IMG/VR virus record: IMGVR_UViG_3300024358_000009
Coordinates: 1 to 64,000 of that record
Reading direction: 5' to 3' (one strand)
Length of the DNA: 64,000 nucleotides
The position numbers and the translations under genes were made by a program. A model generated the notes under the pieces. That model saw only the letters and a list, made by a program, of their open reading frames with translations. It had not been told where the DNA came from and did not search any database. Of this stretch, positions 1-64,000 are shown piece by piece. Positions within the stretch are counted from its first letter, which is position 1, and each line of letters starts with the position of its first letter.

Positions 1-93
1 CAAGTATACAACCCATTATCAGATGTTCTAATTCATATAGATGAAGATGATGACATTGAATATGTAAATAATAATTATTTTAAAATCTGTTAA
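1..93 (+). CDS. 3' end of hypothetical protein (partial)
   Basis: Frame 1 open from window start to TAA at 91-93 (QVYNPLSD...YFKIC*). Confidence 0.5.
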   Translation, partial: QVYNPLSDVLIHIDEDDDIEYVNNNYFKIC

Positions 94-118
94 TATTTTT
101 TAGTAAACTGCGAATAAA
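90..118 (+). promoter_or_regulatory. variant of repeated bipartite promoter motif (TTAA-N17-CGAATAAA)
   Basis: Intergenic, same spacing as other copies, followed by GGAG RBS and ATG 140. Confidence 0.55.
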
Positions 119-139
119 TATATAGGACAGGAGAATACC

Positions 140-298
140 ATGACTAATGAACAAATTGAAACCCGATTGACCACTCTAGAAAAGATGATGGCTACCGCTA
201 ACCCAAAAGATTTACCAGCGTTAAATGCTAGTTATCAAAAGCTTATGGAAAAACTTGCGGATTCAGATGCCTCAGTTGCCTTCATAAAGGGAAAATAA
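140..298 (+). CDS. hypothetical protein (52 aa)
   Basis: Hand-translated MTNEQIETRL...FIKGK*; GGAG RBS at 130-133. Confidence 0.65.
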   Translation: MTNEQIETRLTTLEKMMATANPKDLPALNASYQKLMEKLADSDASVAFIKGK

Positions 299-299
299 C

Positions 300-581
300 A
301 TGAAGATTAAAGTATCAGATCGGGCGATGTATGGATATATACCTACAGAAAATCCAGATGTATTTAATAGAAAAAGCGTAGTATTTATAAAGGGCAAAGG
401 TTATTACTTCCAAGAAATTTTAGTAAAGATCATTAAACAAACATTGGACGGCATAGTATATGAAATAGAAGAATCAGCACCATATAACAATGTAATAACT
501 ATTAACTTGGAAAACCCAAGAAGGTTTAGCAAGAAAAGGTTAGGCGAACTTTTTGACATTCATGTTAAATGGATTAAATAA
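300..581 (+). CDS. hypothetical protein
   Basis: ORF abutting previous stop; no recognised motif. Confidence 0.6.
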   Translation: MKIKVSDRAMYGYIPTENPDVFNRKSVVFIKGKGYYFQEILVKIIKQTLDGIVYEIEESAPYNNVITINLENPRRFSKKRLGELFDIHVKWIK

Positions 582-593
582 GGGAGTTAATCA

Positions 594-776
594 ATGAAGG
601 AAATTAAATATACCTATGTAGTTGTAACAACTACTGTTTGTATATCTAGCTATGAAGACGATCAAGAAAATTCTATTCGTGGACTTAAACCAGATTTTGT
701 TTCTACAGTTGGTGATTGTTTGGAAGAACTTATGGAGTTTTTGATTTCTTTAGAAAAACAAGTGTGTACAAAGTAA
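594..776 (+). CDS. hypothetical protein
   Basis: GGGAG RBS upstream. Confidence 0.6.
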   Translation: MKEIKYTYVVVTTTVCISSYEDDQENSIRGLKPDFVSTVGDCLEELMEFLISLEKQVCTK

Positions 777-787
777 AGGAGTTAATA

Positions 788-979
788 ATGAATCGGCTAA
801 AAGAAAAGTTTGCATCGTCTAAAGTAAAACTTACCAAGCAAGAGACAAGAATATTATCTCTCCTGCTGTACTACTGTAATAGCCGTATAGGCGATGTTTA
901 TGAGACATTTGAGGATAAGATCAGAGAAGAAGACATAGCTGTAATAGCGAAAAAATTAGGGGCAGAAATACCAAAATAA
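788..979 (+). CDS. hypothetical protein
   Basis: In ORF 716..979; ATG 788 chosen because AGGAG lies just upstream. Confidence 0.6.
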   Translation: MNRLKEKFASSKVKLTKQETRILSLLLYYCNSRIGDVYETFEDKIREEDIAVIAKKLGAEIPK

Positions 980-994
980 CTGAAAGGAAAGATA

Positions 995-1168
995 ATGTAT
1001 GTATATGAGCTAATAGAAAAACTCAAAAAATATCCACAAGATATGTATTTGGAATTTAATGGGGCATATGTCTTTGGTTATATCAAAGATGAGGTAATAA
1101 ACATATGTTACAACCATGATGATAAAGGATGGATTTCTCCAGAAGAAATAAGCGAAAAAATAAAATAA
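995..1168 (+). CDS. hypothetical protein (57 aa)
   Basis: Hand-translated MYVYELIEKLKKYPQD...; AAGGA RBS. Confidence 0.6.
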   Translation: MYVYELIEKLKKYPQDMYLEFNGAYVFGYIKDEVINICYNHDDKGWISPEEISEKIK

Positions 1169-1178
1169 AAAAATTTTG

Positions 1179-1207
1179 TAAATAAAAAGTGGTTACTTAC
1201 GAATAAG
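1179..1207 (+). promoter_or_regulatory. repeated bipartite promoter motif TAAA-N16-ACGAATAAG
   Basis: Intergenic; followed by TATATAG, AAGGAGG RBS and ATG 1249. Confidence 0.75.
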
Positions 1208-1248
1208 TATATAGAGAAGGCAATAACACTATTCAAAGGAGGTTGGTC

Positions 1249-1620
1249 ATGGGTTTGGATAACTACTGGAAAGATCAGCATGGCAAAGAAGGATATGTAG
1301 AAGGATATTTTCGAGTTGTAGGCGGTCTTTGTTCTGGCAATGGCAATGATTCATTCCGTGGAAAAGTTTACAACGAAATAGTTCATGAACTTACAGGAGA
1401 GTCTTTATACCAAGACAAAATCTCAAGCGAGACTGTTAAGGAAATGAACGAAGCTATTCAAGAATGTGAATTTGAAAGAATGAGAAAGCTTACCTGTTGG
1501 GAAATAGAAGAAAATGAGTGGACAGACTTTAAGAGAATGTGGCAAGCACATTCAAACGCACATCATCATTTAGTTAGTTGGTGGTGTGGATGGCTTTTAA
1601 TTAATTGCTGGTTTCAATGA
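1249..1620 (+). CDS. hypothetical phage protein
   Basis: AAGGAGG RBS then ATG 1249; GLDNYW...FRGKVY...SWW pattern resembles phage hypotheticals. Confidence 0.65.
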   Translation: MGLDNYWKDQHGKEGYVEGYFRVVGGLCSGNGNDSFRGKVYNEIVHELTGESLYQDKISSETVKEMNEAIQECEFERMRKLTCWEIEENEWTDFKRMWQAHSNAHHHLVSWWCGWLLINCWFQ

Positions 1621-1647
1621 AATAAAAATAGTTTTAAAACGAATAAG
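1619..1647 (+). promoter_or_regulatory. repeated promoter motif (GAAA-N16-ACGAATAAG)
   Basis: Intergenic; followed by AAGGAGG and ATG 1667. Confidence 0.7.
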
Positions 1648-1666
1648 AATATATAAGGAGGACAAG

Positions 1667-1837
1667 ATGAAAACTGTAACAGTAAAGTTTGTAGTTAATG
1701 ATAATGACGAAGCTGGATTTTTGCTTAATGAAGTAGCAGAAAGTATTGGTAATGGTACTGGTTATCCTTTTATTTTTAGTCTTATTGAAAATAGTACCGA
1801 AGATGAGATTAAATTTTTTACAGAGGTAAACTCATGA
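1667..1837 (+). CDS. hypothetical protein (56 aa)
   Basis: Hand-translated MKTVTVKFVV...; AAGGAGG RBS. Confidence 0.65.
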   Translation: MKTVTVKFVVNDNDEAGFLLNEVAESIGNGTGYPFIFSLIENSTEDEIKFFTEVNS

Positions 1838-1992
1838 AAATAACAATGGAAGAATATACGCTATTGGCTCAAATTTTATTTTATGCCCATGATGACACAA
1901 ACAGAATGAATGAAGAACTAGGACTTAACTATACAACTGAGCAAGTAAATGATCTTGGTAAAAAACTTGGAATTCATATAAATAAAAACTAA
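1834..1992 (+). CDS. hypothetical protein (52 aa)
   Basis: ATGA overlap with previous gene; GAGG RBS. Confidence 0.6.
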   Translation: MKITMEEYTLLAQILFYAHDDTNRMNEELGLNYTTEQVNDLGKKLGIHINKN

Positions 1993-2007
1993 CTATCTAC
2001 GAATAAG
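1979..2007 (+). promoter_or_regulatory. repeated promoter motif TAAA-N16-ACGAATAAG
   Basis: Ends 5 nt before the methyltransferase ATG. Confidence 0.7.
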
Positions 2008-2012
2008 AGTAC

Positions 2013-2915
2013 ATGAGCATGAAAGTTTATGATATGTTTTCTGGGATTGGTGGCTTCTCTCTTGCATTTCAGCAAGAAGGATATGAAGTAACTGCCCAAG
2101 CTGAGATAGATAAATATCCATCTTTGGTTCTACAAAAGAACTTTCCGAACATACCAAACTATGGAGATGTTACTAAGATCAACTATGAAGAAGGTCAGTT
2201 TGATGTAATCATCGGTGGGTTTCCTTGTACAGATATATCCATAGCGAGCAAGACAAAGAAAGGCATTTATGGCGAACGATCTATCTTGTGGAAAGAATTT
2301 TTACGGGCAATCAAAGAAGTCAAGCCAAAATACTGTGTCGTTGAAAATGTCCAAATGCTCGTTAGAAGGGGGCTTAACACAATTCTCGCAGACCTTGCCG
2401 AAGTCGGGTACGATGCGTCTTACACGACCCTTGATGCCCAATTCTGCGGAACCCCACAACGAAGACGCAGAATTTATATTCTGGGAGTGCGTGACGGAAT
2501 CCCCGCAGAAGCCGATCCCTTCCACTTTGCAGAGCGTAGTACAGATGAATGTGGACGAGAAGTACAATCTGTCAAACAGAGCTTTGATTGGAATTTTAAA
2601 GCGGAACACGAAGGGCAAAAAGACTTTGCCTACTTTACTAGACAACGCTCTGATGAATTTACTGGGTGCGGAGTATCATCTACATTGATGAAAAGAGACT
2701 ATAAAGATTTTACCGATGTCATTCTAATAGATGGAAAAGTAAGAAGGGTAACGCCAACAGAAAGACTTCGCCTCATGGGCTTTCCAGATCATTGGCATTT
2801 GGATAACGCCAAAGATACAGACAAGTACAAATATTGTGGAATGGATGTTCATTCAGTTAGATATGTAGCTAGATGTTTAAAGGAATATGACCAATGTTTC
2901 AGTTTGAAAAAATAG
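2013..2915 (+). CDS. C5 DNA cytosine methyltransferase family protein (alpha-type chain)
   Basis: Motif I DMFSGIGG, motif IV GGFPC, motif VI ENV, motif VIII QRRRRIY, RVTPTERLRLMGFPD; motif X divergent (YCGMDV instead of GNxV). Confidence 0.93.
   Translation: MSMKVYDMFSGIGGFSLAFQQEGYEVTAQAEIDKYPSLVLQKNFPNIPNYGDVTKINYEEGQFDVIIGGFPCTDISIASKTKKGIYGERSILWKEFLRAIKEVKPKYCVVENVQMLVRRGLNTILADLAEVGYDASYTTLDAQFCGTPQRRRRIYILGVRDGIPAEADPFHFAERSTDECGREVQSVKQSFDWNFKAEHEGQKDFAYFTRQRSDEFTGCGVSSTLMKRDYKDFTDVILIDGKVRRVTPTERLRLMGFPDHWHLDNAKDTDKYKYCGMDVHSVRYVARCLKEYDQCFSLKK
2269..2688 (+). CDS. putative methyltransferase beta polypeptide (M.EcoHK31I beta-like), nested in +1 frame
   Basis: 139-codon ORF inside the MTase; AAAGG 5 nt before ATG; C-terminus TLQSVV...YNLSNRALIGILKR..KGKKTLPTLLDNAL fits the recalled beta-chain pattern SLSDIL..LS..AC.GILRR...GK.LP..L..AL. 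Confidence 0.65.
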   Translation: MANDLSCGKNFYGQSKKSSQNTVSLKMSKCSLEGGLTQFSQTLPKSGTMRLTRPLMPNSAEPHNEDAEFIFWECVTESPQKPIPSTLQSVVQMNVDEKYNLSNRALIGILKRNTKGKKTLPTLLDNALMNLLGAEYHLH

Positions 2916-3529
2916 CCGATCAGTTTGACGACCATTTAAAAGGCCAATTGTTTTGGCACAAAGATTTTGTCAACCACTTCTTGCCAGAGATTGCATCTGT
3001 ATACATGGAGAAAGATTCTTATGTATATGATTTTGGTGCTAGTACAGGCAATGTAGAAATTGCTTTATCAAACATGATTGAAGAAAGGTGTGTAAACTTT
3101 ACACCAATCGAAAAATGTGTTGAGATGGCAGACAGGTACAAGGGTAATCAAGAAAGACTTATTATTGGAGACTTTTTACATATACCAATTCAAGAGTATT
3201 CTTTTGCTACAAGTATTTTAGCTTTATGTTTTGTTCATCCATCTAAAAGAAAAGGCTTTATTGAAAAGATCAAATCTAAATGCAAAGTTGGTGGGGCGTT
3301 TATCATCCTAGAAAAGATGATTAATTTTGAAGGATATCTTGGTACTGCACTCAGTAGAGTAACTTGGCGAAATAAACTTGAGCAAGGAGAATCTATTAAA
3401 CAAGTTGTGAACAAAGAACTTTCCTTGAGCGGTGTTCAATATCCACTACAAGAGAGTGAACTAGAAGGATTTAGACTTGTATGGGCATATGGTAACTTCA
3501 GATCATATATTTACACAAACGGATTTTAA
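2894..3529 (+). CDS. CmoA-like class I SAM-binding protein (carboxy-SAM synthase family)
   Basis: F..IADQFDDH, VYDFGASTG, GGAFIILEK, W.YGNF align with the recalled E. coli CmoA; overlaps MTase 3' end. Confidence 0.75.
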   Translation: MFQFEKIADQFDDHLKGQLFWHKDFVNHFLPEIASVYMEKDSYVYDFGASTGNVEIALSNMIEERCVNFTPIEKCVEMADRYKGNQERLIIGDFLHIPIQEYSFATSILALCFVHPSKRKGFIEKIKSKCKVGGAFIILEKMINFEGYLGTALSRVTWRNKLEQGESIKQVVNKELSLSGVQYPLQESELEGFRLVWAYGNFRSYIYTNGF

Positions 3530-3534
3530 TTCAG

Positions 3535-3563
3535 TAAATATTTTTTAACTTTCAACGAATAAG
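3535..3563 (+). promoter_or_regulatory. repeated promoter motif TAAA-N16-ACGAATAAG
   Basis: Intergenic; followed by ATTATATAG and AAGGAG. Confidence 0.75.
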
Positions 3564-3586
3564 ATTATATAGAAAAGGAGTTAATC

Positions 3587-3775
3587 ATGCTTGAAGAATT
3601 TAAATGTGAAAATGGTCATTTTGTTATGAATGATAATGTGATGTACATGGTGTTGGACGAAAACATATCGCTTGGAGATTTGATTTGGAATAATGACGGA
3701 GATGTTTTTGAAGTTGGTGAAGATGATGATCTGGTTTATGTAAATGAATACTATTTGAAAGTAAAAAAACTTTAG
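3587..3775 (+). CDS. hypothetical protein
   Basis: AAGGAG RBS. Confidence 0.65.
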   Translation: MLEEFKCENGHFVMNDNVMYMVLDENISLGDLIWNNDGDVFEVGEDDDLVYVNEYYLKVKKL

Positions 3776-3789
3776 AAAAGGAATTAATC

Positions 3790-4194
3790 ATGAAGACTGT
3801 AAACTGCTATGACTATTGCACAACTGAAGATAAGAAGTTTATTTGCATGGCTAATGATATGCTTGAACTTCAATCAAGTATGGAGAAAGGCGATTACGAA
3901 TTTGCCTATTCTGTTTTAAGTGGTAACGGATTTGAACAATACAAATCACTTTCTAGCAAAGAAGTTGATGAACAATACGATGCAATCTCGGACTCTATAG
4001 ATTTTGAAGTAGTGATTAGCATTGCAGAAAATCTAAAAGACAATCTAATAACTCCTCTGCTATATCAAGACAGGGCTATGCAATCAATGTTTGAGGATTT
4101 GGTAAACAAACAACCATTTGTAAAATCTGAAAGGCGAATTAAAAACGCAAGGCAAGAAGTTGCTAGAAGGTTTGGCGAGTACGACAACGATTAA
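3790..4194 (+). CDS. hypothetical protein
   Basis: AAGGA RBS; acidic protein. Confidence 0.65.
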   Translation: MKTVNCYDYCTTEDKKFICMANDMLELQSSMEKGDYEFAYSVLSGNGFEQYKSLSSKEVDEQYDAISDSIDFEVVISIAENLKDNLITPLLYQDRAMQSMFEDLVNKQPFVKSERRIKNARQEVARRFGEYDND

Positions 4195-4199
4195 TACAA

Positions 4200-4272
4200 G
4201 GGCTACTAGCTTAAATAGTAAAGCTCCGAACTCATAATTCGGTGAGTGAAAGTGCAAGTCTTTCGTAGCCCA
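4200..4272 (+). tRNA. tRNA with CAU anticodon (elongator Met or Ile2)
   Basis: Acceptor GGGCTAC/GTAGCCC, D stem GCTT/AAGC, anticodon stem CCGAA/TTCGG with loop CTCATAA, T stem GAAAG/CTTTC with loop TGCAAGT, discriminator A, no encoded CCA; G1:C72 pair argues against initiator. Confidence 0.88.
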
Positions 4273-4286
4273 CTAATTTAGAGGCA

Positions 4287-4481
4287 ATGATGATTACTGT
4301 AATAGATTCTTCAAATCAGTATACTCATAACGAATTTAAAAAAGTAATTATCAATCTATCTAATGATGATGGAAAGGAAGATGTTCTTATAACTATACTT
4401 CCAGACGAATGTTCTATTACGATTGAACACTATTCTTCTGGACAGGAAGAACCATACGAAAAAAGAAAAATAAATTGGTAA
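4287..4481 (+). CDS. hypothetical protein
   Basis: GAGG RBS. Confidence 0.55.
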   Translation: MMITVIDSSNQYTHNEFKKVIINLSNDDGKEDVLITILPDECSITIEHYSSGQEEPYEKRKINW

Positions 4482-4495
4482 ACAAAACGAATAAG
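4467..4495 (+). promoter_or_regulatory. repeated promoter motif (AAAA-N16-ACGAATAAG)
   Basis: At gene junction; followed by AATATAG, AAGGAG and ATG 4526. Confidence 0.65.
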
Positions 4496-4525
4496 AATAT
4501 AGACCTGTCAAGAAAAGGAGTTGCT

Positions 4526-4747
4526 ATGGTAGATGTTTTTATTGTTCGATTGAAGAATCGTGACCATTTTACGATGATGTCGAAAATGGACAAGGCAGAC
4601 TTTTGGGATGGCATTCGTCAGTATTCTAAGAAACTAATATTTGACACTAAAGAAGAAGCATTGCGAATTAGCAAGTATCTTGCAGAAAGAACTTGGCTTG
4701 ATTGGGAAGTTTGCAGTGTTCTTGAGTCTAACTATTGGGAGCAATAA
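4526..4747 (+). CDS. hypothetical protein
   Basis: In ORF 4475..4747; ATG 4526 follows AAGGAG. Confidence 0.6.
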   Translation: MVDVFIVRLKNRDHFTMMSKMDKADFWDGIRQYSKKLIFDTKEEALRISKYLAERTWLDWEVCSVLESNYWEQ

Positions 4748-4989
4748 TGATTGACATGGGCGATGGATGGATTGTTACTTTATCAGATAAATCTTTCCTT
4801 AATGATATGGGTATTAAAGAAAGATATGACTGGTGGAATGATATAAAGAAGGTTACTCGTCTTGAGTTTACCGATAAGGCTAGGGCAGAAGAAACTTGTT
4901 CTATGCTAAATAAAAGAACTGGAATGAAGTGGAAGATTGAAAATAGTTTGTTTACTGGCTTTTATCATGAAAAGAGGCAGCGATCATGA
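4747..4989 (+). CDS. hypothetical protein
   Basis: TAATG overlap with previous stop; GGGAG RBS. Confidence 0.6.
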   Translation: MIDMGDGWIVTLSDKSFLNDMGIKERYDWWNDIKKVTRLEFTDKARAEETCSMLNKRTGMKWKIENSLFTGFYHEKRQRS

Positions 4990-5216
4990 AGATAGACCAA
5001 GCAATCAATATGCTTCAAGAAGCAAAAGCTAATGGATCAAAGAATATTATCTTTGCCTTTTGGGAAGCTAATGTCTTTGAAAGAAAGGCTGGCAAGACTT
5101 TTAAAGATAATGAAACATGGGCAAACATAGCTAACTTTATTGATGAGAATATGGATTGGGCTTATGTTCATGAAAGCTTACAGGAAATTATCAGCGAAAA
5201 CTATGTAAAGGATTAG
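4986..5216 (+). CDS. hypothetical protein
   Basis: ATGA coupling. Confidence 0.6.
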   Translation: MKIDQAINMLQEAKANGSKNIIFAFWEANVFERKAGKTFKDNETWANIANFIDENMDWAYVHESLQEIISENYVKD

Positions 5217-5218
5217 CA

Positions 5219-5428
5219 ATGAGCAAAGACGATATACTTCATTATCTAAATGCCAAGAGTGAGTATACTGCAAATGTCAATCTTCGTAATTATACAGATC
5301 AACAATGGTCTATATCATTTGATGAAGATAGTGTAACTATTAGTACGAAAGCTATAAAGAAAAAGCTTAAGTATAATTCTTTTACTAAAAAAGATTTTGA
5401 TGAAATTTTTGAAACATCAAACGAATAA
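5219..5428 (+). CDS. hypothetical protein
   Basis: Packed ORF. Confidence 0.55.
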   Translation: MSKDDILHYLNAKSEYTANVNLRNYTDQQWSISFDEDSVTISTKAIKKKLKYNSFTKKDFDEIFETSNE

Positions 5429-5429
5429 T
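5401..5429 (+). promoter_or_regulatory. variant promoter motif (TGAA-N16-ACGAATAAT)
   Basis: At gene junction before GAGGA RBS. Confidence 0.45.
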
Positions 5430-5443
5430 AAATAGAGGATGTT

Positions 5444-5707
5444 ATGACAACATTTGAAGAACAGCCAAAAACAAAGAAGCCAAGGATGAGCGAAGATAAA
5501 ATCTTAAATGAAGTTTTTATTCAAATGGGAAAACCAGATAATATTAATATTATCAAGGCAACTGCCGTTAATGTATTTGCTAATAGATATAGAGTTAATA
5601 TTTGGCAAAGCATTAACAATCCTTTTTTGCCTAAAGCTGGCAAGATTGTCGCTAGTTATTTTGTAATTGTTTACGATAGTGGAGAGGTGGTTATCAATAA
5701 TGATTGA
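5444..5707 (+). CDS. hypothetical protein
   Basis: GAGGA RBS; NVFANRYRVNIW pattern. Confidence 0.65.
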   Translation: MTTFEEQPKTKKPRMSEDKILNEVFIQMGKPDNINIIKATAVNVFANRYRVNIWQSINNPFLPKAGKIVASYFVIVYDSGEVVINND

Positions 5708-5972
5708 GTCTTACAGAATGCTTTTAAATTATTTTGCAGCAGAAAATACCCAATCAAAAAATGGCGAAGTACAAATAAACTGTAATAACTTTGATAGTGG
5801 ATTAATTATAAAAAATATTGATGATAGAAGCGTACTTATAAAAGTAAAAGATAGAACAGAACCTCAAAATATGAGAGTTCTTTTTTATCCAATCAAGTAT
5901 AATGTATTGGAGAAGGCTTTAAGTTCTTTAGAAAAGGAAATTAAAAATGGTATGGTGGGAAATCAAATCTAA
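5700..5972 (+). CDS. hypothetical protein
   Basis: In ORF 5667..5972; ATG 5700 follows GGAGAGG. Confidence 0.55.
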   Translation: MIESYRMLLNYFAAENTQSKNGEVQINCNNFDSGLIIKNIDDRSVLIKVKDRTEPQNMRVLFYPIKYNVLEKALSSLEKEIKNGMVGNQI

Positions 5973-6180
5973 TACCCTATCTTTAGCTAGATGGCTTAAA
6001 GAAGAAGGCGAATGGGATAACGCAGGAAACACAGAACTTCCAAGCGGAGAAGTTGTTGACGATGATCCAATCGCAAGACTTATTTATTATTTTGAAAAGC
6101 CTTGGAAGTATGAAAGTGAATGGAATAAATATCAAAATTTTTTAAATAAAAAATCTTTACAAACGAATAAGATTATATAG
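5947..6180 (+). CDS. hypothetical protein
   Basis: Packed ORF. Confidence 0.55.
   Translation: MVWWEIKSNTLSLARWLKEEGEWDNAGNTELPSGEVVDDDPIARLIYYFEKPWKYESEWNKYQNFLNKKSLQTNKII
6143..6171 (+). promoter_or_regulatory. repeated promoter motif TAAA-N16-ACGAATAAG
   Basis: Shares ACGAATAAGATTATATAGAAA with the 3555 copy; followed by AAGGAG. Confidence 0.75.
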
Positions 6181-6193
6181 AAAGGAGAAACAA

Positions 6194-6388
6194 ATGATTA
6201 TTCGCACTCATAAGAAATTTGAACTGTGGACAAAAGTTGGTGATAGCTTTGTGAAAGCTAACTATCTTGTTACAGATATGAACTCACAAATTGTAGGTGC
6301 TTATATCACTAAGCGAGAAGCAGAAGCACAACAAAGGATTGTCAATGATGAAATTCTTGCTAATGATCTTACCGCTCCTCGTGATTAG
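6194..6388 (+). CDS. hypothetical protein
   Basis: AAGGAG RBS. Confidence 0.65.
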   Translation: MIIRTHKKFELWTKVGDSFVKANYLVTDMNSQIVGAYITKREAEAQQRIVNDEILANDLTAPRD

Positions 6389-6503
6389 TAGTGGATGCGG
6401 AACTGTAGAGCAAACTGTATCAACAAGTATATCTCCTTATGATTCTAGGGAGATAGACAAAATAAATGTAAGTTTAAGATATACATATACATTTCCAAAA
6501 TAG
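6345..6503 (+). CDS. putative small lipoprotein
   Basis: MMKFLLMILPLLVISSGC: basic N-terminus, hydrophobic core, lipobox-like SSGC. Confidence 0.55.
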   Translation: MMKFLLMILPLLVISSGCGTVEQTVSTSISPYDSREIDKINVSLRYTYTFPK

Positions 6504-6514
6504 GAGGAATAAAA

Positions 6515-6724
6515 ATGAAGATGTACCTTGTTAAAGGTTACAAAGACAATACTCTTAGGGCTGGTTTTCTTGAAAGAGAGTGGGTTTCTAAGAGTGGCAA
6601 ACCACTTGTAACGCTAAAGATTGTAGATCACTACAAAGAACATAAAACAGTTTTTAGGACTTATCATCGTGATAAGCTGGCTGTAATGAAGGTTCTTAAT
6701 GTTGATGATGAATTGTTGGCATAA
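6515..6724 (+). CDS. hypothetical protein
   Basis: AGGAGG RBS. Confidence 0.65.
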   Translation: MKMYLVKGYKDNTLRAGFLEREWVSKSGKPLVTLKIVDHYKEHKTVFRTYHRDKLAVMKVLNVDDELLA

Positions 6725-6745
6725 CTTAGAAAGGAAGATTTTAAA

Positions 6746-7009
6746 ATGGCTACTAAAGGACAGACTTGGAAGCAAAATAGAGACATTACTCCGGAGGAAT
6801 TCGTAAAAGTATTTACCGAAAAAGACTCTGTTGAAGAAGTCGCTGAACACTTTAAAATTAGTGTTTCTTCTGTAAGAAATAGGGCTTATTCATTAAAGCG
6901 TTCTGGAGTCAATCTTAACACTAAAAAGAAGAATTCTAATTCTTTCTTTGGCACTTCTAAATTTGATGTAGATGCCCTAAATAAAATTGTGCAGAAAGCG
7001 AATAAGTAG
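6746..7009 (+). CDS. helix-turn-helix DNA-binding protein
   Basis: SVEEVAEHFKISVSSVRNRAYSLKR is an HTH pattern. Confidence 0.6.
   Translation: MATKGQTWKQNRDITPEEFVKVFTEKDSVEEVAEHFKISVSSVRNRAYSLKRSGVNLNTKKKNSNSFFGTSKFDVDALNKIVQKANK
6978..7006 (+). promoter_or_regulatory. repeated promoter motif (TAAA-N16-GCGAATAAG)
   Basis: At end of HTH gene, exact spacing. Confidence 0.6.
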
Positions 7010-7100
7010 TCATGCCACTAAAACCTACAGCTGGATTTGATTGGTTTGTCTTTTTGTCTTGTTTGCTTGGATTCATTGGTGGTTTTATAAGGAGATAATT

Positions 7101-7337
7101 ATGTACAGAAGGTTTTTTCTAACTACTGGGCTTTCACTCTTAACAGTTGGATTTGCTTTTGCAAAAAAGAAAGTTCGCAATACTGTGACTGGCTTTGGTA
7201 AAACTTTGTCAGAAGCTATGAACGACTGTTATCGTAATGCCAGACTTATTTCAACTTCATATCAAACTATTAGTCGTAGTTCTTCTGGAAGCGGTTCTTC
7301 TTGGACTTACACTATGGTAATTGAATATGAAGACTAA
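7101..7337 (+). CDS. small exported protein with Tat-like signal
   Basis: AAGGAG RBS then MYRRFFLTTGLSLLTVGFAFA (twin-arginine-like RRFFL, hydrophobic core, AFA cleavage site). Confidence 0.6.
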   Translation: MYRRFFLTTGLSLLTVGFAFAKKKVRNTVTGFGKTLSEAMNDCYRNARLISTSYQTISRSSSGSGSSWTYTMVIEYED

Positions 7338-7542
7338 GTATGAAAAATGGGTACTTCCTAGATCAGACTGGACAAGATATGTTATCCATGTTTGTTCTAG
7401 GAAGATGCCTGAACAAATCTGGGTTGAGCGTACAGGAAAAGAAATTAGATTAATGTTTGGTCAAGGCAACGCAGGAAAAAGAGGTGATTTATTAACGGAA
7501 TCCAGTCTTACGAGTATGGGATACAAAATATTAAAAAAATGA
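7321..7542 (+). CDS. hypothetical protein
   Basis: Packed ORF. Confidence 0.55.
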   Translation: MNMKTKYEKWVLPRSDWTRYVIHVCSRKMPEQIWVERTGKEIRLMFGQGNAGKRGDLLTESSLTSMGYKILKK

Positions 7543-7775
7543 AAGTTGTTGTTTTTAATGAACACAACGAAGTTTTTTCTAAAGTTGATAATACTCAGTT
7601 TTCTCCAGACTTTAAAAAAGCTTTTATTTTTAATTGCTTAAATACAGAACACGCCAATATAGTAGTCGAGAAGACTAGAGAGTTTACAGGAAGTCAGAAC
7701 TTGCGATGGAGAGCATATGAATCGCCAAAAGAAAGCCGAAAGAACAGCGATCAAAATAGCCAAAGCAATGGCTAG
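7539..7775 (+). CDS. hypothetical protein
   Basis: ATGA coupling. Confidence 0.55.
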   Translation: MKVVVFNEHNEVFSKVDNTQFSPDFKKAFIFNCLNTEHANIVVEKTREFTGSQNLRWRAYESPKESRKNSDQNSQSNG

Positions 7776-7902
7776 AGAATTGGGCGAAAAAACTAGAAAT
7801 ATAAATCTAGAACAAGCCGATGATATAAGAGAGTTGTACTCTCAAGTATATGGAAATGATAGACTTACAAGAAGATATGATTTGGTTAGTATTGTGGCTT
7901 GA
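7717..7902 (+). CDS. hypothetical protein
   Basis: GGAGAG RBS; overlaps previous ORF tail. Confidence 0.5.
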   Translation: MNRQKKAERTAIKIAKAMARELGEKTRNINLEQADDIRELYSQVYGNDRLTRRYDLVSIVA

Positions 7903-7926
7903 AATTTTTTTTGTGATTTGTACAAT
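7899..7926 (+). promoter_or_regulatory. possible sigma70-type promoter TTGAAA-N16-TACAAT
   Basis: Intergenic, upstream of AAGGAG RBS of 7956. Confidence 0.4.
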
Positions 7927-7955
7927 AATTAAAACTTTAACCGAAGGAGAATATC

Positions 7956-8384
7956 ATGGATAATCTTAAGAAGTTTTTTGGAGTAGCTCTTTTCTTTTCT
8001 TTCACTTACATTTTCTTTTCTACTGCATACATTGTTTATCAAAACTATAGATATGGATTTATGATTAGTGTTTTCAATGCTGAATCACGCATTCTGAGAG
8101 ATGAATTACAGGAACAGCGTTATAAGCCATCTTACGATGATGGATATCGTGATGCTATTATTAGAATGGGAACTCCATCAACTCCGGGTGCTTATACAGA
8201 TGGATTTATGGCAGCAGCAAAAGTCTATCAAAATTCTAGTTATGCAGAAGGATATCACAATGCTATTAAGCAATTTGGCTATCACGAAATTCCAAATGCT
8301 AACACTAAACTTCCTTTAGATGATGTAAAAACATCTAGCATTAAGACTAAAGAAGTTCCTATTAGACTAGCAGAAGAAAAATAA
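7956..8384 (+). CDS. membrane-anchored protein with YxxG(Y/F)xxA repeats
   Basis: N-terminal TM segment; SYDDGYRDA, AYTDGFMAA, SYAEGYHNA. Confidence 0.6.
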   Translation: MDNLKKFFGVALFFSFTYIFFSTAYIVYQNYRYGFMISVFNAESRILRDELQEQRYKPSYDDGYRDAIIRMGTPSTPGAYTDGFMAAAKVYQNSSYAEGYHNAIKQFGYHEIPNANTKLPLDDVKTSSIKTKEVPIRLAEEK

Positions 8385-8408
8385 TTTATGCAATCAAATT
8401 TAACACAC

Positions 8409-8446
8409 AAAACCATTATCTATAATAGATATTGGTTTTTTGTTTT
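8409..8446 (+). terminator. possible intrinsic terminator
   Basis: AAAACCATTATCTA / TAGATATTGGTTTT inverted repeat followed by T-run. Confidence 0.45.
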
Positions 8447-8459
8447 ATAGGACATAAAA

Positions 8460-9221
8460 ATGAATTTAAAGCATTTTGTAATTACTAGATTTTTAAATCA
8501 AAAAAATATGAGATTTAGAAAGTTTTTATTAGATGAAATCGTTATTGAATACAGAATGAAATTAATGACTAAGTATTTATATCCATCTTTAAATAATCAA
8601 TCAAATTTAAATTTTACACATATAATATTAATACATGAAAAATTACCTAAAAAATATATAGATCAAATTAATAAAATTGATTGCAATTTTAAAAAAATAA
8701 TTATGACTTCAGAACAGTTAAAAGATTTTATAAAAAATGAATATACTAAATGTGATTTTTTAATAACATCCAGAATAGATGATGATGATATGATATATTA
8801 TAATGCAATTGATGATATACAAAAGTCTATCAATGACAATACAATTATAAATGTATATGGTTATAAAAAAGGTTGCACAATGATAGATGGGGAAACTAAA
8901 AAATTTAAATATAAAACAAACATTAATCATGGAATGATAGCTATATTATTAACATTAATAATAAATACAAAAAAAGTAACAAATCCAATAACTATATACG
9001 ATTTAGGAAATCATACCAAAATTAAAGATCAACTGATTAAAAACCATAAGATGTTAGGAATTGATAATTTACCGGATGATTTCTGGAAACCAAATGTTAC
9101 AGTTGATCCAGCTTGGATATACATTAGACATGAAAAATCTGATAGCGGAACAAAACACAGAAGTGATAAAATAGTTAAATTTGGTAAATTTAAAACAAAT
9201 AAATTTTTTGGCTTAGAATAA
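8460..9221 (+). CDS. putative glycosyltransferase (putative rhamnosyltransferase-like, GT-A)
   Basis: HFVITRF, YPSLNNQS, ITSRIDDDD. Confidence 0.7.
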   Translation: MNLKHFVITRFLNQKNMRFRKFLLDEIVIEYRMKLMTKYLYPSLNNQSNLNFTHIILIHEKLPKKYIDQINKIDCNFKKIIMTSEQLKDFIKNEYTKCDFLITSRIDDDDMIYYNAIDDIQKSINDNTIINVYGYKKGCTMIDGETKKFKYKTNINHGMIAILLTLIINTKKVTNPITIYDLGNHTKIKDQLIKNHKMLGIDNLPDDFWKPNVTVDPAWIYIRHEKSDSGTKHRSDKIVKFGKFKTNKFFGLE

Positions 9222-9223
9222 AT

Positions 9224-9856
9224 ATGTACACAGTAATAATACCAACAATGTGGGTTAATGTTACTTTATTAGAAAAAATGATATGTATATATAATCAGTC
9301 TAACTACATCAATGAAATTATAATAATAGACAATAATCCAATCGATAAAATAAAACTTGATTTTAAAAAAGTAAAAATACTTACAAAAAATAAAAATATA
9401 TATGTTAATCCAGCATGGAATTGGGGCGTGTCTGAATCTAACAACGAAAAAATTATAATAGCCAATGATGATATTTTAATAGAAAATTTTGAAAACATAA
9501 TTATAAAAATTGATGAATTTTTAAAAGATAAAATTGTAATAGGTTTAAAAACCAAATTATTAGAAAATGAAAAGCAACAAGTCTCTATAATAAAATGCCA
9601 AAAAAGACCTTATGGATGGGGTACTTTTATGGCTATGAATAAAAAATCATATATTTATGTTCCAGAATATTTAAAAATTTGGGCTGGAGATGATATTCAG
9701 TTTAATAATAATGATCCTTATATAATTTTAGGAGCAGATATAAAAACAAAAATGTCTGAAACTGTAAAAAAATATAATCTTAGAGTTATGGCAAAAAGAG
9801 ATTCTCGTCTTTACAGAACAAAATGTAATCCAGACGGATCTCTTAAACAATTGTAA
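9224..9856 (+). CDS. glycosyltransferase family 2-like
   Basis: TVIIPT, IIIIDN, YVNPAWNWG, IANDDI. Confidence 0.75.
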   Translation: MYTVIIPTMWVNVTLLEKMICIYNQSNYINEIIIIDNNPIDKIKLDFKKVKILTKNKNIYVNPAWNWGVSESNNEKIIIANDDILIENFENIIIKIDEFLKDKIVIGLKTKLLENEKQQVSIIKCQKRPYGWGTFMAMNKKSYIYVPEYLKIWAGDDIQFNNNDPYIILGADIKTKMSETVKKYNLRVMAKRDSRLYRTKCNPDGSLKQL

Positions 9857-9899
9857 CTGCAAATCGAAAAAGTTAATGTAACAACAAAAGGAGTTAATA

Positions 9900-10292
9900 A
9901 TGAATATTAAAATTGATAATGATAACTATATCATGTTTGCAAGTGAATCTGTTAAGAGATGTTTATTGCGTAATAAGATTTCTGCTATTGATCTTTTAAC
10001 TCCATACACGAAAAAGATTTTTAGCAAAAAAGGAAATTGCAGTATTAAAAAGATAGGCGAAGAAAATATAAGCATTACAAATATATCTGTTTATGATTTT
10101 GACGAAGAAAAAATTACTAAGTGTTTTATTTTGCACAGTGTTGGTAATTATACAGAACTCAAGCCTGTTCTTGATAATAAATGGTCTGTAAAATTAGAGT
10201 GTGGACACAACGCCATTATTGATGATACTGTAGATACAATCTGTAAGGATCATAAAGTTAAATGTTTTTTGTGCGAGAAAGCAAATGCTTAA
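9900..10292 (+). CDS. hypothetical Zn-binding protein (WxxKLECGH...CxxC)
   Basis: WSVKLECGH and KCFLC; paralog of 16121..16555. Confidence 0.6.
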   Translation: MNIKIDNDNYIMFASESVKRCLLRNKISAIDLLTPYTKKIFSKKGNCSIKKIGEENISITNISVYDFDEEKITKCFILHSVGNYTELKPVLDNKWSVKLECGHNAIIDDTVDTICKDHKVKCFLCEKANA

Positions 10293-10782
10293 AAGACTTG
10301 TAGACATTGTTTTTATAATAGCTGATTTTTCAATTTGGTTTCTTGGTATTGGATGTTTATTTATACTCAAAGCCACTTATTTAAAAATATGTGACAATGA
10401 CGATTGGAAATTTACTGGAATGATAGGCGTTGGACTTTGTTCTGCTTCAACATTCTTTTCTTTACTAGGTTTATATTTAGCAGAAAAAGAAAGGATTAAG
10501 ACAAAAAAACTAAGCACTATAGATTTTTATTCAATATTTTTTAGATGGTCAGATGCTCCAACATTACAAAAATGGAATTGTGCTAGAGTTAAAGATGGTT
10601 GGGAAATATTCATATATCACAATGGAGAAAGAAAGCGTTTAATGTTTATTGATCATACAGAAGAATATGGCGAAAATTTAGCTAAGTTTATTGTTGAATG
10701 TCCTGTAGATGTAATTAGATTATTAGATTCATATCGTTCTGAATGTGAATGTGAGTATCCAGATGAAAAACAAAGAAAGTGA
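10285..10782 (+). CDS. hypothetical membrane protein
   Basis: Two N-terminal hydrophobic segments. Confidence 0.6.
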   Translation: MLKRLVDIVFIIADFSIWFLGIGCLFILKATYLKICDNDDWKFTGMIGVGLCSASTFFSLLGLYLAEKERIKTKKLSTIDFYSIFFRWSDAPTLQKWNCARVKDGWEIFIYHNGERKRLMFIDHTEEYGENLAKFIVECPVDVIRLLDSYRSECECEYPDEKQRK

Positions 10783-10936
10783 AGTAATAGCTAAACTTCT
10801 AGCTGCTTGCAAACGAGCTTTTGATTTTGTAGATGATGAGTTCAATAATAAGACTGTTGTAGAAATGAATGGATCATTCGGATTGTGGCTCGATTTAAAA
10901 CAAGCGATAGATTTTGCTGAAAAAAATAAAACATGA
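10745..10936 (+). CDS. hypothetical protein
   Basis: Packed ORF; start uncertain. Confidence 0.5.
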   Translation: MNVSIQMKNKESEVIAKLLAACKRAFDFVDDEFNNKTVVEMNGSFGLWLDLKQAIDFAEKNKT

Positions 10937-10941
10937 AAACA

Positions 10942-11003
10942 TTAGTAAAGACTTCTTTACTAGCAATAGAAGTTAGTAAAGTTTTCTTTACTAGCAATAA
11001 AAA
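10942..11003. repeat. two tandem 31-bp repeats, each with 8-bp inverted repeat TAGTAAAG-N4-CTTTACTA
   Basis: TTAGTAAAGACTTCTTTACTAGCAATAGAAG then TTAGTAAAGTTTTCTTTACTAGCAATAAAAA. Confidence 0.85.
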
Positions 11004-11008
11004 AGAAA

Positions 11009-11269
11009 TTGAAAATGACTAGAGAAGAAGTTGAACAAATCTGTAAAGAGACTGGCATAACTGTTTTATTTGCAGATGGATTTGATGATGCAATTATGGG
11101 AATTGGAAGATCATTTCAAGATTATAAAGTCGTATATAGTAGAGATAAAGTTATTGAGATATTAATGGAAGAACACGATATGGACATTACAGAAGCCGAA
11201 GAATATTATGAATATAATATAGCCGGAGCATATGTGGGCGACAGCACTCCTGTATTTATGGAGTTTTAA
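11009..11269 (+). CDS. conserved phage hypothetical protein
   Basis: LFADGFDDAIMG...VVYSRDKVIEIL...EYNIAGAYVG..TP pattern familiar from aquatic phages. Confidence 0.7.
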   Translation: MKMTREEVEQICKETGITVLFADGFDDAIMGIGRSFQDYKVVYSRDKVIEILMEEHDMDITEAEEYYEYNIAGAYVGDSTPVFMEF

Positions 11270-11482
11270 ATGAATGCCAAAGAAGCTGATTTTAAAGGAA
11301 AAACAAAACTAAATCAAATTAGAGTTGGAACGAAAGAGAATATAGGGGTTTCCGTAAGTCCAAGAAACGATAATATGTTTCTTTGGTTAAACGGAGACTT
11401 GTATTATCAAAACAATGAAGGTCGATTGTTTATTATTGATTTTATAGAAGTGCCTATTAAGAGAAAAGAGAGCGAAGAGTAG
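11270..11482 (+). CDS. hypothetical protein
   Basis: Abuts previous stop. Confidence 0.55.
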   Translation: MNAKEADFKGKTKLNQIRVGTKENIGVSVSPRNDNMFLWLNGDLYYQNNEGRLFIIDFIEVPIKRKESEE

Positions 11483-11483
11483 T

Positions 11484-11759
11484 ATGTTTCAGTGTCATAA
11501 GAAAGATGGAAATGGTTTTAGGATCGGTTTTAGAAATGGATATCAAGTATCAGTAAGATTTGGTGGACAAAATTATTGTGAAAACAGCGGTCTAGATAAA
11601 AAATTTATGGCAAGCAAAGACGCTGAAATAGCAATCGTTAACCCTAAAGGCGAACTTGTTCAACTATCGGAAAGCGATACAGTTCTTGCTAATCAATCAG
11701 CTGAAGATTTAGTGGAACTTATGTATAAATATGTCAGGATGAAAAATGCATCCAATTAA
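11484..11759 (+). CDS. hypothetical phage protein
   Basis: GFRIGFRNGYQVSVRFG.QNYC...AEIAI pattern. Confidence 0.6.
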   Translation: MFQCHKKDGNGFRIGFRNGYQVSVRFGGQNYCENSGLDKKFMASKDAEIAIVNPKGELVQLSESDTVLANQSAEDLVELMYKYVRMKNASN

Positions 11760-11991
11760 AGTTTTTATATTGGTAATGTTGGCTTTAATAGGAAGTCATT
11801 ATAAAAATTATGTTTCTCATAAAGAAACTGGCGAAAAAATAATGGCTAGACTTTACGATTTAGAACTAAGAATTTTGCCAGAAAGTTTAGAAAATGGAGT
11901 TCCAATTTATTCAGAGCGTGGATATGCAAAAATTAGAGGTATACATGATTGTCAACAAATAATATATGAGGAGTTTGAACTATGGAAATGA
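11746..11991 (+). CDS. hypothetical protein with N-terminal hydrophobic segment
   Basis: IKVFILVMLALIG. Confidence 0.55.
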   Translation: MHPIKVFILVMLALIGSHYKNYVSHKETGEKIMARLYDLELRILPESLENGVPIYSERGYAKIRGIHDCQQIIYEEFELWK

Positions 11992-12161
11992 CAGAAGACG
12001 AACTTTTGCAAATAGAAAACGACATGAAGTCTAATAATGGCTCTTGGGTTAGCAACGAAAGTGTTATTAAATTAATCAAAGAAATTAGATACTTGAAAGA
12101 AATTATCAAGGAAATAAAACCATGTCGATCAGTATGTCAGAAGAAGAACTTAGAGAAATAG
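11982..12161 (+). CDS. short Ead/Ea22-like protein (59 aa)
   Basis: Hand-translated MEMTEDELLQIEN...GSWVS...VIKLIKEIRYLKE; GAGGAG RBS; resembles the next gene. Confidence 0.55.
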   Translation: MEMTEDELLQIENDMKSNNGSWVSNESVIKLIKEIRYLKEIIKEIKPCRSVCQKKNLEK

Positions 12162-12460
12162 AAAATAGATTTTACAGAGCAACGCCTGGACCTTGGGTGT
12201 CTTCAAGCTGTGATAAGGGCGGTTCATTTATATATTCAGAAAGTCCAGAAAGGGCGTATTTTTATCACGGAGAATGGGTTGCACATATAGCTACAAGTGA
12301 AGACACAAGATTTATTGCACACGCAATAGAAGATATACCAAAACTATTGACTGAAGTAAAAAGACTTAGAAAACTCTTAGATAAAAGTATGTATAATGAA
12401 ATTATGAATGCATATTGTAAAAAATTTGGAGTAGAAGTTGACAAAGAACGAAATATTTAA
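12122..12460 (+). CDS. Ead/Ea22-like protein
   Basis: EIE...RATPGPW...TRFIAHAIEDIPKLLTEVKRLR. Confidence 0.7.
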   Translation: MSISMSEEELREIENRFYRATPGPWVSSSCDKGGSFIYSESPERAYFYHGEWVAHIATSEDTRFIAHAIEDIPKLLTEVKRLRKLLDKSMYNEIMNAYCKKFGVEVDKERNI

Positions 12461-12752
12461 AAGGCTAGAATCTTTAAATGTCTCTAAAATATATATAACA
12501 TTCTTTTGCGAAAAAGATAAAATAGATATTATAAGCAATATAGTTATTATGACAGATGGAAGATATTCTGTTGATTGGAATGATGATATTTATAAAGACA
12601 AATCTTATATAACAGAACCAATTTTTCATTATGATAAAAAAGATTGGATTAATATAGATGGTCTATTAACTTGGGATGTTGTTAATAAAAAATTAATTAT
12701 TTCTGGCGAAAAAGAAAAATGTCTAAAAGAGAAGTTCTCCGAAGAAATATAA
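12438..12752 (+). CDS. hypothetical protein
   Basis: Packed ORF; GGAG upstream. Confidence 0.55.
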   Translation: MTKNEIFKRLESLNVSKIYITFFCEKDKIDIISNIVIMTDGRYSVDWNDDIYKDKSYITEPIFHYDKKDWINIDGLLTWDVVNKKLIISGEKEKCLKEKFSEEI

Positions 12753-12881
12753 TGGCGTATTTATATACGCTATGGAAATAAACATAATTGATAATGCTAG
12801 GCCGTATATTGAATTATTTTTTTGGTTTCTTATATATAATTTGATAATCTTTACTATGAAAGAAGTTTTGAAAGATTCTGA

Positions 12882-12910
12882 TTAATTTTTTGACGATTGT
12901 GACGAATAAG
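12882..12910 (+). promoter_or_regulatory. repeated promoter motif (TTAA-N16-ACGAATAAG)
   Basis: In 180-bp intergenic gap; followed by AAGGAGG. Confidence 0.7.
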
Positions 12911-12936
12911 ATGATATACAACTCAAGGAGGTAAGT

Positions 12937-13170
12937 ATGATTAGTTTTTTCAAAAAGTTTTTTGTTAAGTCTGAAGATCAATTGAAAGTTTTAGAACTTC
13001 AAAATGAAATAAGTTCATTAAAAAGAATAGTTCAAGATTTAGAAATTGAAAATTCTGATTTTGAAATAGCAAAATTTAATCTTATTGATGAAAATAAGGA
13101 ACTAGAAAGACAGATTAGAGAACTAAATAAAAAGATAGATTCTATAAAAATTATACTGGAATATAAATGA
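12937..13170 (+). CDS. coiled-coil hypothetical protein
   Basis: AAGGAGG RBS; heptad pattern. Confidence 0.65.
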   Translation: MISFFKKFFVKSEDQLKVLELQNEISSLKRIVQDLEIENSDFEIAKFNLIDENKELERQIRELNKKIDSIKIILEYK

Positions 13171-13175
13171 TAAAA

Positions 13176-13244
13176 GGGCGGTATTGCAATTTTCATAGTT
13201 CGGTGGGATGAAGTTGCATTTTTGGCTTGTTGTCAAAACCGCCC
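13176..13244 (+). other. predicted three-way-junction RNA structure upstream of csrA-like gene
   Basis: GGGCGGT/ACCGCCC closing stem; TGCAATTTTCAT/ATGAAGTTGCA and TTTGGC/GTCAAA inner stems. Confidence 0.5.
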
Positions 13245-13263
13245 CTCTTATTTTGGAGATGAA

Positions 13264-13464
13264 ATGGAAAACGGAAATTTAGTTTTTACTAGGAATTTTG
13301 GCGAATCTTTTACTGTTTATACGCCAAATGGAAATGTAGTAATAACACTATTATCAAATAAATTTAGTACTAATCAGGTTAAAGTATCTGTTAGTGCTCC
13401 TAAAAACTTTAAGATAATGAGAAATGAGATAATTAATACCACAAGAGACAAAAGCCATGAATAG
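13264..13464 (+). CDS. csrA: carbon storage regulator CsrA/RsmA family RNA-binding protein
   Basis: LVFTRNFGESFTV...QVKVSVSAPKNFKIMRNEI matches LVLTRK.GESI.I...QVRIGI.APK...I.R.E; GGAG RBS. Confidence 0.8.
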   Translation: MENGNLVFTRNFGESFTVYTPNGNVVITLLSNKFSTNQVKVSVSAPKNFKIMRNEIINTTRDKSHE

Positions 13465-14737
13465 AAGACATTTTTTACAGCATACTACTGAGTTTGCTTC
13501 TCTTGCACTATTATCAAATCTTCATGCTCAGCAAGAAACAATAAAGAAAAAGGGCAAAAGATTAATAGTTCTTTGGATGAGCGGTGGCCCAAGTCATATG
13601 GACTTGTGGGATCTAAAGCAGGGAGAATCTACTGGTGGAGATTTTAAGCCAATCAACACTTCGGCAAACGGAGTGCAGATTAGTGAAGTTCTTCCAACGA
13701 TTGCTTCACAATTCCACAACTTGGTGGCTATTCGATCTTTGGTTACTAATGAAGGTAGCCATGAGCGTGGCACATACTTAATGAATACGGCTAAACAGCC
13801 TAATCCAGTAGTACAGTATCCAGCTATGGGTGCTGTAGTTTCTTCTTTGATTGGTTCTAAAGAGTTAGCTTTACCAAACTTTATAGGGATTGGTGGTACT
13901 GCTCAAAGAGTTGGCCCAGGTTTTCTTGGAGCTATGTACACACCATTTGTTGTGCAGAATCCTGGTGTTCCACCAGAAAACATTAAAGCACCAGCATCGC
14001 TTGGAGATGACGATGAAAGACTACGCAGAAGACAAAGATTGTTCTATGGAATAGAAGATGAATTTGCCCAAAAAGTAATGCCTCATATTAAAAAGGCTAA
14101 AGATAGAGAAAATTTAGGCAATGTGGCTGAATCTCACTCGTCTATTTATGGTAAAGCCTTTGATCTTACCATATCGCCACTTAGGACAGTATTTGAGATT
14201 AAAAACGAAAACACCGCCACTATTGAAGCTTATGGCGGTAGAATGAACCAATTTGGCATGGGATGCCTTCTTGCTAGAAAACTTGTCGAGAAGGGAGTTA
14301 GTTGTGTTCAAGTCGATCTCGGCGGATGGGATAATCATAATAATATCTTTTCTACTATTAGGAATGGTAATGGCCCTCGGCTTGATAAAGGTTTTGGAAA
14401 CTTGGTAAAAGAACTTAATGATATTGGTTTATGGAAAGATACAGTAGTTCTTTGGATGGGCGAATTTGGTCGTACTCCTAAGATTAATCAAAATGGTGGG
14501 CGTGACCATTGGGCTAGATGTTGGTCTGTTGTCGTTGGCGGTGGTGCAATTAAGGGCGGTCAAGCGTATGGATCAACAAGTAAAGATGGGTTAGATATTA
14601 AAGATAAGCCATGTACCATTGGCGATATTTACGCAACTGTTTATAAAGCTTTAGACATGGATCTTTCTGCTCAAATTAGAGATAACATCGGAAGACCTAT
14701 GAATATTGCAGAAGGAAAACCTTTAGATATTTTTTAA
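13457..14737 (+). CDS. DUF1501 domain protein with Tat signal
   Basis: MNRRHFL; LWMSGGPSHMDLWDLK; GGWDNH; GEFGRTPKIN...GRDHW. Confidence 0.9.
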   Translation: MNRRHFLQHTTEFASLALLSNLHAQQETIKKKGKRLIVLWMSGGPSHMDLWDLKQGESTGGDFKPINTSANGVQISEVLPTIASQFHNLVAIRSLVTNEGSHERGTYLMNTAKQPNPVVQYPAMGAVVSSLIGSKELALPNFIGIGGTAQRVGPGFLGAMYTPFVVQNPGVPPENIKAPASLGDDDERLRRRQRLFYGIEDEFAQKVMPHIKKAKDRENLGNVAESHSSIYGKAFDLTISPLRTVFEIKNENTATIEAYGGRMNQFGMGCLLARKLVEKGVSCVQVDLGGWDNHNNIFSTIRNGNGPRLDKGFGNLVKELNDIGLWKDTVVLWMGEFGRTPKINQNGGRDHWARCWSVVVGGGAIKGGQAYGSTSKDGLDIKDKPCTIGDIYATVYKALDMDLSAQIRDNIGRPMNIAEGKPLDIF

Positions 14738-14748
14738 AAGGAGTTTTT

Positions 14749-14910
14749 GTGCTTAAAAAATACGCAGGAAAAGTAAAATGTTTGGGATGGTGCAATAAAG
14801 AATTTATATCTCCAAACAAAGTTTATGTTCGTTTGTGTCATGAGTGTAAAGAGAAAAGCAATAATCTCAGAGCAAGAAGAAATTCTAAATATCTAGAAGT
14901 TAAAGATTGA
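14749..14910 (+). CDS. small Zn-finger protein (53 aa)
   Basis: GTG start after AAGGAG; KCLGWCNKEFISP...LCHEC; paralog of 28157..28339. Confidence 0.65.
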   Translation: MLKKYAGKVKCLGWCNKEFISPNKVYVRLCHECKEKSNNLRARRNSKYLEVKD

Positions 14911-14932
14911 TAAAATAATTTAAATTGTTATG

Positions 14933-14961
14933 TTAAGTTTTCGTCAGCGTTGACGAATAAG
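14933..14961 (+). promoter_or_regulatory. repeated promoter motif (TTAA-N16-ACGAATAAG)
   Basis: Intergenic; overlaps inverted repeat CGTCA-N4-TGACG. Confidence 0.7.
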
Positions 14962-14969
14962 TGAGTAGG

Positions 14970-15000
14970 AAGTTGGTGTGTTGCCAACTTAGTTTTTGTT
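14970..15000 (+). promoter_or_regulatory. leader hairpin with T-tract (attenuator- or terminator-like)
   Basis: AAGTTGG/CCAACTT stem then AGTTTTTGTT, between promoter motif and RBS. Confidence 0.45.
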
Positions 15001-15014
15001 GAAGGAGGATAGTT

Positions 15015-15254
15015 ATGTTGAGTTTCATTATGGCGATTGCCATTGCTACCAGTTCTGAATCTGTGGACGGAATCAGACTGCGTGGTGGTTCTTCTTGTTC
15101 TAATGGTTCATGCAGTGTTGCTGCTGCACCAGTAGCAGAGAAGAAAGTTGAAGCTCCAGCAAAGCAGGAAGCAGTAGCTACTTGCGGATCTGGAAACTGC
15201 GGAAGTGCTAAATCTCATCATAGATTTGGTATTATTCGTGGTCGATGCCGTTAA
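15015..15254 (+). CDS. small secreted Cys/Gly-rich protein
   Basis: AAGGAGG RBS; signal-like MLSFIMAIAIA; CSNGSC and CGSGNC motifs; basic C-terminus. Confidence 0.7.
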   Translation: MLSFIMAIAIATSSESVDGIRLRGGSSCSNGSCSVAAAPVAEKKVEAPAKQEAVATCGSGNCGSAKSHHRFGIIRGRCR

Positions 15255-15267
15255 TAATGCGGTATAT

Positions 15268-15302
15268 AAAGAAGGGGGGCTTTATGCTCCCCTTTTCTTT
15301 TT
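15268..15302 (+). terminator. intrinsic terminator
   Basis: AAGAAGGGGGGC / GCTCCCCTTTTCTT stem with T-run. Confidence 0.7.
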
Positions 15303-15317
15303 GAGGTTAATATCAAA

Positions 15318-15557
15318 ATGAAATTTTGTCAGTCATGTGATTGTGAACTACCAGATTATTTAGAATCAGAAATAGATCTTTGTTTTAGCTGTATGTTTAA
15401 TAACTCAAATTGTTGCGAAGTCTGTAGTGAAGTTATTAATATAAATGATATAGATAAAGCAAATTTCATGCTTGGTGATGACTGGATTGAAATGTGCGAT
15501 AAATGTGCGAAAGAATTTTATGAGAATAGGAAGACTAACGATATTAGAAGAAGTTGA
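15318..15557 (+). CDS. Cys-rich (Zn-finger) hypothetical protein
   Basis: Four CxxC pairs. Confidence 0.6.
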   Translation: MKFCQSCDCELPDYLESEIDLCFSCMFNNSNCCEVCSEVININDIDKANFMLGDDWIEMCDKCAKEFYENRKTNDIRRS

Positions 15558-15876
15558 ACCAAAAGTAATGCCTTCTGGTCAAATCTGTAAAAGAGTCAAG
15601 GTTAAATGCGATTGCGGTAAAGAAAAAATTGTTTATTTAAATAATATACATAACGGAAGAACTATTAGTTGCGGGTGTTTTAAAAAAGACTTTATAATAA
15701 AATGGAATAAGCAAGATTTAGACACAAATCTTTTAATAGAATATAAAAATGAAATAATGACATTGGCTGAATTTTGCAGAAGAACTAATTTAGATTATAG
15801 TTTTGCTAGAAATAGATATATAATGGGATGGGAGCCAGAAGATATTGTAAACAAACCAAAAAGACATAAAAAATGA
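15520..15876 (+). CDS. HNH-associated DNA-binding module protein, nuclease core apparently absent
   Basis: GRLTIL...KCDCG...G.TISCGC N-module and EYKNEIMTLAEF...RNR...GW C-module; no HNH core between them. Confidence 0.55.
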   Translation: MRIGRLTILEEVEPKVMPSGQICKRVKVKCDCGKEKIVYLNNIHNGRTISCGCFKKDFIIKWNKQDLDTNLLIEYKNEIMTLAEFCRRTNLDYSFARNRYIMGWEPEDIVNKPKRHKK

Positions 15877-16124
15877 CAACTGAGTTATTGTTTTTTAATG
15901 TTTGGCTTGAATACATAGGTGCTGATAAGAAAAAAAAGAGAAAGCTCGTTTTTAAAACAAACGATTTTAATGAAGCTGCCACAAAATTAATAACGAATGA
16001 ATATTTAAAAGAATATCTTTTTATGCCAAAATGCGTTGTAATACTTGAAGACACATTTGGTAATGATTTGAGAACAAAACCAGTTTTTAAAAATGACAAA
16101 TTCTTTTTATTACCAGAAAAATGA
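15873..16124 (+). CDS. hypothetical protein
   Basis: ATGA coupling. Confidence 0.55.
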   Translation: MTTELLFFNVWLEYIGADKKKKRKLVFKTNDFNEAATKLITNEYLKEYLFMPKCVVILEDTFGNDLRTKPVFKNDKFFLLPEK

Positions 16125-16555
16125 AAAAAGTATTTTTTACATACAATGATGAGAAATATTATATAATTGCTGGGAAAACAGCAAAAAAACAAAAAGATTT
16201 ACTTCGGTGCGGATGGAAAACACTACTCAGTGTTTTATGTAGAGAATCATTTCCAAATATAGAAAAAGTAACAGAAAAAACAAACAATAATCATATAATA
16301 ACAGTTCCAAATTTTGAAGAATTAGTTTTTTTTGTTATAAATCTAAAGATAGATGGTAAAAAAGTATTTGTAGTTACATCTAATGAAAAAGTATTATCTA
16401 TAAAAATGAAAAAATTTGGTAAATGGATTGCCAAATTAGAATGTGGTCATGTTTTTTTAATGGATAGCTCTGTAGATGATTATAGGTTTGTAAAAAGAGT
16501 ATTTTGTCCAACATGCATGGAGCAAACAGATGATTCAATTTTTGAACAACCTTAA
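16121..16555 (+). CDS. hypothetical Zn-binding protein (WxxKLECGH...CxxC)
   Basis: WIAKLECGH and FCPTC; paralog of 9900..10292. Confidence 0.6.
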   Translation: MKKVFFTYNDEKYYIIAGKTAKKQKDLLRCGWKTLLSVLCRESFPNIEKVTEKTNNNHIITVPNFEELVFFVINLKIDGKKVFVVTSNEKVLSIKMKKFGKWIAKLECGHVFLMDSSVDDYRFVKRVFCPTCMEQTDDSIFEQP

Positions 16556-17105
16556 AAAATTCTTAGAAAATAAAGATAGTTGCTGTGAGTTAAATCCAGT
16601 ATTAAATATTAACAACGAAAGAGTTGTTTTTATAACATCTAACAATTATTTAATTTCAAAGTATTTTTTTAATATAGTTAAAACTTATGCCATAGAACAA
16701 GATATGGATATACTAGAAAATTCAAAAAATTTTATGAGTATGGAAAAGTCATTAGATAATTTAATGGCACTAATAAAAGAGTCATGCAATAACAATAAAA
16801 AACATATAATTATGTTGAACAACTTTGATGTTTTTTTTGATGACGAGACTTGTTTGGGTGTTGCAAAAGAACTTATTGACTATATTAAAAATCCATCTGA
16901 TGATTTTTGTGGTATAGTTTTTTTAACGAATAGGTCAAAATCAATAGAACCATTTTTAATGGAATCTCCTTCTCATTTAAAAATCAATCAAGTTTGGTGT
17001 CTTGGTGAATATGTTTGTCGCAAAATCGAAGAAAAGAGTATGGAGAAGTTATTGGCTGAGTCAATTGATGCTGTTAATAAAACTCTTGCTTGTAAATATT
17101 TTTAA
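16530..17105 (+). CDS. hypothetical protein, possibly degenerate AAA+ fold
   Basis: IIMLNNFDVFF Walker-B-like and IVFLTN sensor-1-like; no Walker A. Confidence 0.35.
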   Translation: MIQFLNNLKKFLENKDSCCELNPVLNINNERVVFITSNNYLISKYFFNIVKTYAIEQDMDILENSKNFMSMEKSLDNLMALIKESCNNNKKHIIMLNNFDVFFDDETCLGVAKELIDYIKNPSDDFCGIVFLTNRSKSIEPFLMESPSHLKINQVWCLGEYVCRKIEEKSMEKLLAESIDAVNKTLACKYF

Positions 17106-17168
17106 GGGAATTTTTATAGGCATTACTATTTATATCCTTATAAAAACTTTTAAGTTGAGGAATTTTTT

Positions 17169-17585
17169 ATGAAGTCTGTTCGTTCTGATCTAAACAGTGA
17201 GATGTATTGTAAAAGCGGTTGCCTTATAGTTATGCCTTTGGAAAACTTTCAAGAACTTGTTGGTTACTCAGATGATGAAGATCCAGAAATTGTATCTACA
17301 ATTATTAATAATGGTGGCGATATCGTTACTATAGATGGATATGTAAATATAGAAATAAGAAAAAAATTCACATTGAATGAAGACGGAACAAATAATACCA
17401 TAGTTCAAATTGCTCCAAAAACAGAACATAAAGAATTTGTAAGAATGTTAAACAAGAATGAAAAGACTCTAGAGGAATATGCATTACAACGAAAGAAAGA
17501 GCATAATCTTTCTACTGAAGAAATGATAAGCACTTTTACTGATATTAAAAATCAATACATAGAAGAGATGAACTTAAATGATTAA
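17169..17585 (+). CDS. hypothetical protein
   Basis: GAGGA RBS. Confidence 0.65.
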   Translation: MKSVRSDLNSEMYCKSGCLIVMPLENFQELVGYSDDEDPEIVSTIINNGGDIVTIDGYVNIEIRKKFTLNEDGTNNTIVQIAPKTEHKEFVRMLNKNEKTLEEYALQRKKEHNLSTEEMISTFTDIKNQYIEEMNLND

Positions 17586-18189
17586 GACAGAAAACATAAA
17601 AGATCGAATTGAAAAAGGCAATTTATTAGCAGATCAAGTTGCAAAATATTTAAATCATAGATTTGGATATAACTTTCAAAAATGCAGCTTAGAAGAAGAT
17701 AGAAATCTAATGATAGATTATAAATGTTTAAAGCACAATAAAACCGCTCAATTTAAGTGTCGTGATAATCAATCCGATATTATATATGAATACATGAAAT
17801 TTATTCCTAGAAATGAAAGTTTTGAAACTGTTCATGGTAGAGATGTAAGAACCAAGTCAGATTTTTATGTATGTTTGTCTTCAGATAAACAAACCATAGT
17901 TGTTTCTAGTACTGAAAAAATCAAAGAAATCGCTAATAAATCTGTTAATCAAGAAATTATTAATGATGTGCAAAAAATATATAATGAAGCAAAAAAGAAA
18001 AATAACAAAAGCAAATTTTTAAAATCTAATTCAAAACATTCAGAGATATGTTTTAAAATAGACGAAGGTAGAGACACTAAAGAATATGGAAAGTTATTAA
18101 TTTTTATTCCTTATAAATCCATACCAAATGCTATAGTAATTGAATTACAAGACGGCGAAAACATCTTAGAAGAAAGCAGTTGGAAATAA
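17578..18189 (+). CDS. putative PD-(D/E)xK nuclease-fold protein
   Basis: EEDRNLMIDY...AQFKCR resembles the D...(Q/E)xK core. Confidence 0.45.
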   Translation: MIKTENIKDRIEKGNLLADQVAKYLNHRFGYNFQKCSLEEDRNLMIDYKCLKHNKTAQFKCRDNQSDIIYEYMKFIPRNESFETVHGRDVRTKSDFYVCLSSDKQTIVVSSTEKIKEIANKSVNQEIINDVQKIYNEAKKKNNKSKFLKSNSKHSEICFKIDEGRDTKEYGKLLIFIPYKSIPNAIVIELQDGENILEESSWK

Positions 18190-19430
18190 TGCCATACTTT
18201 TCTATAACAACACCAACAAACAATGGCCAGTATTTACCTAGATTGTCTAGGTCTTTAGCAGAACAAACATTTAAAGATTTTGAATGGATTGTTTTGCCAA
18301 ATGGAAATGCAAAAATAGATATGGAATCTTTGGCTGTTAAGCCAAGAATAATAAAATCTTCTAAGCCAGATTCAAAGTTAATAGGTTTATTTAAAAAAGA
18401 AGCTTCTATGGCTGGAAATTGCCATGTAGTCGTTGAAGTTGATCATGACGATGAGTTAACGCCTGATTGTTTGCAAGAACTTTATAACGCATTTAATAAA
18501 GACCAAGACATTGATTTTGCATACTCTAATTGTGCTGAAATTGATTTTAACGACAGACCATTTGTATATTCTGACTATTTTGGCTGGAGGAACAGACCAT
18601 TTAATTATAAAGGCAGAGAAATATTAGAACTAATATCATTTGAGCCTTCAGCAGCTTCTTTTTCTAAGATTTGGTTTTCTCCAAACCATGTTAGGGCATG
18701 GAAAAAATCATTTTATGAAAAGATAGGCGGTCATAATGACAAGATGGAAGTTTTAGACGACCATGAAATCCTTTGCAGAACATATATTCAAGGAAAAGTG
18801 CATTTTATAGACAAGTGTTTATATATTTATTACAGACATAAAGATAATACATGCTACGGAGAAAAGAATGCATTTATTCAGGAAGAAACGCTAAACATTC
18901 ATGATAAGTATATTTATCAACTAGCTGAAAAGTGGTGCGATTTAAACGGATTATTAAAAATAGATTTGTGTGGAGGTTTTAGCAAACCAAATGGGTATAA
19001 GTCTATCGATCTTTTAAATGGTGATATTATTCATGACCTTAATTCTCCGTGGCCTTTTAAAAATGAAGAAGTTGGTCTTATAAGAGCACATGATGCACTA
19101 GAACATCTTAAAGACCCAATTCATGTTATGAAAGAGGCTTATAGATGTTTAAAGCCACTGGGATGGTTTTTAACGCAAACTCCATCAACTGACGGAAGAG
19201 GTGCTTTTCAAGATCCAACACATATTAGTTTTTGGAACAGTAATAGCTTTTGGTATTACACTAAAGCAGAAACAGCTAAATACATTGGAACTCCAGTAAG
19301 ATTTCAATTAAATAGAATTAAAAACTTCTTTCCAAATGAATATTGCAAAACACATAATATTCTTTATGTAAAAGCCGATCTTGTTAAAGTTTCAAATGAT
19401 ATTAGAATACCAGGAGAAGTTTCTATTTAG
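18189..19430 (+). CDS. GT2 glycosyltransferase fused to class I methyltransferase domain
   Basis: FSITTPT, VEVDHDD; C-terminal IDLCGG...HDLNSPWPF...HDALEHL. Confidence 0.85.
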   Translation: MPYFSITTPTNNGQYLPRLSRSLAEQTFKDFEWIVLPNGNAKIDMESLAVKPRIIKSSKPDSKLIGLFKKEASMAGNCHVVVEVDHDDELTPDCLQELYNAFNKDQDIDFAYSNCAEIDFNDRPFVYSDYFGWRNRPFNYKGREILELISFEPSAASFSKIWFSPNHVRAWKKSFYEKIGGHNDKMEVLDDHEILCRTYIQGKVHFIDKCLYIYYRHKDNTCYGEKNAFIQEETLNIHDKYIYQLAEKWCDLNGLLKIDLCGGFSKPNGYKSIDLLNGDIIHDLNSPWPFKNEEVGLIRAHDALEHLKDPIHVMKEAYRCLKPLGWFLTQTPSTDGRGAFQDPTHISFWNSNSFWYYTKAETAKYIGTPVRFQLNRIKNFFPNEYCKTHNILYVKADLVKVSNDIRIPGEVSI

Positions 19431-19866
19431 CTATTTTTAAAAATTTCTCTTGTTGATCTTTTGGACCAGCAAACTTAATTGAGTTTGATCCAAATTTTCT
19501 TATTAATACCAACATATGTTTTGCTATGTAATTAATTACTGATCTTCCTAGTTCAGAGTCAGAAGCATTTTCCCAAACTTCTTGACCAAGCATATGGGCA
19601 AATCCTAAATCATTTTGTTTAGGTGCTGGATAAAACATTAATCCTAAATTATTTGGTCTTATGCTTTCATCGCCAGGGAGTATTCCAAGAACCCATGAGC
19701 AAGACCATTTTCTACAAATATCTGGCCTTGTATCATAAATCATACATCCTTTGTTTTGATGATGACAACTTGTATATTCTGGTTTATTTAATTCTTGAAC
19801 AATCAAAATTGTGCAACAAACATCGCATTCTCCACAGTGTCTATCTGCCAAAGGCAAGTTAATCAT
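19423..19866 (-). CDS. YkgJ-like CxxCxxCC metal-binding protein
   Basis: RHCGECDVCC, C.H...GC.IYDTRPDICRKWSC. Confidence 0.75.
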   Translation of the reverse strand: MINLPLADRHCGECDVCCTILIVQELNKPEYTSCHHQNKGCMIYDTRPDICRKWSCSWVLGILPGDESIRPNNLGLMFYPAPKQNDLGFAHMLGQEVWENASDSELGRSVINYIAKHMLVLIRKFGSNSIKFAGPKDQQEKFLKIAK

Positions 19867-19867
19867 C

Positions 19868-20383
19868 TTATTCTCCTGACCATATTTTTTCTTCTGGGCC
19901 TAATAATCTAGCTAAAGTAAATAAAAAATCGCTTAATCTATTTATGTATATAACAATGTTTTTAAGATATTGGTGAACTTCCATTAATTTAACTAAATCA
20001 ATTTCAACCCTACGACATACTGCTCTAGCAAGATGAATTTCGCAATGATTAAATGGTATAATAAAATTTTTAAGTGGCTTTAAATGTTTTGTCATCTCAT
20101 CAATTTTTTGCTCAAGTTGTTTAATGTGATCTTCTTTAATTCTTTCTTTTCCGGTAGCTATTTCAGCACCTATATCAAATAAATGTTTCTGTGTTTCAAC
20201 AATAAAATCGTAAATGTTTTGAACTTTAAGTTCTAATATATATCTTTGATTTACAAGACCTATTGAAGCATTAAGCTCATCCACGCTTCCAAGAAGTTGA
20301 ATATGTGGATCGGTTTTTGGAACACGCCCAACTTTTGGCAAAAGAGTTGTTCCATCATCTCCAGTTTTAGTATAAACCTTCAT
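19868..20383 (-). CDS. pduO: ATP:cob(I)alamin adenosyltransferase, PduO/MMAB type
   Basis: KVYTKTGDDGTT, GSVDELNASIG, LFDIGAEIA, HLARAVCRRVE, YINRLSDFLFTLAR. Confidence 0.92.
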   Translation of the reverse strand: MKVYTKTGDDGTTLLPKVGRVPKTDPHIQLLGSVDELNASIGLVNQRYILELKVQNIYDFIVETQKHLFDIGAEIATGKERIKEDHIKQLEQKIDEMTKHLKPLKNFIIPFNHCEIHLARAVCRRVEIDLVKLMEVHQYLKNIVIYINRLSDFLFTLARLLGPEEKIWSGE

Positions 20384-21023
20384 TTTTGCTCCAATCTAAG
20401 ATTTTTATCTTTGATTCCATACCTATTTTTGTAAAAGGAAATCCATGAAAGCCAAATGGTTTTTCATTATATTCTTCTGTTTTATGTTCTATTGAAAATT
20501 CAAAAGCCGTTCTTAAATCTGGAAATTTAAACTCGTTTTTTATTAATTCATCATAAGAGTGATAACATATTTCTAAATCTTCATTAAATATGATTGGTTT
20601 ATTTTGATATTTATTTGATATATGTTCCATTAATTTTTTTGACCTTAGACTAAAACCGCCATTGCCAACTTTATTTACATGATCATGATTTTTCCAAGGA
20701 GCACCAATATAATCATACTGTAAAAATTTTTCTGACCAAGAATCTGGATTAATTACAAATCCATCATATTGAATTAATAAAACATATTCTGTATTTATAT
20801 ATTTCACTAAATCACGCAAAATAAAAGCACTATATTCTTCCTTGCTATTTATTTTTTTTACTTGTATGAATTCTATTCTGTCTGTTTTTAGTTCATTTTT
20901 ATCAGATATAAATATACATCTTTTAAAATTTATACTTTGCATACTATATAACATGGCAGAAATTGCTTTTTTATGATTTAAGCAATCAACAGCACACAAA
21001 GTAATATTATTTAGTGAAATCAT
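20367..21023 (-). CDS. DUF5672-like protein (GT-A-like)
   Basis: LLIQYDGFVINP..W...FLQYDYIGAPW, VGNGGFSLRS, NED. Confidence 0.75.
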   Translation of the reverse strand: MISLNNITLCAVDCLNHKKAISAMLYSMQSINFKRCIFISDKNELKTDRIEFIQVKKINSKEEYSAFILRDLVKYINTEYVLLIQYDGFVINPDSWSEKFLQYDYIGAPWKNHDHVNKVGNGGFSLRSKKLMEHISNKYQNKPIIFNEDLEICYHSYDELIKNEFKFPDLRTAFEFSIEHKTEEYNEKPFGFHGFPFTKIGMESKIKILDWSKNEGLY

Positions 21024-21507
21024 AAAGACATATTAATCTTTTTGTATTAGAGTCAATAGCTATTTTTTCTAATATTGGTATTTCTTCAAACCATTCAAAT
21101 AAAGTTTCCTCACTTATATTATGATGACAATCATTTGGTCTATTCCACTTGTATGGAACTGATACTATGAGTTTATTAACTATTTTTTTAAGTTCATTAA
21201 ATACATTTTTTTGTCTTCCTTCAAAATGTTCAAATGCTTGTAAGCATATAGCTAAATCAAACTTATGATTGAATGTCCAAGGTGTAATTGTACAATCAAA
21301 TACATAATTTATATGTTTGTTATGTTGTTTTTCTATTCTTACGGAATTTAAACACAACGGAAAATATGAACATCCTAATTCTAAAATAGACAGTGGATTT
21401 AAATTTTTTGCAATTTCTATTACTTCTTTATAATAATTCCATCTTTTAACAAAATATTTGTCTTCTTTACATTTTTTATCATAATCTTCTTTTGTAACAA
21501 ATTTCAT
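21007..21507 (-). CDS. class I SAM-dependent methyltransferase-like
   Basis: ILELGCS, FDLAICLQAFEHF, LIVSVPY. Confidence 0.7.
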   Translation of the reverse strand: MKFVTKEDYDKKCKEDKYFVKRWNYYKEVIEIAKNLNPLSILELGCSYFPLCLNSVRIEKQHNKHINYVFDCTITPWTFNHKFDLAICLQAFEHFEGRQKNVFNELKKIVNKLIVSVPYKWNRPNDCHHNISEETLFEWFEEIPILEKIAIDSNTKRLICLYDFTK

Positions 21508-21899
21508 TTTTTAGGACTTTTTGTTTTTATTCCTAATTGCTTATATACATTTCTTGCTTTTGGATTGTCATCTATTGCTAATATAACTTTGTCCTTAATG
21601 CTTTCTGCGTGTTTCTTTTTTGATTCTAATTGTTGTTCTTTATTGTTTCCAATATTATTCATCATTAGTCTATTATATTTAATTCCTGATTTTTTTAAAA
21701 CTTTTGTTGTTTCTGATCTATCTGATTCTGGTCTTCCTGTAACTATATAAATTTTATTTGTTTTTGCTAATTCATTAACATAATCAATCATTTTTTTAAT
21801 TGGATATATACCATTACGAATAATAGTGTTATCTATATCAACAATAACTACTGTTGATTTGCTAAAGAATTTCTCAACTTGTTGGTAAAGGTTCAGCAT
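21504..21899 (-). CDS. HAD-superfamily phosphatase (PseT C-terminal-like)
   Basis: VDIDNT, IVTGR, AIDDN. Confidence 0.8.
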   Translation of the reverse strand: MLNLYQQVEKFFSKSTVVIVDIDNTIIRNGIYPIKKMIDYVNELAKTNKIYIVTGRPESDRSETTKVLKKSGIKYNRLMMNNIGNNKEQQLESKKKHAESIKDKVILAIDDNPKARNVYKQLGIKTKSPKK

Positions 21900-22095
21900 T
21901 GTATCGCCCCATTGTAATATTCTTTGTTGCAACAACATCCTTATTAGTAAATTCCCATATTAATCCATTATTAAGAATAACAGTAAATACTTTCTCTATT
22001 TCAGTGCCATATTCAGTAACTAACCAAATTCTTCCCCTACCTTTTGGAGTTTCTACTTCTAATTCTTGTCTTGGTTCATATATCACAATTGGCAT
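21874..22095 (-). CDS. conserved phage hypothetical protein
   Basis: ETPKGRG...EYGTE...IWEFTN.D.....NITMGR pattern. Confidence 0.65.
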   Translation of the reverse strand: MPIVIYEPRQELEVETPKGRGRIWLVTEYGTEIEKVFTVILNNGLIWEFTNKDVVATKNITMGRYNAEPLPTS

Positions 22096-22756
22096 TTTTA
22101 ATCTCTATCGCAGAATCTCTTCTGCATAAATCTTGATATAATTTTTTATCTTTCGACCATTCTTTGCCTGTCCACCACTCAAATCCATTCAATTCACTTT
22201 TATAAATACAGCATTCTTCGTAACCACCCATCATATAATAATAAATACACCCAGATTTTTTAGCTAAAGTAGTTTCAATTAGCGTACTAACATTTCCTAA
22301 AGAAAGTTGTGGTTTTTTATAATCCCACGCAAATTGAACTCCGACAAAAGATTTTTTAAAAAGCTTATAACAAACAAACCCTATCAATTCTGATTCATAA
22401 AAATATTGAATTGAATTTTCTAACATAAGCTCATTATCAAAAACATGTTCGCTAAGAAAACCTCTTTTTGTTTGATAACACTTTGATATTCTTTCAACAT
22501 CTTCCTTAGATGGTTTTCCTAATTGATATTCTATCTTTTTGCTTATTTTTTTTGTTTTTTTATGGCATTCTAGTTCTGACAAGTTATACCTTATTGATCT
22601 TGCTTGAAACCAATAATCGTTCCAAGGTAACCAACCATTTTCTAATAAATTATCTAAATCGTCATTAATTTCTGGGTATCCAAAAACACCACAGTGAATT
22701 AAATCTTGATTAGATATTTTTCCAAAACCATTTATATGATCAAAAAATATTTTCAT
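22076..22756 (-). CDS. arginyl/leucyl-tRNA-protein transferase-like (ATE1/Bpt family)
   Basis: LLENGW, C-terminal FAWDY....SLG....LIE...AK..G..YYYMMGGY..C.IYK...GFEW. Confidence 0.65.
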   Translation of the reverse strand: MKIFFDHINGFGKISNQDLIHCGVFGYPEINDDLDNLLENGWLPWNDYWFQARSIRYNLSELECHKKTKKISKKIEYQLGKPSKEDVERISKCYQTKRGFLSEHVFDNELMLENSIQYFYESELIGFVCYKLFKKSFVGVQFAWDYKKPQLSLGNVSTLIETTLAKKSGCIYYYMMGGYEECCIYKSELNGFEWWTGKEWSKDKKLYQDLCRRDSAIEIKNANCDI

Positions 22757-22757
22757 G

Positions 22758-22786
22758 TAAATATTTACACTTAATTAACGAATAAG
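22758..22786 (+). promoter_or_regulatory. repeated promoter motif TAAA-N16-ACGAATAAG
   Basis: Fills the divergent gap between 22756(-) and 22807(+). Confidence 0.75.
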
Positions 22787-22806
22787 TATAAAAAACAGGA
22801 GTTTAT

Positions 22807-23280
22807 ATGAATATTTTTGCATTAGATTTAAACACCAAACAAGCTGCTGAATGGCATGTAGATAAACATGTAGTCAAAATGCCATTAGAAAGTGCCCAAA
22901 TGCTTTGTACAGTTCTTAATCAACTTGGAGTTAAAACACCATATAAATCAGCTTATGCAAAACATCCATGCACTATTTGGGCAGGAGAAAGCATGGATAA
23001 TTTTATTTGGTTATGTGAACTTGGATTAGAACTTTGTAAAGAGTATACTTATCGTTATGAAAAAGAACATAAGTGTGAAGCTATTATTAAAGAGTGTTTA
23101 ACATATTCTTGTAAAGTTCCAAATAAAGGACTTACAAAATTTGCTCAAGCTATGCCAGAAGAATTAAAAAAAGACAATCCAATAGATGGTTATAGAGAAT
23201 ATTACATAAGGTGTAAATATCATATAGCATCTTGGAAAAAAAGAAATATTCCTTTTTGGTTTATAAAATATGAAACTTAA
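22807..23280 (+). CDS. pyrimidine dimer DNA glycosylase / DenV family protein
   Basis: MNIFALD...HVDKHVVKMPLESAQML, HPCTIW, YREYY. Confidence 0.85.
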   Translation: MNIFALDLNTKQAAEWHVDKHVVKMPLESAQMLCTVLNQLGVKTPYKSAYAKHPCTIWAGESMDNFIWLCELGLELCKEYTYRYEKEHKCEAIIKECLTYSCKVPNKGLTKFAQAMPEELKKDNPIDGYREYYIRCKYHIASWKKRNIPFWFIKYET

Positions 23281-23866
23281 CATCGTTACTGTTCTATGGA
23301 GAAAAAACTATATATTAGAACAGTATAAAACAATACCTAAAAAACCAGACATTAATTGGATTTTATGTAAAACAAATTTGTGGGGAAAGATACCAAATCA
23401 AATTTTATTTAATACAGAATTAAATACAATTGTTTTAGAAACTAAAATTAAAACTAAAAATAAAACAGAGCATATAACAGATTTTGTTTTAAAAATTAAC
23501 CATGGATTAAAAAATGTAGAACATGGTTTTTTTTATATTTTAGATGATGATAATTCATTTAATAATGAAATTTATAATGTATTTAATGAATATAAAAATT
23601 CTAATTATAAAATGATAATAGGAAATCAAATAAGAAATAAAAGAGGAAAAATTCTTTCGGCTCAATATCCAAAGCATGGATGTATAGATATGGGAAATGT
23701 TATTTGTTCAACAGATATTTTTAATAAAGTAGATTATTTTAATAACATAAACAAAAAAAATCGTTTATATGATTGGCAATTTTGGTTAGAATGTTTTAAT
23801 TCTATATCAAAAGATGATGTTTTGCTTTTACATAAAAATATTTTTAATTATAATGGATTAAGATAA
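23270..23866 (+). CDS. glycosyltransferase family 2-like
   Basis: FYILDDDN, IDMGN, DWQF. Confidence 0.6.
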   Translation: MKLNIVTVLWRKNYILEQYKTIPKKPDINWILCKTNLWGKIPNQILFNTELNTIVLETKIKTKNKTEHITDFVLKINHGLKNVEHGFFYILDDDNSFNNEIYNVFNEYKNSNYKMIIGNQIRNKRGKILSAQYPKHGCIDMGNVICSTDIFNKVDYFNNINKKNRLYDWQFWLECFNSISKDDVLLLHKNIFNYNGLR

Positions 23867-24516
23867 TGTCAGCTATAGGTGCTCACAAAATAACTGAAGA
23901 TTTTGAAAAAAAACTATGTGATTATACTGGTTCTCCATACGCAGTTGCTCTTGATAATATGAGCAATGCTTTATTTTTATCTCTTTATTTTGAAAAAAAT
24001 ATAAAAAAATCAATAAAAGAAGATTATATAATTATTCCATCAAGAACATATCCTTCTGTTCCTTGTGAAATAATTCATGCTGGACTTAAAGTTAAATTTG
24101 AAAATACTAATGAAAAAATGTTAAAAGGTGCTTACCAATTAAAAAATTCTAATGTTTGGGATTCGGCATTAAGATTTACAGCTGATATGTATATACCTAA
24201 TTCTTATATGTGCATATCTTTTACTGGTCCATATAAAATATTAAAATTAAGTAAGGGTGGTGCTATTTTAACAGATGATATAGAAGCTGTTAAATGGTTT
24301 AAAAGGGCTAGGTTTAGCGGAAGAAGAGAATGTTCTTATCATGAAGATAATTTTGATATGCTTGGTTGGAATTTTTATATGATGCCAGAATTAGCAGCAA
24401 GAGGATTATTACTTATGTCTGGCTTTTATAATAGTGATAATACAAAAAAACATATTGAAGATTTAGAATTGCCGTATCCAGATTTAAGCAATTTTAAAAT
24501 ATATAGCGAAAAATAA
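23866..24516 (+). CDS. DegT/DnrJ/EryC1/StrS PLP-dependent aminotransferase-like (short form)
   Basis: FEKKLC.YTG..YAVA..N.SNAL.LSL, WDSA, SFT..YKIL..SKGGAILTDD, GWNFYM. Confidence 0.8.
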   Translation: MSAIGAHKITEDFEKKLCDYTGSPYAVALDNMSNALFLSLYFEKNIKKSIKEDYIIIPSRTYPSVPCEIIHAGLKVKFENTNEKMLKGAYQLKNSNVWDSALRFTADMYIPNSYMCISFTGPYKILKLSKGGAILTDDIEAVKWFKRARFSGRRECSYHEDNFDMLGWNFYMMPELAARGLLLMSGFYNSDNTKKHIEDLELPYPDLSNFKIYSEK

Positions 24517-24517
24517 A

Positions 24518-25216
24518 ATGATACATATTTATGGTTTATGTTATAGGATATTAAAATATCCAGATGAAACTATAAAAAGACTAAGGGAAACTGCATCAGA
24601 AGACTTTCATTTAACATGTATTGAATCACGATCTTGTAACTCTGATAAATTTTTTGAATGGGGAATGGAATGTTTAAAAAATAAAAAAATTCAAAGATTT
24701 ATAACATCGAGCACAAATTCTAGAGGATATGGATTTAATTGGTCTATAAAAAATTTTCCGCCAGATAATTCTGAAGATTTTTTTATTATTACAGATTTAG
24801 ATTTGCTAGTTCCAAAAGATTTTGACTGGATAAAAGAAATAAGAGAAAAAATGAAAGAAAATGTTATATGCGGTTTTACATTAAGCAATGAAAACTATAT
24901 AAGTCCTAATTCTGGATGGCATGAAAAATATGTTAAAAAACATAAACTTTTTGGAATGTGGTTAACATCAGTTAAAACACTGTGTTTTATGGAAATATTA
25001 TCTAAAACAAGTTGTAATATACAAGATGTTATTTTAATAAAAGATATGGAAAAATATGGAAAAAGAGATATAATAGACAAAAAATTATATCATTTTGGAT
25101 GGGATTCATATAAAGATGATCCAGATTATTGGAAAGATAAAAAACCATTAGCTTGGCAACAAAAATCAGATAAAAATGATTTAGACAAAATTCCTGTATT
25201 TAAGGTTTATGAATAA
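24518..25216 (+). CDS. putative glycosyltransferase (GT-A-like)
   Basis: FIITDLDLLV DxD motif; sugar-gene context. Confidence 0.5.
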   Translation: MIHIYGLCYRILKYPDETIKRLRETASEDFHLTCIESRSCNSDKFFEWGMECLKNKKIQRFITSSTNSRGYGFNWSIKNFPPDNSEDFFIITDLDLLVPKDFDWIKEIREKMKENVICGFTLSNENYISPNSGWHEKYVKKHKLFGMWLTSVKTLCFMEILSKTSCNIQDVILIKDMEKYGKRDIIDKKLYHFGWDSYKDDPDYWKDKKPLAWQQKSDKNDLDKIPVFKVYE

Positions 25217-25818
25217 TGATTACTGAAAATTCTTTAAATATAGTAAAAAAAATAACTGAAAAAATTCCAAGTTTTCATCATCATTATCATATTCTATACG
25301 ATATTGCAAATAATATAAAAAAAGATACTATAAATTATGTTGAAATTGGTGCTTATGCTGGAGCTTCGGCAATATTAATGCTTCACAATAAAAATGTTAA
25401 AGTTATATCTATAGACATAGGAAAACCAATAGGAAAACAAAAAGTATTAAACAATATAAACATTTTTTTTAGTGAAGAAAGATTTAAATATATACAAGGA
25501 AATTCACAAAATCAAAAAACTATAGATGAATTATTGAAAATAACAAATGAAATAGATATTTTATTTATAGATGGAGATCATTCATTTGAAGGCGTAATCA
25601 AGGATTTTGAAAACTATTCAAATTTTGTATCAAAAAATGGTTTTATAGTTTTTGATGATTATAGGTGTCCTATATGCGTACAAGTAAAACCAGCAGTTGA
25701 TAAAATAGTTAAAGATTTAGACAAAAATAAATTTGAAGTGATTGGTGCAATGGAAAATATATATGGAGCACATCCTAAAAAAAATAAAGGAAATTGTTTT
25801 ATAGTTAAAAAAATATGA
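25216..25818 (+). CDS. class I SAM methyltransferase (Methyltransf_24-like)
   Basis: VEIGAYAGAS, DILFIDGDHSFEGV..DF, IVFDDY. Confidence 0.85.
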   Translation: MITENSLNIVKKITEKIPSFHHHYHILYDIANNIKKDTINYVEIGAYAGASAILMLHNKNVKVISIDIGKPIGKQKVLNNINIFFSEERFKYIQGNSQNQKTIDELLKITNEIDILFIDGDHSFEGVIKDFENYSNFVSKNGFIVFDDYRCPICVQVKPAVDKIVKDLDKNKFEVIGAMENIYGAHPKKNKGNCFIVKKI

Positions 25819-27086
25819 ATAAAATAAATATACTTATATTTCCATGCGGATCAGAAATAGGATTAGAAATTTTTGAATCTTTAAAATTTTTAAAAAACAT
25901 AAATATTATTGGTGGAAGCAGTATTGATGATCATGGAAAATTTGTTTTTAAAAATTATTATAAAAATTTTCCTTTTATAAATAAAAAAAACTTTATTCCG
26001 TTTGTAAAAAAATTTGTTAAAAATAAAAAAATAGATTTTATTTACCCTTGTATGGATTCGGTTTTATTTATATTAAAAAAATATGAAAAAAAAATTGGCT
26101 GTAAAGTATTGACATCTGATTTTAAAACAACAGAAATTTGTTTGTCAAAAGAAAAAACATATTTAAAATTAAAAAATGTAATAGATGTTCCAAAAATTTA
26201 CAAAAACATAAATGATGTTAAAAAGTATCCTGTATATTTAAAGCCAAAAATAGGATATGGATCAAGAAATCATTTTATAGCATATTCAAAAAAAGAAGCA
26301 AAAATTTTCTTAAAAAAAAGAAAAAATTATTTAATTTTAGAATTTTTAAACGGAAAAGAATATACAATAGACTGTTTTACAGATAAAAATAAAAATTTAA
26401 TTTTTGTAAACGCAAGACAAAGAGCAAGAATTTCAAATGGTATTAGCACAAATATAAAATTAATTAATAAAAAAATATTTTATAGTATAGCGAAAAAAAT
26501 AAACAAAACAATAAATTTAAATGGATCTTGGTTTTTTCAATTAAAAGAAGATTATAATAAAAAATTAAAACTTTTAGAAGTAGCACCGAGAATAGCAGGG
26601 TCTTCTGCAATATGTAGATATTTAGGAATAAATCTTTCAGAATTAACAATAATGAATGAAATTTATGACAATTTAAAAATTATAAAAAATAATTTAAAAA
26701 TAGAAACAGACAGATCTTTACAAACAAAACAAAAAGTAAATATAAAATTTAAATATGTTTACATAGATTTAGATGATACAATAATTTTAAATAATAAAAT
26801 AAATGAAAATATAATTGAATTGATATTTAATTTTATAAACAGAAACAAAAAAATAATTTTAATTTCAAGACATAAAAAAAATATAAATAAAACATTAAAA
26901 AAATTTAAAATAAATCATCTTTTTGATAAAATTATACATATTAAAAACAATGAAAAAAAAAGTAAATATATAAAAAACAAAAATTCTGTTTTTATAGATG
27001 ATTCTTTTTCAGAAAGACTGGATGTAAGTATCAATAAAAAAATAAATGTTTTTTGTGTTAATAGTTGTATGTGTTTAAAAGAATAA
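25815..27086 (+). CDS. ATP-grasp protein with C-terminal HAD-like domain
   Basis: YLKPKIGYGSR, EFLNGKEYTID, LLEVAPRIAG; C-terminal IDLDDT...FIDDSFSER. Confidence 0.85.
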   Translation: MNKINILIFPCGSEIGLEIFESLKFLKNINIIGGSSIDDHGKFVFKNYYKNFPFINKKNFIPFVKKFVKNKKIDFIYPCMDSVLFILKKYEKKIGCKVLTSDFKTTEICLSKEKTYLKLKNVIDVPKIYKNINDVKKYPVYLKPKIGYGSRNHFIAYSKKEAKIFLKKRKNYLILEFLNGKEYTIDCFTDKNKNLIFVNARQRARISNGISTNIKLINKKIFYSIAKKINKTINLNGSWFFQLKEDYNKKLKLLEVAPRIAGSSAICRYLGINLSELTIMNEIYDNLKIIKNNLKIETDRSLQTKQKVNIKFKYVYIDLDDTIILNNKINENIIELIFNFINRNKKIILISRHKKNINKTLKKFKINHLFDKIIHIKNNEKKSKYIKNKNSVFIDDSFSERLDVSINKKINVFCVNSCMCLKE

Positions 27087-27089
27087 CAT

Positions 27090-27638
27090 TTAAAAATTTT
27101 TTTTAATTCCGTAAAAATATAAATCTTTTGAATTGTAATTTGTTTCAAAACAATACTCTTTAAACATCAAATTTATATCAATTTGTTCTAAAAAATCTTT
27201 TTCTTCTAAATTTTTATAATAATCCCAATTTGCCAATGGAGAAGCTGCTTTATCATTTCTTTTTGTTCCATGTTCTGGTCTTCCTATTGTTGCACATGTA
27301 AAAAATAAAAGCCCATTAGGTTTTGTCATTCTGTACATATTAACAAATGTTTCTAACCAAAATGGATTGTGTTCAAAGCATTCACAAGAAGCTGTTGTAT
27401 CAAAAATATTGTCTAAATAATTTAACTTTTGCCCCTCACAAACTACATCAACACATTTTCCTTCTCCAACATCAACTCCAGTATAATCGCATTTTTCAAA
27501 AAAAACTCTTATTGTTCCATTTATATTTAAACTTCCTATTTCTAATACTTTTGAATGGATGAAATAATTAGGAAATTTATTTTTTATTTTTTTAACAAAG
27601 CTCATTTGTTCTGAATGAGACATAATTCTCTTTCGCAA
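27090..27638 (-). CDS. class I SAM methyltransferase
   Basis: VLEIGSLNING, YTGVD, CECFEHNP, TKPNG. Confidence 0.85.
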   Translation of the reverse strand: MRKRIMSHSEQMSFVKKIKNKFPNYFIHSKVLEIGSLNINGTIRVFFEKCDYTGVDVGEGKCVDVVCEGQKLNYLDNIFDTTASCECFEHNPFWLETFVNMYRMTKPNGLLFFTCATIGRPEHGTKRNDKAASPLANWDYYKNLEEKDFLEQIDINLMFKEYCFETNYNSKDLYFYGIKKNF

Positions 27639-27693
27639 AAATATTAGTTCATGGGGTATTTACTTTTTAGTTACTTTAATTAGGTAATGCAAC

Positions 27694-28200
27694 ATGAAAA
27701 ATAATGCAGAAACAAAAATTGCACTAAAACGCAATATAAAAGACTTAATAAGAATAGAAAGTGATTCAAATCTTATAGAAGATCCAGACTTTGGGGTTTT
27801 AAAAACAGATATTGGCTGGAAAGAAGAAGACTTTGTTGCATATGTAAGAAAAAAGAACACATCTATATACATATGTCAAATAAGTAATAGTATAATTGGA
27901 TATATAGCTTTCTCAAAAGAAAACGACATTTTAACAATAGATAAATTAGTTATTGATCCAGTTTTAAGAAAAAATGGATTTGGATCAACTTTATTGAACT
28001 TTGTTGAAAATTTAAACTTTTCAAAAATAATTGCTTATGTTAGAGAAAATGATGATGAAAGCATTTTGTTTTTTAAAAACAGAGGTTTTATTGCAAGACT
28101 ACAAAAAAATCATTATGGTTCTTCTATAGACGCTATAGTTTTTGAGAGAAATAAAAATGAAGAAAAAAAATATAAACCAACCAAAAGGAAAACTCGTTAA
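27694..28200 (+). CDS. GNAT acetyltransferase (RimI-like)
   Basis: IDKLVIDP.LRKNGFG..LL, VREND...LFFK.RGF, HY....DA. Confidence 0.8.
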   Translation: MKNNAETKIALKRNIKDLIRIESDSNLIEDPDFGVLKTDIGWKEEDFVAYVRKKNTSIYICQISNSIIGYIAFSKENDILTIDKLVIDPVLRKNGFGSTLLNFVENLNFSKIIAYVRENDDESILFFKNRGFIARLQKNHYGSSIDAIVFERNKNEEKKYKPTKRKTR

Positions 28201-28339
28201 TTGTCTTGGTTGGTGCAATAAAACATTTATTTCTCCAGACCCAACATCAATAAGGTTTTGTCCTAAGTGCAAAGACAAAAAAAGAGATATGTGTTTATCT
28301 AAATTTGAAACAAAAGAATTAAAAGTGAATTATGATTAG
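28157..28339 (+). CDS. small Zn-finger protein
   Basis: NCLGWCNKTFISP...FCPKC; paralog of 14749..14910. Confidence 0.65.
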   Translation: MKKKNINQPKGKLVNCLGWCNKTFISPDPTSIRFCPKCKDKKRDMCLSKFETKELKVNYD

Positions 28340-28637
28340 TTTTTTTAAAAATTTATTTTTTGGAGAACCAAGGTCAAATAAATGGCCAGCACTTAGAGAT
28401 AAAATAATAAAAGAAAACTGTGAATGTTTAGCCTGTGGAACAAAAAAAGAATTAACTTGTCACCATATAATACCTTTTAGCAAAAATAAAAAGTTAGAAC
28501 TTGAAGAATCTAACTTAGTAGTATTATGTAATACATGTCATTTTGTTTTTGGGCATTTGAAAAGCTGGAATTCATATAATAAAAATGTTATAAAAGACTG
28601 TAGAGAATATAGATTAAAAGTGGAGTATAGACCATGA
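28332..28637 (+). CDS. HNH endonuclease
   Basis: CLACG, TCHHIIP, NLVVLCNTCH..FGH. Confidence 0.85.
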   Translation: MISFFKNLFFGEPRSNKWPALRDKIIKENCECLACGTKKELTCHHIIPFSKNKKLELEESNLVVLCNTCHFVFGHLKSWNSYNKNVIKDCREYRLKVEYRP

Positions 28638-29002
28638 GCGACCCTGTTCCTGGAATATTTCAAAAAGCTGTAAATTTTACCAAAGCAGTTGTAAAACATG
28701 CTGCTACTGGTTTTCAGCGTGTTCCATTAAATGTATTCCATGACAGAATGAATACTTGCAATACATGTGAAAACAAAACAAACGAAGGCACATGCAAATT
28801 GTGTGGTTGTTTTTTAAACATTAAAAATACTTGGGCTTCTGAAAAATGTCCTGCCGGAAAATGGGATATATTTGTAAGTCCAACTCAGCCAGAAAATATT
28901 AATCCAAGTCAACCAAATACCATAACTTTTGATCAAGTTAGAAATAGCCCACAAAATCAACAAGGTGGTTGTGGGTGTGGCAAAAAAAATAATCCCACAT
29001 GA
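28634..29002 (+). CDS. Cys-rich hypothetical protein (DUF6171-like)
   Basis: R..TCNTC...TCKLCGCFL..K..WASEKCP..KW. Confidence 0.65.
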   Translation: MSDPVPGIFQKAVNFTKAVVKHAATGFQRVPLNVFHDRMNTCNTCENKTNEGTCKLCGCFLNIKNTWASEKCPAGKWDIFVSPTQPENINPSQPNTITFDQVRNSPQNQQGGCGCGKKNNPT

Positions 29003-29601
29003 TAGAAAAGTCATCAAATTTTAAAAATCTATTAAATATGAAATTTGGAAGATTAAAAGTTATAAAATTATCTAATAAAAAAAGTACAAATAGATCATAT
29101 ATATGGGAATGTAAATGTTCTTGCGGAAAAATTACTAATGTTATTACATATTCTTTGCTTTCAAAACGAACAAGAAGCTGTGGTTGCTTAAGAAATAAAG
29201 CTGCTCATAATAGAAATTATTTAGGTCAAATAACCGGAACAATTTGGAGCAATATTTTAAGGGGAGCCAGACAAAGAGGTATAAAGTTTTTTTTAACAAG
29301 GGAAGAAGCTTGGGAATTATTTATAAAACAGAAAAAAAGGTGTGCTTTAACAAACCAAAGACTTAGATTTAGAAGATATGTTAAAAAACAAAACGGAAAA
29401 GATATTTATTCAACTGGAACAGCTTCGTTAGATCGAATAAATAGTAAACTTCCGTATCAAAAAGACAATGTTCAATGGGTACATAAAGATATAAATTGGT
29501 TGAAAAACAAATTTTCGCAGGATAAATTCATAAATATGTGTCGATTAGTATATACTAATTCTAGGAGAAATAAAAATGCCACTAAAAGAATGTCAAAATA
29601 A
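28999..29601 (+). CDS. HNH-type homing endonuclease-like protein
   Basis: FGRL...WECKCSCG...SCGC, RCALT, SLDRINS...Y.KDNVQWV..IN..K. Confidence 0.8.
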   Translation: MIEKSSNFKNLLNMKFGRLKVIKLSNKKSTNRSYIWECKCSCGKITNVITYSLLSKRTRSCGCLRNKAAHNRNYLGQITGTIWSNILRGARQRGIKFFLTREEAWELFIKQKKRCALTNQRLRFRRYVKKQNGKDIYSTGTASLDRINSKLPYQKDNVQWVHKDINWLKNKFSQDKFINMCRLVYTNSRRNKNATKRMSK

Positions 29602-30055
29602 TGGTGTCAATGGTTGGAAATGGGGAGATCAAGGACATTGCTACACCGGTAAAGACGGTAAAAAACAAGCTATTAGACAAGGAGTGGCGATTGAAGGTCC
29701 AAAGAAATTTGCCGAAATAATGAAAACTGAATCGAATGAATGGGCTGGTAAATCTTTATATGATCAATTATCAAGCGATGAAAAATCTTTAGCCGATTCT
29801 TTGCTTGAACTGACTAAAAAAATTGGCCCTTTAGATAAATCAGAAGGAATTTGGGTTGGATATGAAAATTCAGAAAAAAATGAAAACAAAGATATTGGTG
29901 TTAAGTGTGCTAATTGTGCATTGCATGTTTCAGAAAATGTCTGTTCTATTTTAGACAACGCAATCGAGTCAGAAGGTGCTTGCAGATTTGCCGTAATTCC
30001 AGATGGATATGTATCTGCTAAAGTTAAAAAAGATATAAAGGATTTTTATTCTTAA
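29576..30055 (+). CDS. hypothetical protein with C-terminal HiPIP-like four-Cys motif
   Basis: KCANC...C...ACRF; N-terminal GWKWGDQGHCY module. Confidence 0.55.
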   Translation: MPLKECQNNGVNGWKWGDQGHCYTGKDGKKQAIRQGVAIEGPKKFAEIMKTESNEWAGKSLYDQLSSDEKSLADSLLELTKKIGPLDKSEGIWVGYENSEKNENKDIGVKCANCALHVSENVCSILDNAIESEGACRFAVIPDGYVSAKVKKDIKDFYS

Positions 30056-30546
30056 TGAAAATAGACAACACAAATAATTTAATTAGAACTCATTGCAATA
30101 AAGTGTCTCTTGATTATGGTAGAAAGATTGCAAGAAGAATGGTATCTTTTTTGCAAAATTATAATAAAAAACATAATTTAAGAGCAGCTGGATTAGCAGC
30201 TAATCAGTTAGGAATTAATGCTTCTGTTGCTGTTTTATTAATTAAATCAAAACCATTGATTTTAATTAATCCTGAAATATTAGACTTTTCAAAATCAAAA
30301 TTTGCTCATACAGAACAATGCTTGAGTTTTCCAGATGAGTCATTAACTGTACATAGACATGATTGGATTGTTATAAGATCTGACTACTCAAAAGAAGAAA
30401 TGTTTTTTGGGCAAAAACAAAATTCAGATTTAAATCAAAATAGTTTATTTGAATCAGCTTTAGTACAACATGAAATTTCACATCTATTTGGCAAAACAAT
30501 TCATGATTTTCAGTGGGAAAATTCTCCATCTCCAAAGGATTGGTAA
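30055..30546 (+). CDS. def: peptide deformylase
   Basis: GLAANQLG, EQCLS, QHEISHLFG (HExxH). Confidence 0.9.
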   Translation: MKIDNTNNLIRTHCNKVSLDYGRKIARRMVSFLQNYNKKHNLRAAGLAANQLGINASVAVLLIKSKPLILINPEILDFSKSKFAHTEQCLSFPDESLTVHRHDWIVIRSDYSKEEMFFGQKQNSDLNQNSLFESALVQHEISHLFGKTIHDFQWENSPSPKDW

Positions 30547-30722
30547 TGATTAATTTTAATGTTCAAGCAGAAGAAAACAGCGATAGTGTTTTAATTTTTA
30601 TAAATAAACACAAATTTAAATTTAATCTTTCTGATTTATATGAACTTATAACAGACTTAAATAAAGTAAAGTTTCAAATAATGAAGAAAAAACAAAACAA
30701 CGAAATAGACAACTCTCACTAA
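30546..30722 (+). CDS. hypothetical protein
   Basis: TAATG coupling. Confidence 0.55.
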   Translation: MINFNVQAEENSDSVLIFINKHKFKFNLSDLYELITDLNKVKFQIMKKKQNNEIDNSH

Positions 30723-30759
30723 ATTTTTATATAATGTCGTTATCCATAAGGAGATCGAC

Positions 30760-31038
30760 ATGAAAACGCATTACGCAAAAAGAAATGGAAAACCAGGACA
30801 AAGGTTTGAAACTTCTATAGAAAGTATTGTTTATCAAATATTTCCAGACGATTGTTTGTTAACGAAAAACGAAATACAAGAAAAAATAGCTTCGTATATA
30901 AAACAGAAGCCTTTTGAAGTTAATGGAAGAGTTGGCTCAAAAGAAATAGATTCTTGTATAGTCAATCTATGTCAAAAAGGTTATTTAAAGGAAATATTTG
31001 GAGTTAAACTAGAAAAGTTCATTAAAACTCTACCTTAA
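30760..31038 (+). CDS. hypothetical protein, possible winged helix
   Basis: AAGGAG RBS; LTKNEI...EID..I.NL...GYL. Confidence 0.55.
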   Translation: MKTHYAKRNGKPGQRFETSIESIVYQIFPDDCLLTKNEIQEKIASYIKQKPFEVNGRVGSKEIDSCIVNLCQKGYLKEIFGVKLEKFIKTLP

Positions 31039-31082
31039 AAAATAGTGTATTTAATAGCAGTAACTCTCTCAAAGGTGCTGCT

Positions 31083-31253
31083 ATGGCAATATATTATGAG
31101 ATATGGGGAATACTCCCTGATAAAAAGAAACGATCTCTCATAATGACTTATGAGGAAGATAAATGGCAACGAGCAGAGAAAAAAGCTGCCAGACTGATTG
31201 AAATGCAAATGTCTGGCGTTGTTCTCTTAGAAAAGCACTCTGGAAATGAATAA
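31083..31253 (+). CDS. hypothetical protein (56 aa)
   Basis: Hand-translated MAIYYEIWGILPDKK...; AAGGTG RBS. Confidence 0.55.
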   Translation: MAIYYEIWGILPDKKKRSLIMTYEEDKWQRAEKKAARLIEMQMSGVVLLEKHSGNE

Positions 31254-32307
31254 ATTAAATGTAGTTGCACCGATTAATCAACTTGGTTATGGAATAGTTT
31301 CAATAAATATAATTAAAGAACTAAACAAAAAATTAGATCTTTATTTATGGACTATTGGTGGAATAAATTGCAAACAAGAAGATATAAAACTTTTTAATCA
31401 TCTCGTTAAAAAAAATCAATTTTATGATCATACAATACCAAGTTTAAAAATTTGGCATCAAAATGATCTATCTATGCATCCTTCAGTTCAAAATAGATGT
31501 GCTTTTCCTATATTTGAACTTGAACCATTAACTAAACAAGAAGTCCATCATATGAATTCGATGGATAAAATTTTCCTAGCTACAGATTGGGCTGTTGACA
31601 TAGCCATTAAATCCGGTATTGATAAAGAAAAAATATACAAAACACCTTTAGGAGTTGATCAAAAAATCTTTTTTGCAAAACCAAAACAAGCTAAGGAAAA
31701 AATAACTTTCTTAAATATAGGAAAATGGGAAATAAGAAAAGGTCATGACATATTAATTAAAGCTTTTCAAAAGGCTTTTCCGTCAGATGATCAAGTTGAA
31801 TTAATAATGCATTGCGAAAACCCTTTTTTAACACCTCAAGAAAAAAATAATTGGGAATCTTATTATGCATCTGATAAAAGAGTAAAAATTAGTAATAGAT
31901 TTGAAACGCAAGAAGAATTATCTAATTTAATGAGTTATGCAGATTGTGGAGTTTTTCCTGCTAGAGCAGAAGGTTGGAATATGGAATTGGCAGAAATGCT
32001 TTCCATGGGCAAGTTTTGCATAGCAACAAATGCAACTGCTCATAAAGAATTTATAAATAAAGATATTTGCGAATTAGTCGAAGTTGGTCAGCTTGTAAGA
32101 GCATATGATAATAAATGGTTTCATGGACAAGGATATTGGCCTAACTTAGATGAAAAAACAATAAATCAAATTGCACAAAAGATGATAGTGATAAAAAACA
32201 AAATAGTGTCTGGCGAAAAAGGAAATCAAAAAGCTTCAGAGCATATGAAAAATTATACTTGGGAAAAAACAGCCGATTTAATTGTAAAGGCTATTTATGC
32301 AAATTAA
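31246..32307 (+). CDS. GT4 (GT-B) glycosyltransferase
   Basis: FLNIGKWEIRKGHD, ADCGVFPARAEGWNMELAEML. Confidence 0.88.
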   Translation: MNKLNVVAPINQLGYGIVSINIIKELNKKLDLYLWTIGGINCKQEDIKLFNHLVKKNQFYDHTIPSLKIWHQNDLSMHPSVQNRCAFPIFELEPLTKQEVHHMNSMDKIFLATDWAVDIAIKSGIDKEKIYKTPLGVDQKIFFAKPKQAKEKITFLNIGKWEIRKGHDILIKAFQKAFPSDDQVELIMHCENPFLTPQEKNNWESYYASDKRVKISNRFETQEELSNLMSYADCGVFPARAEGWNMELAEMLSMGKFCIATNATAHKEFINKDICELVEVGQLVRAYDNKWFHGQGYWPNLDEKTINQIAQKMIVIKNKIVSGEKGNQKASEHMKNYTWEKTADLIVKAIYAN

Positions 32308-32713
32308 ATCTTTGGAAGAACAGGATATTTTCAATGGTTATTCGGAATGCCTTAAAGAAATTGGTGTTTTTTTTATTTCAAGAGTAGAAGTCTTAAGATA
32401 TGTCGAAAGCCAATTAAAAACAGGTAATAAAATATTTTGTGCCATAGAAAATAAATCTGTTGTTGGAACAATAACAATTAATATTTACACTCAAAAAGAA
32501 CTTAAAAAAGGATATATAACAAATCTAGGTGTTGTTAAAAAATTTAGAGGTTATGGAATAGCATCTAATTTAATAGAACATGTTTATAATTACGCAAAAG
32601 AAAATTCATGTATTGAAATATCATTAAATTGTGAATCAGATATGATTTCTTTTTATGAAAAATTTGGATTTAATATTAGCGGTACATGCATGAGGAGAAA
32701 GATAGATGTCTGA
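32297..32713 (+). CDS. GNAT acetyltransferase
   Basis: GYITNLGVVKKFRGYGIA..LI, FYEKFGF. Confidence 0.85.
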   Translation: MQIKSLEEQDIFNGYSECLKEIGVFFISRVEVLRYVESQLKTGNKIFCAIENKSVVGTITINIYTQKELKKGYITNLGVVKKFRGYGIASNLIEHVYNYAKENSCIEISLNCESDMISFYEKFGFNISGTCMRRKIDV

Positions 32714-33038
32714 TAAATTGTCTTCAATAACATTTTTTTTAGAAAATGACGAAGTGTTTTGTAAGGTCGATTTAGAACAAACGGCTAATAACAATGAAGA
32801 CATTGATTTATCAAAAAGACTTGGAGATTTTTTAGCATTACTAAGTTTAGGCAGTCTTTCTCCGGTTATTACACATGGAATTGCTGAGTATGGAGTTTTA
32901 TCTAACAGAAAAAGACTTACGGAAATGATATTGATAATTTGGGAGCAATCATTAAAAAATCTTTCTGGAAATAAAGAAAAGAAAGAAAGACCAGTTATAA
33001 CTCCTACTGAAGCATTTTTAATAAAGGAAAAACAATGA
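32706..33038 (+). CDS. hypothetical protein
   Basis: GAGGAG RBS. Confidence 0.6.
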   Translation: MSDKLSSITFFLENDEVFCKVDLEQTANNNEDIDLSKRLGDFLALLSLGSLSPVITHGIAEYGVLSNRKRLTEMILIIWEQSLKNLSGNKEKKERPVITPTEAFLIKEKQ

Positions 33039-33859
33039 TTTCTGCTGAAATAGTAGCTGACTCTGTAAGTCCCTCAAATCAAAGAATTACAAGTTTTGTT
33101 TGTACTTTTCCAAGATTTATTTTGGCTGAATTCAATACTCATAGAATGTTATCAAGAAATGCTGCTAGTAGTCGTGCAATACCTACTAAAAAATTTATAG
33201 ATCAAGTTTTAAATAATCCTGCTATGCCTATTTATTGGGGAAAAAATCAATCTGGAATGCAATCATTCTCTGAACTTTCTCCTTCAGATATTCCTGTGGC
33301 AGAGGAAATATGGATTCAAGCAAGAAACAAAATGATTGATTGTGTAAAGGAAATGATGTCTATTGGAGTTCATAAACAAATAGTTAATAGATTATTAGAA
33401 CCTTGGTTTAATGTTACAGTAATTGTAACAGCAACTGATTATGAAAACTTTTTTAAACTTAGAATTAGCAAAAATGCCCAGCCAGAAATATTTGAATTAG
33501 CAAGTTTAATGAAAAAAGAAATGGATAAATCAATACCAAAAAAAATAGACATTGGTTGTTGGCATATACCATTTGCAGACAAACATATAAACAATGTTGC
33601 AGAAGAAGACAAGTTGTTAAAAATAGGCGTTGCAAGATGTGCTAGAGTAAGCTATTTAACTTTTGAAGGTGTAATAGATTATGAAAAAGATTATGCTCTG
33701 CATGATCAATTAAAAGCAGATGGTCATTGGAGTCCTTTTGAACATTGTGCAACTCCATGTTCTTCCGCTGACAGATCATACGGAAACTTTACTGGCTGGA
33801 AACAATATAGAAAGTTCTTTAAAGAAGAAAACGGTAAATGCGAAAAATCCAATGGTTAA
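33035..33859 (+). CDS. thyX: FAD-dependent thymidylate synthase
   Basis: RFILAEFNTHRMLSRNAASSRAIP (HRxxSxxxxSxR), HWSPFEH. Confidence 0.92.
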   Translation: MISAEIVADSVSPSNQRITSFVCTFPRFILAEFNTHRMLSRNAASSRAIPTKKFIDQVLNNPAMPIYWGKNQSGMQSFSELSPSDIPVAEEIWIQARNKMIDCVKEMMSIGVHKQIVNRLLEPWFNVTVIVTATDYENFFKLRISKNAQPEIFELASLMKKEMDKSIPKKIDIGCWHIPFADKHINNVAEEDKLLKIGVARCARVSYLTFEGVIDYEKDYALHDQLKADGHWSPFEHCATPCSSADRSYGNFTGWKQYRKFFKEENGKCEKSNG

Positions 33860-34407
33860 AGTGGGAAGATCCACTAGAACCTAAAAAAAGATTAAAAGCT
33901 GAATTCTCTGAAGAGCAAGAACAAAAAGACAGCTTTGATTATGAAGAAGACGAAAACGCAAAGCATGTGCGTTTAATATCTGGACCATATGGTCTTATAC
34001 CACTAAATGAACATGGCTTATCTAATAAACTATATAAACTATGGGTTGGTCATACAAACTTTGACATAACGCCTAAAATTGTTTCTGCTATAGAACAAAT
34101 AAATGGAGTTGAAATTTTAAGGGTTTGGACTAGATATAGATTTTGGATTGGTATAGGAAACATGTTTGATGTTGAAATAGTACAAAAACAAATAGAAGAT
34201 AAAATTTGTAATAAAAACAAAAAATCAAATTTATTAGTTATAAAAAATTTAACAGATACAATTAAAACAAAAAATAATTCTTGGGCTATTTGTTGCAATA
34301 AAAAAGGTGTGCTTGAAACTTTTATAGGTAATAGTGATCTAGATGTTAAAAAACAAATCATAAAGAAAAATTTACATATATTAAAATCTAGTTGGATTAT
34401 TGAATAA
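33838..34407 (+). CDS. hypothetical protein
   Basis: LWVGHTNFDIT...GVEIL...TRYRF.IGIG. Confidence 0.65.
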   Translation: MRKIQWLKWEDPLEPKKRLKAEFSEEQEQKDSFDYEEDENAKHVRLISGPYGLIPLNEHGLSNKLYKLWVGHTNFDITPKIVSAIEQINGVEILRVWTRYRFWIGIGNMFDVEIVQKQIEDKICNKNKKSNLLVIKNLTDTIKTKNNSWAICCNKKGVLETFIGNSDLDVKKQIIKKNLHILKSSWIIE

Positions 34408-34411
34408 TTGC

Positions 34412-34439
34412 TTGATATTGAAAATCTTTCTGATAGAAT
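34412..34439 (+). promoter_or_regulatory. possible sigma70-type promoter TTGATA-N16-TAGAAT with extended -10
   Basis: Intergenic; TGn precedes TAGAAT. Confidence 0.45.
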
Positions 34440-34465
34440 TTCTTTAGTCTTTTTAGGAGAAAGTC

Positions 34466-34726
34466 ATGTCTGACATTGCAAAAACGGTTAGTCCAGAACA
34501 AGTAGAAAAGTCTGTTCGCTTAATTGTATCTACTTTAAAGTGGGTTACTGCAATTATTCCTGGCGAAACAGATGACAAGATTGTAACTTCTTTGGTCAAA
34601 TTGACTGAAGAGCCTTGGTTTGTTTCTGCTATCACTTTCCTAATTAATAAATTTGATGGCGATACGAACAAGATTACAGCTGAAGATTTTATTCTTGCTG
34701 TAAAGAAGGCTCAAGGCCAAGCTTAA
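34466..34726 (+). CDS. hypothetical protein
   Basis: AGGAG RBS; amphipathic. Confidence 0.7.
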   Translation: MSDIAKTVSPEQVEKSVRLIVSTLKWVTAIIPGETDDKIVTSLVKLTEEPWFVSAITFLINKFDGDTNKITAEDFILAVKKAQGQA

Positions 34727-34872
34727 TGAAAAAAGCTTTGCTTAATATTCTATTTGATTTTTTAACTGTAGCTGCTTTTATGGCAGCTATAGTTGCGTTA
34801 ATGTATATATCAAATAAAATGCAACCGCATAAACATACCGATAAGTGCTTAATTGAGGAAAAATTAAAATGA
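34726..34872 (+). CDS. small single-TM protein (48 aa)
   Basis: Hand-translated MKKALLNILFDFLTVAAFMAAIVALMYII...; TAATG and ATGA couplings. Confidence 0.6.
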   Translation: MKKALLNILFDFLTVAAFMAAIVALMYISNKMQPHKHTDKCLIEEKLK

Positions 34873-35678
34873 AAATTATATATTCTTTGATTATTTTTTT
34901 AGCCTTTAGCTTAAATGTTTTTGCAGAAAAATTTGTAATCCCAGATCAAAAAATTGTTGGTGCTGAAACACCTATTCCTTTGGGTGAACTTGTAGATTTA
35001 TCTGTAAGTCCAATTAAAAGTCCACCACAGTATTTAGTAGAAACTACTTATACTTGGAAAGTATTGGATGGATATACAGAAAAAAGAGTTCGCCCATATG
35101 ATGGCGGGGTTTTCTTTGGTGCTGGTATTCAACCCAAAAAACTTAAAGCTTTTGTTGCTGTAACATATCTTTATATAGTTAAAGAACAGGATAAAATTGT
35201 TGAGTCTGCTGCAAAAACAGCATTTCTTTCAACTGATGTGTTGATTGGCACTGAGATTCCACCAGAGCCTGATCCAAATGTTCCAACACCAACTCCAAAT
35301 CCAGAACCTGATCCTACTTTTCCTGAAGGTAAGTACAACTTATCTAAATTTATTCATGAAATTACAAAAAATAAAATAAATCTTTCAAAGTCAGATAAAG
35401 CAAAACAAGCAAATGCTTTGGCCAAATCTTTTGATGGAATAGCTGCTGCTATTGCTGCTGGAACTATTGACGACCAAGAAGATATACTTAAAAAAACAGC
35501 AGAGGCTAATAGGTCTTCTATTCAAGCTGTTGGTGGTGATAAAATAAAATGGGAGCCAGTATTTACCGATATTCAAGAAAAACTTTTCGGTCTTTATAAA
35601 GATAACAAAATGGTAAGTAAGCAAGACTTTGCTATCGCTTGGCGTGAAATTGCTACCGGATTTAAATCTTTTAAATAA
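34869..35678 (+). CDS. secreted two-domain protein with Pro-rich linker
   Basis: Signal peptide MKIIYSLIIFLAFSLNVFA; PPEPDPNVPTPTPNPEPDP linker. Confidence 0.75.
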   Translation: MKIIYSLIIFLAFSLNVFAEKFVIPDQKIVGAETPIPLGELVDLSVSPIKSPPQYLVETTYTWKVLDGYTEKRVRPYDGGVFFGAGIQPKKLKAFVAVTYLYIVKEQDKIVESAAKTAFLSTDVLIGTEIPPEPDPNVPTPTPNPEPDPTFPEGKYNLSKFIHEITKNKINLSKSDKAKQANALAKSFDGIAAAIAAGTIDDQEDILKKTAEANRSSIQAVGGDKIKWEPVFTDIQEKLFGLYKDNKMVSKQDFAIAWREIATGFKSFK

Positions 35679-35689
35679 GGTGAATTAAA

Positions 35690-36640
35690 ATGTCTAGTAT
35701 TTCAGAACTTTATACAAATGGAAATGTTAATGGTTGGGCAGGAAAAGATAATCCAGAGTTTGTTAAAAATCAATTTGACTTAATCAAAGATGATGGATCG
35801 TTTAAACCATTAAAGATTTTTAGTGCAAGTCGTGACACTAAGGGCAAGAAACTTATGCTTTACGAAGTAACTCGTAAAGTACTTGGCAAAGATACAGAGA
35901 ATTATCCTCAAGAAATTGGCGATTGTGTTTCTTTTGGGGCGAAGAATGCTTGTGAATATTTGATGGCTACCGAAAAGCTTATGAAGGGTGATAGAGAAGA
36001 GTGGCAACCAGTTTTTCCGCCTTATCTTTATGGAACTGGAAGAGTGTTTATTGGAAGAGGGCAGTTAAATGGTAGCGATGGATCACTGGGAAGTTGGATG
36101 GCTGATGCTGTTATCAAGTATGGTGTTCTTCGTGCAAATTTTTCTGATGTACCGAAGTACTCAGGACGAGTAGCAAGTAAATGGGGTGACACTCCAGGCC
36201 CAGATAAAAAGTTTGTTGAAGAAGGAAAGCTTCATCCAGTAAAATCTGCTGCTCAAATTAAAAACTGGGATGATCTTCGTGATGCAATTATAAATGGATA
36301 TCCATGTACTACAGCTAGTGATATCGGTTATAGTATGGAACCATCATCTGACGGATTCCATCGCCAGACAGATAGTTGGGGTCATCAAATGTGTGTTATA
36401 GGTATTGATGATGGATACAAAAACGGTTCAGATCCTTATGCAATTATCCTCAATAGTTGGGGAGATTGTCATGGTCATCTTAAAGATTTTGATAATGGCG
36501 ATTCTCTTCCAGTTGGTGTTCTTCGTGTTCGCCGCAAGGACATGGAAAAACATATCAGACAAGAGGAAACATTTGCGTACTCAAACTTTGATGGATTCCC
36601 AGAACAGTTAATTGACAAAAAACTTTTCATGCTTATTTAA
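35690..36640 (+). CDS. papain-like (C1 family) cysteine peptidase
   Basis: QEIGDCVSFG (Gln, Cys), WGHQMCVIG (His), IILNSWG (Asn). Confidence 0.85.
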   Translation: MSSISELYTNGNVNGWAGKDNPEFVKNQFDLIKDDGSFKPLKIFSASRDTKGKKLMLYEVTRKVLGKDTENYPQEIGDCVSFGAKNACEYLMATEKLMKGDREEWQPVFPPYLYGTGRVFIGRGQLNGSDGSLGSWMADAVIKYGVLRANFSDVPKYSGRVASKWGDTPGPDKKFVEEGKLHPVKSAAQIKNWDDLRDAIINGYPCTTASDIGYSMEPSSDGFHRQTDSWGHQMCVIGIDDGYKNGSDPYAIILNSWGDCHGHLKDFDNGDSLPVGVLRVRRKDMEKHIRQEETFAYSNFDGFPEQLIDKKLFMLI

Positions 36641-36649
36641 GGAATTAAT

Positions 36650-37552
36650 ATGTCAGACAAAACAGAAGGTTTGCAATATGGTCGTCCAAAAAAAGATGAC
36701 CCAAGAAAAACACCAGCAAAGCCAGAAGATAAAAAGAAAGGTTCAAAAAAGAACCCTAAAGATTCTGCTAGTAAGCCAAATAAAAACATAAAAATGTCTT
36801 CTGACACAGAAGATAAAATTAGAAAATTAATGGAAGAACATAATAAAAAAGACCCAAAATTTAAAGCTAATATGGCACAGCTTAAAGCTGTATTTAGAAG
36901 AGGTGCTGGTGCTTTTTCTAGCAGTCATGCACCAGGAATGGATAGAACCAGATGGGGATTAAATAGAATTAAGGCTTTTCTTTATTTGCTTCGTAATGGT
37001 CGCCCATCAAATCCAAATTATAAACAAGACAATGATCTTTTGCCAGAAGGTCATCAAAGAAGTTCTAAAAAAGCAAAATCTGGGTATTTATATGAGTTGG
37101 TAGATTTTTCTGAAGTTTTACAATCAGTTAAGGAATCTTTAGATATGTATGATAATGAACAAAAAAAACATACCTCAAAAGCAAAATCTGACATTGAAAA
37201 TTATTATTCTAAATCCGCTGAATCATATGATGCTCCTCAAGCAGCAAGAAATAATGCAAGAAAAGTGTTAGAATGGAAAAGAAAATACGGAAAAGAGTGC
37301 AAGGGCATGACTCCTGTTGGTTGGGCTAGAGCTAGAGATTTAGCTGGTGGTGCTAAATTATCCGCTGATACTGTAAAAAGAATGGCTCAATTTAATCGTC
37401 ATCGTGGAAATTACGAAAAGGCTAAATCAAAACCAGAATATAAAACCAAACCTTGGACAATTCCAGCTGTAGTAGCATGGTTGGGATGGGGTGGAAATAC
37501 TGGTGTTGATTGGGCAATTCGTGTAAGCGAATCCCTTAGTAAGAAAAAATAA
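36650..37552 (+). CDS. two-domain conserved phage hypothetical protein
   Basis: LKAVFRRGAGAF...RWG..RI.AF and T.VGWARA..LA....LS..TVKRM...AW..WGG modules. Confidence 0.65.
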   Translation: MSDKTEGLQYGRPKKDDPRKTPAKPEDKKKGSKKNPKDSASKPNKNIKMSSDTEDKIRKLMEEHNKKDPKFKANMAQLKAVFRRGAGAFSSSHAPGMDRTRWGLNRIKAFLYLLRNGRPSNPNYKQDNDLLPEGHQRSSKKAKSGYLYELVDFSEVLQSVKESLDMYDNEQKKHTSKAKSDIENYYSKSAESYDAPQAARNNARKVLEWKRKYGKECKGMTPVGWARARDLAGGAKLSADTVKRMAQFNRHRGNYEKAKSKPEYKTKPWTIPAVVAWLGWGGNTGVDWAIRVSESLSKKK

Positions 37553-38214
37553 TGCATGTATATTATAGACTGAGCGATAATAGCTATAAAAAGCCAAAAA
37601 TGTGTGGTAAAGACAAGTGTTTGTCTAATTTCATGCATTTGTTTAAGAAATGTTCTAAAACTTTTTTAGCTGATAATGTTAAAGATGAAGATACATTTTC
37701 TTTGCTAAAAGATGTACCTTATCAAAATACATCTCTTGGAAATGCCGGTTCTTTTATGGCTTGTGTAGAAGACGCTATATCTAGATTTAGCGATGATAAA
37801 GTTGTTTATTTTTTAGAAGACGACTATTTGCATAATGGAAATGTAATAGAGGCATTAGAAGAAGGTTTAAGCATAGCCGAATATGCAACTTTATATGATC
37901 ATCCAGATAAATATAGTCAACTGTACGAATTCGGAGAAATAACTAAGGTTTTAAGAAAGAAGTATCATTGGAAATATACTATATCTACAACAATGACTTT
38001 TGCTACTAAAGTAGGAACTTTAAAAGATGATTATGAATGTTTTTTTAAGTGGACTAGACAGTTTCATCCTTTTGACCATCAAATATTCTTAGATATTAAT
38101 AAGAAGTCGAAAAAACTCGTAAGTTGTATCCCAGGAATGTCTATTCATACAGACTTAACAGTGTATAGTAATATAGATAAGTCGTACATAGACAACTGGG
38201 TGCATCATGTATGA
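37552..38214 (+). CDS. putative glycosyltransferase (GT-A)
   Basis: GNAGSF, VYFLEDDYLH, YDHPDKY. Confidence 0.7.
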   Translation: MHVYYRLSDNSYKKPKMCGKDKCLSNFMHLFKKCSKTFLADNVKDEDTFSLLKDVPYQNTSLGNAGSFMACVEDAISRFSDDKVVYFLEDDYLHNGNVIEALEEGLSIAEYATLYDHPDKYSQLYEFGEITKVLRKKYHWKYTISTTMTFATKVGTLKDDYECFFKWTRQFHPFDHQIFLDINKKSKKLVSCIPGMSIHTDLTVYSNIDKSYIDNWVHHV

Positions 38215-38380
38215 AGTAATACTTTCTTTTGCGATAGCACTAAGTAAAGATTCTTTCAATTTAATAGAAGACAAAAAAATTTTTATAAAACAAGAAGAAA
38301 TAAAATCAAACAGTCGTGAATGGATTTATGACAGGAACAAAAATACTTGGAAAGTATTTAGAGATAGGTGTTTTACCTGA
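38207..38380 (+). CDS. hypothetical protein (57 aa)
   Basis: Hand-translated MYEVILSFAIAL...; fills gap. Confidence 0.45.
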   Translation: MYEVILSFAIALSKDSFNLIEDKKIFIKQEEIKSNSREWIYDRNKNTWKVFRDRCFT

Positions 38381-38393
38381 AGGTAAGTGAATC

Positions 38394-38756
38394 ATGCGGT
38401 CGCATGAAAAACTAAAAGAAATTTATTTAAAATCTGATATTATAAAAAAATATGATGCCATTGGCATTATAACAATACTTACTATTATAAGTTTGACGAT
38501 ACAAGCAATAAAAATACTAAAGGCTTGTCAATCTCCAAAAGGAGTGGCATTAATTATTAAAGCTGGCGGTCCTTTAGTTCGTTTATTTGTAAGAAGAAAT
38601 ATATATAAATCAATGATAAAGTCTGGTGTTTCTGCTGAAGATGCTAAAATACTATCTGAAAACATGACAGATCTTATACAAGAATTAAGTTTAGAAGAAT
38701 TAGAAGATTTAATCACAATTGTTTTTGAAGAAAATGAAGAGATTGAAAATGAATGA
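38394..38756 (+). CDS. hypothetical membrane protein
   Basis: IGIITILTIISLTIQAI hydrophobic segment. Confidence 0.6.
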   Translation: MRSHEKLKEIYLKSDIIKKYDAIGIITILTIISLTIQAIKILKACQSPKGVALIIKAGGPLVRLFVRRNIYKSMIKSGVSAEDAKILSENMTDLIQELSLEELEDLITIVFEENEEIENE

Positions 38757-38928
38757 TTATTATATTTTTAATAGATATGCACCAGTAAATAAAGTTAGTG
38801 TTAAGTGTTCTTTTTGCAAATTATCTCATTTTATTGATAAAGAAATATTTGAAAAAAAAGAAGAAATAAATTGTGTTCATTGTAATTCTAAATTAACTTT
38901 TTTCTCTAAAGACAATTCTGTAAATTAG
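38749..38928 (+). CDS. Zn-ribbon protein
   Basis: CSFC and CVHC. Confidence 0.6.
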   Translation: MNDYYIFNRYAPVNKVSVKCSFCKLSHFIDKEIFEKKEEINCVHCNSKLTFFSKDNSVN

Positions 38929-39031
38929 TTAAGAATTTTCTGATTTCTTAATTGCCATCTTTAAAGAGATGGTGTAAAAATTCCAGTCCAAACTTATTGT
39001 CGAAAACCACATTTAAGGTGAGTGTCTTATC

Positions 39032-41320
39032 ATGTCAACAAAAGAGTTGCAAAAGTATACCGCTGTTTCTAAGTATGCAAGATGGATTGAAAAAGAACAA
39101 CGCAGAGAAACTTGGGAAGAAAGTGTTGATCGTGTTAAAAACATGATGATTGAAGCTTACCCACTTCTTGCAAAAGACATTGAAAAATATTATGGAATGA
39201 TCAAAGATCAAAAAATATTAGGTTCTCAACGAGCTTTGCAGTTTGGCGGAAAACCAATTTTTAAGCATAATGCCAGAATATACAACTGTTCAGCAAGCTA
39301 TTGTGATAGATTACGCTTTTTCCAAGAGTGTTTTTATTTGCTTTTATGCGGTTCTGGTACTGGTTTTAGCGTTCAAAAACATCATGTTGAGCTACTACCG
39401 TCTTTTTCAGAATTAAGGCTTAATAACTCAATTATTAAGCACCAAACCTATATTGTAGAAGATTCTATTGAAGGATGGGCGAACGCTCTCGGTGTCTTGT
39501 TATCATCTTATTTTGAAAAACCTGTTAAAGAATTTGATCAATTTAAAGACATTAATATTCATTTTGATTACTCAAAAATTAGAAAAAAGGGCGAACCTTT
39601 AGGTTTTGGTATAGGCAAAGCTCCTGGCCATGAACCTCTTCAAAAAGCCATTGAAAATATAAAAAACTTACTTGATAGATGCATAGCTGATAAACAATCA
39701 AAATTAAGAACTATTGACGCTTTTGATATAGTTATGCACTCGGCAGACGCTGTTATTAGTGGCGGTGTTCGTAGATCAGCCACTATTGCTCTTTTCTCTG
39801 CTGATGATGAATTGATGATTAATGCAAAAACAGGAGATTGGTTTTTTACTAATCCACAAAGAGGAAGGGCAAACATATCCGCTCTACTTCATCGTAAACA
39901 CACAAGTAAAGAAACTTTTGATAATTTATTTAAAGCAACAAAAGAGTTTGGTGAGCCAGGATTCTTTTGGGCGGATTTGTACGATGCTTTGTGTAATCCT
40001 TGTGTTGAAATTAGTTGGGTAACTAGATCTTATTATAAGAAAGATAGCGATGAACTTAAGCTTGCATTACTTGATTATGATGGTCCAATCACTACAAAAG
40101 AAAATTGCAAAGATGAAATGTCAGATAGCGATGTTGGCCTTTCAGGTTGGGGTTTTTGCAATTTGTCTACTATTAATGGCAAGACTATAACTTCAGTTGA
40201 AGATTTTTACCAAAGATGTGAAGCTGCTTCTTTTATTGGCACTCTTCAAGCCTCTTTTACAAACTTTCCATATCTAGGTAAAGTAACTGAAAATATTGCA
40301 AGAAGAGAGGCGTTGTTGGGCGTTTCTATTAATGGAATGCAGCACCACGCTGATATTTTATTAAATCCAGAAATTCAACAAAATGGTGCAAAAATAGTCA
40401 GACAGACAAATGAGAAGTACGCAAAAATATTAAATATTAATCCAGCAGCTAGAACTACATGCGTAAAACCAGAAGGTAATTCTGCTTGTTTACTTGGTTC
40501 TACTTCCGGCATTCATCCAGATCATAGTAAAAGATATTTTAGAATTGTTCAAGCAAACAAAGGCGAAGCACCTTATCAGTTTTTTAAATCTAAAAATCCA
40601 CAGGCTTGCGAAGAGTCTGTTTGGTCTGCAAACAAGACTGATGATTGCATAAGATTTTGTGTAGATAGTCAAGATGGCACAAAACTTAAGAGTCAAATAA
40701 ATGCAATTAATATGCTGGATACAGTTGTGTCTACATATAATAACTGGGTTGTTCCAGGCAAAAACGATGACCTTTGTGTTAGAAAAGAAATTAATCACAA
40801 TGTTTCAAACACAATTCATGTAGATTCTCATGAGTGGGAAAGTGTTTGCGATTATATTTTTAACAATAGGAATTATTTGGCTGGTATTTCTTTAATAGCT
40901 TCTAGTGGCGACAAAGATTACGAACAAGCTCCTTTTACAGCTGTTTATACATACGAAGAACAAGAAGAGATGTATGGCAAAGAAGCTGTTTCTGTTGCTA
41001 GAGAAATACAAGATAAGTTTTCGGATTATGGTTTTCCATCTTTATGGACTGCTTGCTCTTGTGCTTTAGGATATTTTGATCCGAAAACAGAAAGCGAAAA
41101 AAGTTATAAAAATATAATTATAAATTTTTCTAATTCTCATTTTAATGGTGATATAAAAAAGACTACATATGCTCTTAAAGATTCTTATAACATTGTTCTT
41201 TGGAATTCTTTAAAAGAAAGTTATATTAATGTAGAATATAAAGACATGTATGAAGAAAGTTCTACAATAAATGTTCAAAGCGAACTAGCTTGTGCTGGTG
41301 GTTCTTGCTTAACTCAATAG
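39032..41320 (+). CDS. nrdJ: class II adenosylcobalamin-dependent ribonucleotide reductase (RTPR type)
   Basis: GGVRRSA, NPCVEI, CNLSTI, TTCVKPEGN, GIHP, C-terminal ACAGGSC. Confidence 0.93.
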   Translation: MSTKELQKYTAVSKYARWIEKEQRRETWEESVDRVKNMMIEAYPLLAKDIEKYYGMIKDQKILGSQRALQFGGKPIFKHNARIYNCSASYCDRLRFFQECFYLLLCGSGTGFSVQKHHVELLPSFSELRLNNSIIKHQTYIVEDSIEGWANALGVLLSSYFEKPVKEFDQFKDINIHFDYSKIRKKGEPLGFGIGKAPGHEPLQKAIENIKNLLDRCIADKQSKLRTIDAFDIVMHSADAVISGGVRRSATIALFSADDELMINAKTGDWFFTNPQRGRANISALLHRKHTSKETFDNLFKATKEFGEPGFFWADLYDALCNPCVEISWVTRSYYKKDSDELKLALLDYDGPITTKENCKDEMSDSDVGLSGWGFCNLSTINGKTITSVEDFYQRCEAASFIGTLQASFTNFPYLGKVTENIARREALLGVSINGMQHHADILLNPEIQQNGAKIVRQTNEKYAKILNINPAARTTCVKPEGNSACLLGSTSGIHPDHSKRYFRIVQANKGEAPYQFFKSKNPQACEESVWSANKTDDCIRFCVDSQDGTKLKSQINAINMLDTVVSTYNNWVVPGKNDDLCVRKEINHNVSNTIHVDSHEWESVCDYIFNNRNYLAGISLIASSGDKDYEQAPFTAVYTYEEQEEMYGKEAVSVAREIQDKFSDYGFPSLWTACSCALGYFDPKTESEKSYKNIIINFSNSHFNGDIKKTTYALKDSYNIVLWNSLKESYINVEYKDMYEESSTINVQSELACAGGSCLTQ

Positions 41321-41330
41321 AAAGATAATT

Positions 41331-42353
41331 ATGGACATTAAACAATCGATTAGAAATGATCTTAGAAAATGGAAAATAGAACAAGCCCAAATAGATCCAT
41401 TTGGATATTGTAATGCAAAATGCTGGTTTTGTCCTGTTAGATATTCTCCAAATCCATCTGAAGGAAAAGTTCAGATGCCGATTGAATTATTTGAAAAAAT
41501 AATCTTGGAAATAATATCAGAAAGATCAAGGCCAGACGGAATAATCTCTCCAAAGTTTAATGGTTTATATACAGCACATTACAACGAAGTGTTGTTGTAT
41601 AAACATTTTGAGCAAATGTTAGATATTTTAAGCAGACATAATTTATACACAATGATTTTGTCAAATGGTATAAATTTAACTCCAAACAAAACAGATATAA
41701 TCAAAAAATACCAAAGAATAATTAGCGGTATATGTTTAAACATACCAGCTTTTGAGCCTGATCTATGGGAAAAAAGATCTGGTATTAATAAAGAGAAGTT
41801 TCCACAACTATTAGAGAATATAAATTACGCAAGAGAAAATTTAAAAAATATGGTTACTAACAAAGCTTTTTCTATTCAAATAAATGGTATAGATGAAACA
41901 AGTAAATTTCAAAATAATGGATGGCTTGAGATTGGGTTTGATGCACCTGATTTTAGACCAAACGAAAATGAAGAACAACTTAGATTGGCACAAAGACTTT
42001 TTCCAGAAGTAAACTCTTTTAAAGTTCCTCATTTAATTGATCGTGCCGGAAAATTACATCAGCTAGGAATTATTTCTAATAAAAAGGCTATAGACAGACA
42101 TTTAAAAAAGAAGCGTGTAGTTGGATGTTTTCATGGTGGTGAAATAGGCGGAAGACCATTTGGTTATTTGCATGTAAACGCTGCTGGAAATTTATTTTTA
42201 TGTTGTCATGATTATGATTTTGATACAGTTTTCGGAAATTTAAATGAAAATTCTATGAGAGAAATATGGTTCTCTGAAAGACATGTTGATGTAATTGAAA
42301 ATTCGTTTAATAAGTTTTGTACCAATTGTGCTTCATCAAAATGGTCGGAGTAG
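41331..42353 (+). CDS. radical SAM protein with SPASM/twitch domain
   Basis: CNAKCWFC; GC...HVNAAGNLFLCCHD...FGNL...EIW...CTNC. Confidence 0.9.
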   Translation: MDIKQSIRNDLRKWKIEQAQIDPFGYCNAKCWFCPVRYSPNPSEGKVQMPIELFEKIILEIISERSRPDGIISPKFNGLYTAHYNEVLLYKHFEQMLDILSRHNLYTMILSNGINLTPNKTDIIKKYQRIISGICLNIPAFEPDLWEKRSGINKEKFPQLLENINYARENLKNMVTNKAFSIQINGIDETSKFQNNGWLEIGFDAPDFRPNENEEQLRLAQRLFPEVNSFKVPHLIDRAGKLHQLGIISNKKAIDRHLKKKRVVGCFHGGEIGGRPFGYLHVNAAGNLFLCCHDYDFDTVFGNLNENSMREIWFSERHVDVIENSFNKFCTNCASSKWSE

Positions 42354-42356
42354 TTT

Positions 42357-42593
42357 ATGGAAAAATCATTTTCTATTGGCGATATAGTAGTTTTAAAATC
42401 TGGTGGATTGCCAATGACTGTATTAAATATACATCCTGAATCTCAAGAAGTTTTGGTTGCTTATTTTGATTTGGATGGTAATGTTATGCGTGATGGTTTT
42501 CCTCCAGAATCAATTGAATTAAGCGAAACACGATGGGATATAAATTTTTGTGTTGATGTAGATCAAGATGAAGATGAAAATGAGTGGGAATAA
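42357..42593 (+). CDS. YodC / DUF2158 family protein
   Basis: FSIGDIVVLKSGGLPMTV...FP.E.I. Confidence 0.8.
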   Translation: MEKSFSIGDIVVLKSGGLPMTVLNIHPESQEVLVAYFDLDGNVMRDGFPPESIELSETRWDINFCVDVDQDEDENEWE

Positions 42594-42595
42594 AT

Positions 42596-42976
42596 ATGCC
42601 TACATATGAATATAAATGCGATGCTTGTCAACACTCTTTTGAAATAGAACAAAGCATTCATTCAAAACATAAAAAAACATGCCCTAAATGCAAGAAGAAG
42701 AAATTATATCAAGTATTTGGAACTCCCTATGTTTATTGTTATAATGTTACTACAATAGGACAATGGGCAGAAAAAAACGCAAAAACCAAAGGAAAAGGAA
42801 AAGACCAAAAATCAATGCGAGAAAAAATCGCAGACGCTGGAATACAAAAAAAAGAAAGCGTAGGAAATAAACCTTGGTGGAGATCTGGTGAAGTTAAAGG
42901 ATTGCAAAAAATGGATAAGCCATTAGATTTAAAAAAAGTTAAAGATACAAAAAAATATATAGAGGAAGGAAAATGA
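42596..42976 (+). CDS. FmdB-family Zn-ribbon protein
   Basis: MPTYEYKCDAC.H.FE..Q......CPKC. Confidence 0.85.
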   Translation: MPTYEYKCDACQHSFEIEQSIHSKHKKTCPKCKKKKLYQVFGTPYVYCYNVTTIGQWAEKNAKTKGKGKDQKSMREKIADAGIQKKESVGNKPWWRSGEVKGLQKMDKPLDLKKVKDTKKYIEEGK

Positions 42977-43215
42977 ATAACAATCCATTTAAAATGCCAA
43001 AACCAGAAAGTGATCCAACCAAACCACATACAGCTATGATTATTGTTTATTATTCAACACATCAAAAAGATGAACAAAATAGAGTTAGTGGAATTCCTAT
43101 AGAATATCAACACAAAGAATTTTATATTAACGCAGAAGATAAGTCTATTTGTGATAGAAAAGTTGGCGAACTACTAGAAATGATTGGTGGACTATGCTCA
43201 AAAGAACCGAAATAA
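42973..43215 (+). CDS. hypothetical protein
   Basis: ATGA coupling. Confidence 0.6.
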   Translation: MNNNPFKMPKPESDPTKPHTAMIIVYYSTHQKDEQNRVSGIPIEYQHKEFYINAEDKSICDRKVGELLEMIGGLCSKEPK

Positions 43216-43523
43216 ATATTGGGTCAGAACCAGTACTAAGTGACAATGGACATGTATATTTAAGCTGCTCTTCTTGCAATAAGAAGTTAGTAGATTTATT
43301 TATTGTTAAAAAAGACGACACCTTGAATTGGAAAACAGTAGCAAAATGTTGTTACTGTGGCGATAAATCTTTTATTACAGAAGTAAGCGGTATGTTTAGA
43401 CCTTGTGGAATAATGGAAATATCAGAAAAAGATCCAGACGAATCAAAAATGATAACAGAATTAACAAATGTAAAAACAGAAAATGACATAATTGTTTTTT
43501 ATACAGTAAAGGCTAAAAAATGA
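43194..43523 (+). CDS. Zn-binding hypothetical protein
   Basis: CSSC and CCYC. Confidence 0.6.
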   Translation: MLKRTEINIGSEPVLSDNGHVYLSCSSCNKKLVDLFIVKKDDTLNWKTVAKCCYCGDKSFITEVSGMFRPCGIMEISEKDPDESKMITELTNVKTENDIIVFYTVKAKK

Positions 43524-43864
43524 ACGAAGAATATATAGATCACAAAACAAATGTTACTGGTGTTAACTTTGAAAATAAAGAAGTTAATCCACAAGATTGG
43601 TCTTGTGTTGCTAAAGTATCTACAACTGAACCAAGTAATCTAACAAGATTCTTTATTCGTGTTTGCACAGACGGACCAGATAATGGTTTGTTTTATAATC
43701 CTTTAGTGCATCCACAATCAGATTTAAAAAGATTTGATGCTTTTAAGGGCAGAAAGAGATTTGATTTCAAATCAGTTAATAAAGAATCTTACGACTTATA
43801 CCTAGACTTCTTACAAACTAAAAATCCAAGTTTGTTAAAAAACGCAGAAAGGATGAGTGTTTAA
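43520..43864 (+). CDS. hypothetical protein
   Basis: ATGA coupling. Confidence 0.65.
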   Translation: MNEEYIDHKTNVTGVNFENKEVNPQDWSCVAKVSTTEPSNLTRFFIRVCTDGPDNGLFYNPLVHPQSDLKRFDAFKGRKRFDFKSVNKESYDLYLDFLQTKNPSLLKNAERMSV

Positions 43865-44157
43865 TGGCTAAGAAAAAAAGTTTACAATTAAATGATGTGC
43901 AAAAAATTATCATAGAAAAGTGTTGTGATCAACTAACATTAGAACAACTTTCAGAAGTATTTAATTTTCATCCAGATGTTATAAAAGATTTTTATGATAA
44001 ATCGAATAAGAAGAAAAGTCTTAAATTTGATGAAAAAAATGGATCTGTTTCTATGACACAGGCACAATCTATGAATGACGATGCAATAAAGCATGAAAAT
44101 CATAGCATTTTTAATTCGCCTAAATACAAAGATTGCATTCACAGGACTGATCAATGA
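43864..44157 (+). CDS. hypothetical protein
   Basis: TAATG coupling. Confidence 0.6.
   Translation: MAKKKSLQLNDVQKIIIEKCCDQLTLEQLSEVFNFHPDVIKDFYDKSNKKKSLKFDEKNGSVSMTQAQSMNDDAIKHENHSIFNSPKYKDCIHRTDQ
43982..44010 (+). promoter_or_regulatory. intragenic copy of promoter motif TAAA-N17-CGAATAAG
   Basis: Exact spacing; upstream of recombination genes. Confidence 0.45.
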
Positions 44158-44600
44158 TAACATTTGTAGAAGATGATTACATACAGCACCAAAACATTGT
44201 AAGTGCTCAATGGATAGCTGAATTAAGCGATGGAACTACAGTTTATCAAGATGATGGACATCCAGAAAGAAGCAATCAATCATCTTGGTTAAGACTTTCA
44301 ATGTATTTAAAGCAAACTAGATTAAATATAGTTTCTTTAAAACTAAGATACAGATCAAATATAGCAGACACATTACCAAAAAATGCTGAAGGTTATTTTT
44401 TTTCTAATATGATGTACTCTGTATTTGGATCTCATAGTGGAAGCTGTTATGTAATTGGTTATAAAGATGGCAATATAATTAAAACAGAAGACTGGCTTGT
44501 GCCGAACTTGACTTTGTTAAAAACAGATCAAAGAGAACTTATATTTAATGATTTTTTAATAGTGAATAATCATGGAAGACCAATACAACAAGAGAACTGA
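44154..44600 (+). CDS. hypothetical protein
   Basis: WIAELSDG..VYQDDG...SW.RL..YL. Confidence 0.65.
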   Translation: MITFVEDDYIQHQNIVSAQWIAELSDGTTVYQDDGHPERSNQSSWLRLSMYLKQTRLNIVSLKLRYRSNIADTLPKNAEGYFFSNMMYSVFGSHSGSCYVIGYKDGNIIKTEDWLVPNLTLLKTDQRELIFNDFLIVNNHGRPIQQEN

Positions 44601-45012
44601 AAAAAGATCATTTGAATCAAGATTTGGTGGCGGTTGGATTTCTGCTGCACAATATCTAGCAGAAACAATGTGTGCGAGAAACGCAAAGTTTAACCGCACA
44701 GAATTACCACCAAGATTTTGGAATGATAAACCTTGGAAAAGTTATTATCTTTATCAGATAAAGCTTGCTAATTCTTTGTTGAAGAACTACTCTCATCAAA
44801 TAATTTTTCAGGCATTGAGAACGCCAAATGGCGTAAAAGTTATATCATTAAAATCTCCATACTTGAAAAGGGAAATACAATTCATAGAAAAGAAAAATAG
44901 CCAACAGCAAATAACCAAAACAGAAGCTTCTGAAATGGAACAGAAATCAACTTTTGTGCAAAAGAAATCTCTTAAAAGAAAGCTAGAGGAATTAGATGGC
45001 AAAGAAGAGTGA
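44572..45012 (+). CDS. hypothetical protein
   Basis: Packed ORF before recombinase. Confidence 0.65.
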   Translation: MEDQYNKRTEKRSFESRFGGGWISAAQYLAETMCARNAKFNRTELPPRFWNDKPWKSYYLYQIKLANSLLKNYSHQIIFQALRTPNGVKVISLKSPYLKREIQFIEKKNSQQQITKTEASEMEQKSTFVQKKSLKRKLEELDGKEE

Positions 45013-46048
45013 AAAAATAGATAGCAAAAGCGAAGACTATCTTGAAAGAGTAATGGCCGAAGTTAATAAGCAATATGCTGATGGAGTGGCTATTACTGCT
45101 GACAATTTATTAGATAATCCACCAGAAGTTGTTCCTGTAAGTCCTGCATTGGATTTAGGGCTACACGGAGGAATTCCAGAAGGTTCTTGGGTTACATGCA
45201 GTGGTCATCCAAAAACAGGCAAGACTCTAACCTCGTTATCTTTTGCTGCTGAATGTCAAAAACAAGGAAGGCATGTTTATTATTTAAATATTGAAGGCCG
45301 TTTAAAGTCCATGAACATTCATGGAATTGATGGTTTAGACCCAAAGAAATTAACTATATACCGTTCTGTTCCTGAGAAGATTCTTACGGCCAAAGATTAT
45401 TTAAATCTTGCCATGAAAGCCATTCAGACACATCCAAGATCATTGATTATCATTGACTCTGTAAGTTCGCTTTGTGATGAACGAGAAATGGATGAAGGTA
45501 TTGGTTATGAAAATCGTGGTTCTGGAAATAAAATGTTTGCTGGTTTTTGTAGACAGGCATCAAATTTAGTTCCGATTCAAAAAGTTATAGTCTGGTCTAT
45601 TATGCACTTGACTCAAAACCAAGGTATGTTTGGTGGATTTATAGAAAAAGGATCAAGAGCATTGCAATATCAAGCAGATGTACAATTGAGGGTGAAATAC
45701 GATAAAGCTTGGAATGTAAATCAAGAAGGCAAAGAAGTTCAAATTGGTCAGCAAGTACATTGGCTAATTGAATCTTGTGCTTTAGGATCTCCAGGCATGG
45801 AGATAGACAGTTATATTAGATATGGTGTTGGCATTGATAAAACATTTGAAATCATAAATTTAGGCATGGAACTTGGGCTTATAATCAAGTCTGGTGCTTG
45901 GATGAATATGGACTTCTTAAAAAGACATATTAAAGAAGATGAAATACCAAAAGTTCAAGGTGCTGAAAAACTTTACAAGTTGTTAAAAGAAAAGCCAGAG
46001 TGGCTATCTCTTTTGCAAAAAGAAATCAATGACATACTAAGACCATGA
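44996..46048 (+). CDS. RecA/UvsX-family recombinase
   Basis: LDLGLHGGIPEG, Walker A GHPKTGKT, Walker B IIIDSV, IRYGVGID. Confidence 0.88.
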   Translation: MAKKSEKIDSKSEDYLERVMAEVNKQYADGVAITADNLLDNPPEVVPVSPALDLGLHGGIPEGSWVTCSGHPKTGKTLTSLSFAAECQKQGRHVYYLNIEGRLKSMNIHGIDGLDPKKLTIYRSVPEKILTAKDYLNLAMKAIQTHPRSLIIIDSVSSLCDEREMDEGIGYENRGSGNKMFAGFCRQASNLVPIQKVIVWSIMHLTQNQGMFGGFIEKGSRALQYQADVQLRVKYDKAWNVNQEGKEVQIGQQVHWLIESCALGSPGMEIDSYIRYGVGIDKTFEIINLGMELGLIIKSGAWMNMDFLKRHIKEDEIPKVQGAEKLYKLLKEKPEWLSLLQKEINDILRP

Positions 46049-46446
46049 AAGTAATTGGACTAGATGGCAAAGAATATTCTTGGTCTATATGGGGAAAATC
46101 TTCTGATTCTCAGCAAAAATCTTCCTATCATTTAAAGGCAAGAGATTTGTTAAAAAAGCTTTTTCCTATAGATAGAATTTTAGAAGAAGTATATTTGCCG
46201 GGCTGTGATAGTTTATATGCCGACTTCTTTCTTCCTTTACGGAAGTTAATAGTTGAGGTTCATGGAGAACAACACTATAAATACATACCATTTTTTCATG
46301 GTAATAAATTAAACTTTGCTAAGTCTCAACTAAGAGATAGAAATAAAAAGCTTTTTTGTGAACAGAATGGAATTAAATATATAGATTTACCATACGAAGA
46401 GAGCGAAGATGAGTGGAGAAACAGAATTTTGGAACATAAACTGTAA
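46045..46446 (+). CDS. PD-(D/E)xK endonuclease (DUF559/Vsr-like)
   Basis: LYADFFLP...IVEVHGEQHY...RDRNK...C..NGI. Confidence 0.8.
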   Translation: MKVIGLDGKEYSWSIWGKSSDSQQKSSYHLKARDLLKKLFPIDRILEEVYLPGCDSLYADFFLPLRKLIVEVHGEQHYKYIPFFHGNKLNFAKSQLRDRNKKLFCEQNGIKYIDLPYEESEDEWRNRILEHKL

Positions 46447-46918
46447 TAAAGAATTTTTTGATTCTTTGTATAATCCTTTTGAAGAATCTTTGGGTTTAAA
46501 TTACACTCCAGACTCTCCAAATGAATGTATGAAATTATTAAACATACCTTTAGAAAAGTTAAGGGTTATGTCTTCTGAGCAGTGTGGCGAAGCAGCTTTG
46601 CTTTTGCACAATTTTTCTTTTAGACTTACAAAAGAAATCAGTTCTAAAAAAGCTTTATTGAATTATTATAAAGAATGTTTTTTTAAAACCATAGGCAAAT
46701 ATGTCGGTGAAATTAGATATTTATCTACAGAAGAAAGACTTGCAATAGCAGCTGATCAAGATGATTTTGCCAAGAAATTAAAATTTCAAATGGCCAAATT
46801 ACAATATATTATTGATAGAGTAGAATATCTGCCGATGAAAGTTGATAAAGTTGCAGACATGTTTAACAGTTTACAAATAGCTAGGAGAAATAGAAATGAC
46901 AATAATCGATCTTCTTAA
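46409..46918 (+). CDS. helical hypothetical protein (possible UvsY-like mediator)
   Basis: Helical pattern and position after recombinase only. Confidence 0.35.
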   Translation: MSGETEFWNINCNKEFFDSLYNPFEESLGLNYTPDSPNECMKLLNIPLEKLRVMSSEQCGEAALLLHNFSFRLTKEISSKKALLNYYKECFFKTIGKYVGEIRYLSTEERLAIAADQDDFAKKLKFQMAKLQYIIDRVEYLPMKVDKVADMFNSLQIARRNRNDNNRSS

Positions 46919-47300
46919 CAAGGCAATACAAGAACAAGACTTTATATATGTTGAACAAGCGTTATCAACATTAATCGGAACTAATGTTTCGGAAAAACCG
47001 GTAAAGAAAAAAACAGTAAAGAAAACTAAAGTTGAGTCGAATAAGAGTTCTGGAAGTGATTTTGTTAATAAATTTGTGGATGATTTAAGCATTCATCCAG
47101 AATTAATAAGCAAAACACCAAAGAAGATTAAAAAGCAGCACAGACCTGAATTTGTTCCAAATACTGTAGATGCTAGTTGCAGTAAATGTGGAGCAAAAGA
47201 AATTGTAGATAAAGATGAAATTAATTCTTTATCAAGGTTGGCCGAAGGTCAATACGCATTTACATGTGCTAAATGTCTTAAAAGGAATATATCAAGATGA
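46896..47300 (+). CDS. hypothetical protein with Zn ribbon
   Basis: CSKC and CAKC. Confidence 0.6.
   Translation: MTIIDLLNKAIQEQDFIYVEQALSTLIGTNVSEKPVKKKTVKKTKVESNKSSGSDFVNKFVDDLSIHPELISKTPKKIKKQHRPEFVPNTVDASCSKCGAKEIVDKDEINSLSRLAEGQYAFTCAKCLKRNISR
47017..47045 (+). promoter_or_regulatory. intragenic copy of promoter motif TAAA-N17-CGAATAAG
   Basis: Exact spacing; about 250 bp upstream of helicase. Confidence 0.45.
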
Positions 47301-48778
47301 TGCATGATCCAGCAGCTGAAAGGGCGGTTTTATCTTCTTATTTTCAACATGGCAAAGATGCCTATATTGAATCTTGCGATATCATTGACGATGAATGTTT
47401 TTTAATAGACTCTAATAAAATAGTTTTTAAATGCTTAAAACATTATTATCAAGATGAAAATAGCAAAATAGATATTCCAACTTTTTTATCTATAGCCAAT
47501 TCACTTGGTTATAAAGATTTTTTTGAATCTAAAGACGAAAAAAAGTATTTAAACAGTCTTACTATACTTCCTGTAGAATTAAAAAATACAAGAAAATTAG
47601 CTTCTAAATTAGCTAAGCTAAAAATAGCTAATAATCTTAAAAAAGAAATAGATATTGCAAGTACAGAATTACAAACTGTTACTGGCGATGAAACGCTTTC
47701 TTCAATACTTGGAATAGCAGAACAAAGAATATTTGAGTTTACGCTAAATCTTTCAAACTCTGAAGATTCTACGCCAAAAGTTATTGGCGATGGATTAGAT
47801 GAATATGTTGAACACTTAGAAAATAACCCAATTACACAAATAGGTATACCAAGTGGTTTTCCTATATACGATCAATGTATTGGAGGTGGGTTCAGGCCAG
47901 GAAGCGTAAATGTTATAGGTGCTAGAATGAAGACAGGAAAATCATTCTTTGGAGATGCAGTTGCCTTAAATGTTGCAGATAAAAATATTCCTGTTTTAGT
48001 TTTAGATACAGAAATGTCAAATAAAGATCATTGGCATAGAATGCTGGCTTGCCTCTCTGGAGTTAAAATAAATGATATTGAAAGTGGTAAATATTCTCAA
48101 ATAGCAGAATCTAAAAACAGAATTCATCAAGCAAAAGAAAAGCTAAAGTCTATTCCTTATTTTTACAAATCAATAGCTGGACAACCTTTTGAAGAAACAT
48201 CTTCTATTATGAGAAGGTGGATAATGCAAAAAGTTGGTTTAGATGAAAATGGATTAGCAAAACCATGTTTAGTTATTTTTGATTACATTAAACTAATGAG
48301 CGATGATTCTATATCTAAAAACATAGCTGAATATCAAGCTTTAGGATTTTTGATGACTTCTTTGCATAACTTCTGTGTAAAATATGGAGTTCCATGTTTA
48401 GCTTTTACTCAATTAAATCGTGATGGTATAAACAGAGAAGATACCGATGTAGCTTCTGGATCAGACAGAATATTATGGTTATGTAGTAATTTTTCTATAT
48501 ATAAAAGAAAATCTGAGGAAGAATTAGCCGAAGAAGAAGCTGCTGTTAATGGCAAAAGGTATAATTTAAAACTCATACCAATTGTCAGTAGGCATGGCAG
48601 TGGATTATCGCAAGGCGATTATATTAATGTTTTGGCTGAGTATGAATTTGGCAGAATTAAAGAAGGCCCAACAAGAAACAACTTCCATTCTTTGAGAAAT
48701 ACAAATACTGGATTTACTGTTTCTGAAGAGGTATTAAGAAATGAACCAATTGACTTTTTTGGATCAGACGAAGATTAA
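47297..48778 (+). CDS. dnaB: DnaB-family replicative helicase
   Basis: AERAVL, GARMKTGKS, DTEMS, IFDYI, QLNR, SGSDRI. Confidence 0.92.
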   Translation: MMHDPAAERAVLSSYFQHGKDAYIESCDIIDDECFLIDSNKIVFKCLKHYYQDENSKIDIPTFLSIANSLGYKDFFESKDEKKYLNSLTILPVELKNTRKLASKLAKLKIANNLKKEIDIASTELQTVTGDETLSSILGIAEQRIFEFTLNLSNSEDSTPKVIGDGLDEYVEHLENNPITQIGIPSGFPIYDQCIGGGFRPGSVNVIGARMKTGKSFFGDAVALNVADKNIPVLVLDTEMSNKDHWHRMLACLSGVKINDIESGKYSQIAESKNRIHQAKEKLKSIPYFYKSIAGQPFEETSSIMRRWIMQKVGLDENGLAKPCLVIFDYIKLMSDDSISKNIAEYQALGFLMTSLHNFCVKYGVPCLAFTQLNRDGINREDTDVASGSDRILWLCSNFSIYKRKSEEELAEEEAAVNGKRYNLKLIPIVSRHGSGLSQGDYINVLAEYEFGRIKEGPTRNNFHSLRNTNTGFTVSEEVLRNEPIDFFGSDED

Positions 48779-49853
48779 CTTCATATCTGAAAAGATTTTT
48801 GAAAATATTCAAGTCTTTTTAGAAATGTTTGATGTTAAATATAAGAATATTAATAATTATATTTCTGGTCCATGTCCAATACATGGCGGAGATAATCCTA
48901 CTGCATTTTGTATGTATTTAGATGGAAACACATTAAAAGGTAATTGGTGTTGTTACACACATCATTGCGAAGAAGTTTTTAAACCAACTCCATTTGGTTT
49001 TATTCGTGGTGTTTTATCTAACAGAGAAAATAATTGGACTGGCCAAGCAAAAGATATCAAATACAGTTTTGGTAAAACATATGATTTTTGCCAATCTATT
49101 TTAAAAATAAATGAATCAGATATTCCAGAGCTTAGCGATATTGAAAAAAAGAAGTTTTGTAATGACATGAAAATTTTTGAAAAGAAAAAGAAGCATTTTA
49201 AAGGCTGGAATCTTCATAATGTAATTTCAAGTATGATAATTCCATCTCCATATTTTTTAAGTCGTGGATATAAACAAGAAACATTGGAACATTTTTCAGT
49301 AGGTGTTCCTAAGAATAATGATGGCATATTTAAAGATAGATCAATTGTTCCTGTAATAGATAGAGATGGAATACATGTTGTCGGTTTTACCGGCAGATCA
49401 AACTACGAGAAATGCGATAAATGCAATCAATATCATCAGGCTTCATGCAATTCTAAAAATCCTAAATATATATATTCAAAATGGGCAAATAACAGTGGTT
49501 TTGCAAAAGAAAGGTATTTATACAACTTACATAATGCTTTGAACGCAGCTAAGTTCAATAAAACGCTTATTATATGCGAAGGGCCAGGAGATGTTTGGTC
49601 TTTGCACGAAAAAGGTATAGAAAATGCGGTTGCTATCTTTGGTATATCTTTAACGGATTCTCAACAAATTATCCTAGAAACATGTGATATAACAAAGATT
49701 ATCTTGTTGTTAGATAATGATGAAGCTGGTATAAATGCTAAACAAAAGATTAAGTCTTTGCTCAGTAGATTTTTTAATGTTACTATTCCTATTTATGAAG
49801 GCAAAGACCCTGGATCTACCACATCAGATTTAAGGAATATTTGTAATGTGTAA
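48741..49853 (+). CDS. DnaG-type DNA primase
   Basis: CPIHGGDNP...WCC.THHC Zn finger; TOPRIM CEGPGD, LDNDEAG, KDPG. Confidence 0.88.
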   Translation: MNQLTFLDQTKINFISEKIFENIQVFLEMFDVKYKNINNYISGPCPIHGGDNPTAFCMYLDGNTLKGNWCCYTHHCEEVFKPTPFGFIRGVLSNRENNWTGQAKDIKYSFGKTYDFCQSILKINESDIPELSDIEKKKFCNDMKIFEKKKKHFKGWNLHNVISSMIIPSPYFLSRGYKQETLEHFSVGVPKNNDGIFKDRSIVPVIDRDGIHVVGFTGRSNYEKCDKCNQYHQASCNSKNPKYIYSKWANNSGFAKERYLYNLHNALNAAKFNKTLIICEGPGDVWSLHEKGIENAVAIFGISLTDSQQIILETCDITKIILLLDNDEAGINAKQKIKSLLSRFFNVTIPIYEGKDPGSTTSDLRNICNV

Positions 49854-50508
49854 AATACTTGGAATAAGTGGCAAAAAAGGTGCTGGAAAAGATACTTTAG
49901 CTAATTCTTTTTATAATCATTGTAAATTTGTTTTGGGCAAAAAAGTTGAAATTATTCCTTTTGCTTCTGCTTTAAAAGAAACATGTTGTAATTTATTTAG
50001 CATAAAAAAACAAAATATCTATGGATCAGAAGAGGATAAAAACAAAAAAACTGCATATAAATGGTCTGATATGCCGGGATTTATTGCTAAAGATATGTAT
50101 TTTAAGCTAGAAAAAAGTGGAATTTATCCAGAAGAATTAAATCTCTTTACAAGAGAAGATTCCGAAATGTCAGCTAGAGAATTTTTGCAATTTTTTGGAA
50201 CAGAAGTTTGCAGAAAAATTAAAGATCAAGTTCATATACAATCTGTATTTAATAAAATAAATTCATCTAAGAAAGATTTTTTTATTATACCAGATGTTAG
50301 ATTTGAAAACGAAGTTAAATCTATTCAACAAAACGGTGGCATAGTAGTTAGATTAAAAAGAGAAATATCAGAAGATAACCATTCTTCAGAAAAAGTCTTA
50401 GATACATTCAATGAATTTGATTTAGTTATAGACAATTCAAAGTTGAGTGTAGAAAAAGAACTTGCATTGCTTAATAAATTTTTAAGCAAAAAAGGTTGGT
50501 TTAAATGA
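49846..50508 (+). CDS. deoxynucleoside monophosphate kinase
   Basis: GISGKKGAGKD, REFLQFFGTEVCR, IPDVRFENE. Confidence 0.88.
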   Translation: MCKILGISGKKGAGKDTLANSFYNHCKFVLGKKVEIIPFASALKETCCNLFSIKKQNIYGSEEDKNKKTAYKWSDMPGFIAKDMYFKLEKSGIYPEELNLFTREDSEMSAREFLQFFGTEVCRKIKDQVHIQSVFNKINSSKKDFFIIPDVRFENEVKSIQQNGGIVVRLKREISEDNHSSEKVLDTFNEFDLVIDNSKLSVEKELALLNKFLSKKGWFK

Positions 50509-51521
50509 TAATAACTTATCTTAGGTCTTCTTCAGCTGGCTCATTTGAATGGTGTCAGCATAAATACTTTTTGACTTATTGTCTTGGATTTAAAGATGAT
50601 TCAAACAAAAAAGCTGTTAAGGGTAATATAGTTCATAAAGCTTTAGAACTATTAGCCAATAAACAACTTTGTTTGCAAACTAAAACTAAAACTTTTTCTG
50701 ATGATGAATTAAGTTTAGAGTTTGACACTTTGCAAATATGTCCAGAAAAAGCAATTAAATCAGCTTTTGAATTTTACAGTTTAAAAGAATCTTCTTTTGA
50801 ATGGACCGAAAAAGATTATAAGGAATGCGATAAATGGATGTGGGATACTTTATTATTTAATGACGGAATGTTTTCCCCTCTTAAAAGAAATATAGTTGAG
50901 CCAGAAAAGTATTTTGATATAGAGGTTGATAAACCTTGGGCTAAATATGATTTTCGTTTAATGAATGGAGAAACCGTAACTGGTAATTTAAGATTAAAAG
51001 GTACGATGGATTTAATAACTAGAATAGATTCAAAAACAATAGAATATATAGATTGGAAAACCGGAGAGAGAAAAAACTGGTCAACAGGAAAAGAAAAAGG
51101 ATACGAAGATCTTTTTGACGATTTTCAACTTCGTTTATATCACTATGCATTAAGTAAAGTTTATCCAAACGAAGAAACTATTATAGTTACAATCTTTTTT
51201 GTTAAGGCTGGAGGCCCATTCACTATATGTTTTCATAAAGAAGATTTAGAGCAAACCGAAGAAATGATTAGAAAAAAGTTTGAATCTATAAAAAGATGTA
51301 AAACCCCAGTTAGAATATTAGATATGGGTAGGGATAAATGGAAATGCGATAGATTATGTAAATTTTACAAAGACGATTTTGATAATACTGGAATATCAAC
51401 TTGTCGAAAAATACACGAAGAAATCATTGAGTTAGGTCTTGAAAAAGTATATGCTAAGTATGCTGATTTTTCTGCTGTAAAACAATATGGTAGTGGTGGT
51501 GGTAAAACTAATAGGGAGTAA
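50505..51521 (+). CDS. PD-(D/E)xK Cas4/RecB-like exonuclease
   Basis: SS...FEWC, GNIVHKALE, LKGTMDLI, IDWKTG, QLRLY, C..C. Confidence 0.85.
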   Translation: MIITYLRSSSAGSFEWCQHKYFLTYCLGFKDDSNKKAVKGNIVHKALELLANKQLCLQTKTKTFSDDELSLEFDTLQICPEKAIKSAFEFYSLKESSFEWTEKDYKECDKWMWDTLLFNDGMFSPLKRNIVEPEKYFDIEVDKPWAKYDFRLMNGETVTGNLRLKGTMDLITRIDSKTIEYIDWKTGERKNWSTGKEKGYEDLFDDFQLRLYHYALSKVYPNEETIIVTIFFVKAGGPFTICFHKEDLEQTEEMIRKKFESIKRCKTPVRILDMGRDKWKCDRLCKFYKDDFDNTGISTCRKIHEEIIELGLEKVYAKYADFSAVKQYGSGGGKTNRE

Positions 51522-51523
51522 TC

Positions 51524-52273
51524 ATGAGCGAAGAAAAAATTAACAGCCTTGATAAATTATTAAGTCTTTTTTCAAAACAAGATGTAGAGATTGCATCTGA
51601 AAAAGAAACAGAAAAAAATGAAGTAGTCGTAAACGATAAGTCAATAGATAACACTCCTAGTCCAGAAATATTAGTTTTTAAAACATCTTTACTTGATTCG
51701 TTGGGTAAATTTCAAGGATTATTAAAGGGCGAAGATTGTGAACTTTATGTAAATGAAATTTTACAACCAGAAAATTTTGAATGGATTCCAAGAAATTTAG
51801 CAGAAAAAGACCCATCGTATAAACAAATCATTCCATATTGCGTAATTGTTTGTGCAAATAAAACATTTACATATTCACGCAATAAAAACGGAAATGAAAA
51901 TAGATTACATGGAAAGAAGTCTTTAGGTGTTGGCGGTCACATTGAAAAAGAAGATTCTATAAATTCAGAAAATTTTTATGAAAATGCTGTTAAAAGAGAA
52001 CTAAAAGAAGAAATTTCTTTAGATTTAGGGGCAATTAAATCGAATAAGATTATAGGCATCATTAATGATGACAGTAACGATGTAGGAAAAGTTCATTTTG
52101 GTATTGTTCACAAAATAACTGTTTCTACAACCCACTGCATAGAACAGATTGAAAATAAGTTAAGTGAAGCCGGATGGGAGTTTACTGGCTTTTTAAATAA
52201 AGGAATTGATCAATGGGAAAATTGGTCATTCTTTGTAATCTCTGAACTTTTAAGCGAATTAAAGAAAAAGTAA
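51524..52273 (+). CDS. NUDIX-family phosphoesterase
   Basis: AEKDPSYKQIIPY, RLHGKKSLGVGGHI, RELKEE, IND.....GKVHFG. Confidence 0.85.
   Translation: MSEEKINSLDKLLSLFSKQDVEIASEKETEKNEVVVNDKSIDNTPSPEILVFKTSLLDSLGKFQGLLKGEDCELYVNEILQPENFEWIPRNLAEKDPSYKQIIPYCVIVCANKTFTYSRNKNGNENRLHGKKSLGVGGHIEKEDSINSENFYENAVKRELKEEISLDLGAIKSNKIIGIINDDSNDVGKVHFGIVHKITVSTTHCIEQIENKLSEAGWEFTGFLNKGIDQWENWSFFVISELLSELKKK
52020..52048 (+). promoter_or_regulatory. intragenic near-copy of promoter motif (TAGA-N17-CGAATAAG)
   Basis: CGAATAAGATTATA shared with the 3555 and 6163 copies; upstream of dnaE-N. Confidence 0.35.
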
Positions 52274-52309
52274 AAGTTTATTTATGGAAGTTTTATTAGA
52301 AAGTATGAA

Positions 52310-54223
52310 ATGTCAAAGTGGATTCCTTTGCATGTACATTCACAATATTCTTTGCTCGATGGATTATCTTCTGCTGAAAAAATAGCAGATAGATTATCTG
52401 AACTAGAATTAAAGGCTTGTGCTTTAACAGATCATGGCACATTATCTGGTTTGATTTCTTTTTATAAGAAATTAAAATCTAAATCTATTAGTCCGATTCT
52501 TGGTTGCGAATTTTATATTTGCGAACAAGACCCAACTATTAAGAATGACGAGAATAAAAAACTCAGTCACTTATGTGTTCTTGCAAAGAAAGATGCTGGA
52601 TGGTCAAGTTTAGTCAAAGCGAGTTCGGTATCTAACTCTGTTGATAACTTTTATAGAAAACCAAGACTTGATCTAAAAACATTGTCATCAATTGCAAATG
52701 GCAATTTTATAGTTTTTTCTGGGCATCCAGGGTCTGATCTTGGAAACTGTCTATTCACAGATTTAAATGAAGCTTATAGGGCAGAGACATACGAAATAGC
52801 GAAGTCTTTAGTTCATAAAGATTGGGAAAAAAGAGCAACTGATCTTGCATATAAATATGCAGATTTATTTGGTAAAGAAAATTTTTTCTTAGAAATACAA
52901 CTTATAGATTCTGAAAATATTCCGGCAACAAAGATTATATCTAAAGCATTAAGGCATATTGCTAAAAAGCATGGTTTTAAAACTGTAGCAACTCCAGATG
53001 CTCATTATGCAAGAAAAGAAGATGCTATAGACCAAAGAGTATTATTAGCCTGTTCTATGAAGAAAACTTTAACGGAAATTAGAAACCATATAAACAACGA
53101 TGAAGACTTTGGTTTTTCTGGATTTTTTAAATCAAACAATTATCATATTCCGTCTGTAGAAGAAATTTCTGCTTTAAATCAACCAGAAGAGTTAGAAGCC
53201 ACTTTAGAAATATTTGAGAAGTGCAAAGATTACAATCTATTGCGTAATCCGATGCTTCCAAAAATTGCTGGAGAAACATCTTCTTCTGCTGAAATTAAGA
53301 GGCTTTGTAGAGAAGGTTGGAAAAAAAGATTCTCTTTCAAAAAAGAAGATTCAAGATTTAATCAATATGGTGATCGTGTTACCAAAGAGCTAGAAGTTAT
53401 AACAGGTGCTGGGTTAGAAGATTATTTTTTAATTGTTTATGATTATTGTAATTGGGCAAAACAACAAGGCTGGTTAGTTGGAAAAGGTCGTGGTTCCGGT
53501 GCTGGATGTATGGTTAGTTATTTATTAGGAATAACAGAAATTAATCCAATTGAAAACGGATTGCTTTTTGAAAGATTTTATAACTCAGGTAGAAATGCAC
53601 CAGGTCGTATATCATTGCCAGATATTGATTGTGATTTTCCAATATCGAAAAGAGAAGAAATTATAACTTATATCAAAAACAAATATGGTTCTGATAAAGT
53701 TTCTCAGATATCTGTATTTACTAGAATGCAGGGTCGTGGTGCTTTAAAAGATGTGTTAAGAATACACGCAGCTTGTTCTTTTGAAGAAAGTAATTTAATT
53801 ACTAAACACATTCCAGATGAAGCTGAAATATCAGAAGAATTACAAGAAATGCGTGATGAAGGACAAGAACCATCAATTATTAAGTGGGCTTTAGAAAATT
53901 GCCAAAAAGAACTTGAACCTTATTGCAAATTAAAAGATGATGGCAAACTTGAAGGCGAATATGCAAAGTTTTTTGCTCAAGCCATAAGAATGGAAGGCAC
54001 AAAAAGATCTCAAAGCAAACATGCTGCTGGAATAGTCATAGCTTCTCAGAATTTACAAGATATATGTCCTATGATTTATGATAAAACATCTCATGAAAGC
54101 ATAGCTGGTCTTGAAATGTCAGACTTAGAATCTATTGGACTTGTTAAGTTTGATATACTTGGAGTAGCTGTTTTGGACAAACTTATGGGAGTTCAAAAGC
54201 TTCTTGCTGGAGAAGATTTATGA
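52310..54223 (+). CDS. dnaE: DNA polymerase III alpha, N-terminal part (PHP + catalytic core)
   Basis: LHVHSQYSLLDG, LTDHG, GRGSGAG, LPDIDCDF, SKHAAGIVI, KFDILG then stop. Confidence 0.92.
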   Translation: MSKWIPLHVHSQYSLLDGLSSAEKIADRLSELELKACALTDHGTLSGLISFYKKLKSKSISPILGCEFYICEQDPTIKNDENKKLSHLCVLAKKDAGWSSLVKASSVSNSVDNFYRKPRLDLKTLSSIANGNFIVFSGHPGSDLGNCLFTDLNEAYRAETYEIAKSLVHKDWEKRATDLAYKYADLFGKENFFLEIQLIDSENIPATKIISKALRHIAKKHGFKTVATPDAHYARKEDAIDQRVLLACSMKKTLTEIRNHINNDEDFGFSGFFKSNNYHIPSVEEISALNQPEELEATLEIFEKCKDYNLLRNPMLPKIAGETSSSAEIKRLCREGWKKRFSFKKEDSRFNQYGDRVTKELEVITGAGLEDYFLIVYDYCNWAKQQGWLVGKGRGSGAGCMVSYLLGITEINPIENGLLFERFYNSGRNAPGRISLPDIDCDFPISKREEIITYIKNKYGSDKVSQISVFTRMQGRGALKDVLRIHAACSFEESNLITKHIPDEAEISEELQEMRDEGQEPSIIKWALENCQKELEPYCKLKDDGKLEGEYAKFFAQAIRMEGTKRSQSKHAAGIVIASQNLQDICPMIYDKTSHESIAGLEMSDLESIGLVKFDILGVAVLDKLMGVQKLLAGEDL

Positions 54224-54468
54224 AAAAGAAAGAAGACTTATTGGAAGAAATCAAAGCACTGGAAGAAATGCTTGAGTCAAAAGATGTAATAATAAAAGAA
54301 TCAATTAATATTATGAAAGCTTTGGTTTTCAAATTTGGCGGTAAAGTTCTGTTAAAACCTGAGTTTATTCAAGCAGCAAAAAGTAAGGATAATTATGTAG
54401 ATATAAAATATGACGAATCTGGGCGTTTGAAACTTGAAGTTAAAGAAGTAGATGAATTAAGAAAGTAG
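54220..54468 (+). CDS. hypothetical protein between dnaE halves
   Basis: ATGA coupling, GGAG RBS. Confidence 0.65.
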   Translation: MKKKEDLLEEIKALEEMLESKDVIIKESINIMKALVFKFGGKVLLKPEFIQAAKSKDNYVDIKYDESGRLKLEVKEVDELRK

Positions 54469-54475
54469 GAACATT

Positions 54476-55141
54476 GTGAATAATTCGACTATATTAGTTT
54501 TTGATTTTGAAACTGGTAGTGTCAATCCAGAAACTTGTGAAGTTATTCAAGTAGCTGCTATGGCACTGCATCCAAGAAGTCTTGCTGAGTTAGGGCAATA
54601 CACAAGTCTAATTAAGCCAAGAGACTTTTCTAAGCTTGAAAAAGAAGCTTTAGAAATTAATAAAAAGAGCATAGAAGAACTTGAAAAAGCACCAGATTTA
54701 TCTATTGTTTGGAAATCTTTTACATCTTTTATTAAAAAATATAACCCAAAACCTGGCAATACATTTTTTGCACCTATTGCTGCCGGAAAAAACATAAGAC
54801 ACTTTGACATGATTATCATTAATCGTTTAGCTAGAGAATTTGGCGATTGTGATAAATATGGAAAACAAAACTTATTTAATAAAAGAAGCGTTTTTGATTT
54901 GGATGATTTTGTTTTTTATTGGTTTGATAATTCAAATGAGTTGCGTGATCACAAGATGGACACTCTTAGAGAGTATTTTGGTATGTCTACTGAGAATGCA
55001 CATGATGCTTTAGTAGATGTTAAGCAAACAGCAACGCTATTGAAAAACTTTATACAGCTTCATAGAAAAGTAGCTGCCAAAGTTAATTTTAAAAACTCAT
55101 TAAGTGATAACATAGAAAGAACTAAGGGTTTCTCTGCTTAA
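54476..55141 (+). CDS. DEDDh 3'-5' exonuclease (DnaQ/epsilon-like)
   Basis: FDFETG (ExoI), NIRHFD (ExoII), HDALVD (ExoIII); GTG start after AGGA. Confidence 0.88.
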   Translation: MNNSTILVFDFETGSVNPETCEVIQVAAMALHPRSLAELGQYTSLIKPRDFSKLEKEALEINKKSIEELEKAPDLSIVWKSFTSFIKKYNPKPGNTFFAPIAAGKNIRHFDMIIINRLAREFGDCDKYGKQNLFNKRSVFDLDDFVFYWFDNSNELRDHKMDTLREYFGMSTENAHDALVDVKQTATLLKNFIQLHRKVAAKVNFKNSLSDNIERTKGFSA

Positions 55142-55150
55142 AGGATATTT

Positions 55151-56776
55151 ATGGAAGATTTTTATAAATTTGATTGTGGCTGTAAATGGCCAATACTTAA
55201 AAATTCTGAAAACGGCAAGATGCCAAAATTAAAAATAGATTTACAAAATCTACCAGATTGTGATTTAGCTTGGAAAATTTTTGCTAATGGTGACACAAAA
55301 GGCATTTTTCAATTAGAATCCCATCTTGGTAAACAATGGTCTAAAAAACTAAGACCCAAAAATATGGAGCATCTTTCTGCTCTTGGAGCACTTTTAAGGC
55401 CAGGTTGCCTTCGAGCATTAGACGAAGAAGGCGTTTCAATGACGGAGCATTATTGCAAAAGAGTAAATGGTTTTGAAAAAGTTCCAAGTTATCATGCGTC
55501 AGTAGATAATATCTTAAAACCTACATATGGTGCTTTAGTTTTTCAAGAACAGGCAATGCAAATTGCACAAGCTGTTGCAGGATTTAATCTGCAAGAGGCT
55601 GATGTTTTAAGAAAAGCAATTGGCAAGAAGAATACTCAAGAAATGGCCAATTGCAAAAAAATGTTTATTGATGGTGCTAAAAAAGCAGCTGTTATCTCTG
55701 ATGAACAAGCAGAGGAATTATTCGGTTGGATTCAAGCAAGCCAAAGATATTCGTTCAACAAAAGTCACAGTTCAGCGTACGGATATACAGGATATGACAC
55801 GGCTTATTTAAAAAGTCATTTTCCAGTATATTTCTTTACGAGTTGGCTTTATTACGCAAAAGACAAAGCTGATAGTTCACAAGAAGTTGCAGATCTTATA
55901 GACAATGCAAAACTTTATAACATAAATGTATATCCACCAGACATTAGGATGTTAAAGTCTAATTTTTATACTGACGGTGAATCTATATGGTTTGGCCTAT
56001 CTGATATTAAAGGTATAGGTACATCACAAATCAATAAACTTATTAACTGCTTTAACTCTCAGTCAGAAAAGATTGATAGTTGGATAAAATTTTTAATAAA
56101 TTGTTCTGATTCTATTTCTTCTACATCAGTATCTAAAATAATAGCAGTAGGCGGTTTTGATTGGACTGGTGAATACAGGCAAAAGTTAATAGCAGAATTA
56201 GAAACATGGAATCAATTAACTCAAAAAGAAAAAGAATGGATTAGAGAAAATTGCAAAGATTATAAAAATATAAAAGACTGTATACTTCTTCTTGCTAAAC
56301 CGAAAAAAGAAGGTGGTGGTTGCAGTAATAAAAATCGTGTTTCATTAGTTAACGATTTGTATAATATGTTAGAAAATCCACCAACTACTTATAATGATCC
56401 AGTCACTTGGAAAGTATGGGCAGAAAGAGAAAGTTTAGGCATAGCTCTGTCCTGTTCATTAACCGATGGTTCAGATAATCAATCTGCAAATACAACATGT
56501 AAGGAATTTTATTTTGGAAAAACTGGATTTATGGTATTGTCAGTTGAAATATTAGATGTTAAAGAAATAATTACTAAAAAAGGAAAAGATCCCGGTAGAA
56601 AAATGGCTAGATTAACAGTTTCTGATTCTAGCTGTAAAATAGATAATGCGATTATCTTTCCAGATGCTTATGAGCTATTTGTAGACAAAATTTTTGTAGG
56701 AAACACTGTTTTAATTCGTGTCGAGCGTGACAGAAAAACAGATGCTATGGTTCTCAAAGATATTAACCAACTGTAA
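55151..56776 (+). CDS. dnaE: DNA polymerase III alpha, C-terminal part (fingers, HhH, OB)
   Basis: GDTKGIFQLES, LLRPG, FQEQAM, LRKAIGKK, YSFNKSHS, PPDI, FGLSDIKGIG, OB fold MA..T..D. Confidence 0.92.
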   Translation: MEDFYKFDCGCKWPILKNSENGKMPKLKIDLQNLPDCDLAWKIFANGDTKGIFQLESHLGKQWSKKLRPKNMEHLSALGALLRPGCLRALDEEGVSMTEHYCKRVNGFEKVPSYHASVDNILKPTYGALVFQEQAMQIAQAVAGFNLQEADVLRKAIGKKNTQEMANCKKMFIDGAKKAAVISDEQAEELFGWIQASQRYSFNKSHSSAYGYTGYDTAYLKSHFPVYFFTSWLYYAKDKADSSQEVADLIDNAKLYNINVYPPDIRMLKSNFYTDGESIWFGLSDIKGIGTSQINKLINCFNSQSEKIDSWIKFLINCSDSISSTSVSKIIAVGGFDWTGEYRQKLIAELETWNQLTQKEKEWIRENCKDYKNIKDCILLLAKPKKEGGGCSNKNRVSLVNDLYNMLENPPTTYNDPVTWKVWAERESLGIALSCSLTDGSDNQSANTTCKEFYFGKTGFMVLSVEILDVKEIITKKGKDPGRKMARLTVSDSSCKIDNAIIFPDAYELFVDKIFVGNTVLIRVERDRKTDAMVLKDINQL

Positions 56777-56788
56777 GGAGTTTTTTAA

Positions 56789-57175
56789 ATGAATGAGTGT
56801 ATCTTTTTGGGTAATTTCGTTCGTGATCCAAGGCTTGTACAAACAAGTAATGGAGAAACGGTAGTTAATTTTACATTAGCTGTTAATCCTCCTTATAAGC
56901 GTGAAAAGGGAGATAAAAAGGGAACTGCATATATTGATTGTGAAGCATGGGAAAAAACAGCCGAATTAATTAATAAAAATTTTTCTAAAGGTTCAAGAAT
57001 TTTAGTACAGACATTTGCTAAGAGTGATTCTTGGAAAGATGAAACAACTGGAGCTAAAAGGAATAGAATTAAGTTTGTAGTAACAAGATTCCATTGGCCA
57101 GCACCAACAAGTCGTCAAGAACGAGAAGAAAAAGAAGAAGATGTTTTAGCAGAAACTAATTGGTATCCTGTTTAA
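56789..57175 (+). CDS. ssb: single-stranded DNA-binding protein
   Basis: LGNFVRDP, V.NFTLAVN, IDCEAWEKTAE...FSKG..ILV. Confidence 0.88.
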   Translation: MNECIFLGNFVRDPRLVQTSNGETVVNFTLAVNPPYKREKGDKKGTAYIDCEAWEKTAELINKNFSKGSRILVQTFAKSDSWKDETTGAKRNRIKFVVTRFHWPAPTSRQEREEKEEDVLAETNWYPV

Positions 57176-57176
57176 A

Positions 57177-58736
57177 ATGAAAAAACATAAATTACTCCTT
57201 GTCAATGATAGCACATCCTTATCAACAGGATATTCTGTCTATGGCAAGGAGATTTTTTATAGACTTTTAAAAACTGATCAATTTGAATTAGCAGAACTTT
57301 CTAGTTATACAGATTCTATTGATCAATCTATACCTTGGAAAATATATCCAGCTGTTCCAGCTAATTTAGCAGATGAACAATTAAAAGATTTTATATCAGA
57401 TCATGAAAATTCATTTGGAAAATATGTTTTTGAAAATGTTCTTCTTGATTTTAAGCCAGATACAGTAATATCTTTCCGTGATCCTTGGATGGATTCTTTT
57501 ATATCAAATTCTCCATTGAGATCATACTATAACTGGATATATATGCCTCCAGTAGATGGAGTTGGACAAACAAAAGAATGGATTTCTTTATATTCTTGTG
57601 CAGACTATATTTTAACATATTCAAAATGGGCCAAAAACCTGTTGTCAAGTTATCCAAATATAAATGTTAATGCTATAGCACCACCTTCAGCAGATAATTG
57701 TTTTGTTCCTTTAGAAGATAAAAAACAGTTAAAAGTTGAATTTGGCATACCAGAAAATGCATTTATTATTGGCTCTGTAATGAGAAATCAAAAAAGAAAA
57801 CTTTTCCCAGATTTGATATTCTCATTTGCTAAACTGATAAGTTTATTGCCAATAGAAGTTTCTTCAAAAACATTTTTATACTTACATACTTCATATCCAG
57901 ATCTTGGATGGGATATACCAAGATTATTAATAGAGTCTGGAGTATCTAATAAAATTTTATTTACATACACATGTGATAGTTGTGGTTGCAATTTTCCATC
58001 TGTGTGGAAAGGAAACTGCATTTACTGCATTCAATGTAGAAATCAAAGTTGTTTTACAGCAGGAACAAAAAATGGTGTTTCAAAAGAACAGATGGCAAAA
58101 ATTTATGGAATATTTGATTGTTTAGTTCAATATTCAATATGCGAAGGTTTTGGAATGCCACAAGTTGAAGCTGCTTATTGTGGAGTTCCAGTATTTTCAG
58201 TTAATTATTCTGCTATGCAAGATATGCCAGAAACAATATTAGCTACTCCAATTAATTTTTCGCTTCAGATAGAATCCGAAACTCATAGAGGAATTGCAAA
58301 TCCAGATAAAAACGATTTAATCAATAAGCTTAAGGAACTAATATTAACTCCAGAATTTATTAGAGAAAATAAAAAATACGAAATAGCTTCTTTGGCCAGA
58401 GAATCATATGACTATAATGTTTCTGCGAATACTTGGATCAATGCTATATTTTCATTAAAATCTGCTAAATCTTGGAATTCAGAACAGATTATTCTTAATG
58501 AAGAAAAATTTGATTATACAAATTTAAATGACGGCGAGTTTTTAGAAAAAGCATTTGAAAAAATTATTAAAATAAAAAACAAAAATATTTATCAAGTAAA
58601 AGGATCTTTCAAAAAAAGACTGTTTAATAAATTTGAAAAAAATAGAACTGAAACTACCAGAGAAAGCATAATTACAACTTTAAATAATATAAGAAAATCT
58701 ATAAATCATTGGGAAGAAAAGAGAGTTTCTAAATGA
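57177..58736 (+). CDS. GT4 (GT-B) glycosyltransferase with Cys-rich insertion
   Basis: STGY, RNQKRKLFPDL, EGFGMPQVEAAYCG; CDSC..CIQC insert. Confidence 0.88.
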   Translation: MKKHKLLLVNDSTSLSTGYSVYGKEIFYRLLKTDQFELAELSSYTDSIDQSIPWKIYPAVPANLADEQLKDFISDHENSFGKYVFENVLLDFKPDTVISFRDPWMDSFISNSPLRSYYNWIYMPPVDGVGQTKEWISLYSCADYILTYSKWAKNLLSSYPNINVNAIAPPSADNCFVPLEDKKQLKVEFGIPENAFIIGSVMRNQKRKLFPDLIFSFAKLISLLPIEVSSKTFLYLHTSYPDLGWDIPRLLIESGVSNKILFTYTCDSCGCNFPSVWKGNCIYCIQCRNQSCFTAGTKNGVSKEQMAKIYGIFDCLVQYSICEGFGMPQVEAAYCGVPVFSVNYSAMQDMPETILATPINFSLQIESETHRGIANPDKNDLINKLKELILTPEFIRENKKYEIASLARESYDYNVSANTWINAIFSLKSAKSWNSEQIILNEEKFDYTNLNDGEFLEKAFEKIIKIKNKNIYQVKGSFKKRLFNKFEKNRTETTRESIITTLNNIRKSINHWEEKRVSK

Positions 58737-59860
58737 ATTTACTGTATATAAGTGATTATAGATCATTTAGTGGTTATGGAAAAGCTGCAATAGAATATAT
58801 CAGAAGTTTATCGACAACTGAATTCAATGTATTTTGTCGCCCATTAATATTCAACGCAATTGATTTAACAGAAATACCAGAAGATATAAAAAAAATAGAA
58901 GATAAAGAACCAAAAAACATAGATGTTGTTATTCAACACACAATACCCGCTCATATGCAGTATGCATCAAAATATTGCAATATAGGAATGTTTGCTTGGG
59001 AAACAGATAGTTTTGTGTGTTCTGGATGGAAAGATAATTTAAATTCAATGGATTCGGTATTTGTTTTTAACAGGCAAATGGTTGATGCGTGTAAAAAAAG
59101 TGGCGTTACCAAAGAATTAAAAGTAATTCCACATGCAACAAATACAGATAAATATTTTAAAAAATATAAAATCCCTAATTTTATGTCTGAAATAAAAACA
59201 AATGACAAATTTATTTTTTATACAATAGGAGAATTTAATAAAAGAAAAAACATGGCATCTCTTTTAATGTCATATTTTTTAGAGTTTGGCAAAGACGAAA
59301 ATGTATGCTTACTAATAAAGTCTAATTGTTCTCAGGAAGAATTTTTTACTTTTTGTGATCAAATTTCAAATTCTTTAAAATGTAAATACATACCAGAAGT
59401 TATTTTAATAAATGAAAAAATATCAGAAGATGAAATATGTTCAATACACTATTATTCAGATTGTTTTGTTCAAACATCGCATGGAGAAGCATGGTCTATT
59501 CCAGCTTTTGAAGCTATGTGTTTTGGAAAAACCCCAATCGTACCGGCTTCTTCGGGGTATTTAGATTATATGGATGATAGTTGTGGTTGGTTTATACCAG
59601 TAACAGAATCGCAAGTATTTTCTATGTTTAAGGATAGTCCTGGATTATATAGAGGGGATGAAATTTGGTGGCAAGTTGATATTTCAAAAACTAGACAACT
59701 AATGAGAGAGGCTTACTCAAATGAAAAAATCAGATTACAAAAAAGCGAAAATGGTATAGAAAAGTCTTTTAGTTTTTCCCATGCCGAAATAGGCAAATTA
59801 CTCTCAGAGAATATAAAATGGGCAATCGAAAGAAAATCGTTAAGTGGAAAGACTTTGTAA
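58733..59860 (+). CDS. GT4 (GT-B) glycosyltransferase
   Basis: SGYG.AA, FAWET, FNKRKN, SHGEAWSIPAFEAM. Confidence 0.88.
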   Translation: MNLLYISDYRSFSGYGKAAIEYIRSLSTTEFNVFCRPLIFNAIDLTEIPEDIKKIEDKEPKNIDVVIQHTIPAHMQYASKYCNIGMFAWETDSFVCSGWKDNLNSMDSVFVFNRQMVDACKKSGVTKELKVIPHATNTDKYFKKYKIPNFMSEIKTNDKFIFYTIGEFNKRKNMASLLMSYFLEFGKDENVCLLIKSNCSQEEFFTFCDQISNSLKCKYIPEVILINEKISEDEICSIHYYSDCFVQTSHGEAWSIPAFEAMCFGKTPIVPASSGYLDYMDDSCGWFIPVTESQVFSMFKDSPGLYRGDEIWWQVDISKTRQLMREAYSNEKIRLQKSENGIEKSFSFSHAEIGKLLSENIKWAIERKSLSGKTL

Positions 59861-60552
59861 ATCAAGAGGAAAAAGAAAAACAAAAAGAAGAAAACTGGAA
59901 AGAAGAAAGAAACAAGGATGTTGCAAATAAAAAAAGAATAAAGCCAAAAACACCAAATCAAAGCATATTTTTTGATGCTATAAATCAATCTACTCTAACA
60001 ATTTGTACAGGGCCAGCCGGAACTGGAAAAAGTTATCTATCTTGTGGTGTTGCTATCGGTTATTTGCTGGATGGTAAAATAGATAAAATTATCGTAAGCA
60101 GACCAATAGTAGAATGCGGTGATGGACTAGGTTATTTACCTGGTGATATTGAGCAAAAAACAGATCCTTTTATGGTTCCTATATTTGATTCTTTTTCTGA
60201 CTTTATAAGTAAAGCAGAAATTAAAAAGTTAAAAGATGCTGGTGCTATAGAAGTTTGTCCATTAGAAACAATGAGAGGTAGAACTTTCCATAATTCTTTT
60301 ATAATTTTAGACGAAGCTCAAAACGCCACTAAGAAACAAGTAAAAATGTTTTTAACTAGACTTGGTTTAAATTCTAAAATGATTGTTTGTGGTGATAAAA
60401 GCCAAAGCGATTTACCTCATGCCGATGGAAATCCACTAGATTGGATTATTAAAAAACTAGAGCATCCAGAAATATCTAAAGTATATTTAACATCAGAGGA
60501 TGTTCAAAGACACGGACTTGTAAGATATATCGTAGAAAAAATTGGAGAATGA
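59818..60552 (+). CDS. phoH: PhoH family protein
   Basis: GPAGTGKSY, RP.VE.G..LGYLPG, MRGRTF, ILDEAQN, TRLG. Confidence 0.92.
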   Translation: MGNRKKIVKWKDFVNQEEKEKQKEENWKEERNKDVANKKRIKPKTPNQSIFFDAINQSTLTICTGPAGTGKSYLSCGVAIGYLLDGKIDKIIVSRPIVECGDGLGYLPGDIEQKTDPFMVPIFDSFSDFISKAEIKKLKDAGAIEVCPLETMRGRTFHNSFIILDEAQNATKKQVKMFLTRLGLNSKMIVCGDKSQSDLPHADGNPLDWIIKKLEHPEISKVYLTSEDVQRHGLVRYIVEKIGE

Positions 60553-60602
60553 TTTGATTTAGATAAGACACTTGCTACAATATTTTAATTGTAGGAGTTC
60601 TT

Positions 60603-61436
60603 ATGCCAAATCAAATTAATAGTATATTATGGAAGTTGAGAGAAAATAAGAAAACTCTCAATATTGTTACTGAATTTTATGACGAAAAAACATTATTTGA
60701 TTTATCTAAAACTAATCATAATTTTTTTATACTTCCAAAAAATAATCAAAATGGATGGAATAATTTTTTCAGAAAAAAACCAGATAATATATCAGTATTA
60801 AAGAATTACGAAGAATGTTTTTTTAGTTTATCTGAATATGCTTTTGATGTTTTTTTGTCATTTACTGGAAAATGGGATTATTTATCACTGCATTTTGGAA
60901 TACCAAAAATAAAACCTTTGAAAACAATTGGAATAGATGAAGATCTTTTTTTGCCAAATGAGATTAAGAGTGAAGTGTTTTTATATGTAAATGGTAGTTC
61001 AAAAATAAATTTAGAAGATGTAAGATATATAACAAAAGGATTAAACTTTGTTAGTTTAGATGATAATAATAGAAGAAAATTTGAAGACTTATTAAATTTG
61101 TATAAGTCATCAATGGTTTATATAAATTTTTCAAAAACAAACAAACTTTCTCAATCAATGTTAGAAGCTATGTCCTGTGCTTGTTGTCCATTAGCATTTG
61201 ATAGCGAAGAAAATAGGAAAATAATAAAACATGGAGAAAATGGGTTTTTGTTTAACAGTAAAGAAGAAGCTAGGGTTATATGCGAAAAGTTACTTGTTTC
61301 AAAAGATTTTTTGAAATCTATATGTAATAATGCAAGAAAAACAATAGTTGAAAAATTTTCATTTTCATCTTTTATAAACGAATGGAATGATCATATTAAA
61401 AATTCATTGAATTTAAAATGGTGGGAAACTATATGA
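60603..61436 (+). CDS. GT-B glycosyltransferase-like protein
   Basis: SMLEAMSCAC, IIKHGENGFL, RKTIVEKFS. Confidence 0.75.
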   Translation: MPNQINSILWKLRENKKTLNIVTEFYDEKTLFDLSKTNHNFFILPKNNQNGWNNFFRKKPDNISVLKNYEECFFSLSEYAFDVFLSFTGKWDYLSLHFGIPKIKPLKTIGIDEDLFLPNEIKSEVFLYVNGSSKINLEDVRYITKGLNFVSLDDNNRRKFEDLLNLYKSSMVYINFSKTNKLSQSMLEAMSCACCPLAFDSEENRKIIKHGENGFLFNSKEEARVICEKLLVSKDFLKSICNNARKTIVEKFSFSSFINEWNDHIKNSLNLKWWETI

Positions 61437-61912
61437 AATTAAACTTGCTTATAAATCAAAAACATTTAGCTAAAGATGGATATTTAAATATAGATCCAAC
61501 TGCTTTACCAGAAGAAGCACCTTTAATAGTTGAAGGTAATCCAACCATTTTAGAAAAACATGTTGAAGATGGAGAAGCAGAAGAAATTATAGCAATAAAT
61601 GTTATTGATTATGTAGCTCATACAAAAGTATTTGATGTTTTGAAACAGTGGGCAGGAAAACTTGGTCATAAAGGTAAATTAATTGTAGGATTTACAGATA
61701 TATTTTCTGTTTCTAGAAGATTTTATATAGGACAAATTGACAAAAAAGAAATCGCAAATATTCTATATGGAAAATGTTTAGAGGGTTGGGATGTTAAAAA
61801 AGCATGTCTATCTATAGATGATATGAAACAAAAATTTTTAGAATGTGGATTAACTATTAAAAACATTAAATTTTTAGAACATTTTATTGTTATAGAAGGA
61901 GAAAGACCTTGA
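61433..61912 (+). CDS. divergent class I methyltransferase-like protein
   Basis: GYLNID, EEIIAINVIDYV, W..KL..KGKL. Confidence 0.5.
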   Translation: MKLNLLINQKHLAKDGYLNIDPTALPEEAPLIVEGNPTILEKHVEDGEAEEIIAINVIDYVAHTKVFDVLKQWAGKLGHKGKLIVGFTDIFSVSRRFYIGQIDKKEIANILYGKCLEGWDVKKACLSIDDMKQKFLECGLTIKNIKFLEHFIVIEGERP

Positions 61913-62739
61913 GCGAAAATGACAAATTCATGGATACAGCTTGTAAATACTGTATCTTTTCAGAAAAACAAGGTAATTTACAAACAGGTTGTAAATATGG
62001 AAATTTAGAAAAATTTAAAAATGCCGGTTGTGAAATTATAGAAGCTGAAGATCAAGATGAACAGTTTTTTGTCATTAAAAATAGATTATGTATGGCTTTA
62101 AGAAGAAGTCCGTGGGGTGAATCTTTATCGGATGAAGAAAAGATAAACAAAGTTAGAAAAGATATAACTACCAGAATAACATGCATTTTGGTAGTTAAAG
62201 AAACAGAAAACAACATTGAAAACATTGTTAAAACTTTTAAATCTGCTATAGCACAAAAGATAAAGTTTCAAAATATACATTTTATTTTGGAAAAAAAATC
62301 TAGTATTAAAATTGGCTCATTAATGAATGCTATTAAACCTATTGAGTGCGATATTCAATGGTTTGTTAAACAAATGGTTCATGACGACTTTTCTTTTAAG
62401 GATGGAATAGATGAAATAGTTGAAAAAGAAAAGAGCGTATTTTCTGCTATATTCTTTTCTGGTTTTTCTATTCCAGAAGATTTTGTTCAATCTATAGATA
62501 AAAGCATTAATGATGATTTAAACAGATTTATTATGCTTAAACCATACAAAGAAAATGGGTTAGTTTTTCAAAACAAATCTTTTAAAATCTTTGGTGGAAA
62601 CAAAGACGCTATTAATGAAGAATTAAAAGTTAATTTTTCTTCGATTTTAGAAAAAGTTGATTTTATAGCAAAAGATCAAAATTTAACCAATTTGATTGGA
62701 GACATAGAATCAATATGTCATTCGATAAAACAAGCGTAG
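61909..62739 (+). CDS. hypothetical protein (Cys-rich N-terminus, possible degenerate GT-A)
   Basis: TACKYC.F...TGC; context only. Confidence 0.5.
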   Translation: MSENDKFMDTACKYCIFSEKQGNLQTGCKYGNLEKFKNAGCEIIEAEDQDEQFFVIKNRLCMALRRSPWGESLSDEEKINKVRKDITTRITCILVVKETENNIENIVKTFKSAIAQKIKFQNIHFILEKKSSIKIGSLMNAIKPIECDIQWFVKQMVHDDFSFKDGIDEIVEKEKSVFSAIFFSGFSIPEDFVQSIDKSINDDLNRFIMLKPYKENGLVFQNKSFKIFGGNKDAINEELKVNFSSILEKVDFIAKDQNLTNLIGDIESICHSIKQA

Positions 62740-63365
62740 GTATATTTGTGTGTTTGGAAGAACGATCTTTATTTATAAAAGATTTTATCAAAAGTTTGTC
62801 TCTAGCAGCAAATGATAACACTCATTTGCACATTGTAGATATAGATTCATCTTCTGATATAGATGAAAATATATTAGAGATGATTGGAGATATTCAATTT
62901 GAAGATACTAAAGAAGAATTTGTTTCATCGAAAGGTAAGCATGGAAAATTAAATATAACTTTAACAAAGATGTGCAAGCGTAAAAAAGATATAGTTAAAA
63001 ATTATTATTTTTACGAATACATGACTAACTATGATTTAATAGGATTTTTTGAATCAAATGTAGTTTTTTACCCAGAAATATTAAAAAAGGCAGCTTCTTT
63101 ATTAAATAATGACAGCTTTATTTTTGGTTCTTGTTATTTTGATAATGATGTTTTAACTAAAAGTAATTTCAGGTATACAAATTATCAAAAGTCTTTTACA
63201 GTAGACACTTGTATCAATACGAATTTTTTTATAAATAAACTAGCAGCAGAAAGTATAAAGCCAGTTGAGTTTTTTCAAAAACAAAAGAACCCAATTTCAA
63301 TAATCGGCGAAAACTTTCTTTGCTATAAATTTTATGAAAAAGGCTTTATGGTAAAAGAACAATGA
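62715..63365 (+). CDS. hypothetical protein (possible degenerate GT2 fold)
   Basis: Context and alternating beta/alpha pattern. Confidence 0.45.
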   Translation: MSFDKTSVGIFVCLEERSLFIKDFIKSLSLAANDNTHLHIVDIDSSSDIDENILEMIGDIQFEDTKEEFVSSKGKHGKLNITLTKMCKRKKDIVKNYYFYEYMTNYDLIGFFESNVVFYPEILKKAASLLNNDSFIFGSCYFDNDVLTKSNFRYTNYQKSFTVDTCINTNFFINKLAAESIKPVEFFQKQKNPISIIGENFLCYKFYEKGFMVKEQ

Positions 63366-64000
63366 GTATATGCGTTATAATACCAGCTGCCGGTATAGGC
63401 AAGCGTATGAAATCTCATGGTCCAAAAGCCAATATTCAAATAGATAAAAATAATACTGTAATAGATAGAATATTTTCTATTGTTAAAAGAAATTTTGAAA
63501 AAACAGAAAACATTGTTGTTGTTGGTTTTCAAAAAGAAAAATTAAATTTTAAAAATCAATCTGCAAAAATAGTATTTAATGAAAATTTTGAAAATACTAA
63601 TGTATCTAAATCAATTAATTTGGGAATATCTAATTCAAAAAGCAAAGATTGTTTGATTATATATGGCGATATAGTGTTCGATAAAAATATATTTAAAAAC
63701 TTTGATTCATCAACAAGTTGTATTTGGGTTGAAAAAAGCGAAAAAAGAAGTTCTGAGGTTGGAATAAATTTTGAAAATGGTATTGTTGAACACTTTAGTT
63801 ATGGAGTTTATCCAAAGTGGGCACACATAGTTTTTCTAAAAGAAAAAGACAAAGACATTTTTTTAAACATATCTAATAATGAAAAGACAAACAAATGGTT
63901 TGGTTTTGAGATTTTAAATAAGATGATAGATATGGGAGTTAAGTTTTCAATAAAAACAATAGAAGAAGTTGTTGAAATAGATACATATTTAGATATAAAC
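63362..64000 (+). CDS. nucleotidyltransferase (NTP_transferase / LicC-like), partial
   Basis: Hand-translated VIIPAAGIGKRMKSHGPKA, IIYGDIVF, EIDT..D; runs off window end. Confidence 0.85.
   Translation, partial: MSICVIIPAAGIGKRMKSHGPKANIQIDKNNTVIDRIFSIVKRNFEKTENIVVVGFQKEKLNFKNQSAKIVFNENFENTNVSKSINLGISNSKSKDCLIIYGDIVFDKNIFKNFDSSTSCIWVEKSEKRSSEVGINFENGIVEHFSYGVYPKWAHIVFLKEKDKDIFLNISNNEKTNKWFGFEILNKMIDMGVKFSIKTIEEVVEIDTYLDIN

What the first reader, a model, noticed from the sequence alone, without database searches (positions are those of the whole stretch)
13457..14737. Intact Tat-exported DUF1501 protein in a phage-like genome
Seen: a full-length 426-aa DUF1501 protein with twin-arginine signal. 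Established: the family is greatly expanded in Planctomycetota, has unknown function, and often sits beside DUF1549/DUF1553 genes; no such partner is in this window. Inference: a host-derived periplasmic enzyme kept as an auxiliary gene. This would be unusual viral cargo and a clue to the family's function.
Basis: partly seen in the sequence, partly recalled or inferred. Interest (0 to 1): 0.75.

Follow-up and report, generated by a model that had tools for sequence, protein, structure and literature searches.

The report
Phage-borne Tat-exported DUF1501 enzyme gene
A large freshwater phage carries an intact, strongly conserved copy of a secreted enzyme gene (DUF1501) that it took from planctomycete bacteria (Gemmataceae). 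Many other uncultured large phages carry the same enzyme family, often with its usual partner gene, so this looks like an undescribed class of host-derived phage gene whose biochemical role is still unknown.

Summary
Window 13457-14737 (+) is an intact 426-aa DUF1501 protein (Pfam 311 bits) with a twin-arginine N-terminus. It sits in a real tailed phage that has a terminase, portal, tail fibre and a DnaE/DnaB/primase module.

The gene is host-derived. The phage copies form one clade nested in Gemmataceae, next to low-GC freshwater genomes (70-72% aa). It is the only stretch of the phage's first 20 kb with DNA similarity to 151 Gemmataceae genomes.

It is not decaying:
- dN/dS is 0.06-0.13.
- All family-invariant residues are kept.
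- GC3 has shifted to phage values.
- All 29 closely related viral loci are intact.

Only one atypical, partner-unlinked paralog out of about 100 per host genome was captured. A second phage lineage captured the same subfamily independently. A CsrA-like gene overlaps its start in every subclade.

The AlphaFold model (pLDDT 94) has an alkaline-phosphatase-superfamily core. It lacks the formylglycine motif and has a conserved His at the usual nucleophile position.

IMG/VR holds at least 121 viral DUF1501 stretches in about nine groups, and five groups carry an adjacent DUF1549/DUF1553 partner. None is in 50,697 deposited phage genomes, PHROGs or the searchable literature.

Function remains inferred. 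The record itself is two ~80%-identical genomes joined end to end.

The parts
13457..14737 (+). DUF1501 coding sequence (426 aa), Tat-signal-bearing alkaline-phosphatase-superfamily protein
   Evidence: ORF. Pfam PF07394 at 311 bits. AF2 model pLDDT 93.6, pTM 0.90. Structural matches only to the AP superfamily. dN/dS 0.062 against the second copy in the record.
13457..13531 (+). Predicted twin-arginine signal peptide (residues 1-25: MNRRHFLQ..., h-region, LHA|QQ)
   Evidence: Read from the translation. RR is 96% conserved in the family. MNRRHF is conserved in all viral copies, with a 5-residue shorter h-region than in cellular orthologs. Residues 1-31 are a low-pLDDT helix before strand 35-41. 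Export has not been tested.
13264..13464 (+). CsrA-like regulator gene (66 aa from ATG 13264; the mechanical ORF starts at TTG 13222). Its stop overlaps the DUF1501 start (ATGAATAG).
   Evidence: Pfam CsrA PF02599 at 36 bits (cut-off 27). phrog_9500 'CsrA-like regulator'. Below the NCBIfam equivalog cut-offs. The sequence shows GGAG upstream of ATG 13264 and the 8-nt overlap. It lies immediately upstream of DUF1501 in all phage subclades while other flanking genes are shuffled.
14749..14910 (+). Small 53-aa CxxC...CxxC (zinc-ribbon-like) ORF directly after DUF1501, preceded by AAAGGAG
   Evidence: Sequence and translation. Conservation was not examined. Listed only as a possible member of the same transcription unit.
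14970..14990 (+). Terminator-like hairpin followed by a T-run, downstream of the csrA-like/DUF1501/small-ORF block
   Evidence: Consensus scan: 7 terminator-like sites found against 1.6 expected in shuffles. This is a pattern match only.

Best explanation
The gene is a functional, host-derived auxiliary gene of a clade of ~150-kb, ~30% GC tailed phages. Their probable hosts are freshwater, low-GC Gemmataceae (Planctomycetota).

An ancestor of this phage clade captured one particular DUF1501 paralog from a Gemmataceae genome. That paralog is the atypical, compact, single-copy one, which in Gemmataceae is not linked to its DUF1549/DUF1553 partner. The gene has since been inherited vertically under strong purifying selection while its synonymous sites drifted to phage composition.

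The product is made in the infected cell, probably co-translated with an upstream CsrA-like regulator. It is exported folded through the host Tat pathway to the periplasm. There it acts as a metal-dependent enzyme of the alkaline-phosphatase superfamily, most likely a hydrolase of phospho- or sulfo-ester substrates. It has a conserved His (H102) where the superfamily's nucleophile normally sits. It lacks a partner of its own and probably works with the host's unlinked, membrane-anchored DUF1549/DUF1553 protein, which carries a CxxCH-type motif. In this way it would supplement or replace the host ortholog while host gene expression is shut down.

Shown: the gene's integrity, family, fold, viral setting, origin, selection and recurrence in phages. 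Inferred: Tat export, catalytic activity, substrate class, cooperation with the host partner, the benefit to the phage and the host identity.
For: Viral setting:
- Terminase, portal, tail fibre and replication genes are present; the record is an IMG/VR virus contig.
- The gene lies in colinear phage context on 26 loci from many samples.

Origin:
- The 14 distinct phage sequences form one clade (100/100).
- That clade is sister to 10 low-GC freshwater Gemmataceae sequences (99/92).
- A tree that keeps the Gemmatales cellular sequences together without the phage clade is rejected (AU p=0.014).
- Only 13540-14722 of the first 20 kb matches 151 Gemmataceae genomes, at up to 70% nt identity and E=1e-122.

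Maintenance:
- dN/dS is 0.062 between the record's two genome copies and 0.09-0.13 within the sister subclade.
- Amino-acid identity is 91% against a median of 74%; omega ranks 7th lowest of 78 ortholog pairs.
- 81 of 87 columns that are >=97% conserved in cellular orthologs are unchanged in all viral copies.
- All family-invariant polar residues are kept in 70 viral sequences.
- GC3 is 0.27, against 0.20+-0.08 for the phage and 0.46-0.83 for hosts.

Specific paralog:
- Host genomes have about 86-101 DUF1501 matches, the 150 listed scoring 448-546 bits. The phage type scores 311 bits and is shorter.
- A second phage lineage took the same subfamily independently (AU p=5e-46; viral genes).

Fold and active site:
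- AF2 model pLDDT 93.6.
- VIA-align Z is 16-18 to NPP phosphodiesterases, PafA alkaline phosphatases and S1 sulfatases.
- The family profile hits only AP-superfamily chains in the PDB.
- hhalign to host sulfatases gives 91% probability and aligns E336-F to the sulfatase D-N metal motif.
- H102 has the same -9 spacing to the 'T-G' as the sulfatase nucleophile Cys.

Partner:
- Pirellulales and Isosphaerales orthologs have a PSCyt2+PSD1 gene directly upstream.
- Gemmataceae have one stand-out partner-like gene with no DUF1501 in the 1.5 kb fetched on each side. It is conserved across the family.

Expression:
- At least 24 riverine metatranscriptome runs hold the stretch.
- One contig covering 12815-15723 has 5-fold the depth of its flanks in run X1, and a similar block has 2-fold in X2.
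Against: - No biochemical function is known for any DUF1501, and Swiss-Prot has no characterised close relative. The substrate class is therefore a guess.
- Fold similarity does not separate phosphoesterase from sulfatase or transferase branches.
- I could not read model coordinates, so clustering of the conserved residues into one metal site is not verified.
- The Tat signal rests on a motif only (one search gave no separate hit), and the phage h-region is short.
- Host assignment rests on this one gene. Another host-like gene (PduO) gave no host signal. No spacer-like matches were found in the first 20 kb. Co-occurrence in runs is inconclusive. Phage GC (~30%) is well below even the low-GC candidates (42-44%).
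- The metatranscriptome signal comes from contig mean depths in RNA libraries that may contain DNA.
- An invariant cellular Pro (P55) is replaced in all copies of both partner-less phage lineages. This could mean an altered rather than identical function.
Confidence: 0.6

Rival explanations
1. Envelope remodelling rather than nutrient metabolism. The exported enzyme modifies or strips a periplasmic or surface molecule, for example a phospho- or sulfo-substituted glycan or lipid. It could act as a transferase in the manner of LtaS or EptA. The effect would be to block superinfection, mask the receptor, or aid release.
For: - The fold is equally close to LtaS/LtaP and the GPI-ethanolamine-phosphate transferase catalytic domains.
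- The phage carries several glycosyltransferases.
- P55 is replaced in parallel in both partner-less phage lineages, which suggests a virus-specific tweak.
- The gene sits among small early-type genes next to a post-transcriptional regulator.
Against: - The protein has no membrane domain, unlike LtaS or EptA.
- 81 of 87 cellular-invariant positions are unchanged, which argues for the same activity as the conserved host housekeeping ortholog.
- Other phages carry the complete cellular-type two-gene module.
Confidence: 0.17
2. Redox module. DUF1501 and its CxxCH-motif partner form a periplasmic electron-transfer enzyme, as Kamneva et al. 2012 proposed for the PSCyt/PSD1/DUF1501 system. The phage would then keep an energy-related reaction running during infection.
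For: - The partner has an invariant C-x-Q-C-H-D/N-H-P motif in viral and cellular versions.
- In Poribacteria a cytochrome-c-domain protein follows the ortholog.
- Tat export is typical of cofactor-bearing redox enzymes, and the literature proposes electron transport (PMC3542564).
Against: - The DUF1501 fold is a hydrolase/transferase superfamily with no known redox members among the matches.
- The partner model matches no solved cytochrome or any other solved fold.
- This phage lacks the partner entirely.
Confidence: 0.13
3. Decoy or antagonist. The phage copy is catalytically irrelevant. It titrates the host's partner protein or clogs a host pathway as part of takeover.
For: - The phage takes only the enzyme half although the subfamily belongs to a two-protein module.
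- An otherwise invariant residue (P55) is changed in all partner-less viral copies.
Against: - Every conserved putative catalytic or metal residue is retained in all 70 viral sequences.
- dN/dS of 0.06 across the whole length is more constraint than a binding decoy usually needs.
Confidence: 0.05
4. Artefact. The contig is cellular or chimeric at this point, or the gene is a recent passenger on its way to decay.
For: - The record is a chimeric join of two related genomes.
- The gene's GC (39.5%) exceeds that of its flanks (~29-30%).
Against: - The join is at ~149.3 kb, about 136 kb from the gene. It coincides with the start of independent contigs of the second type.
- The same gene in the same phage context occurs on 26 loci from many samples, all intact.
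- Third-codon GC is at phage level.
- Purifying selection is strong.
- Flanking DNA has no similarity to Gemmataceae.
Confidence: 0.02

Closest known systems
Cellular DUF1501 (PF07394) proteins of Planctomycetota, specifically the single-copy 435-438-aa ortholog of freshwater Gemmataceae (e.g. loci L040-L051)
   Same: 70-72% amino-acid identity over the full length. Same twin-arginine N-terminus. All conserved residues are shared. Same fold family: ESM Atlas TM 0.87 to a planctomycete DUF1501 cluster. As in the Gemmataceae donors, no partner gene is adjacent.
   Different: Encoded by a phage. About 10 residues shorter, mostly in the signal peptide's h-region. GC3 of 0.27 against 0.46-0.83. P55, S35 and R323, invariant in cells, are replaced. 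Coupled to a CsrA-like gene instead of lying divergent from a glycerate-kinase gene.
The PSCyt2(DUF1549)/PSD1(DUF1553) + DUF1501 gene module of the PVC superphylum (Kamneva et al. 2012, PMC3542564)
   Same: The phage protein belongs to a subfamily whose Pirellulales and Isosphaerales orthologs have the partner directly upstream. Other phages carry the full pair.
   Different: This phage lineage, like its Gemmataceae donors, has the enzyme only. The partner is absent from the whole record. The typical module paralogs are longer (~470-500 aa) and score 450-545 bits against the Pfam model, compared with 311 here.
Alkaline-phosphatase-superfamily enzymes: NPP phosphodiesterases (Xac NPP 2gsn), PafA-type alkaline phosphatases, S1 formylglycine sulfatases
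   Same: The catalytic core fold is shared: Z 16-18, about 240-280 residues aligned at 3.2-4.5 A. Foldseek probability 1.0. hhalign 91% to sulfatases. Conserved Asp/His/Glu lie after the same core strands.
   Different: Only 9-14% identity and TM about 0.4. No C/S-x-P-x-R formylglycine motif and no D-D at the end of strand 1. A conserved His (H102) lies at the nucleophile position. No member of DUF1501 has a known activity.
Phage auxiliary genes for periplasmic nutrient acquisition (cyanophage pstS/phoA-type genes; comparison from general knowledge, not tested here)
   Same: A host-derived gene for an exported protein, kept under selection in a lytic-type large phage of nutrient-poor waters. 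This is inference.
   Different: No link of DUF1501 to phosphate or sulfate acquisition has been demonstrated. No Pho-type regulatory context was examined. The family is not in PHROGs or in 50,697 deposited phage genomes.
UniProt A0A6J5M742, 'DUF1501 domain-containing protein [uncultured Caudovirales phage]' (BFVD)
   Same: A DUF1501 protein already deposited from an uncultured tailed phage. It is the best viral structural match (E=5.6e-10).
   Different: Only 16% identity, 489 aa and TM 0.37, so it belongs to a different DUF1501 subfamily. I found no publication discussing it.

Membership tests
DUF1501 (Pfam PF07394) | Match to the family HMM above the gathering threshold over nearly the full model | tested here: met
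   311.2 bits against a cut-off of 27, model positions 2-384 of 390. The score is lower than for typical host paralogs (448-546 bits), so this is a divergent subfamily.
DUF1501 (Pfam PF07394) | Family-invariant residues (GGxS46, D52, K54, H102, W-D292-x-H294, D310, E336-F-G-R339, G-R-D350-H351) | tested here: met
   All are present in the window protein and in all 70 viral sequences examined.
DUF1501 (Pfam PF07394) | Adjacent DUF1549/DUF1553 (PSCyt2/PSD1) partner gene (frequent, not obligatory) | tested here: not met
   No PF07583 or PF07587 match anywhere in the record, and 0 of 26 loci of this phage group have one. The Gemmataceae donor orthologs also lack an adjacent partner. Kamneva et al. 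note unassociated DUF1501 genes, so this does not exclude membership.
Tat (twin-arginine) export substrate | N-terminal S/T-R-R-x-F-L-K-like motif, moderately hydrophobic h-region, A-x-A-type cleavage site | tested here: met
   The N-terminus is M-N-R-R-H-F-L-Q...FASLALLSNL-H-A|Q-Q. RR is 96% conserved. The motif is present in nearly all viral DUF1501. No dedicated predictor was available, and NCBIfam gave no hit.
Tat (twin-arginine) export substrate | Tat-dependent translocation of the folded protein | not testable with these tools
   This needs a reporter fusion or fractionation experiment.
Phage auxiliary (host-derived) gene | Located inside a bona fide viral genome, flanked by viral genes on both sides | tested here: met
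   Terminase, portal and tail fibre; replication genes; conserved phage synteny on independent contigs; flanks unlike Gemmataceae DNA.
Phage auxiliary (host-derived) gene | Phylogenetic nesting within a cellular clade | tested here: met
   Supports of 100/100 and 99/92; AU p=0.014 against exclusion from Gemmatales.
Phage auxiliary (host-derived) gene | Maintained by purifying selection in the virus | tested here: met
   dN/dS 0.06-0.13. 7th lowest of 78 ortholog pairs.
Phage auxiliary (host-derived) gene | Expressed during infection | tested here: inconclusive
   The stretch is held by at least 24 metatranscriptome runs. Contig depth over 12815-15723 is 5-fold that of its flanks in one run. 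These are contig mean depths, and DNA carry-over is not excluded.
Phage auxiliary (host-derived) gene | Defined metabolic reaction | not testable with these tools
   No DUF1501 has a known activity.
Alkaline-phosphatase superfamily (fold level) | Core alpha/beta fold shared with AP, NPP and sulfatases | tested here: met
   Foldseek probability 1.0 with only AP-superfamily hits. VIA-align Z 16-18. Profile hits and hhalign agree.
S1 formylglycine-dependent sulfatases | C/S-x-P-x-R motif giving the formylglycine nucleophile, and D-D-x-G at the end of strand 1 | tested here: not met
   The query has no such motif, whereas 11 of 14 host sulfatases have C-x-[PA]-x-R-x4-[TS]-G. The query has G-G-P-S-H in place of D-D-L-G. 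It is not filed as a sulfatase.
NPP / alkaline phosphatase (two-metal Ser/Thr nucleophile enzymes) | Ser/Thr nucleophile at the N-terminus of the helix after the second core strand, plus six Asp/His metal ligands | tested here: inconclusive
   His102 sits at the nucleophile position. Candidate ligands D49/D52, D292, H294, E336, D350 and H351 are conserved. Their geometry could not be checked because no coordinates were accessible.
CsrA family (the upstream gene) | Match to the CsrA HMM | tested here: met
   Pfam 36 bits against a cut-off of 27; phrog_9500. It falls below the NCBIfam equivalog cut-offs (34 against 73 bits), so it is a divergent CsrA-like protein and not an equivalog.

The most novel reading that the evidence does not exclude
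The DUF1501 enzyme, with or without its DUF1549/DUF1553 partner, is a widespread and so far undescribed class of auxiliary gene in large aquatic phages, captured repeatedly and independently. That complete phage genomes carry just the two-gene pair would mean the pair is a self-sufficient periplasmic system. With about 100 paralogs per planctomycete genome, it would resemble a substrate-capture-plus-esterase system for organic phosphorus or sulfur. The enzyme would be a new catalytic variant of the alkaline-phosphatase superfamily, with His at the nucleophile position. The phage copies would then offer a minimal, tractable entry point to a function that has been open since the first planctomycete genomes.
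Probability: 0.25. Interest if true: 0.75.

Novelty: new member of a known kind. Interest (0 to 1): 0.6.

Why it matters
DUF1501 and its DUF1549/DUF1553 partners are among the most expanded protein families in Planctomycetota and Verrucomicrobiota. The genomes examined here carry about 90-100 copies each. No activity has been assigned to them since they were first noticed (PMC3542564).

These results narrow the problem in three ways:
- Phages repeatedly keep these genes under strong selection.
- Some complete large phage genomes keep exactly the two-gene pair.
- One specific, partner-unlinked paralog was taken twice.

Together these indicate that the enzyme is useful on the time-scale of an infection. 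They also suggest the pair is a functional unit, and they single out one compact ortholog as the best candidate for biochemistry.

The gene also gives a rare host handle for a widespread group of ~150-kb freshwater phages, since phages of planctomycetes are barely known.

In practical terms, it flags an IMG/VR record that is called 100% complete but is actually two related genomes joined.

Tried and rejected
In the meantime I used a profile-vs-PDB search, the ESM Atlas and hhalign against host sulfatase and NPP sets. The NPP comparison was uninformative (probability 0.7%).
- A single-sequence PDB search gave only noise.
- NCBIfam gave no hit for the protein.
- tblastn of four viral DUF1501 groups against INPHARED gave nothing, apart from one weak partial hit in a 6.9-kb human-gut 'Bacteriophage sp.' record.
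- For host evidence beyond the gene itself:
  - PduO adenosyltransferase homologs are mixed-phylum at <=49% identity.
  - CsrA-like hits in host genomes are weak (28 bits).
  - The host locus occurs in freshwater metagenomes but only in trace shares in riverine RNA runs, with no run shared with the phage list.
  - A DNA search of 151 Gemmataceae genomes found no spacer-like matches in the first 20 kb; the remaining ~130 kb was not searched.
- PHROGs recognised none of six candidate structural proteins in the 70-99 kb region or the 480-aa ORF at 126.5-127.9 kb, so the major capsid is unidentified.
- The partner's AF2 model has no relative among solved structures, so it gave no functional clue beyond the CxxCH-type motif.
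- I considered and rejected three readings: the gene as a formylglycine sulfatase (motif absent), a chimeric insertion and a decaying passenger.
- dS is saturated between phage and cellular copies, so selection on the transfer branch could not be estimated.
Full report
**1. Observation**

It matches Pfam DUF1501 (PF07394) at E=1.5e-92 and 311 bits, over positions 2-384 of the 390-position model.

The N-terminus reads MNRRHFLQ, followed by a short hydrophobic stretch and LHA|QQ. This fits the twin-arginine consensus, and the RR pair is 96% conserved in a 135-sequence family alignment. No PHROG family matches, and NCBIfam has no model that hits it.

**2. The contig is viral, but it is not one genome**

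The window is bases 1-64000 of a 206,326-bp IMG/VR record. Evidence that it is a tailed phage:
- The window holds a split DnaE, DnaB helicase, primase, a class-II-like RNR, RecA/UvsX, nucleases and glycosyltransferases.
- The rest of the record holds a large terminase, a portal and a collagen-like tail fibre.
- Coding density is 94.5% and GC is 31.7%.

A self-comparison shows that 149,670-206,319 is colinear with 283-58,947 at only 74-83% nucleotide identity. Bases 1-143 recur at 149,318-149,461 at 96.5%. The record is therefore a ~149.3-kb genome (A) followed head-to-tail by 57 kb of a related genome (B).

Independent B-type IMG/VR contigs begin exactly at the junction-equivalent position. 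Their gene starts at contig base 13,996, which equals 163,313-149,318+1. The join therefore lies at a genome terminus.

A 221-kb IMG/VR contig has the same layout.

The join is about 136 kb from the gene. It is useful here because it supplies a natural ortholog pair.

**3. The gene is conserved in a phage clade**

A search of IMG/VR with the protein found 29 loci:
- identical copies;
- copies at 91-92% identity (B type);
- a second subclade at 70-73%, on contigs up to 142 kb;
- a separate group at 43%.

All copies are intact at 414-426 aa and begin MNRRHF/MNRRNF. Flanking DNA is 27-39% GC and the gene is 37-40% GC. The loci at 70% identity or more share many phage genes with the window, although gene order around the locus is shuffled.

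**4. Origin**

The closest cellular proteins (70-72% identity, 435-438 aa) come from freshwater Gemmataceae and Gemmatales MAGs from Baikal, Mendota, Zurich, Erken and elsewhere. Several of these MAGs have unusually low GC, 42-44%.

Phylogenetic results:
- In a maximum-likelihood tree of 86 sequences, the 14 distinct phage sequences form one clade (UFBoot/SH-aLRT 100/100).
- That clade is sister to ten low-GC freshwater Gemmataceae sequences (99/92), deep inside Gemmatales.
- A tree that keeps the Gemmatales cellular sequences together without the phage clade is rejected (delta lnL 66, AU p=0.014).
- A single origin for all viral copies is rejected (p=5e-46). The 43% group, which sits in a Pirellulales-type clade, is therefore a second, independent capture. 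Its contig carries phage-type genes: UvdE, ATP-dependent DNA ligase and phrog_1362.

Against 151 Gemmataceae genomes, the only part of the phage's first 20 kb with DNA similarity is 13,540-14,722. Identity reaches 70% and E reaches 1e-122, apart from one weak 74-nt hit elsewhere. The gene is a discrete island of Gemmataceae-derived sequence.

**5. The gene is not decaying**

- Between genomes A and B, dN=0.058 and dS=0.93, giving omega 0.062. Within the other subclade omega is 0.09-0.13.
- Among 78 A/B ortholog pairs the gene ranks 7th lowest in omega. Its amino-acid identity is 91% against a median of 74%. This puts it on a par with DnaE and DnaB.
- GC3 is 0.27. The phage's own genes average 0.20+-0.08, the nearest cellular orthologs are 0.46-0.58 and typical Gemmataceae are 0.83. 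GC at codon positions 1 and 2 stays high. Synonymous sites have ameliorated, which implies long residence in the phage.
- Of 87 alignment columns that are >=97% conserved in 70 cellular orthologs, 81 are unchanged in every viral copy.

**6. Which paralog was captured**

The candidate host genomes (4.2-8.8 Mb) each contain about 86-101 DUF1501 matches. The 150 listed score 448-546 bits with open frames of 455-593 aa. The phage-type subfamily scores 311 bits and is 426-438 aa, so it is an atypical, compact member.

Its genomic context differs by lineage:
- In Gemmataceae it lies divergent from a glycerate-kinase gene, near genes for a PEP-mutase/ICL-family enzyme, DinG and SppA. No DUF1549/DUF1553 gene is adjacent.
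- In Pirellulales and Isosphaerales, the same subfamily has a PSCyt2(DUF1549)+PSD1(DUF1553) gene directly upstream in 14 of about 18 loci.
- In Poribacteria, a WD40 protein and a cytochrome-c-domain protein follow it.

Gemmataceae genomes each hold one stand-out homolog of that partner (296-321 bits, against <=221 for the rest). No DUF1501 lies in the 1.5 kb fetched on each side, whereas the next-best hits do have one adjacent.

This orphan partner (616 aa) has a membrane anchor, a charged linker and a CAQCHDHPF motif. It is conserved across Gemmataceae at 54-91% identity.

The phage encodes no partner.

**7. Phage-specific features**

- A CsrA-like gene lies immediately upstream. It matches Pfam CsrA at 36 bits and phrog_9500. 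Its probable start is ATG 13264, giving 66 aa.
- Its stop overlaps the DUF1501 start codon (ATGAATAG).
- This adjacency holds in every subclade of the clade, although other neighbours change.
- A 53-aa CxxC...CxxC ORF and a terminator-like hairpin follow the gene.
- P55 (in WDLKP) is Pro in 69 of 70 cellular orthologs. It is replaced in all 16 sequences of both partner-less phage lineages.
- Across other viral groups P55 is also depleted: 16 of 54, against 103 of 126 in family representatives. I have no explanation for this.

**8. Fold and active site**

The AlphaFold2 model built on the 135-sequence alignment is confident: pLDDT 93.6, pTM 0.90.

Structural comparisons:
- Foldseek against the PDB returns only alkaline-phosphatase-superfamily enzymes: S1 sulfatases, LtaS/LtaP, alkaline phosphatase and phosphonate monoester hydrolase. 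Probability is 1.0 but TM is only about 0.4, at 9-13% identity.
- VIA-align gives Z=18.2 to Xanthomonas NPP (239 residues at 3.3 A), about 18 to ENPP6/7/3, 17.5 to PafA and 17.4 to choline sulfatase.
- The family profile hits only this superfamily in the PDB, best at E=8e-5.
- hhalign against sulfatases from the host genomes gives 91% probability. It aligns D310 and the G-E336-F-G-R motif with the sulfatase Asp and S-D-N-G metal motif.

Active-site reading:
- There is no C/S-x-P-x-R formylglycine motif.
- The end of strand 1 reads G-G-P-S-H instead of D-D-x-G.
- H102 (98% conserved) sits at the N-terminus of the helix after strand 89-95. Its spacing to the conserved T-G is the same -9 as that of the sulfatase nucleophile Cys.

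The protein is a divergent member of the superfamily, with conserved candidate metal ligands (D49/D52, D292, H294, E336, D350, H351) and an unusual His at the nucleophile position. I could not read coordinates, so the geometry is inferred. Swiss-Prot has no characterised close relative.

**9. How common this is in viruses**

- A family-level scan of IMG/VR found 121 DUF1501-encoding stretches. Among the 83 loci examined there are nine groups at >=55% identity.
- Nearly all are compact (398-445 aa), carry a twin-arginine N-terminus and sit in 24-45% GC contexts.
- In five groups (38 loci) a PSCyt2+PSD1 gene lies within 4 kb, usually abutting the DUF1501 start. One group has two DUF1501 genes in tandem.
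- Four whole records carrying the pair are 171-225 kb. Two have direct terminal repeats, and all four have a large terminase at E about 1e-52.
- All family-invariant residues are kept in all 70 viral sequences.
- The ESM Atlas has a 79-member DUF1501 cluster that is 60% viral.
- BFVD's best match is a UniProt 'DUF1501 domain-containing protein [uncultured Caudovirales phage]'.
- In contrast, four viral DUF1501 groups find nothing in 50,697 deposited phage genomes.
- The searchable literature has no report of a phage DUF1501. One paper lists a weak CDD hit on a 61-aa phage protein.

**10. Expression**

At least 24 riverine metatranscriptome runs hold 12,900-15,300 nearly in full.

- In run X1, one contig spanning 12,815-15,723 has mean depth 42, against 7-8 for its flanks.
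- In run X2, a block spanning 12,741-16,693 has depth 16, against 7.
- The left breakpoints fall in the intergenic gap 12,752-12,937.

This is compatible with a transcription unit that includes the csrA-like gene and DUF1501. However, these are contig mean depths in libraries that may contain DNA, so it is not proof.

**11. Interpretation**

The most likely mechanism is that the phage supplies a Tat-exported alkaline-phosphatase-superfamily enzyme. This enzyme would supplement the host's own single-copy ortholog in the periplasm, probably working with the host's unlinked DUF1549/DUF1553 protein.

The substrate class is unknown; phospho- or sulfo-esters are the default for this fold. Envelope remodelling, a redox role with the CxxCH partner, and a decoy role remain open at lower probability. 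The artefact reading is excluded.

The partner's model (pLDDT 83) has no solved structural relative, so it adds no functional clue beyond its invariant C-x-Q-C-H-D/N-H-P motif.

**12. Host**

Freshwater low-GC Gemmataceae are the probable hosts, but this rests on one gene. Other lines gave no support:
- PduO gave no host signal.
- No spacer-like matches were seen in the first 20 kb.
- Run co-occurrence is inconclusive.

**13. Verdict**

This is a real, intact, selected phage gene of known family and unknown function. It is a new member of the known kind 'host-derived auxiliary gene'. Beyond the single gene, DUF1501, often together with its partner, is a recurrent and undescribed cargo of large aquatic phages.

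Noticed in passing
whole record G000: 1-149,317 vs 149,318-206,326 (window 1-58,947 is the part repeated): The 206-kb IMG/VR record, called linear and 100% complete, is a ~149.3-kb genome followed head-to-tail by 57 kb of a second genome that is 74-83% identical in DNA. A 221-kb IMG/VR contig has the same layout. Independent contigs of the second type begin exactly at the junction. It looks like two co-occurring strains joined at a shared terminus during assembly.
   Followed up: partly
window 13264-13464 (+): A divergent CsrA-like gene overlaps the DUF1501 start. It is the only neighbour conserved in all subclades of this phage group. It has no equivalent next to the cellular orthologs. Its targets are unknown.
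   Followed up: partly
residue 55 of the protein (window 13619-13621): Pro55 (WDLKP) is present in 69 of 70 cellular orthologs. It is replaced in every copy of two independently derived, partner-less phage lineages (Q/T/G/E and S), and it is depleted in other viral DUF1501 groups. This is a parallel change and is unexplained.
   Followed up: partly
IMG/VR loci L193, L204, L212, L214, L223, L226, L188 (partner ORFs e.g. L214:2254-3993 next to DUF1501 L214:3995-5197); L179:2667-4004 plus 4001-5245: Other large phages (171-225 kb, two with direct terminal repeats, all four with a terminase) carry a DUF1549+DUF1553 gene abutting a Tat-signal DUF1501 gene. One group has two DUF1501 genes in tandem. 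Their hosts and donors were not determined.
   Followed up: partly
window 52310-56776 (+): DnaE (Pol III alpha) is split into two ORFs, PHP+NTPase at 52310-54223 and finger+HhH at 55151-56776. A small ORF (54220-54468) and a DnaQ/RNase T-like exonuclease (54476-55141) lie between them. In genome B my ORF set shows no one-to-one partner for the second half: there are two ORFs (201161-202108 and 202136-203065) in the corresponding region.
   Followed up: no
window 19868-20383 (-), 39032-41320 (+), 41331-42353 (+): The phage carries a PduO-type cobalamin adenosyltransferase, a ribonucleotide reductase (strong PHROG match) with weak, below-cut-off Pfam hits to B12-dependent-type RNR domains, and an adjacent radical-SAM/SPASM protein. 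The adenosyltransferase is old phage cargo: its nearest cellular homologs are <=49% identical and of mixed phyla.
   Followed up: partly
window 23270-27638: A block of six ORFs, including an ATP-grasp protein (25815-27086), has no counterpart in genome B. It is a strain-variable island. Smaller A-only ORFs lie at 8460-10936.
   Followed up: no
window 2013-3529 (+): A C5 cytosine DNA methyltransferase and a second methyltransferase sit near the left end in genome A. In genome B they lie directly upstream of the csrA-like/DUF1501 block; in the second subclade they lie close upstream or downstream of it. This is a local rearrangement.
   Followed up: no
record G000 79663-91593, 99586-107529, 113553-120305 (all -), outside the window: Three giant ORFs of 3976, 2647 and 2250 aa lie in the structural region. 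The last contains ~80-88% identical internal repeats around 117.05-118.82 kb. None of six other candidate structural ORFs in 70-99 kb, nor one at 126.5-127.9 kb, matched PHROGs, and the major capsid is unidentified.
   Followed up: no
window 14749-14910 (+) and 4200-4273 (+): A 53-aa CxxC...CxxC ORF with a strong Shine-Dalgarno sequence follows directly after DUF1501. A tRNA-Met gene lies near the left end.
   Followed up: no
window 12741-16693 in RNA runs X1, X2, X4, X6: The whole stretch is assembled at 99-100% identity in many riverine metatranscriptome runs from 2018. The IMG/VR records of this phage may themselves derive from RNA libraries. Contig depth steps of 2-5-fold occur at gene-block boundaries.
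   Followed up: partly
host locus L124:1225-3075 and alignment A2: DUF1549/DUF1553 partner proteins, viral and cellular, share an invariant C-x-Q-C-H-D/N-H-P motif. Their confident AlphaFold model (pTM 0.82) has no detectable relative among solved structures.
   Followed up: partly

Follow-up and report, generated by a model that had tools for sequence, protein, structure and literature searches.

Monomeric, B12-dependent ribonucleoside-triphosphate reductases (RTPR) of the type typified by the enzyme of Lactobacillus leichmannii (PDB 1L1L) are known and abundant in viruses (PMC10547690, PMC12918982), and are reported as the commonest ribonucleotide reductases (RNR) of aquatic viruses, about half of marine viral RNRs (PMC12918982). 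Published work treats these viruses as wholly dependent on host B12 synthesis or processing (PMC10547690). In cellular systems, the PduO-type ATP:cob(I)alamin adenosyltransferase (ATR) is associated with particular client enzymes: the human ATR, MMAB, both makes adenosylcobalamin (AdoCbl) and delivers it to methylmalonyl-CoA mutase, whereas PduO of Salmonella and Lactobacillus is encoded in the pdu operon together with the AdoCbl-dependent enzyme it serves. Virus-encoded steps of cobalamin metabolism have been noted as well, namely cobS/cobT in cyanophages and cobaviruses (PMC6775973) and cobA in wastewater viromes (PMC11183165). Here we examine a large river phage that carries both a PduO-type ATR and an RTPR, and ask whether the two genes are likely to be functionally connected. 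We found no paper linking a viral adenosyltransferase to class II RNR.

The PduO and RTPR genes of the phage

The window, that is, the whole stretch of DNA that was analysed, comprises 64,000 nucleotides (positions 1 to 64,000) of the 206,326-bp IMG/VR record IMGVR_UViG_3300024358_000009. The record is a tailed phage, with terminase large subunit, portal and tail fibre, and with phage-type replication genes. The first-pass annotation had noticed a PduO-type adenosyltransferase and a class II RNR in the absence of NrdA/B, and had inferred a viral module securing AdoCbl for dNTP synthesis. The observation is confirmed, both open reading frames being present with the extents given in the table, and the absence of NrdA/B extends to the whole record, in which no match to PF02867, PF00268 or PF13597 was detected.

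Table. Features of the phage genome considered in this work (coordinates in the window unless indicated otherwise)
Position	Strand	Feature	Observations
19868..20383	-	pduO, 171-aa PduO-type ATP:cob(I)alamin adenosyltransferase (N-terminal ATR domain only)	PF01923 Cob_adeno_trans, E 2.6e-47, 161.5 bits (cut-off 24), profile positions 1-170 of 171; TIGR00636 PduO_Nterm, 150.2 bits (cut-off 108.45)
169794-170267 of the record		Second copy of pduO	88% identical
39032..41320	+	762-aa monomeric class II (adenosylcobalamin-dependent) ribonucleoside-triphosphate reductase, RTPR type	TIGR02505 RTPR, E 1.1e-48, 166 bits (equivalog cut-off 340.05)
19423..19866	-	147-aa CxxCxxCC (YkgJ-like) cysteine-cluster protein, 1 nt downstream of pduO	Structure-based match to YkgJ-family clusters, TM 0.79; motif visible in the translation
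41331..42353	+	340-aa radical SAM/SPASM protein, 10 nt downstream of RTPR	PF04055 and PF13186
33035..33859	+	ThyX thymidylate synthase; marks the nucleotide-metabolism/replication block that holds RTPR	PF02511, E 4.2e-17
44996-56776		UvsX/RecA-like, DnaB, primase, exonuclease and a split DNA polymerase	

The first gene belongs to the PduO-type family. A search of PDB recovered 37 relatives, including human MMAB (2idx, E 5.6e-23) and L. reuteri PduO (3ci1, E 1.8e-22), and all 29 family-invariant columns are kept in an alignment of 28 sequences. The N-terminal ATP-binding motif YTKTGDxGxT reads YTKTGDDGTT at residues 4-13, with K2, T5, G8, D9 and T13 invariant in the alignment. Furthermore, F107 and R120-A-V-C-R124-R125-V-E127 align to the FILPSG...CRAVCRRAE stretch of 2idx and thus appear to correspond to the Phe that displaces the lower ligand and to the Arg/Glu cluster of the corrin/ATP site (probably F170, R186, R190, R191 and E193 of MMAB); F107, R124 and E127 are invariant, and R120 and R125 are >=90% conserved. 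The one notable departure is the loop after P110, where the clade to which the phage belongs has PFNHCE, with a 3-residue deletion, instead of PGGxxxxxx, a difference of unknown effect in a loop that is not a formally defining feature of the family; similar short loops occur in the related viral or metagenomic sequences P0013, P0024, P0025, P0047 and P0083. Within the clade, dN/dS is 0.05-0.12 against members at dS 0.7-1.3, indicative of purifying selection. The record contains no match to PF02572 (CobA/BtuR type); the gene is of the PduO type.

The RNR is best described as the monomeric RTPR subtype of class II rather than the dimeric NrdJ. Although TIGR02505 is the only family hit, the score falls below the equivalog cut-off, whereas viral relatives in other lineages score 270-370 bits. 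The best match in PDB is 1L1L, both by sequence (E 1.9e-14, about 20% identity) and by predicted fold: the AF2 model (pLDDT 88.9, pTM 0.88) matches 1L1L_A with E 1.5e-28 and TM 0.63/0.67 over 753 columns, 16 orders of magnitude ahead of the class Ia/NrdJ hits (next hit 1.4e-12). The residues N85-C86, N322-P323-C324-x-E326, C376 and the C-terminal C754/C759 are invariant across 29 homologues and seem to correspond to the thiyl-radical loop, redox Cys pair and CxxxxC tail of the L. leichmannii enzyme (apparently C119, N406, C408, E410, C419, C731 and C736); the motifs NPCVE and CAGGSC are visible in the translation. The clade has, in addition, a ~32-residue insertion in the finger loop between C324 and C376. 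The cellular RTPR relatives come from the PVC group, Gemmatimonadota, Chitinophaga and others at 40-50% identity, the top hits being probably phage contigs binned into Flavobacteriales or SAR202 MAGs, and no host could be assigned.

This RTPR is the only RNR and the only recognisable B12 enzyme in the record. No radical-generating beta subunit or activase, thioredoxin, glutaredoxin, B12-binding domain, CobA/BtuR, CobS (no CobS_N match) or NrdD was found, and no Rfam family other than one tRNA, hence no cobalamin riboswitch, reaches its gathering score in the window. Nor are the immediate neighbours of the two genes shown to belong with them. The YkgJ-like protein adjoins pduO only in the nearest strain, but not in the complete 141,809-bp DTR genome G001 of the same clade or in other clades, and is accordingly rejected as a conserved redox partner. 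The pairing of RTPR with the radical SAM/SPASM gene is conserved in the clade, but related phages hold GlmS-like or PhoH genes at this position, so that a partnership with RTPR is not supported; an apparent fusion of the two genes, with an open frame of 1113 aa, in two records is dispelled by a TAG stop between them.

Co-occurrence of PduO and class II RNR in viral genomes

In this phage, pduO and the RTPR gene lie 18.6 kb apart on opposite strands, with about 30 unrelated genes between them, and are therefore not an operon; the module posited in the first-pass annotation is functional here, not physical. The pair is nevertheless conserved through the clade of this phage, in 7 of 8 records including G001, where the genes are about 13 kb apart. 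To find out whether the connection extends further, we examined the co-occurrence of the two genes across viral genomes, as the first-pass annotation had proposed. GenBank phages were not usable for this purpose because only 15 records match PduO, most of them short, unannotated 'phage' contigs from Listeria, Enterococcus or Salmonella lysates that look like host DNA, and we turned to IMG/VR.

All 9 other PduO-bearing IMG/VR genomes that are at least 90% complete carry a class II RNR, as do 12 of 12 at >=75% completeness (in one of these, NrdJ_Z at 535 bits), and none of the 34 other PduO-bearing records searched carries NrdB. In all nine PduO sequence clusters (55% identity) with a determinable RNR, this RNR is class II; against the ~66% class II share among marine viral RNRs (PMC12918982), this is roughly p 0.02, albeit without a proper base-rate control on PduO-free genomes of equal size and habitat. 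One further cluster, cluster 4 (14 loci from jumbo-phage fragments <=37% complete), shows no RNR in the available part of the genomes.

The two genes are also linked physically in many viruses. Among about 157 unique viral PduO loci, an RTPR lies within the available flanking sequence in 37, next to PduO on the same strand in 35 and 4-7 kb away on the opposite strand in 2. These loci span five PduO clusters and several gene orders: immediate adjacency occurs in three clusters (part of cluster 1, and clusters 3 and 17), with different gene orders and different intervening genes, and proximity within 7 kb in two more. At one locus the RTPR stop overlaps the PduO start, at another PduO is followed by RTPR 22 bp away, and in cluster 3 RTPR lies upstream of PduO in 18 of 19 loci. 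Only 1 of 80 cellular RTPR loci has PduO nearby, so the viral linkage is not simply copied from a common bacterial operon. In one viral clade (clade II), PduO is flanked in 38 loci by a 150-aa protein for which Pfam and a PDB profile search gave nothing, and which only a fold search identified as DUF4430/transcobalamin-beta-like. No match to the profile of the DUF4430-fold protein was found in any frame of the 206-kb record.

Importantly, the dependence runs one way. Most RTPR/NrdJ phages lack PduO (present in 1 of 24 sampled RTPR records, and in about 0 of 1170 GenBank phage records), so it is not required in general.

Possible roles of the viral adenosyltransferase

Taken together, these findings support the inference of the first-pass annotation and probably are best explained if the phage encodes a working PduO-type ATR that, during infection, converts host-acquired cob(II)/cob(I)alamin plus ATP into AdoCbl, the radical-generating cofactor of the only RNR of the phage, an RTPR that would reduce NTPs directly to dNTPs. 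The phage would thereby remove its dependence on the host's own capacity to adenosylate, or re-adenosylate, corrinoids. Both genes are intact, keep their catalytic residues and are conserved under purifying selection, whereas the enzymatic activity and the identity of RTPR as the client are inferred, as are, from family membership only, the AdoCbl dependence and NTP substrate of RTPR. Likewise inferred is that cobalamin, thioredoxin and the one-electron reductant (flavodoxin or free reduced flavin acting on 4-coordinate cob(II)alamin, as established for PduO-type enzymes) all come from the host, and that PduO may hand AdoCbl directly to RTPR.

Could the viral PduO instead serve host AdoCbl-dependent enzymes, such as methylmalonyl-CoA mutase, diol/glycerol dehydratase, ethanolamine ammonia-lyase or host NrdJ, or generally raise host AdoCbl as a metabolic auxiliary gene? 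Compatible with this view, pduO of the phage lies in a variable accessory-gene region, among glycan-modification genes rather than nucleotide-metabolism genes, the closest homologues on phage-like contigs also sit among sulfotransferase and sugar genes, and cobA has been listed as a generic vitamin AMG (PMC11183165). However, this scenario, which we consider unlikely, does not explain why every sufficiently complete PduO-bearing viral genome has a class II RNR and none has NrdB, or why RTPR and PduO are joined into operons in several independent PduO clusters; besides, the phage encodes no other B12-dependent enzyme.

It appears even less likely that the co-occurrence is incidental, the two genes being common cargo of large aquatic phages or having been co-captured once, with a neutral or decaying PduO. 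Some co-occurrence is indeed expected by chance given that class II is already the commonest RNR in aquatic viruses, and the comparison lacked a matched control set. Nevertheless, the low dN/dS at near-saturated dS, the retention of all invariant residues, the varied arrangements of the adjacent genes and the PduO tree, which needs several separate viral clades, all speak against this possibility; moreover, only about 10-17% of viral populations carry any RNR, in contrast to the 12 of 12 genomes above. The least likely alternative, in our view, is a non-catalytic or different role of the PduO homologue, for example sequestering corrinoid or producing AdoCbl as a signal that shuts host AdoCbl riboswitches. 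The shortened loop, which is specific to this viral clade group, could be taken to hint at such a role, in the absence of activity data, but all ATP-binding and corrin-site residues are conserved, no cobalamin riboswitch reaches the Rfam gathering score in the window, and the RTPR linkage is better explained by cofactor supply.

A tentative extension, which we regard as possible rather than probable, is that environmental viruses carry a dedicated, portable system of B12 acquisition and activation for their class II RNR, the fullest form of which would consist of RTPR, a membrane-anchored transcobalamin-beta-like corrinoid binder, a small membrane protein and PduO, with PduO acting as a chaperone that loads AdoCbl directly onto RTPR. 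Such a system would let these phages replicate in hosts that take up cobalamin but do not make or maintain AdoCbl, and would make viral infection a distinct sink and converter of B12 forms in natural waters; the phage described here would be a minimal, unlinked version with PduO and RTPR only. More generally, an ATR that tracks RTPR, and in some lineages a putative corrinoid-binding protein as well, would show that some phages control the last cofactor-activation step themselves, with implications for how B12 availability and chemical form constrain viral replication, which hosts such phages can use, and how infection reshapes the B12 pool on which most plankton depend.

Comparison with known systems

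The mechanism proposed here for RTPR is that of MMAB, which belongs to the same enzyme family and shares the active-site residues by alignment, but the client would be a class II RNR, a pairing that we could not find described and that would be the first case known to us of a PduO-type ATR dedicated to a ribonucleotide reductase; no MeaB/MMAA-like G-protein is present in the phage. Compared with PduO of the pdu operon, the phage protein consists of the N-terminal ATR domain alone, with no DUF336 domain, and the inferred client is an RNR, not a diol dehydratase; the genes are unlinked in this phage although they are linked in other viral lineages. By analogy, phage T4 carries both a class III RNR and its activase (NrdD/NrdG), so that an RNR and the enzyme that provides its radical-generating capacity are likewise encoded by one phage, but the chemistry differs, with radical SAM activation of a glycyl radical as against synthesis of a dissociable B12 cofactor. 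Finally, the B12-related viral auxiliary genes noted previously are chelatase-like subunits, or a bare list entry with no client assigned, whereas here a specific client is indicated by genome context.

Identity of the two ORFs

The first-pass annotation placed a PduO-type adenosyltransferase and an NrdJ in the window, and both ORFs are confirmed at exactly these positions (see the table). The 171-aa product of the minus-strand ORF matches the Pfam family Cob_adeno_trans end to end (E 2.6e-47, 161.5 bits, cut-off 24) and the NCBIfam profile TIGR00636 PduO_Nterm (150.2 bits, cut-off 108.45), and has 37 relatives with solved structures, including human MMAB (2idx) and Lactobacillus reuteri PduO (3ci1). 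In an alignment of 28 sequences, it keeps every invariant column, namely the ATP motif YTKTGDDGTT, D35-E36-L37-N38, F107, the segment R120-A-V-C-R124-R125-V-E127, and N148-R-L-S-D152. In the pairwise alignment to MMAB, F107 and the Arg/Glu segment fall on the stretch FILPSG...CRAVCRRAE, which appears to hold F170, R186, R190, R191 and E193, the corrin-site and disease-mutation residues. The one oddity is a shortened loop after P110 (PFNHCE in place of PGGxxxxxx) that is shared by a group of related viral or metagenomic sequences.

The only family match of the 762-aa product of the plus-strand ORF is TIGR02505, adenosylcobalamin-dependent ribonucleoside-triphosphate reductase (E 1.1e-48), although at 166 bits the score is below the equivalog cut-off of 340. 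By sequence, its only relative in PDB is the Lactobacillus leichmannii RTPR, 1L1L. An AlphaFold model built on 29 homologues (pLDDT 88.9, pTM 0.88) also hits 1L1L first (E 1.5e-28, TM 0.63/0.67 over 753 columns), whereas the next hits, class Ia and dimeric NrdJ, are at 1e-12. The catalytic set, C86, N322-P-C324-x-E326, C376 and the C-terminal pair C754/C759 (CAGGSC), is invariant across the 29 homologues. Thus, what had been annotated as NrdJ is more precisely the monomeric RTPR subtype, which makes dNTPs directly from NTPs. Relative to the abundant viral RTPRs of ~730 aa, the RTPR of the window clade has a ~32-residue insertion, modelled with high confidence, in the loop between the thiyl-radical Cys324 and Cys376; some relatives (the homologues P0134 and P0175) carry inteins with LAGLIDADG domains. 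The statement of the first-pass annotation that NrdA/B are missing from the window holds for the whole record: no Ribonuc_red_lgC, Ribonuc_red_sm or NRDD match occurs in 206,326 bp.

The phage genome and the context of the two genes

The record (31.7% G+C) is a tailed phage, with the terminase large subunit, portal and tail fibre genes located outside the window, and with DnaB helicase, primase, a UvsX/RecA-like protein, an exonuclease and a split DNA polymerase encoded within it. The two polymerase ORFs match the N- and C-terminal halves of the profile phrog_405, and the 221-aa ORF between them may be a mobile element or an intron-type insertion. Self-comparison shows that the end of the record is a collinear, 75-82% identical second copy of its first 59 kb, with the junction marked by an exact 127-bp repeat, so that the record is probably one ~149-kb genome run on into a related strain. 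The same doubling, with two PduO copies, is seen in IMGVR_UViG_3300024509_000007 (221 kb), and CheckV-style 'complete, linear' labels for such records are misleading. A relative of 141,809 bp (G001) has direct terminal repeats and is rated complete. The sequence occurs in many riverine metagenomes.

The pduO gene lies in a short minus-strand block with genes for a DUF5672 protein, a HAD phosphatase, an ATE_C-like protein and a YkgJ-like cysteine-cluster protein. The latter family is common in phages, and its member neighbours pduO only in the closest strain. The block is embedded in a large island of glycan or small-molecule modification genes that also includes a GT2-methyltransferase fusion, a DegT-like fragment (only profile positions 26-92 of 360), three methyltransferases, an ATP-grasp enzyme, two GNATs and a GT4. 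The RTPR gene lies 18.6 kb away on the plus strand, in the nucleotide-metabolism and replication block, with ThyX upstream, a radical SAM/SPASM gene 10 nt downstream, and a zinc-ribbon protein, UvsX, DnaB and primase following. The radical SAM/SPASM gene is conserved at this position within the clade but fits no NCBIfam subfamily (best E 1e-9), and related phages carry GlmS-like or PhoH genes in that slot. The two genes are therefore not an operon here. No thioredoxin, glutaredoxin, Rossmann-type B12-binding domain, CobA/BtuR or CobS is recognisable in the genome, and no riboswitch reaches the Rfam gathering score in the window. RTPR is the only candidate AdoCbl client that the phage itself encodes.

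Coordinates of features in the phage record and in other loci (L numbers denote individual PduO or RTPR loci)
Sequence	Coordinates	Strand	Feature
Window	4200-4273	+	tRNA-Met (CAT), the single tRNA-Met gene in the window
Window	17169-32713		Island of glycan or small-molecule modification genes surrounding pduO
Window	19423-19866	-	147-aa CxxCxxCC (YkgJ-like) cysteine-cluster protein, starting 1 nt after the pduO stop
Window	19868-20383	-	pduO, 171 aa
Window	22807-23280		Pyrimidine-dimer glycosylase-like gene, in the island
Window	30055-30546		Peptide deformylase, in the island
Window	39032-41320	+	RTPR, 762 aa
Window	39995-40160		RTPR residues ~327-375, loop containing the ~32-residue insertion
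Window	41331-42353	+	Radical SAM/SPASM protein (CNAKCWFC motif)
Window	52310-56776	+	DNA polymerase (phrog_405), split into ORFs 52310-54223 and 55151-56776
Window	54476-55141		221-aa ORF between the two polymerase ORFs
Record	117050-118800		Degenerate ~54-108-bp tandem repeats inside a 2164-aa minus-strand ORF
Record	about 120-133 kb		Terminase large subunit, portal and tail fibre
Record	149317-206326		Second copy of 1-58947
L156 (record G033)	58-1992		RTPR
L156 (record G033)	1992-2567		PduO
L180 (record G038)	2001-2513		PduO
L180 (record G038)	2536-4389		RTPR
L143, L156, L080	1418-1870, 2530-3039, 9397-9846, respectively		Protein of 150-170 aa with a predicted transcobalamin beta/DUF4430-like fold, next to PduO (also in 35 further IMG/VR loci)
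L122, L137, L065	1630-2004, 1631-2008, 4613-4990, respectively		124-aa SLOG/YAcAr (PF10686) protein, conserved together with a 46-aa ORF between RTPR and PduO (PduO cluster 3)
L143, L130	2647-2949, 2551-2874, respectively		WhiB-family regulator just downstream of the RTPR/DUF4430-like/PduO cassette
L244 (MAG Candidimonas sp., SCQX01000042.1)	3080-5997		Cellular RTPR locus with PduO directly downstream of RTPR

Conservation of pduO

Protein searches with the phage PduO identify a tight clade of about a dozen 90%-identity clusters at 79-100% identity, followed by a drop to below 50%. Within this clade, the Nei-Gojobori dN/dS against seven orthologues is 0.05-0.12 at dS 0.7-1.3, that is, the gene is under strong purifying selection. 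The nearest sequences outside the clade (P0013, P0024 and P0047) sit on phage-like contigs, again among sulfotransferase and sugar genes, and in the phylogenetic tree group with the window clade and with the PduOs of three other large viral records, G009, G011 and G012 (SH-aLRT 96).

Co-occurrence of PduO with class II RNR

The first-pass annotation inferred a viral module securing AdoCbl for dNTP synthesis and proposed the co-occurrence of pduO and nrdJ across phage genomes as a test. The GenBank phages were uninformative for PduO because only 15 records match, most of which look like host contamination, whereas 1170 records match RTPR/NrdJ. In contrast, IMG/VR includes 391-459 stretches that encode PduO relatives, from which we retrieved about 157 unique loci and searched every available parent record of 30 kb or more. 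Within the window's clade, 7 of 8 records carry RTPR at 75-82% identity, the exception being a 23%-complete fragment. Outside the clade, the PduO-bearing record G010 (328 kb, complete) has a dimeric NrdJ (TIGR02504, 535 bits, above cut-off); G012 (408 kb, complete), G009, G013 and G014 have RTPRs scoring 303-336 bits; and RTPRs are also present in G029, G032, G033, G034 and G038 (all >=99% complete) as well as in G028, G030, G031, G035, G036, G037 and G039, with no NrdB in any of these. Overall, 9 of 9 other genomes at >=90% completeness, and 12 of 12 at >=75%, have a class II RNR, and 0 of 34 records have NrdB. The records without an RNR are fragments of 8-74% completeness, and several of them belong to the same species-level groups as RNR-positive genomes in which the two genes lie 60-80 kb apart.

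When the viral PduOs were clustered at 55% identity, all nine clusters whose RNR can be determined turned out to be class II; one cluster of jumbo-phage fragments (cluster 4, <=37% complete) remains undetermined. About 66% of marine viral RNRs are class II and only about 10-17% of viral populations carry any RNR (PMC12918982). Against that base rate, albeit without a matched control set, the result is unlikely by chance, roughly 0.66^9 = 0.02, even conditioning on the presence of an RNR.

The reverse does not hold, and PduO is not a general requirement of RTPR phages. Of the 24 RTPR-bearing viral records sampled by RTPR similarity, only G038 has PduO, although the sample included complete genomes with 50-52% identical RTPRs and the same downstream synteny as the window. 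The association runs one way, as expected for an accessory that needs a client but is needed only with some hosts or conditions.

Gene order

The strongest evidence comes from gene order. A search with an RTPR profile detects an RTPR ORF inside the retrieved flank in 42 of 167 PduO loci, which is 37 of about 157 unique loci, and in 35 of these 37 the RTPR lies next to PduO on the same strand, nearly always just upstream. In locus L156 (from G033, 135 kb, DTR), RTPR and PduO share stop and start, whereas in L180 (from G038, 88 kb, complete), PduO is followed 22 bp later by RTPR. In L143 (from G029), a 150-aa gene and a 43-aa gene lie between RTPR and PduO, and in PduO cluster 3, 18 of 19 loci read RTPR, a 46-aa ORF, a 124-aa SLOG/YAcAr protein, then PduO. 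In L045 and L013, from 230- and 396-kb contigs, RTPR lies 4-7 kb from PduO on the opposite strand. Adjacency or proximity thus appears in five PduO clusters, with different orders and different intervening genes, which points to repeated selection for linkage rather than one inherited cassette. The linkage is rare in cells: only 1 of 80 bacterial or archaeal RTPR loci (+-6 kb) has a PduO nearby, in a Candidimonas MAG, and this locus could be a bacterial counterpart of the viral cassette, or a prophage.

A protein with a predicted transcobalamin-like fold in viral clade II

The 150-170-aa gene next to PduO in viral clade II encodes a protein with an N-terminal membrane anchor or signal and four invariant cysteines. 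It occurs beside PduO in 38 loci, including genomes where RTPR is far away, and is accompanied by a one-TM ORF of 43-51 aa. Pfam and a PDB profile search are silent on this protein. Its AF2 model (pLDDT 72.9), however, best matches the beta domain of transcobalamin (7qbe, 2bb5, 5no0; Foldseek probability 1.0, E 3e-3, TM about 0.5), the DUF4430 protein 3u7z, intrinsic factor, and AlphaFold-DB DUF4430 clusters (E 4e-10, TM 0.70-0.76). Given that DUF4430 is the C-terminal domain of the vertebrate B12 binders (PMC4350170), this is a candidate viral corrinoid-binding protein. It is not encoded in the genome analyzed here, but it shows that viral PduOs sit in B12-handling contexts. The WhiB-family regulator located just downstream of the cassette suggests actinobacterial hosts for that viral clade.

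Possible role of the viral adenosyltransferase

It is established that PduO-type ATRs bind cob(II)alamin four-coordinate, which allows reduction by flavodoxin or free reduced flavin, and transfer the adenosyl group from ATP; that MMAB hands AdoCbl to its mutase; and that RTPR uses AdoCbl as a dissociable radical initiator and thioredoxin as its reductant. We infer that the phage PduO adenosylates host-imported corrinoid, including forms such as hydroxo- or methyl-cobalamin, cob(II)alamin released by RTPR inactivation, or the products of AdoCbl photolysis, and thereby keeps RTPR supplied during the burst of DNA synthesis, with the corrinoid, the electrons and the thioredoxin coming from the host. 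A plausible selective reason would be infection of hosts with little or no adenosylating capacity.

Other scenarios can be considered, namely that PduO serves host enzymes, that the co-occurrence is incidental, or that PduO has a non-catalytic or signalling role. None of these, however, explains the repeated RTPR-PduO fusion and the absence of class I systems as well as the cofactor-supply model does. The interpretation of the first-pass annotation is supported by the comparative test it proposed, with three corrections: the RNR is of the RTPR subtype, there is no physical module in this genome, and the dependence is one-way. In the absence of biochemical proof, we consider the functional link likely rather than demonstrated.

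Relationship to known systems

Full-text searches, confined to open-access papers and bioRxiv such that prior description elsewhere cannot be excluded, detected no paper that links a viral adenosyltransferase with class II RNR. The closest items are a statement that RTPR viruses must infect hosts that synthesise or modify B12 (PMC10547690) and a list entry of cobA among wastewater viral AMGs (PMC11183165). Both enzymes described here are members of known families; what appears to be new is the pairing of a PduO-type ATR with a ribonucleotide reductase, carried by viruses and in places extended by a protein with a predicted transcobalamin-like fold.

What the first reader, a model, noticed from the sequence alone, without database searches (positions are those of the whole stretch)
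22076..22756. ATE1/Bpt-like aminoacyl-tRNA-protein transferase in a phage
Seen: motifs of both halves of the ATE/Bpt fold. Established: these enzymes add Arg or Leu to acidic N-termini to create N-degrons. Inference: the phage may redirect host ClpS-ClpAP proteolysis toward defence proteins, or aminoacylate another acceptor such as a glycan or lipid. It sits divergently from the DenV-like gene across a 50-bp gap.
Basis: partly seen in the sequence, partly recalled or inferred. Interest (0 to 1): 0.75.

Follow-up and report, generated by a model that had tools for sequence, protein, structure and literature searches.

The report
Viral ATE/Bpt-like transferase with small partner
A tailed phage from river water carries a highly diverged relative of the enzymes that use charged tRNA to add an amino acid to proteins; it lacks the parts that read acidic protein ends and is nearly always paired with a tiny beta-barrel gene, so it probably marks a different, still unknown target.

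Summary
The 226-aa ORF at 22076-22756 (-) is real. It belongs to the ATE1/Bpt superfamily of aminoacyl-tRNA transferases: Pfam ATE_C is above its cut-off, the profile match to Bpt has E 1.4e-10 over both lobes, and the best fold matches are Bpt and ATE1.

It is not an ordinary Bpt. All 123 family members lack the Cys4 zinc finger. The arginine that ATE1 needs to read N-terminal Asp/Glu (klAte1 R80) is Ile/Leu/Val. The charged-tRNA side is kept: the basic helix, Tyr94, Trp144, Glu161 and Tyr185-Lys186.

The family is viral. It occurs on at least 543 IMG/VR contigs, on no deposited phage genome, and on only 9 scattered MAG contigs. It is equally distant from proteobacterial Bpt and from a Bacteroidota Bpt-like family.

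In 82 of 92 loci a 65-73-aa SH3/Tudor-like beta-barrel gene overlaps the enzyme's stop codon (window 21874-22095). This is the only conserved neighbour. The sugar genes and the DenV-like gene are lineage-specific.

The phage has no ClpS or ClpP. A ClpS-like gene occurs in one clade only, independently of the module.

Most likely this is a two-gene, tRNA-dependent aminoacylation module with a new acceptor. The ClpS N-degron reading is possible but weakened.

The parts
22076..22756 (-). ATE/Bpt-like aminoacyl-tRNA transferase homologue, 226 aa (the stop codon is 22076-22078)
   Evidence: ORF. ATE_C 32.5 bits. hhalign to Bpt E 1.4e-10. AF2 model pLDDT 87. Best folds are ATE1 and Bpt. Conservation of key residues.
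21874..22095 (-). Small partner gene, 73 aa, a five-stranded SH3/Tudor/KOW-like beta-barrel with no known family
   Evidence: Found directly downstream on the same strand, overlapping the enzyme's stop, in 82 of 92 loci. Alignment A3 has 63% mean column identity. Model pLDDT 77, all-beta. No significant fold or family match. Called independently as a gene on 40 contigs.
22076..22095 (-). 20-nt out-of-frame overlap between the enzyme's last codons and the start of the small ORF (probable translational coupling)
   Evidence: Read directly from the sequence. Overlaps of 4-20 nt recur in other lineages. No terminator-like site lies between the two genes.
22757..22806 (.). 50-bp AT-rich divergent intergenic gap to the Pyr_excise-like gene (22807-23280, +); a presumed promoter region, inferred only
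   Evidence: Coordinates and sequence. Promoter-like matches are no more frequent than chance. The adjacency holds only among close relatives.
19423..21938 (-). Co-oriented, tightly packed downstream genes: HAD phosphatase, MTase-like, DUF5672, PduO-type cobalamin adenosyltransferase and a Cys-rich 147-aa protein. This is lineage-specific context, not part of the conserved module.
   Evidence: Pfam. Conserved in the sister strain but not in other lineages.

Best explanation
The gene encodes a virus-specific, deeply diverged member of the ATE1/Bpt superfamily. These enzymes take an amino acid from a charged tRNA and attach it to an amino group of an acceptor. Shown here: both lobes of the fold are present, and the donor side is conserved. 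That side comprises the basic tRNA-binding helix, Tyr94, Trp144, the amino-acid pocket with Glu161, and the Tyr185-Lys186 pair. The acceptor side is rebuilt: there is no zinc finger, a hydrophobic residue replaces the Arg that reads acidic N-termini, and there is a new invariant Arg53. The gene forms a fixed two-gene module with an overlapping small beta-barrel gene. Inferred: during infection the enzyme uses host aminoacyl-tRNA to aminoacylate a protein acceptor other than the classical Asp/Glu N-terminus. The small barrel serves as its specificity or targeting subunit, or less likely as its acceptor or a tRNA-holding cofactor. The conserved pocket Glu (Glu in ATE1, Gln in Bpt) hints at a basic donor amino acid such as Arg or Lys, but this is tentative. 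The biological target and outcome are unknown.
For: Superfamily membership comes from several sources. ATE_C is above its cut-off, and 43 of 44 members hit it. The PDB profile search finds only ATE1 (E 6e-7). hhalign to Bpt gives 96.9% probability and E 1.4e-10 over 176 columns. Foldseek ranks ATE1 first (E 3e-9) and 30 of 30 Swiss-Prot hits are Bpt, TM 0.63-0.71. The atlas agrees. The residue mapping is anchored on klAte1 numbering (PMC9351520). Counts over 123 unique sequences: Y94 122, W144 120, E161 118, Y185 116, K186 123, K/R-rich 66-74, R53 and R56 123 each, and position 43 I/L/V 114 with none basic. An 8-residue deletion removes the CxxCxxC knuckle. The module is seen in 82 of 92 loci and 16 of 23 lineages, with a 20-nt overlap. 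No other neighbour is conserved. The family is viral: at least 543 IMG/VR contigs against 9 MAG contigs in 185,579 species genomes. RNA-library contigs cover the junction at 100% identity.
Against: There is no biochemical evidence of any kind. The alignment around GW[LIV]PW has only moderate hhalign confidence. The new invariant Arg53 could sit in the cleft and still bind a carboxylate, which would keep acidic N-termini as acceptors; I could not measure distances in the model. Distant members of the small-barrel family occur without the enzyme, so the barrel is a general phage domain, not a dedicated subunit. The ~250-aa distant branch of the enzyme family lacks the partner. His178 of klAte1 (His118 of Bpt) is not conserved. 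DNA carry-over in the RNA libraries cannot be excluded.
Confidence: 0.5

Rival explanations
1. It is a classical Bpt-like N-degron writer. It adds Leu (or Arg) to N-terminal Asp/Glu of host proteins so that ClpS-ClpAP degrades them.
For: The fold and donor-site residues are those of Bpt/ATE1. The invariant Arg53 and Arg56 could supply positive charge. One clade of module-bearing phages also encodes a ClpS-like protein 10-13 kb away. The genome carries tRNA-Leu(UAA).
Against: The equivalent of R80 is never basic, the second Arg of GFRRSG is also lost, and the zinc finger is deleted. NCBIfam arginyltransferase equivalogs score 23 bits against a cut-off of 252. This phage has no ClpS or ClpP. None of the 5 module-bearing genomes that are at least 90% complete has ClpS. 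A 99%-complete ClpS-bearing relative lacks the module.
Confidence: 0.2
2. It aminoacylates a non-protein acceptor, such as an amino sugar, sugar nucleotide, glycan or lipid, in the manner of FemX or MprF. This would serve the phage's sugar-modification island.
For: In this window and in the L005/L031/L037 lineages the module lies among glycosyltransferases, DegT, sugar O-methyltransferase, ATP-grasp and HAD genes. L-PGS/MprF and FemX are second-tier fold matches. Fourteen of 44 members touch the FemAB-like Pfam model.
Against: The sugar context is not conserved. The 4.4-kb cassette beside the gene is absent from the sister strain, which keeps the module. In another clade the neighbours are exonuclease, PhoH, terminase and portal. 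Fold scores to MprF/FemX are far weaker (TM about 0.4). There is no membrane segment.
Confidence: 0.12
3. It is a non-catalytic binder of tRNA or aminoacyl-tRNA, for example a decoy or shield against host tRNA-targeting defences, or a sequestering factor.
For: The tRNA-binding helix and 3'-end contacts are the best-conserved features, while the acceptor site is degraded. The partner has an Sm/KOW/Tudor-like barrel, a fold that often binds RNA.
Against: The catalytic Tyr-Lys pair, the amino-acid pocket Glu and many cleft residues are nearly invariant, which a pure binder would not need. No PADLOC or anti-defence family match was found.
Confidence: 0.08
4. It is an ordinary acyl-CoA-dependent GNAT acetyltransferase that only resembles ATE_C.
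For: Weak Pfam Acetyltransf_1 hits (E 0.07) in 3 of 44 members.
Against: All top fold and profile matches are two-lobed tRNA-dependent transferases. The basic alpha-3 helix specific to that group is present (PMC9351520).
Confidence: 0.04

Closest known systems
Bacterial Bpt (aspartate/glutamate leucyltransferase; Pfam ATE_N + ATE_C)
   Same: Similar size (226 aa against about 240) and the same two-lobed fold (TM 0.63-0.71). Also shared: the ATE_C core motifs (FxxDP/WDY...SLG...YxYxG...YK), the basic helix, the Arg equivalent to Bpt R71, and the Tyr-Lys pair.
   Different: Several features differ. The four zinc cysteines are absent and 8 residues are deleted. GFRRSG becomes GW[LIV]PW. Bpt R58 and P59 are lost. 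The pocket has Glu where Bpt has Gln. The ATE_C score is 32 bits against 118-155. The family is viral and has an obligate small partner gene.
Eukaryotic ATE1 arginyltransferase (PDB 7WFX, 7TIF, 8TZV)
   Same: The only significant PDB sequence hit and the best PDB fold hit. The equivalents of Y173, W260, S273, E277, Y303 and K304 are kept, and in this protein also Y289.
   Different: ATE1 is about 500 aa with a variable domain. Its CX2CXnCC zinc finger is strictly conserved and R80 is essential (PMC9351520, PMC10115844). Both are absent here.
Bacteroidota Bpt-like family (alignment A4; uncharacterised, auto-named GNAT or arginine-tRNA-protein transferase)
   Same: About 245 aa, also lacks the Cys4 motif, and has GW at the GF position. 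The atlas ranks it as the nearest cellular cluster.
   Different: It is much closer to Bpt (E 4.5e-19) than to the phage family (E 6.3e-9). It keeps an Arg in GWYRM. No small-barrel partner was seen.
FemX, MprF and L-PGS aminoacyl-tRNA transferases
   Same: Dupli-GNAT-type fold, use of aminoacyl-tRNA, and a basic tRNA helix. They are second-tier Foldseek hits (E 5e-6 to 1e-4).
   Different: TM is only about 0.4. The acceptors are lipids or peptidoglycan precursors. The proteins are larger or membrane-anchored.

Membership tests
ATE1/Bpt aminoacyl-tRNA-protein transferases | ATE_C GNAT core (Pfam PF04377) above the gathering score | tested here: met
   32.5 bits against 25. 43 of 44 members hit it.
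ATE1/Bpt aminoacyl-tRNA-protein transferases | ATE_N sequence signature (Pfam PF04376) | tested here: not met
   No hit at E<=1 for this protein. One of 44 members hits at E 0.087.
ATE1/Bpt aminoacyl-tRNA-protein transferases | Two-lobed fold with the N-lobe packed on the GNAT lobe | tested here: met
   Foldseek aligns residues 2/22-219 to whole Bpt models, TM 0.63-0.71. hhalign covers residues 32-202.
ATE1/Bpt aminoacyl-tRNA-protein transferases | Cys4 zinc (or Fe-S) site, CX2C...CC / CxxCxxC | tested here: not met
   An 8-residue deletion at the knuckle, and no conserved Cys in the N-lobe.
ATE1/Bpt aminoacyl-tRNA-protein transferases | Arg of GFRRSG (klAte1 R80) that reads the acidic N-terminal residue | tested here: not met
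   The aligned position 43 is I64/L35/V15/H5/A3/T1 in 123 sequences. Position 44 is never basic.
ATE1/Bpt aminoacyl-tRNA-protein transferases | Catalytic and tRNA 3'-end residues (klAte1 Y303, K304, W260, Y173) and the basic alpha-3 helix | tested here: met
   Y185 116/123, K186 123/123, W144 120/123, Y94 122/123, and K/R at 66-74. H178 is not kept.
ATE1/Bpt aminoacyl-tRNA-protein transferases | Donor amino-acid pocket (ATE1 S/S/E/Y for Arg; Bpt A/A/Q/L for Leu) | tested here: inconclusive
   The family has A-or-G / A-or-S / E / V-or-Y. This is a mix of the two patterns, so the donor cannot be assigned.
ATE1/Bpt aminoacyl-tRNA-protein transferases | NCBIfam arginyltransferase equivalog score | tested here: not met
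   23.1 bits against 252, and 19.5 against 170.
ATE1/Bpt aminoacyl-tRNA-protein transferases | Aminoacyl-tRNA-dependent transfer activity | not testable with these tools
   Needs biochemistry.
Bacterial Leu/N-degron pathway (Bpt or Aat, ClpS, ClpAP) | ClpS adaptor and Clp protease available to read the product | tested here: inconclusive
   The phage has neither and the host is unknown. A ClpS-like gene occurs in one clade of module-bearing phages but is distributed independently.
FemABX / MprF (non-protein acceptors) | Best fold match, and conserved glycan, peptidoglycan or lipid gene context | tested here: not met
   Second-tier fold matches only. The sugar context is not conserved.

The most novel reading that the evidence does not exclude
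A phage-specific, two-component, tRNA-dependent protein-aminoacylation system. An ATE/Bpt-derived enzyme with a rebuilt acceptor site, guided by a small SH3-like subunit, takes amino acids from host charged tRNA and tags a defined host or phage protein at a site other than an acidic N-terminus. The tag could mark the target for destruction or switch it off. This would be a new kind of viral post-translational takeover and a third functional branch of the ATE/Bpt superfamily.
Probability: 0.3. Interest if true: 0.85.

Novelty: new variant of a known kind. Interest (0 to 1): 0.62.

Why it matters
Enzymes that transfer amino acids from tRNA to proteins are known from eukaryotes (ATE1) and bacteria (Bpt, Aat), where they write N-degrons. 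None has been described or studied in a virus. My literature searches and searches of 50,697 deposited phage genomes found nothing; only automatic labels exist in JGI data. This family is abundant in uncultivated freshwater and marine phages. It keeps the tRNA side of the enzyme but has lost exactly the parts that define the known acceptor specificity, and it is locked to a partner protein. If it is active, phages divert charged tRNA to modify proteins, with a new specificity rule that can be tested directly in vitro. It would also give the ATE1/Bpt field a minimal, zinc-free natural variant, useful for separating donor recognition from acceptor recognition.

Tried and rejected
(1) The second copy at 171969-172646 (78% identity) is not a paralogue. 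It lies in a 57-kb stretch collinear with the start of the record at about 77-79% identity. This is most simply a wrap-around into a co-assembled sister strain.

(2) The DenV-like gene is not a functional partner. The adjacency occurs only in close relatives.

(3) The sugar island is not conserved context.

(4) I looked for fusions between the small barrel and an enzyme. The best 150 of 841 clusters are all 48-190 aa, and distant members lack an ATE-like neighbour.

(5) The invariant Glu7 of the partner is not enzyme-specific; similar N-terminal motifs occur in unlinked relatives. The partner's residue 2 is variable, which argues against a defined N-terminal acceptor.

(6) ClpS is not a co-inherited component. 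It is clade-restricted and independent of the module.

(7) PADLOC, PHROGs and Pfam gave nothing for the partner. PADLOC and PHROGs gave nothing for the enzyme either.

(8) Host assignment was not achieved. Module-bearing contigs are binned into MAGs of at least six phyla, which is not reliable evidence.

(9) The read laying cannot prove expression, because RNA libraries can hold DNA.

(10) Canonical Bpt genes could not be obtained from the control genomes or from Legionellales. They came from a proteobacterial class sample.

Full report
OBSERVATION. The window's minus strand holds an ATG-started 226-aa ORF at exactly 22076-22756. Pfam ATE_C (PF04377) matches residues 101-175 at 32.5 bits, above the curated cut-off of 25. 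ATE_N does not match at E<=1. NCBIfam's arginyltransferase equivalog models reach only 19-23 bits against cut-offs of 170-252, and PHROGs has no family for it. The 50-bp divergent gap to a gene at 22807-23280 is as described. That gene hits Pyr_excise at 22.8 bits, just under its cut-off of 23, and phrog_624 strongly.

THE GENOME. The window is the first 64 kb of a 206-kb IMG/VR virus record. It encodes:
- ribonucleotide reductase, a DnaE-type polymerase, a DnaB-like helicase, a primase, a UvsX-like recombinase and glycosyltransferases;
- further along, a large terminase, a portal and a collagen-like tail fibre.

It is therefore a divergent tailed phage. Bases 1-58,947 are collinear with 149,318-206,319 at about 77-79% identity. 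The record is thus most simply a ~149-kb genome that runs on into a co-assembled sister strain. The 'second copy' of the gene (78% identical) is then the sister strain's orthologue. A second IMG/VR record of 221 kb shows the same pair in the opposite order.

WHAT THE PROTEIN IS. A search of 5.8 billion proteins returned 68 homologues of 221-271 aa, nearly all metagenomic. The evidence from their alignment (A1) is:
- It finds only ATE1 arginyltransferases in the PDB at a significant level (E 6e-7).
- I built a reference alignment (A2) of ten canonical proteobacterial Bpt genes, which score 132-155 bits on ATE_C. hhalign of A1 against A2 gives 96.9% probability and E 1.4e-10 over 176 columns, matching residues 32-202 to Bpt 39-233.
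- An AlphaFold2 model (pLDDT 87) finds ATE1 first in the PDB (E 3e-9 to 1e-7), with L-PGS/MprF and FemX well behind.
- In Swiss-Prot models all 30 best hits are Bpt, aligned over nearly the whole length with TM 0.63-0.71.
- The language-model atlas agrees.

Both lobes of the ATE/Bpt fold are present.

WHERE IT DEPARTS FROM ATE1 AND BPT. Functional residues come from the klAte1 structure paper (PMC9351520) and the scATE1-tRNA paper (PMC10115844). Aligning the Bpt profile to the klAte1 chain fixes the numbering: GFRRSG is native residues 78-83, so the essential R80 is its first Arg, and C95/C96 is the NCC pair. I carried this mapping to the phage family and counted residues over 123 unique sequences.

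Kept (the donor, or charged-tRNA, side):
- Y94 (= Y173), 122 of 123
- W144 (= W260), 120
- E161 (= E277, which is Gln in Bpt), 118
- Y185 (= the essential Y303), 116
- K186 (= K304), 123
- R56 (= Bpt R71), 123
- the Lys/Arg-rich alpha-3 helix at 66-74

Lost (the acceptor side):
- All four zinc cysteines are gone, and an 8-residue deletion removes the CxxCxxC knuckle.
- R80 is replaced: position 43 is I64/L35/V15/H5/A3/T1.
- The neighbouring Arg is replaced: position 44 is P88/E22 and never basic.

New: an invariant Arg53.

The donor side is therefore conserved and the acceptor side is rebuilt. One caveat is that hhalign confidence around GW[LIV]PW is moderate. However, no conserved basic residue lies anywhere between positions 41 and 52. 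Arg53 could still provide positive charge in the cleft.

DISTRIBUTION AND ORIGIN. It is on none of 50,697 deposited phage genomes, tested with three divergent queries. Among 185,579 species genomes it is on only 9 contigs, all in MAGs of scattered phyla and several of phage-like length. BFVD holds only one related 143-aa fragment from an uncultured phage. A Bacteroidota Bpt-like family (A4) also lacks the cysteines. That family is far closer to Bpt (E 4.5e-19) than to the phage family (E 6.3e-9). The viral family is thus a third, deep branch. JGI's pipeline already labels some members 'arginyltransferase' automatically. I found no paper on a viral or phage ATE/Bpt.

THE CONSERVED PARTNER. I dereplicated 92 loci into 23 lineages (<75% enzyme identity) and clustered their neighbours. 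The only widely shared neighbour is a ~65-aa ORF directly downstream.
- An HMM of it finds a homologue on the same strand, overlapping or abutting the enzyme's stop, in 82 of 92 loci and 16 of 23 lineages.
- Three further loci have a weak divergent copy just upstream.
- The seven loci of the distant ~250-aa branch have none.

In the window this is the 73-aa ORF 21874-22095, whose ATG lies 20 nt inside the enzyme's last codons, with no terminator between. It is more conserved than the enzyme (63% against 40% mean column identity). It has no Pfam, PHROG or PADLOC family. It folds as a five-stranded SH3/Tudor/KOW/Sm-like barrel without a significant structural neighbour.

An exhaustive profile search finds 841 clusters of such small proteins (48-190 aa among the best 150 listed) and no fusion to an enzyme among those. 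Four sampled distant members sit in runs of small phage genes without an ATE-like gene, and they share the core motifs. The barrel is therefore a general phage domain, one branch of which is locked to this enzyme.

CONTEXT THAT IS NOT CONSERVED. In this phage the module heads a tightly packed minus-strand string: HAD phosphatase, MTase-like, DUF5672, PduO-type cobalamin adenosyltransferase and a Cys-rich protein. It faces a plus-strand sugar cassette: GT-like, DegT, an unknown gene, CmcI-type O-methyltransferase, ATP-grasp, methyltransferase and then GNAT. The sister strain keeps the module but lacks 23,248-27,687. In another major clade the neighbours are an exonuclease, PhoH, terminase and portal. 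The packaging genes of that clade have no counterpart in this genome, which suggests the module moves between phage lineages. The DenV-like neighbour is restricted to close relatives.

THE N-DEGRON IDEA. This phage has no ClpS or ClpP. A ClpS-like gene turned up on the module-bearing contig of a Chitinophagaceae MAG and in 2 of 18 long viral records, 10-13 kb from the enzyme. It has 84 aa, keeps the NDD motif, has almost no N-terminal extension, and scores 41-53 bits. However, none of the five module-bearing records that are at least 90% complete has it. A 99%-complete relative with an 85%-identical ClpS lacks the module, and a positive control rang in the same search. The two genes are therefore independent accessories. 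This leaves the N-degron reading possible but adds little to it.

EXPRESSION. The stretch is present in many riverine DNA runs and in metatranscriptome runs. RNA-library contigs match at 100% identity and bridge the junction between the enzyme and the partner, with uneven depth. DNA carry-over cannot be excluded.

VERDICT. Shown:
- a real, conserved, virus-specific ATE/Bpt-superfamily gene with an intact donor side and a rebuilt acceptor side;
- a fixed pairing with a small beta-barrel gene.

Inferred:
- it is an active aminoacyl-tRNA transferase whose acceptor is not the classical acidic N-terminus;
- the barrel provides specificity, or is itself the acceptor or a tRNA-holding cofactor;
- the pocket Glu hints at a basic donor amino acid.

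The classical Bpt-like N-degron role (0.2), a non-protein acceptor (0.12), a non-catalytic tRNA binder (0.08) and a plain GNAT (0.04) remain as rivals. It is a new variant of a known kind. It is attractive because a simple in vitro assay would decide between these readings.

Noticed in passing
window 1-58947 and genome 149318-206319 (G000): The 206-kb record is collinear with itself at about 77-79% identity over its first and last ~57-59 kb. A second IMG/VR record (221 kb; L021, L024) holds the same two versions in the opposite order. This is most simply two co-occurring strains joined through a shared ~90-kb region, giving a true genome of about 149 kb despite CheckV's '100% complete'.
   Followed up: partly
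window 52310-56776: The DnaE-type DNA polymerase is in two ORFs, of 637 and 541 aa, which match the N- and C-terminal parts of phrog_405. Between them lies a 221-aa ORF (54476-55141) resembling the PolC-type/DnaQ 3'-5' exonuclease (PDB 2P1J, E 2.5e-7). The layout is PolC-like but split into three genes.
   Followed up: partly
window 23248-27687: A 4.4-kb, very AT-rich (21-26% GC) sugar-modification cassette is present in this strain and replaced by about 370 bp in the sister strain. It holds GT-like, DegT aminotransferase, an unknown gene, CmcI-type O-methyltransferase, ATP-grasp and methyltransferase genes.
   Followed up: partly
L129:1492-1746 (+); also G063 100469-100657 and G001:C153 4446-4634: Phage-encoded ClpS-like proteins of about 84 aa with the NDD core but almost no N-terminal extension. 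At least 42 viral contigs carry close relatives. A ClpS without its delivery tail could block, and not feed, N-degron degradation. This is untested.
   Followed up: partly
window 21874-22095 and proteins P0122-P0271: The small beta-barrel partner belongs to a large, unnamed family of short phage proteins (841 clusters at E<=1e-3) with the motifs TPKGxG, DYGxE and NITxGR. Most members are not linked to the enzyme, and their function is unknown.
   Followed up: partly
window 19868-20383 (-) and 13457-14737 (+): The phage carries a PduO-type cobalamin adenosyltransferase (161 bits) and a full-length DUF1501 protein (311 bits). Both are unusual auxiliary genes and may hint at the host's lifestyle.
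   Followed up: no
window 4200-4273; genome 145869-145942 and 152052-152124: tRNA genes: Met(CAU) in the window and two Leu(UAA) elsewhere in the record, one of them in the sister-strain part. Leu-tRNA is the donor for Bpt, but a UAA-anticodon Leu tRNA is also what an AT-rich phage would carry for codon usage.
   Followed up: no
L100:1216-1974 and alignment A4: Bacteroidota carry a ~245-aa Bpt-like family that also lacks the Cys4 zinc site and has GWYRM in place of GFRRSG. It appears to be uncharacterised, and databases label it variously as GNAT or arginine-tRNA-protein transferase.
   Followed up: partly
genome 117047-121475 (outside the window): Dense internal direct repeats (75-87% identity) lie within a 2164-aa ORF (L126:9556-16047, minus strand), which was not annotated. 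A smaller repeat set at 108.8-110.2 kb lies in the collagen-like tail-fibre gene (L126:3525-6467).
   Followed up: no
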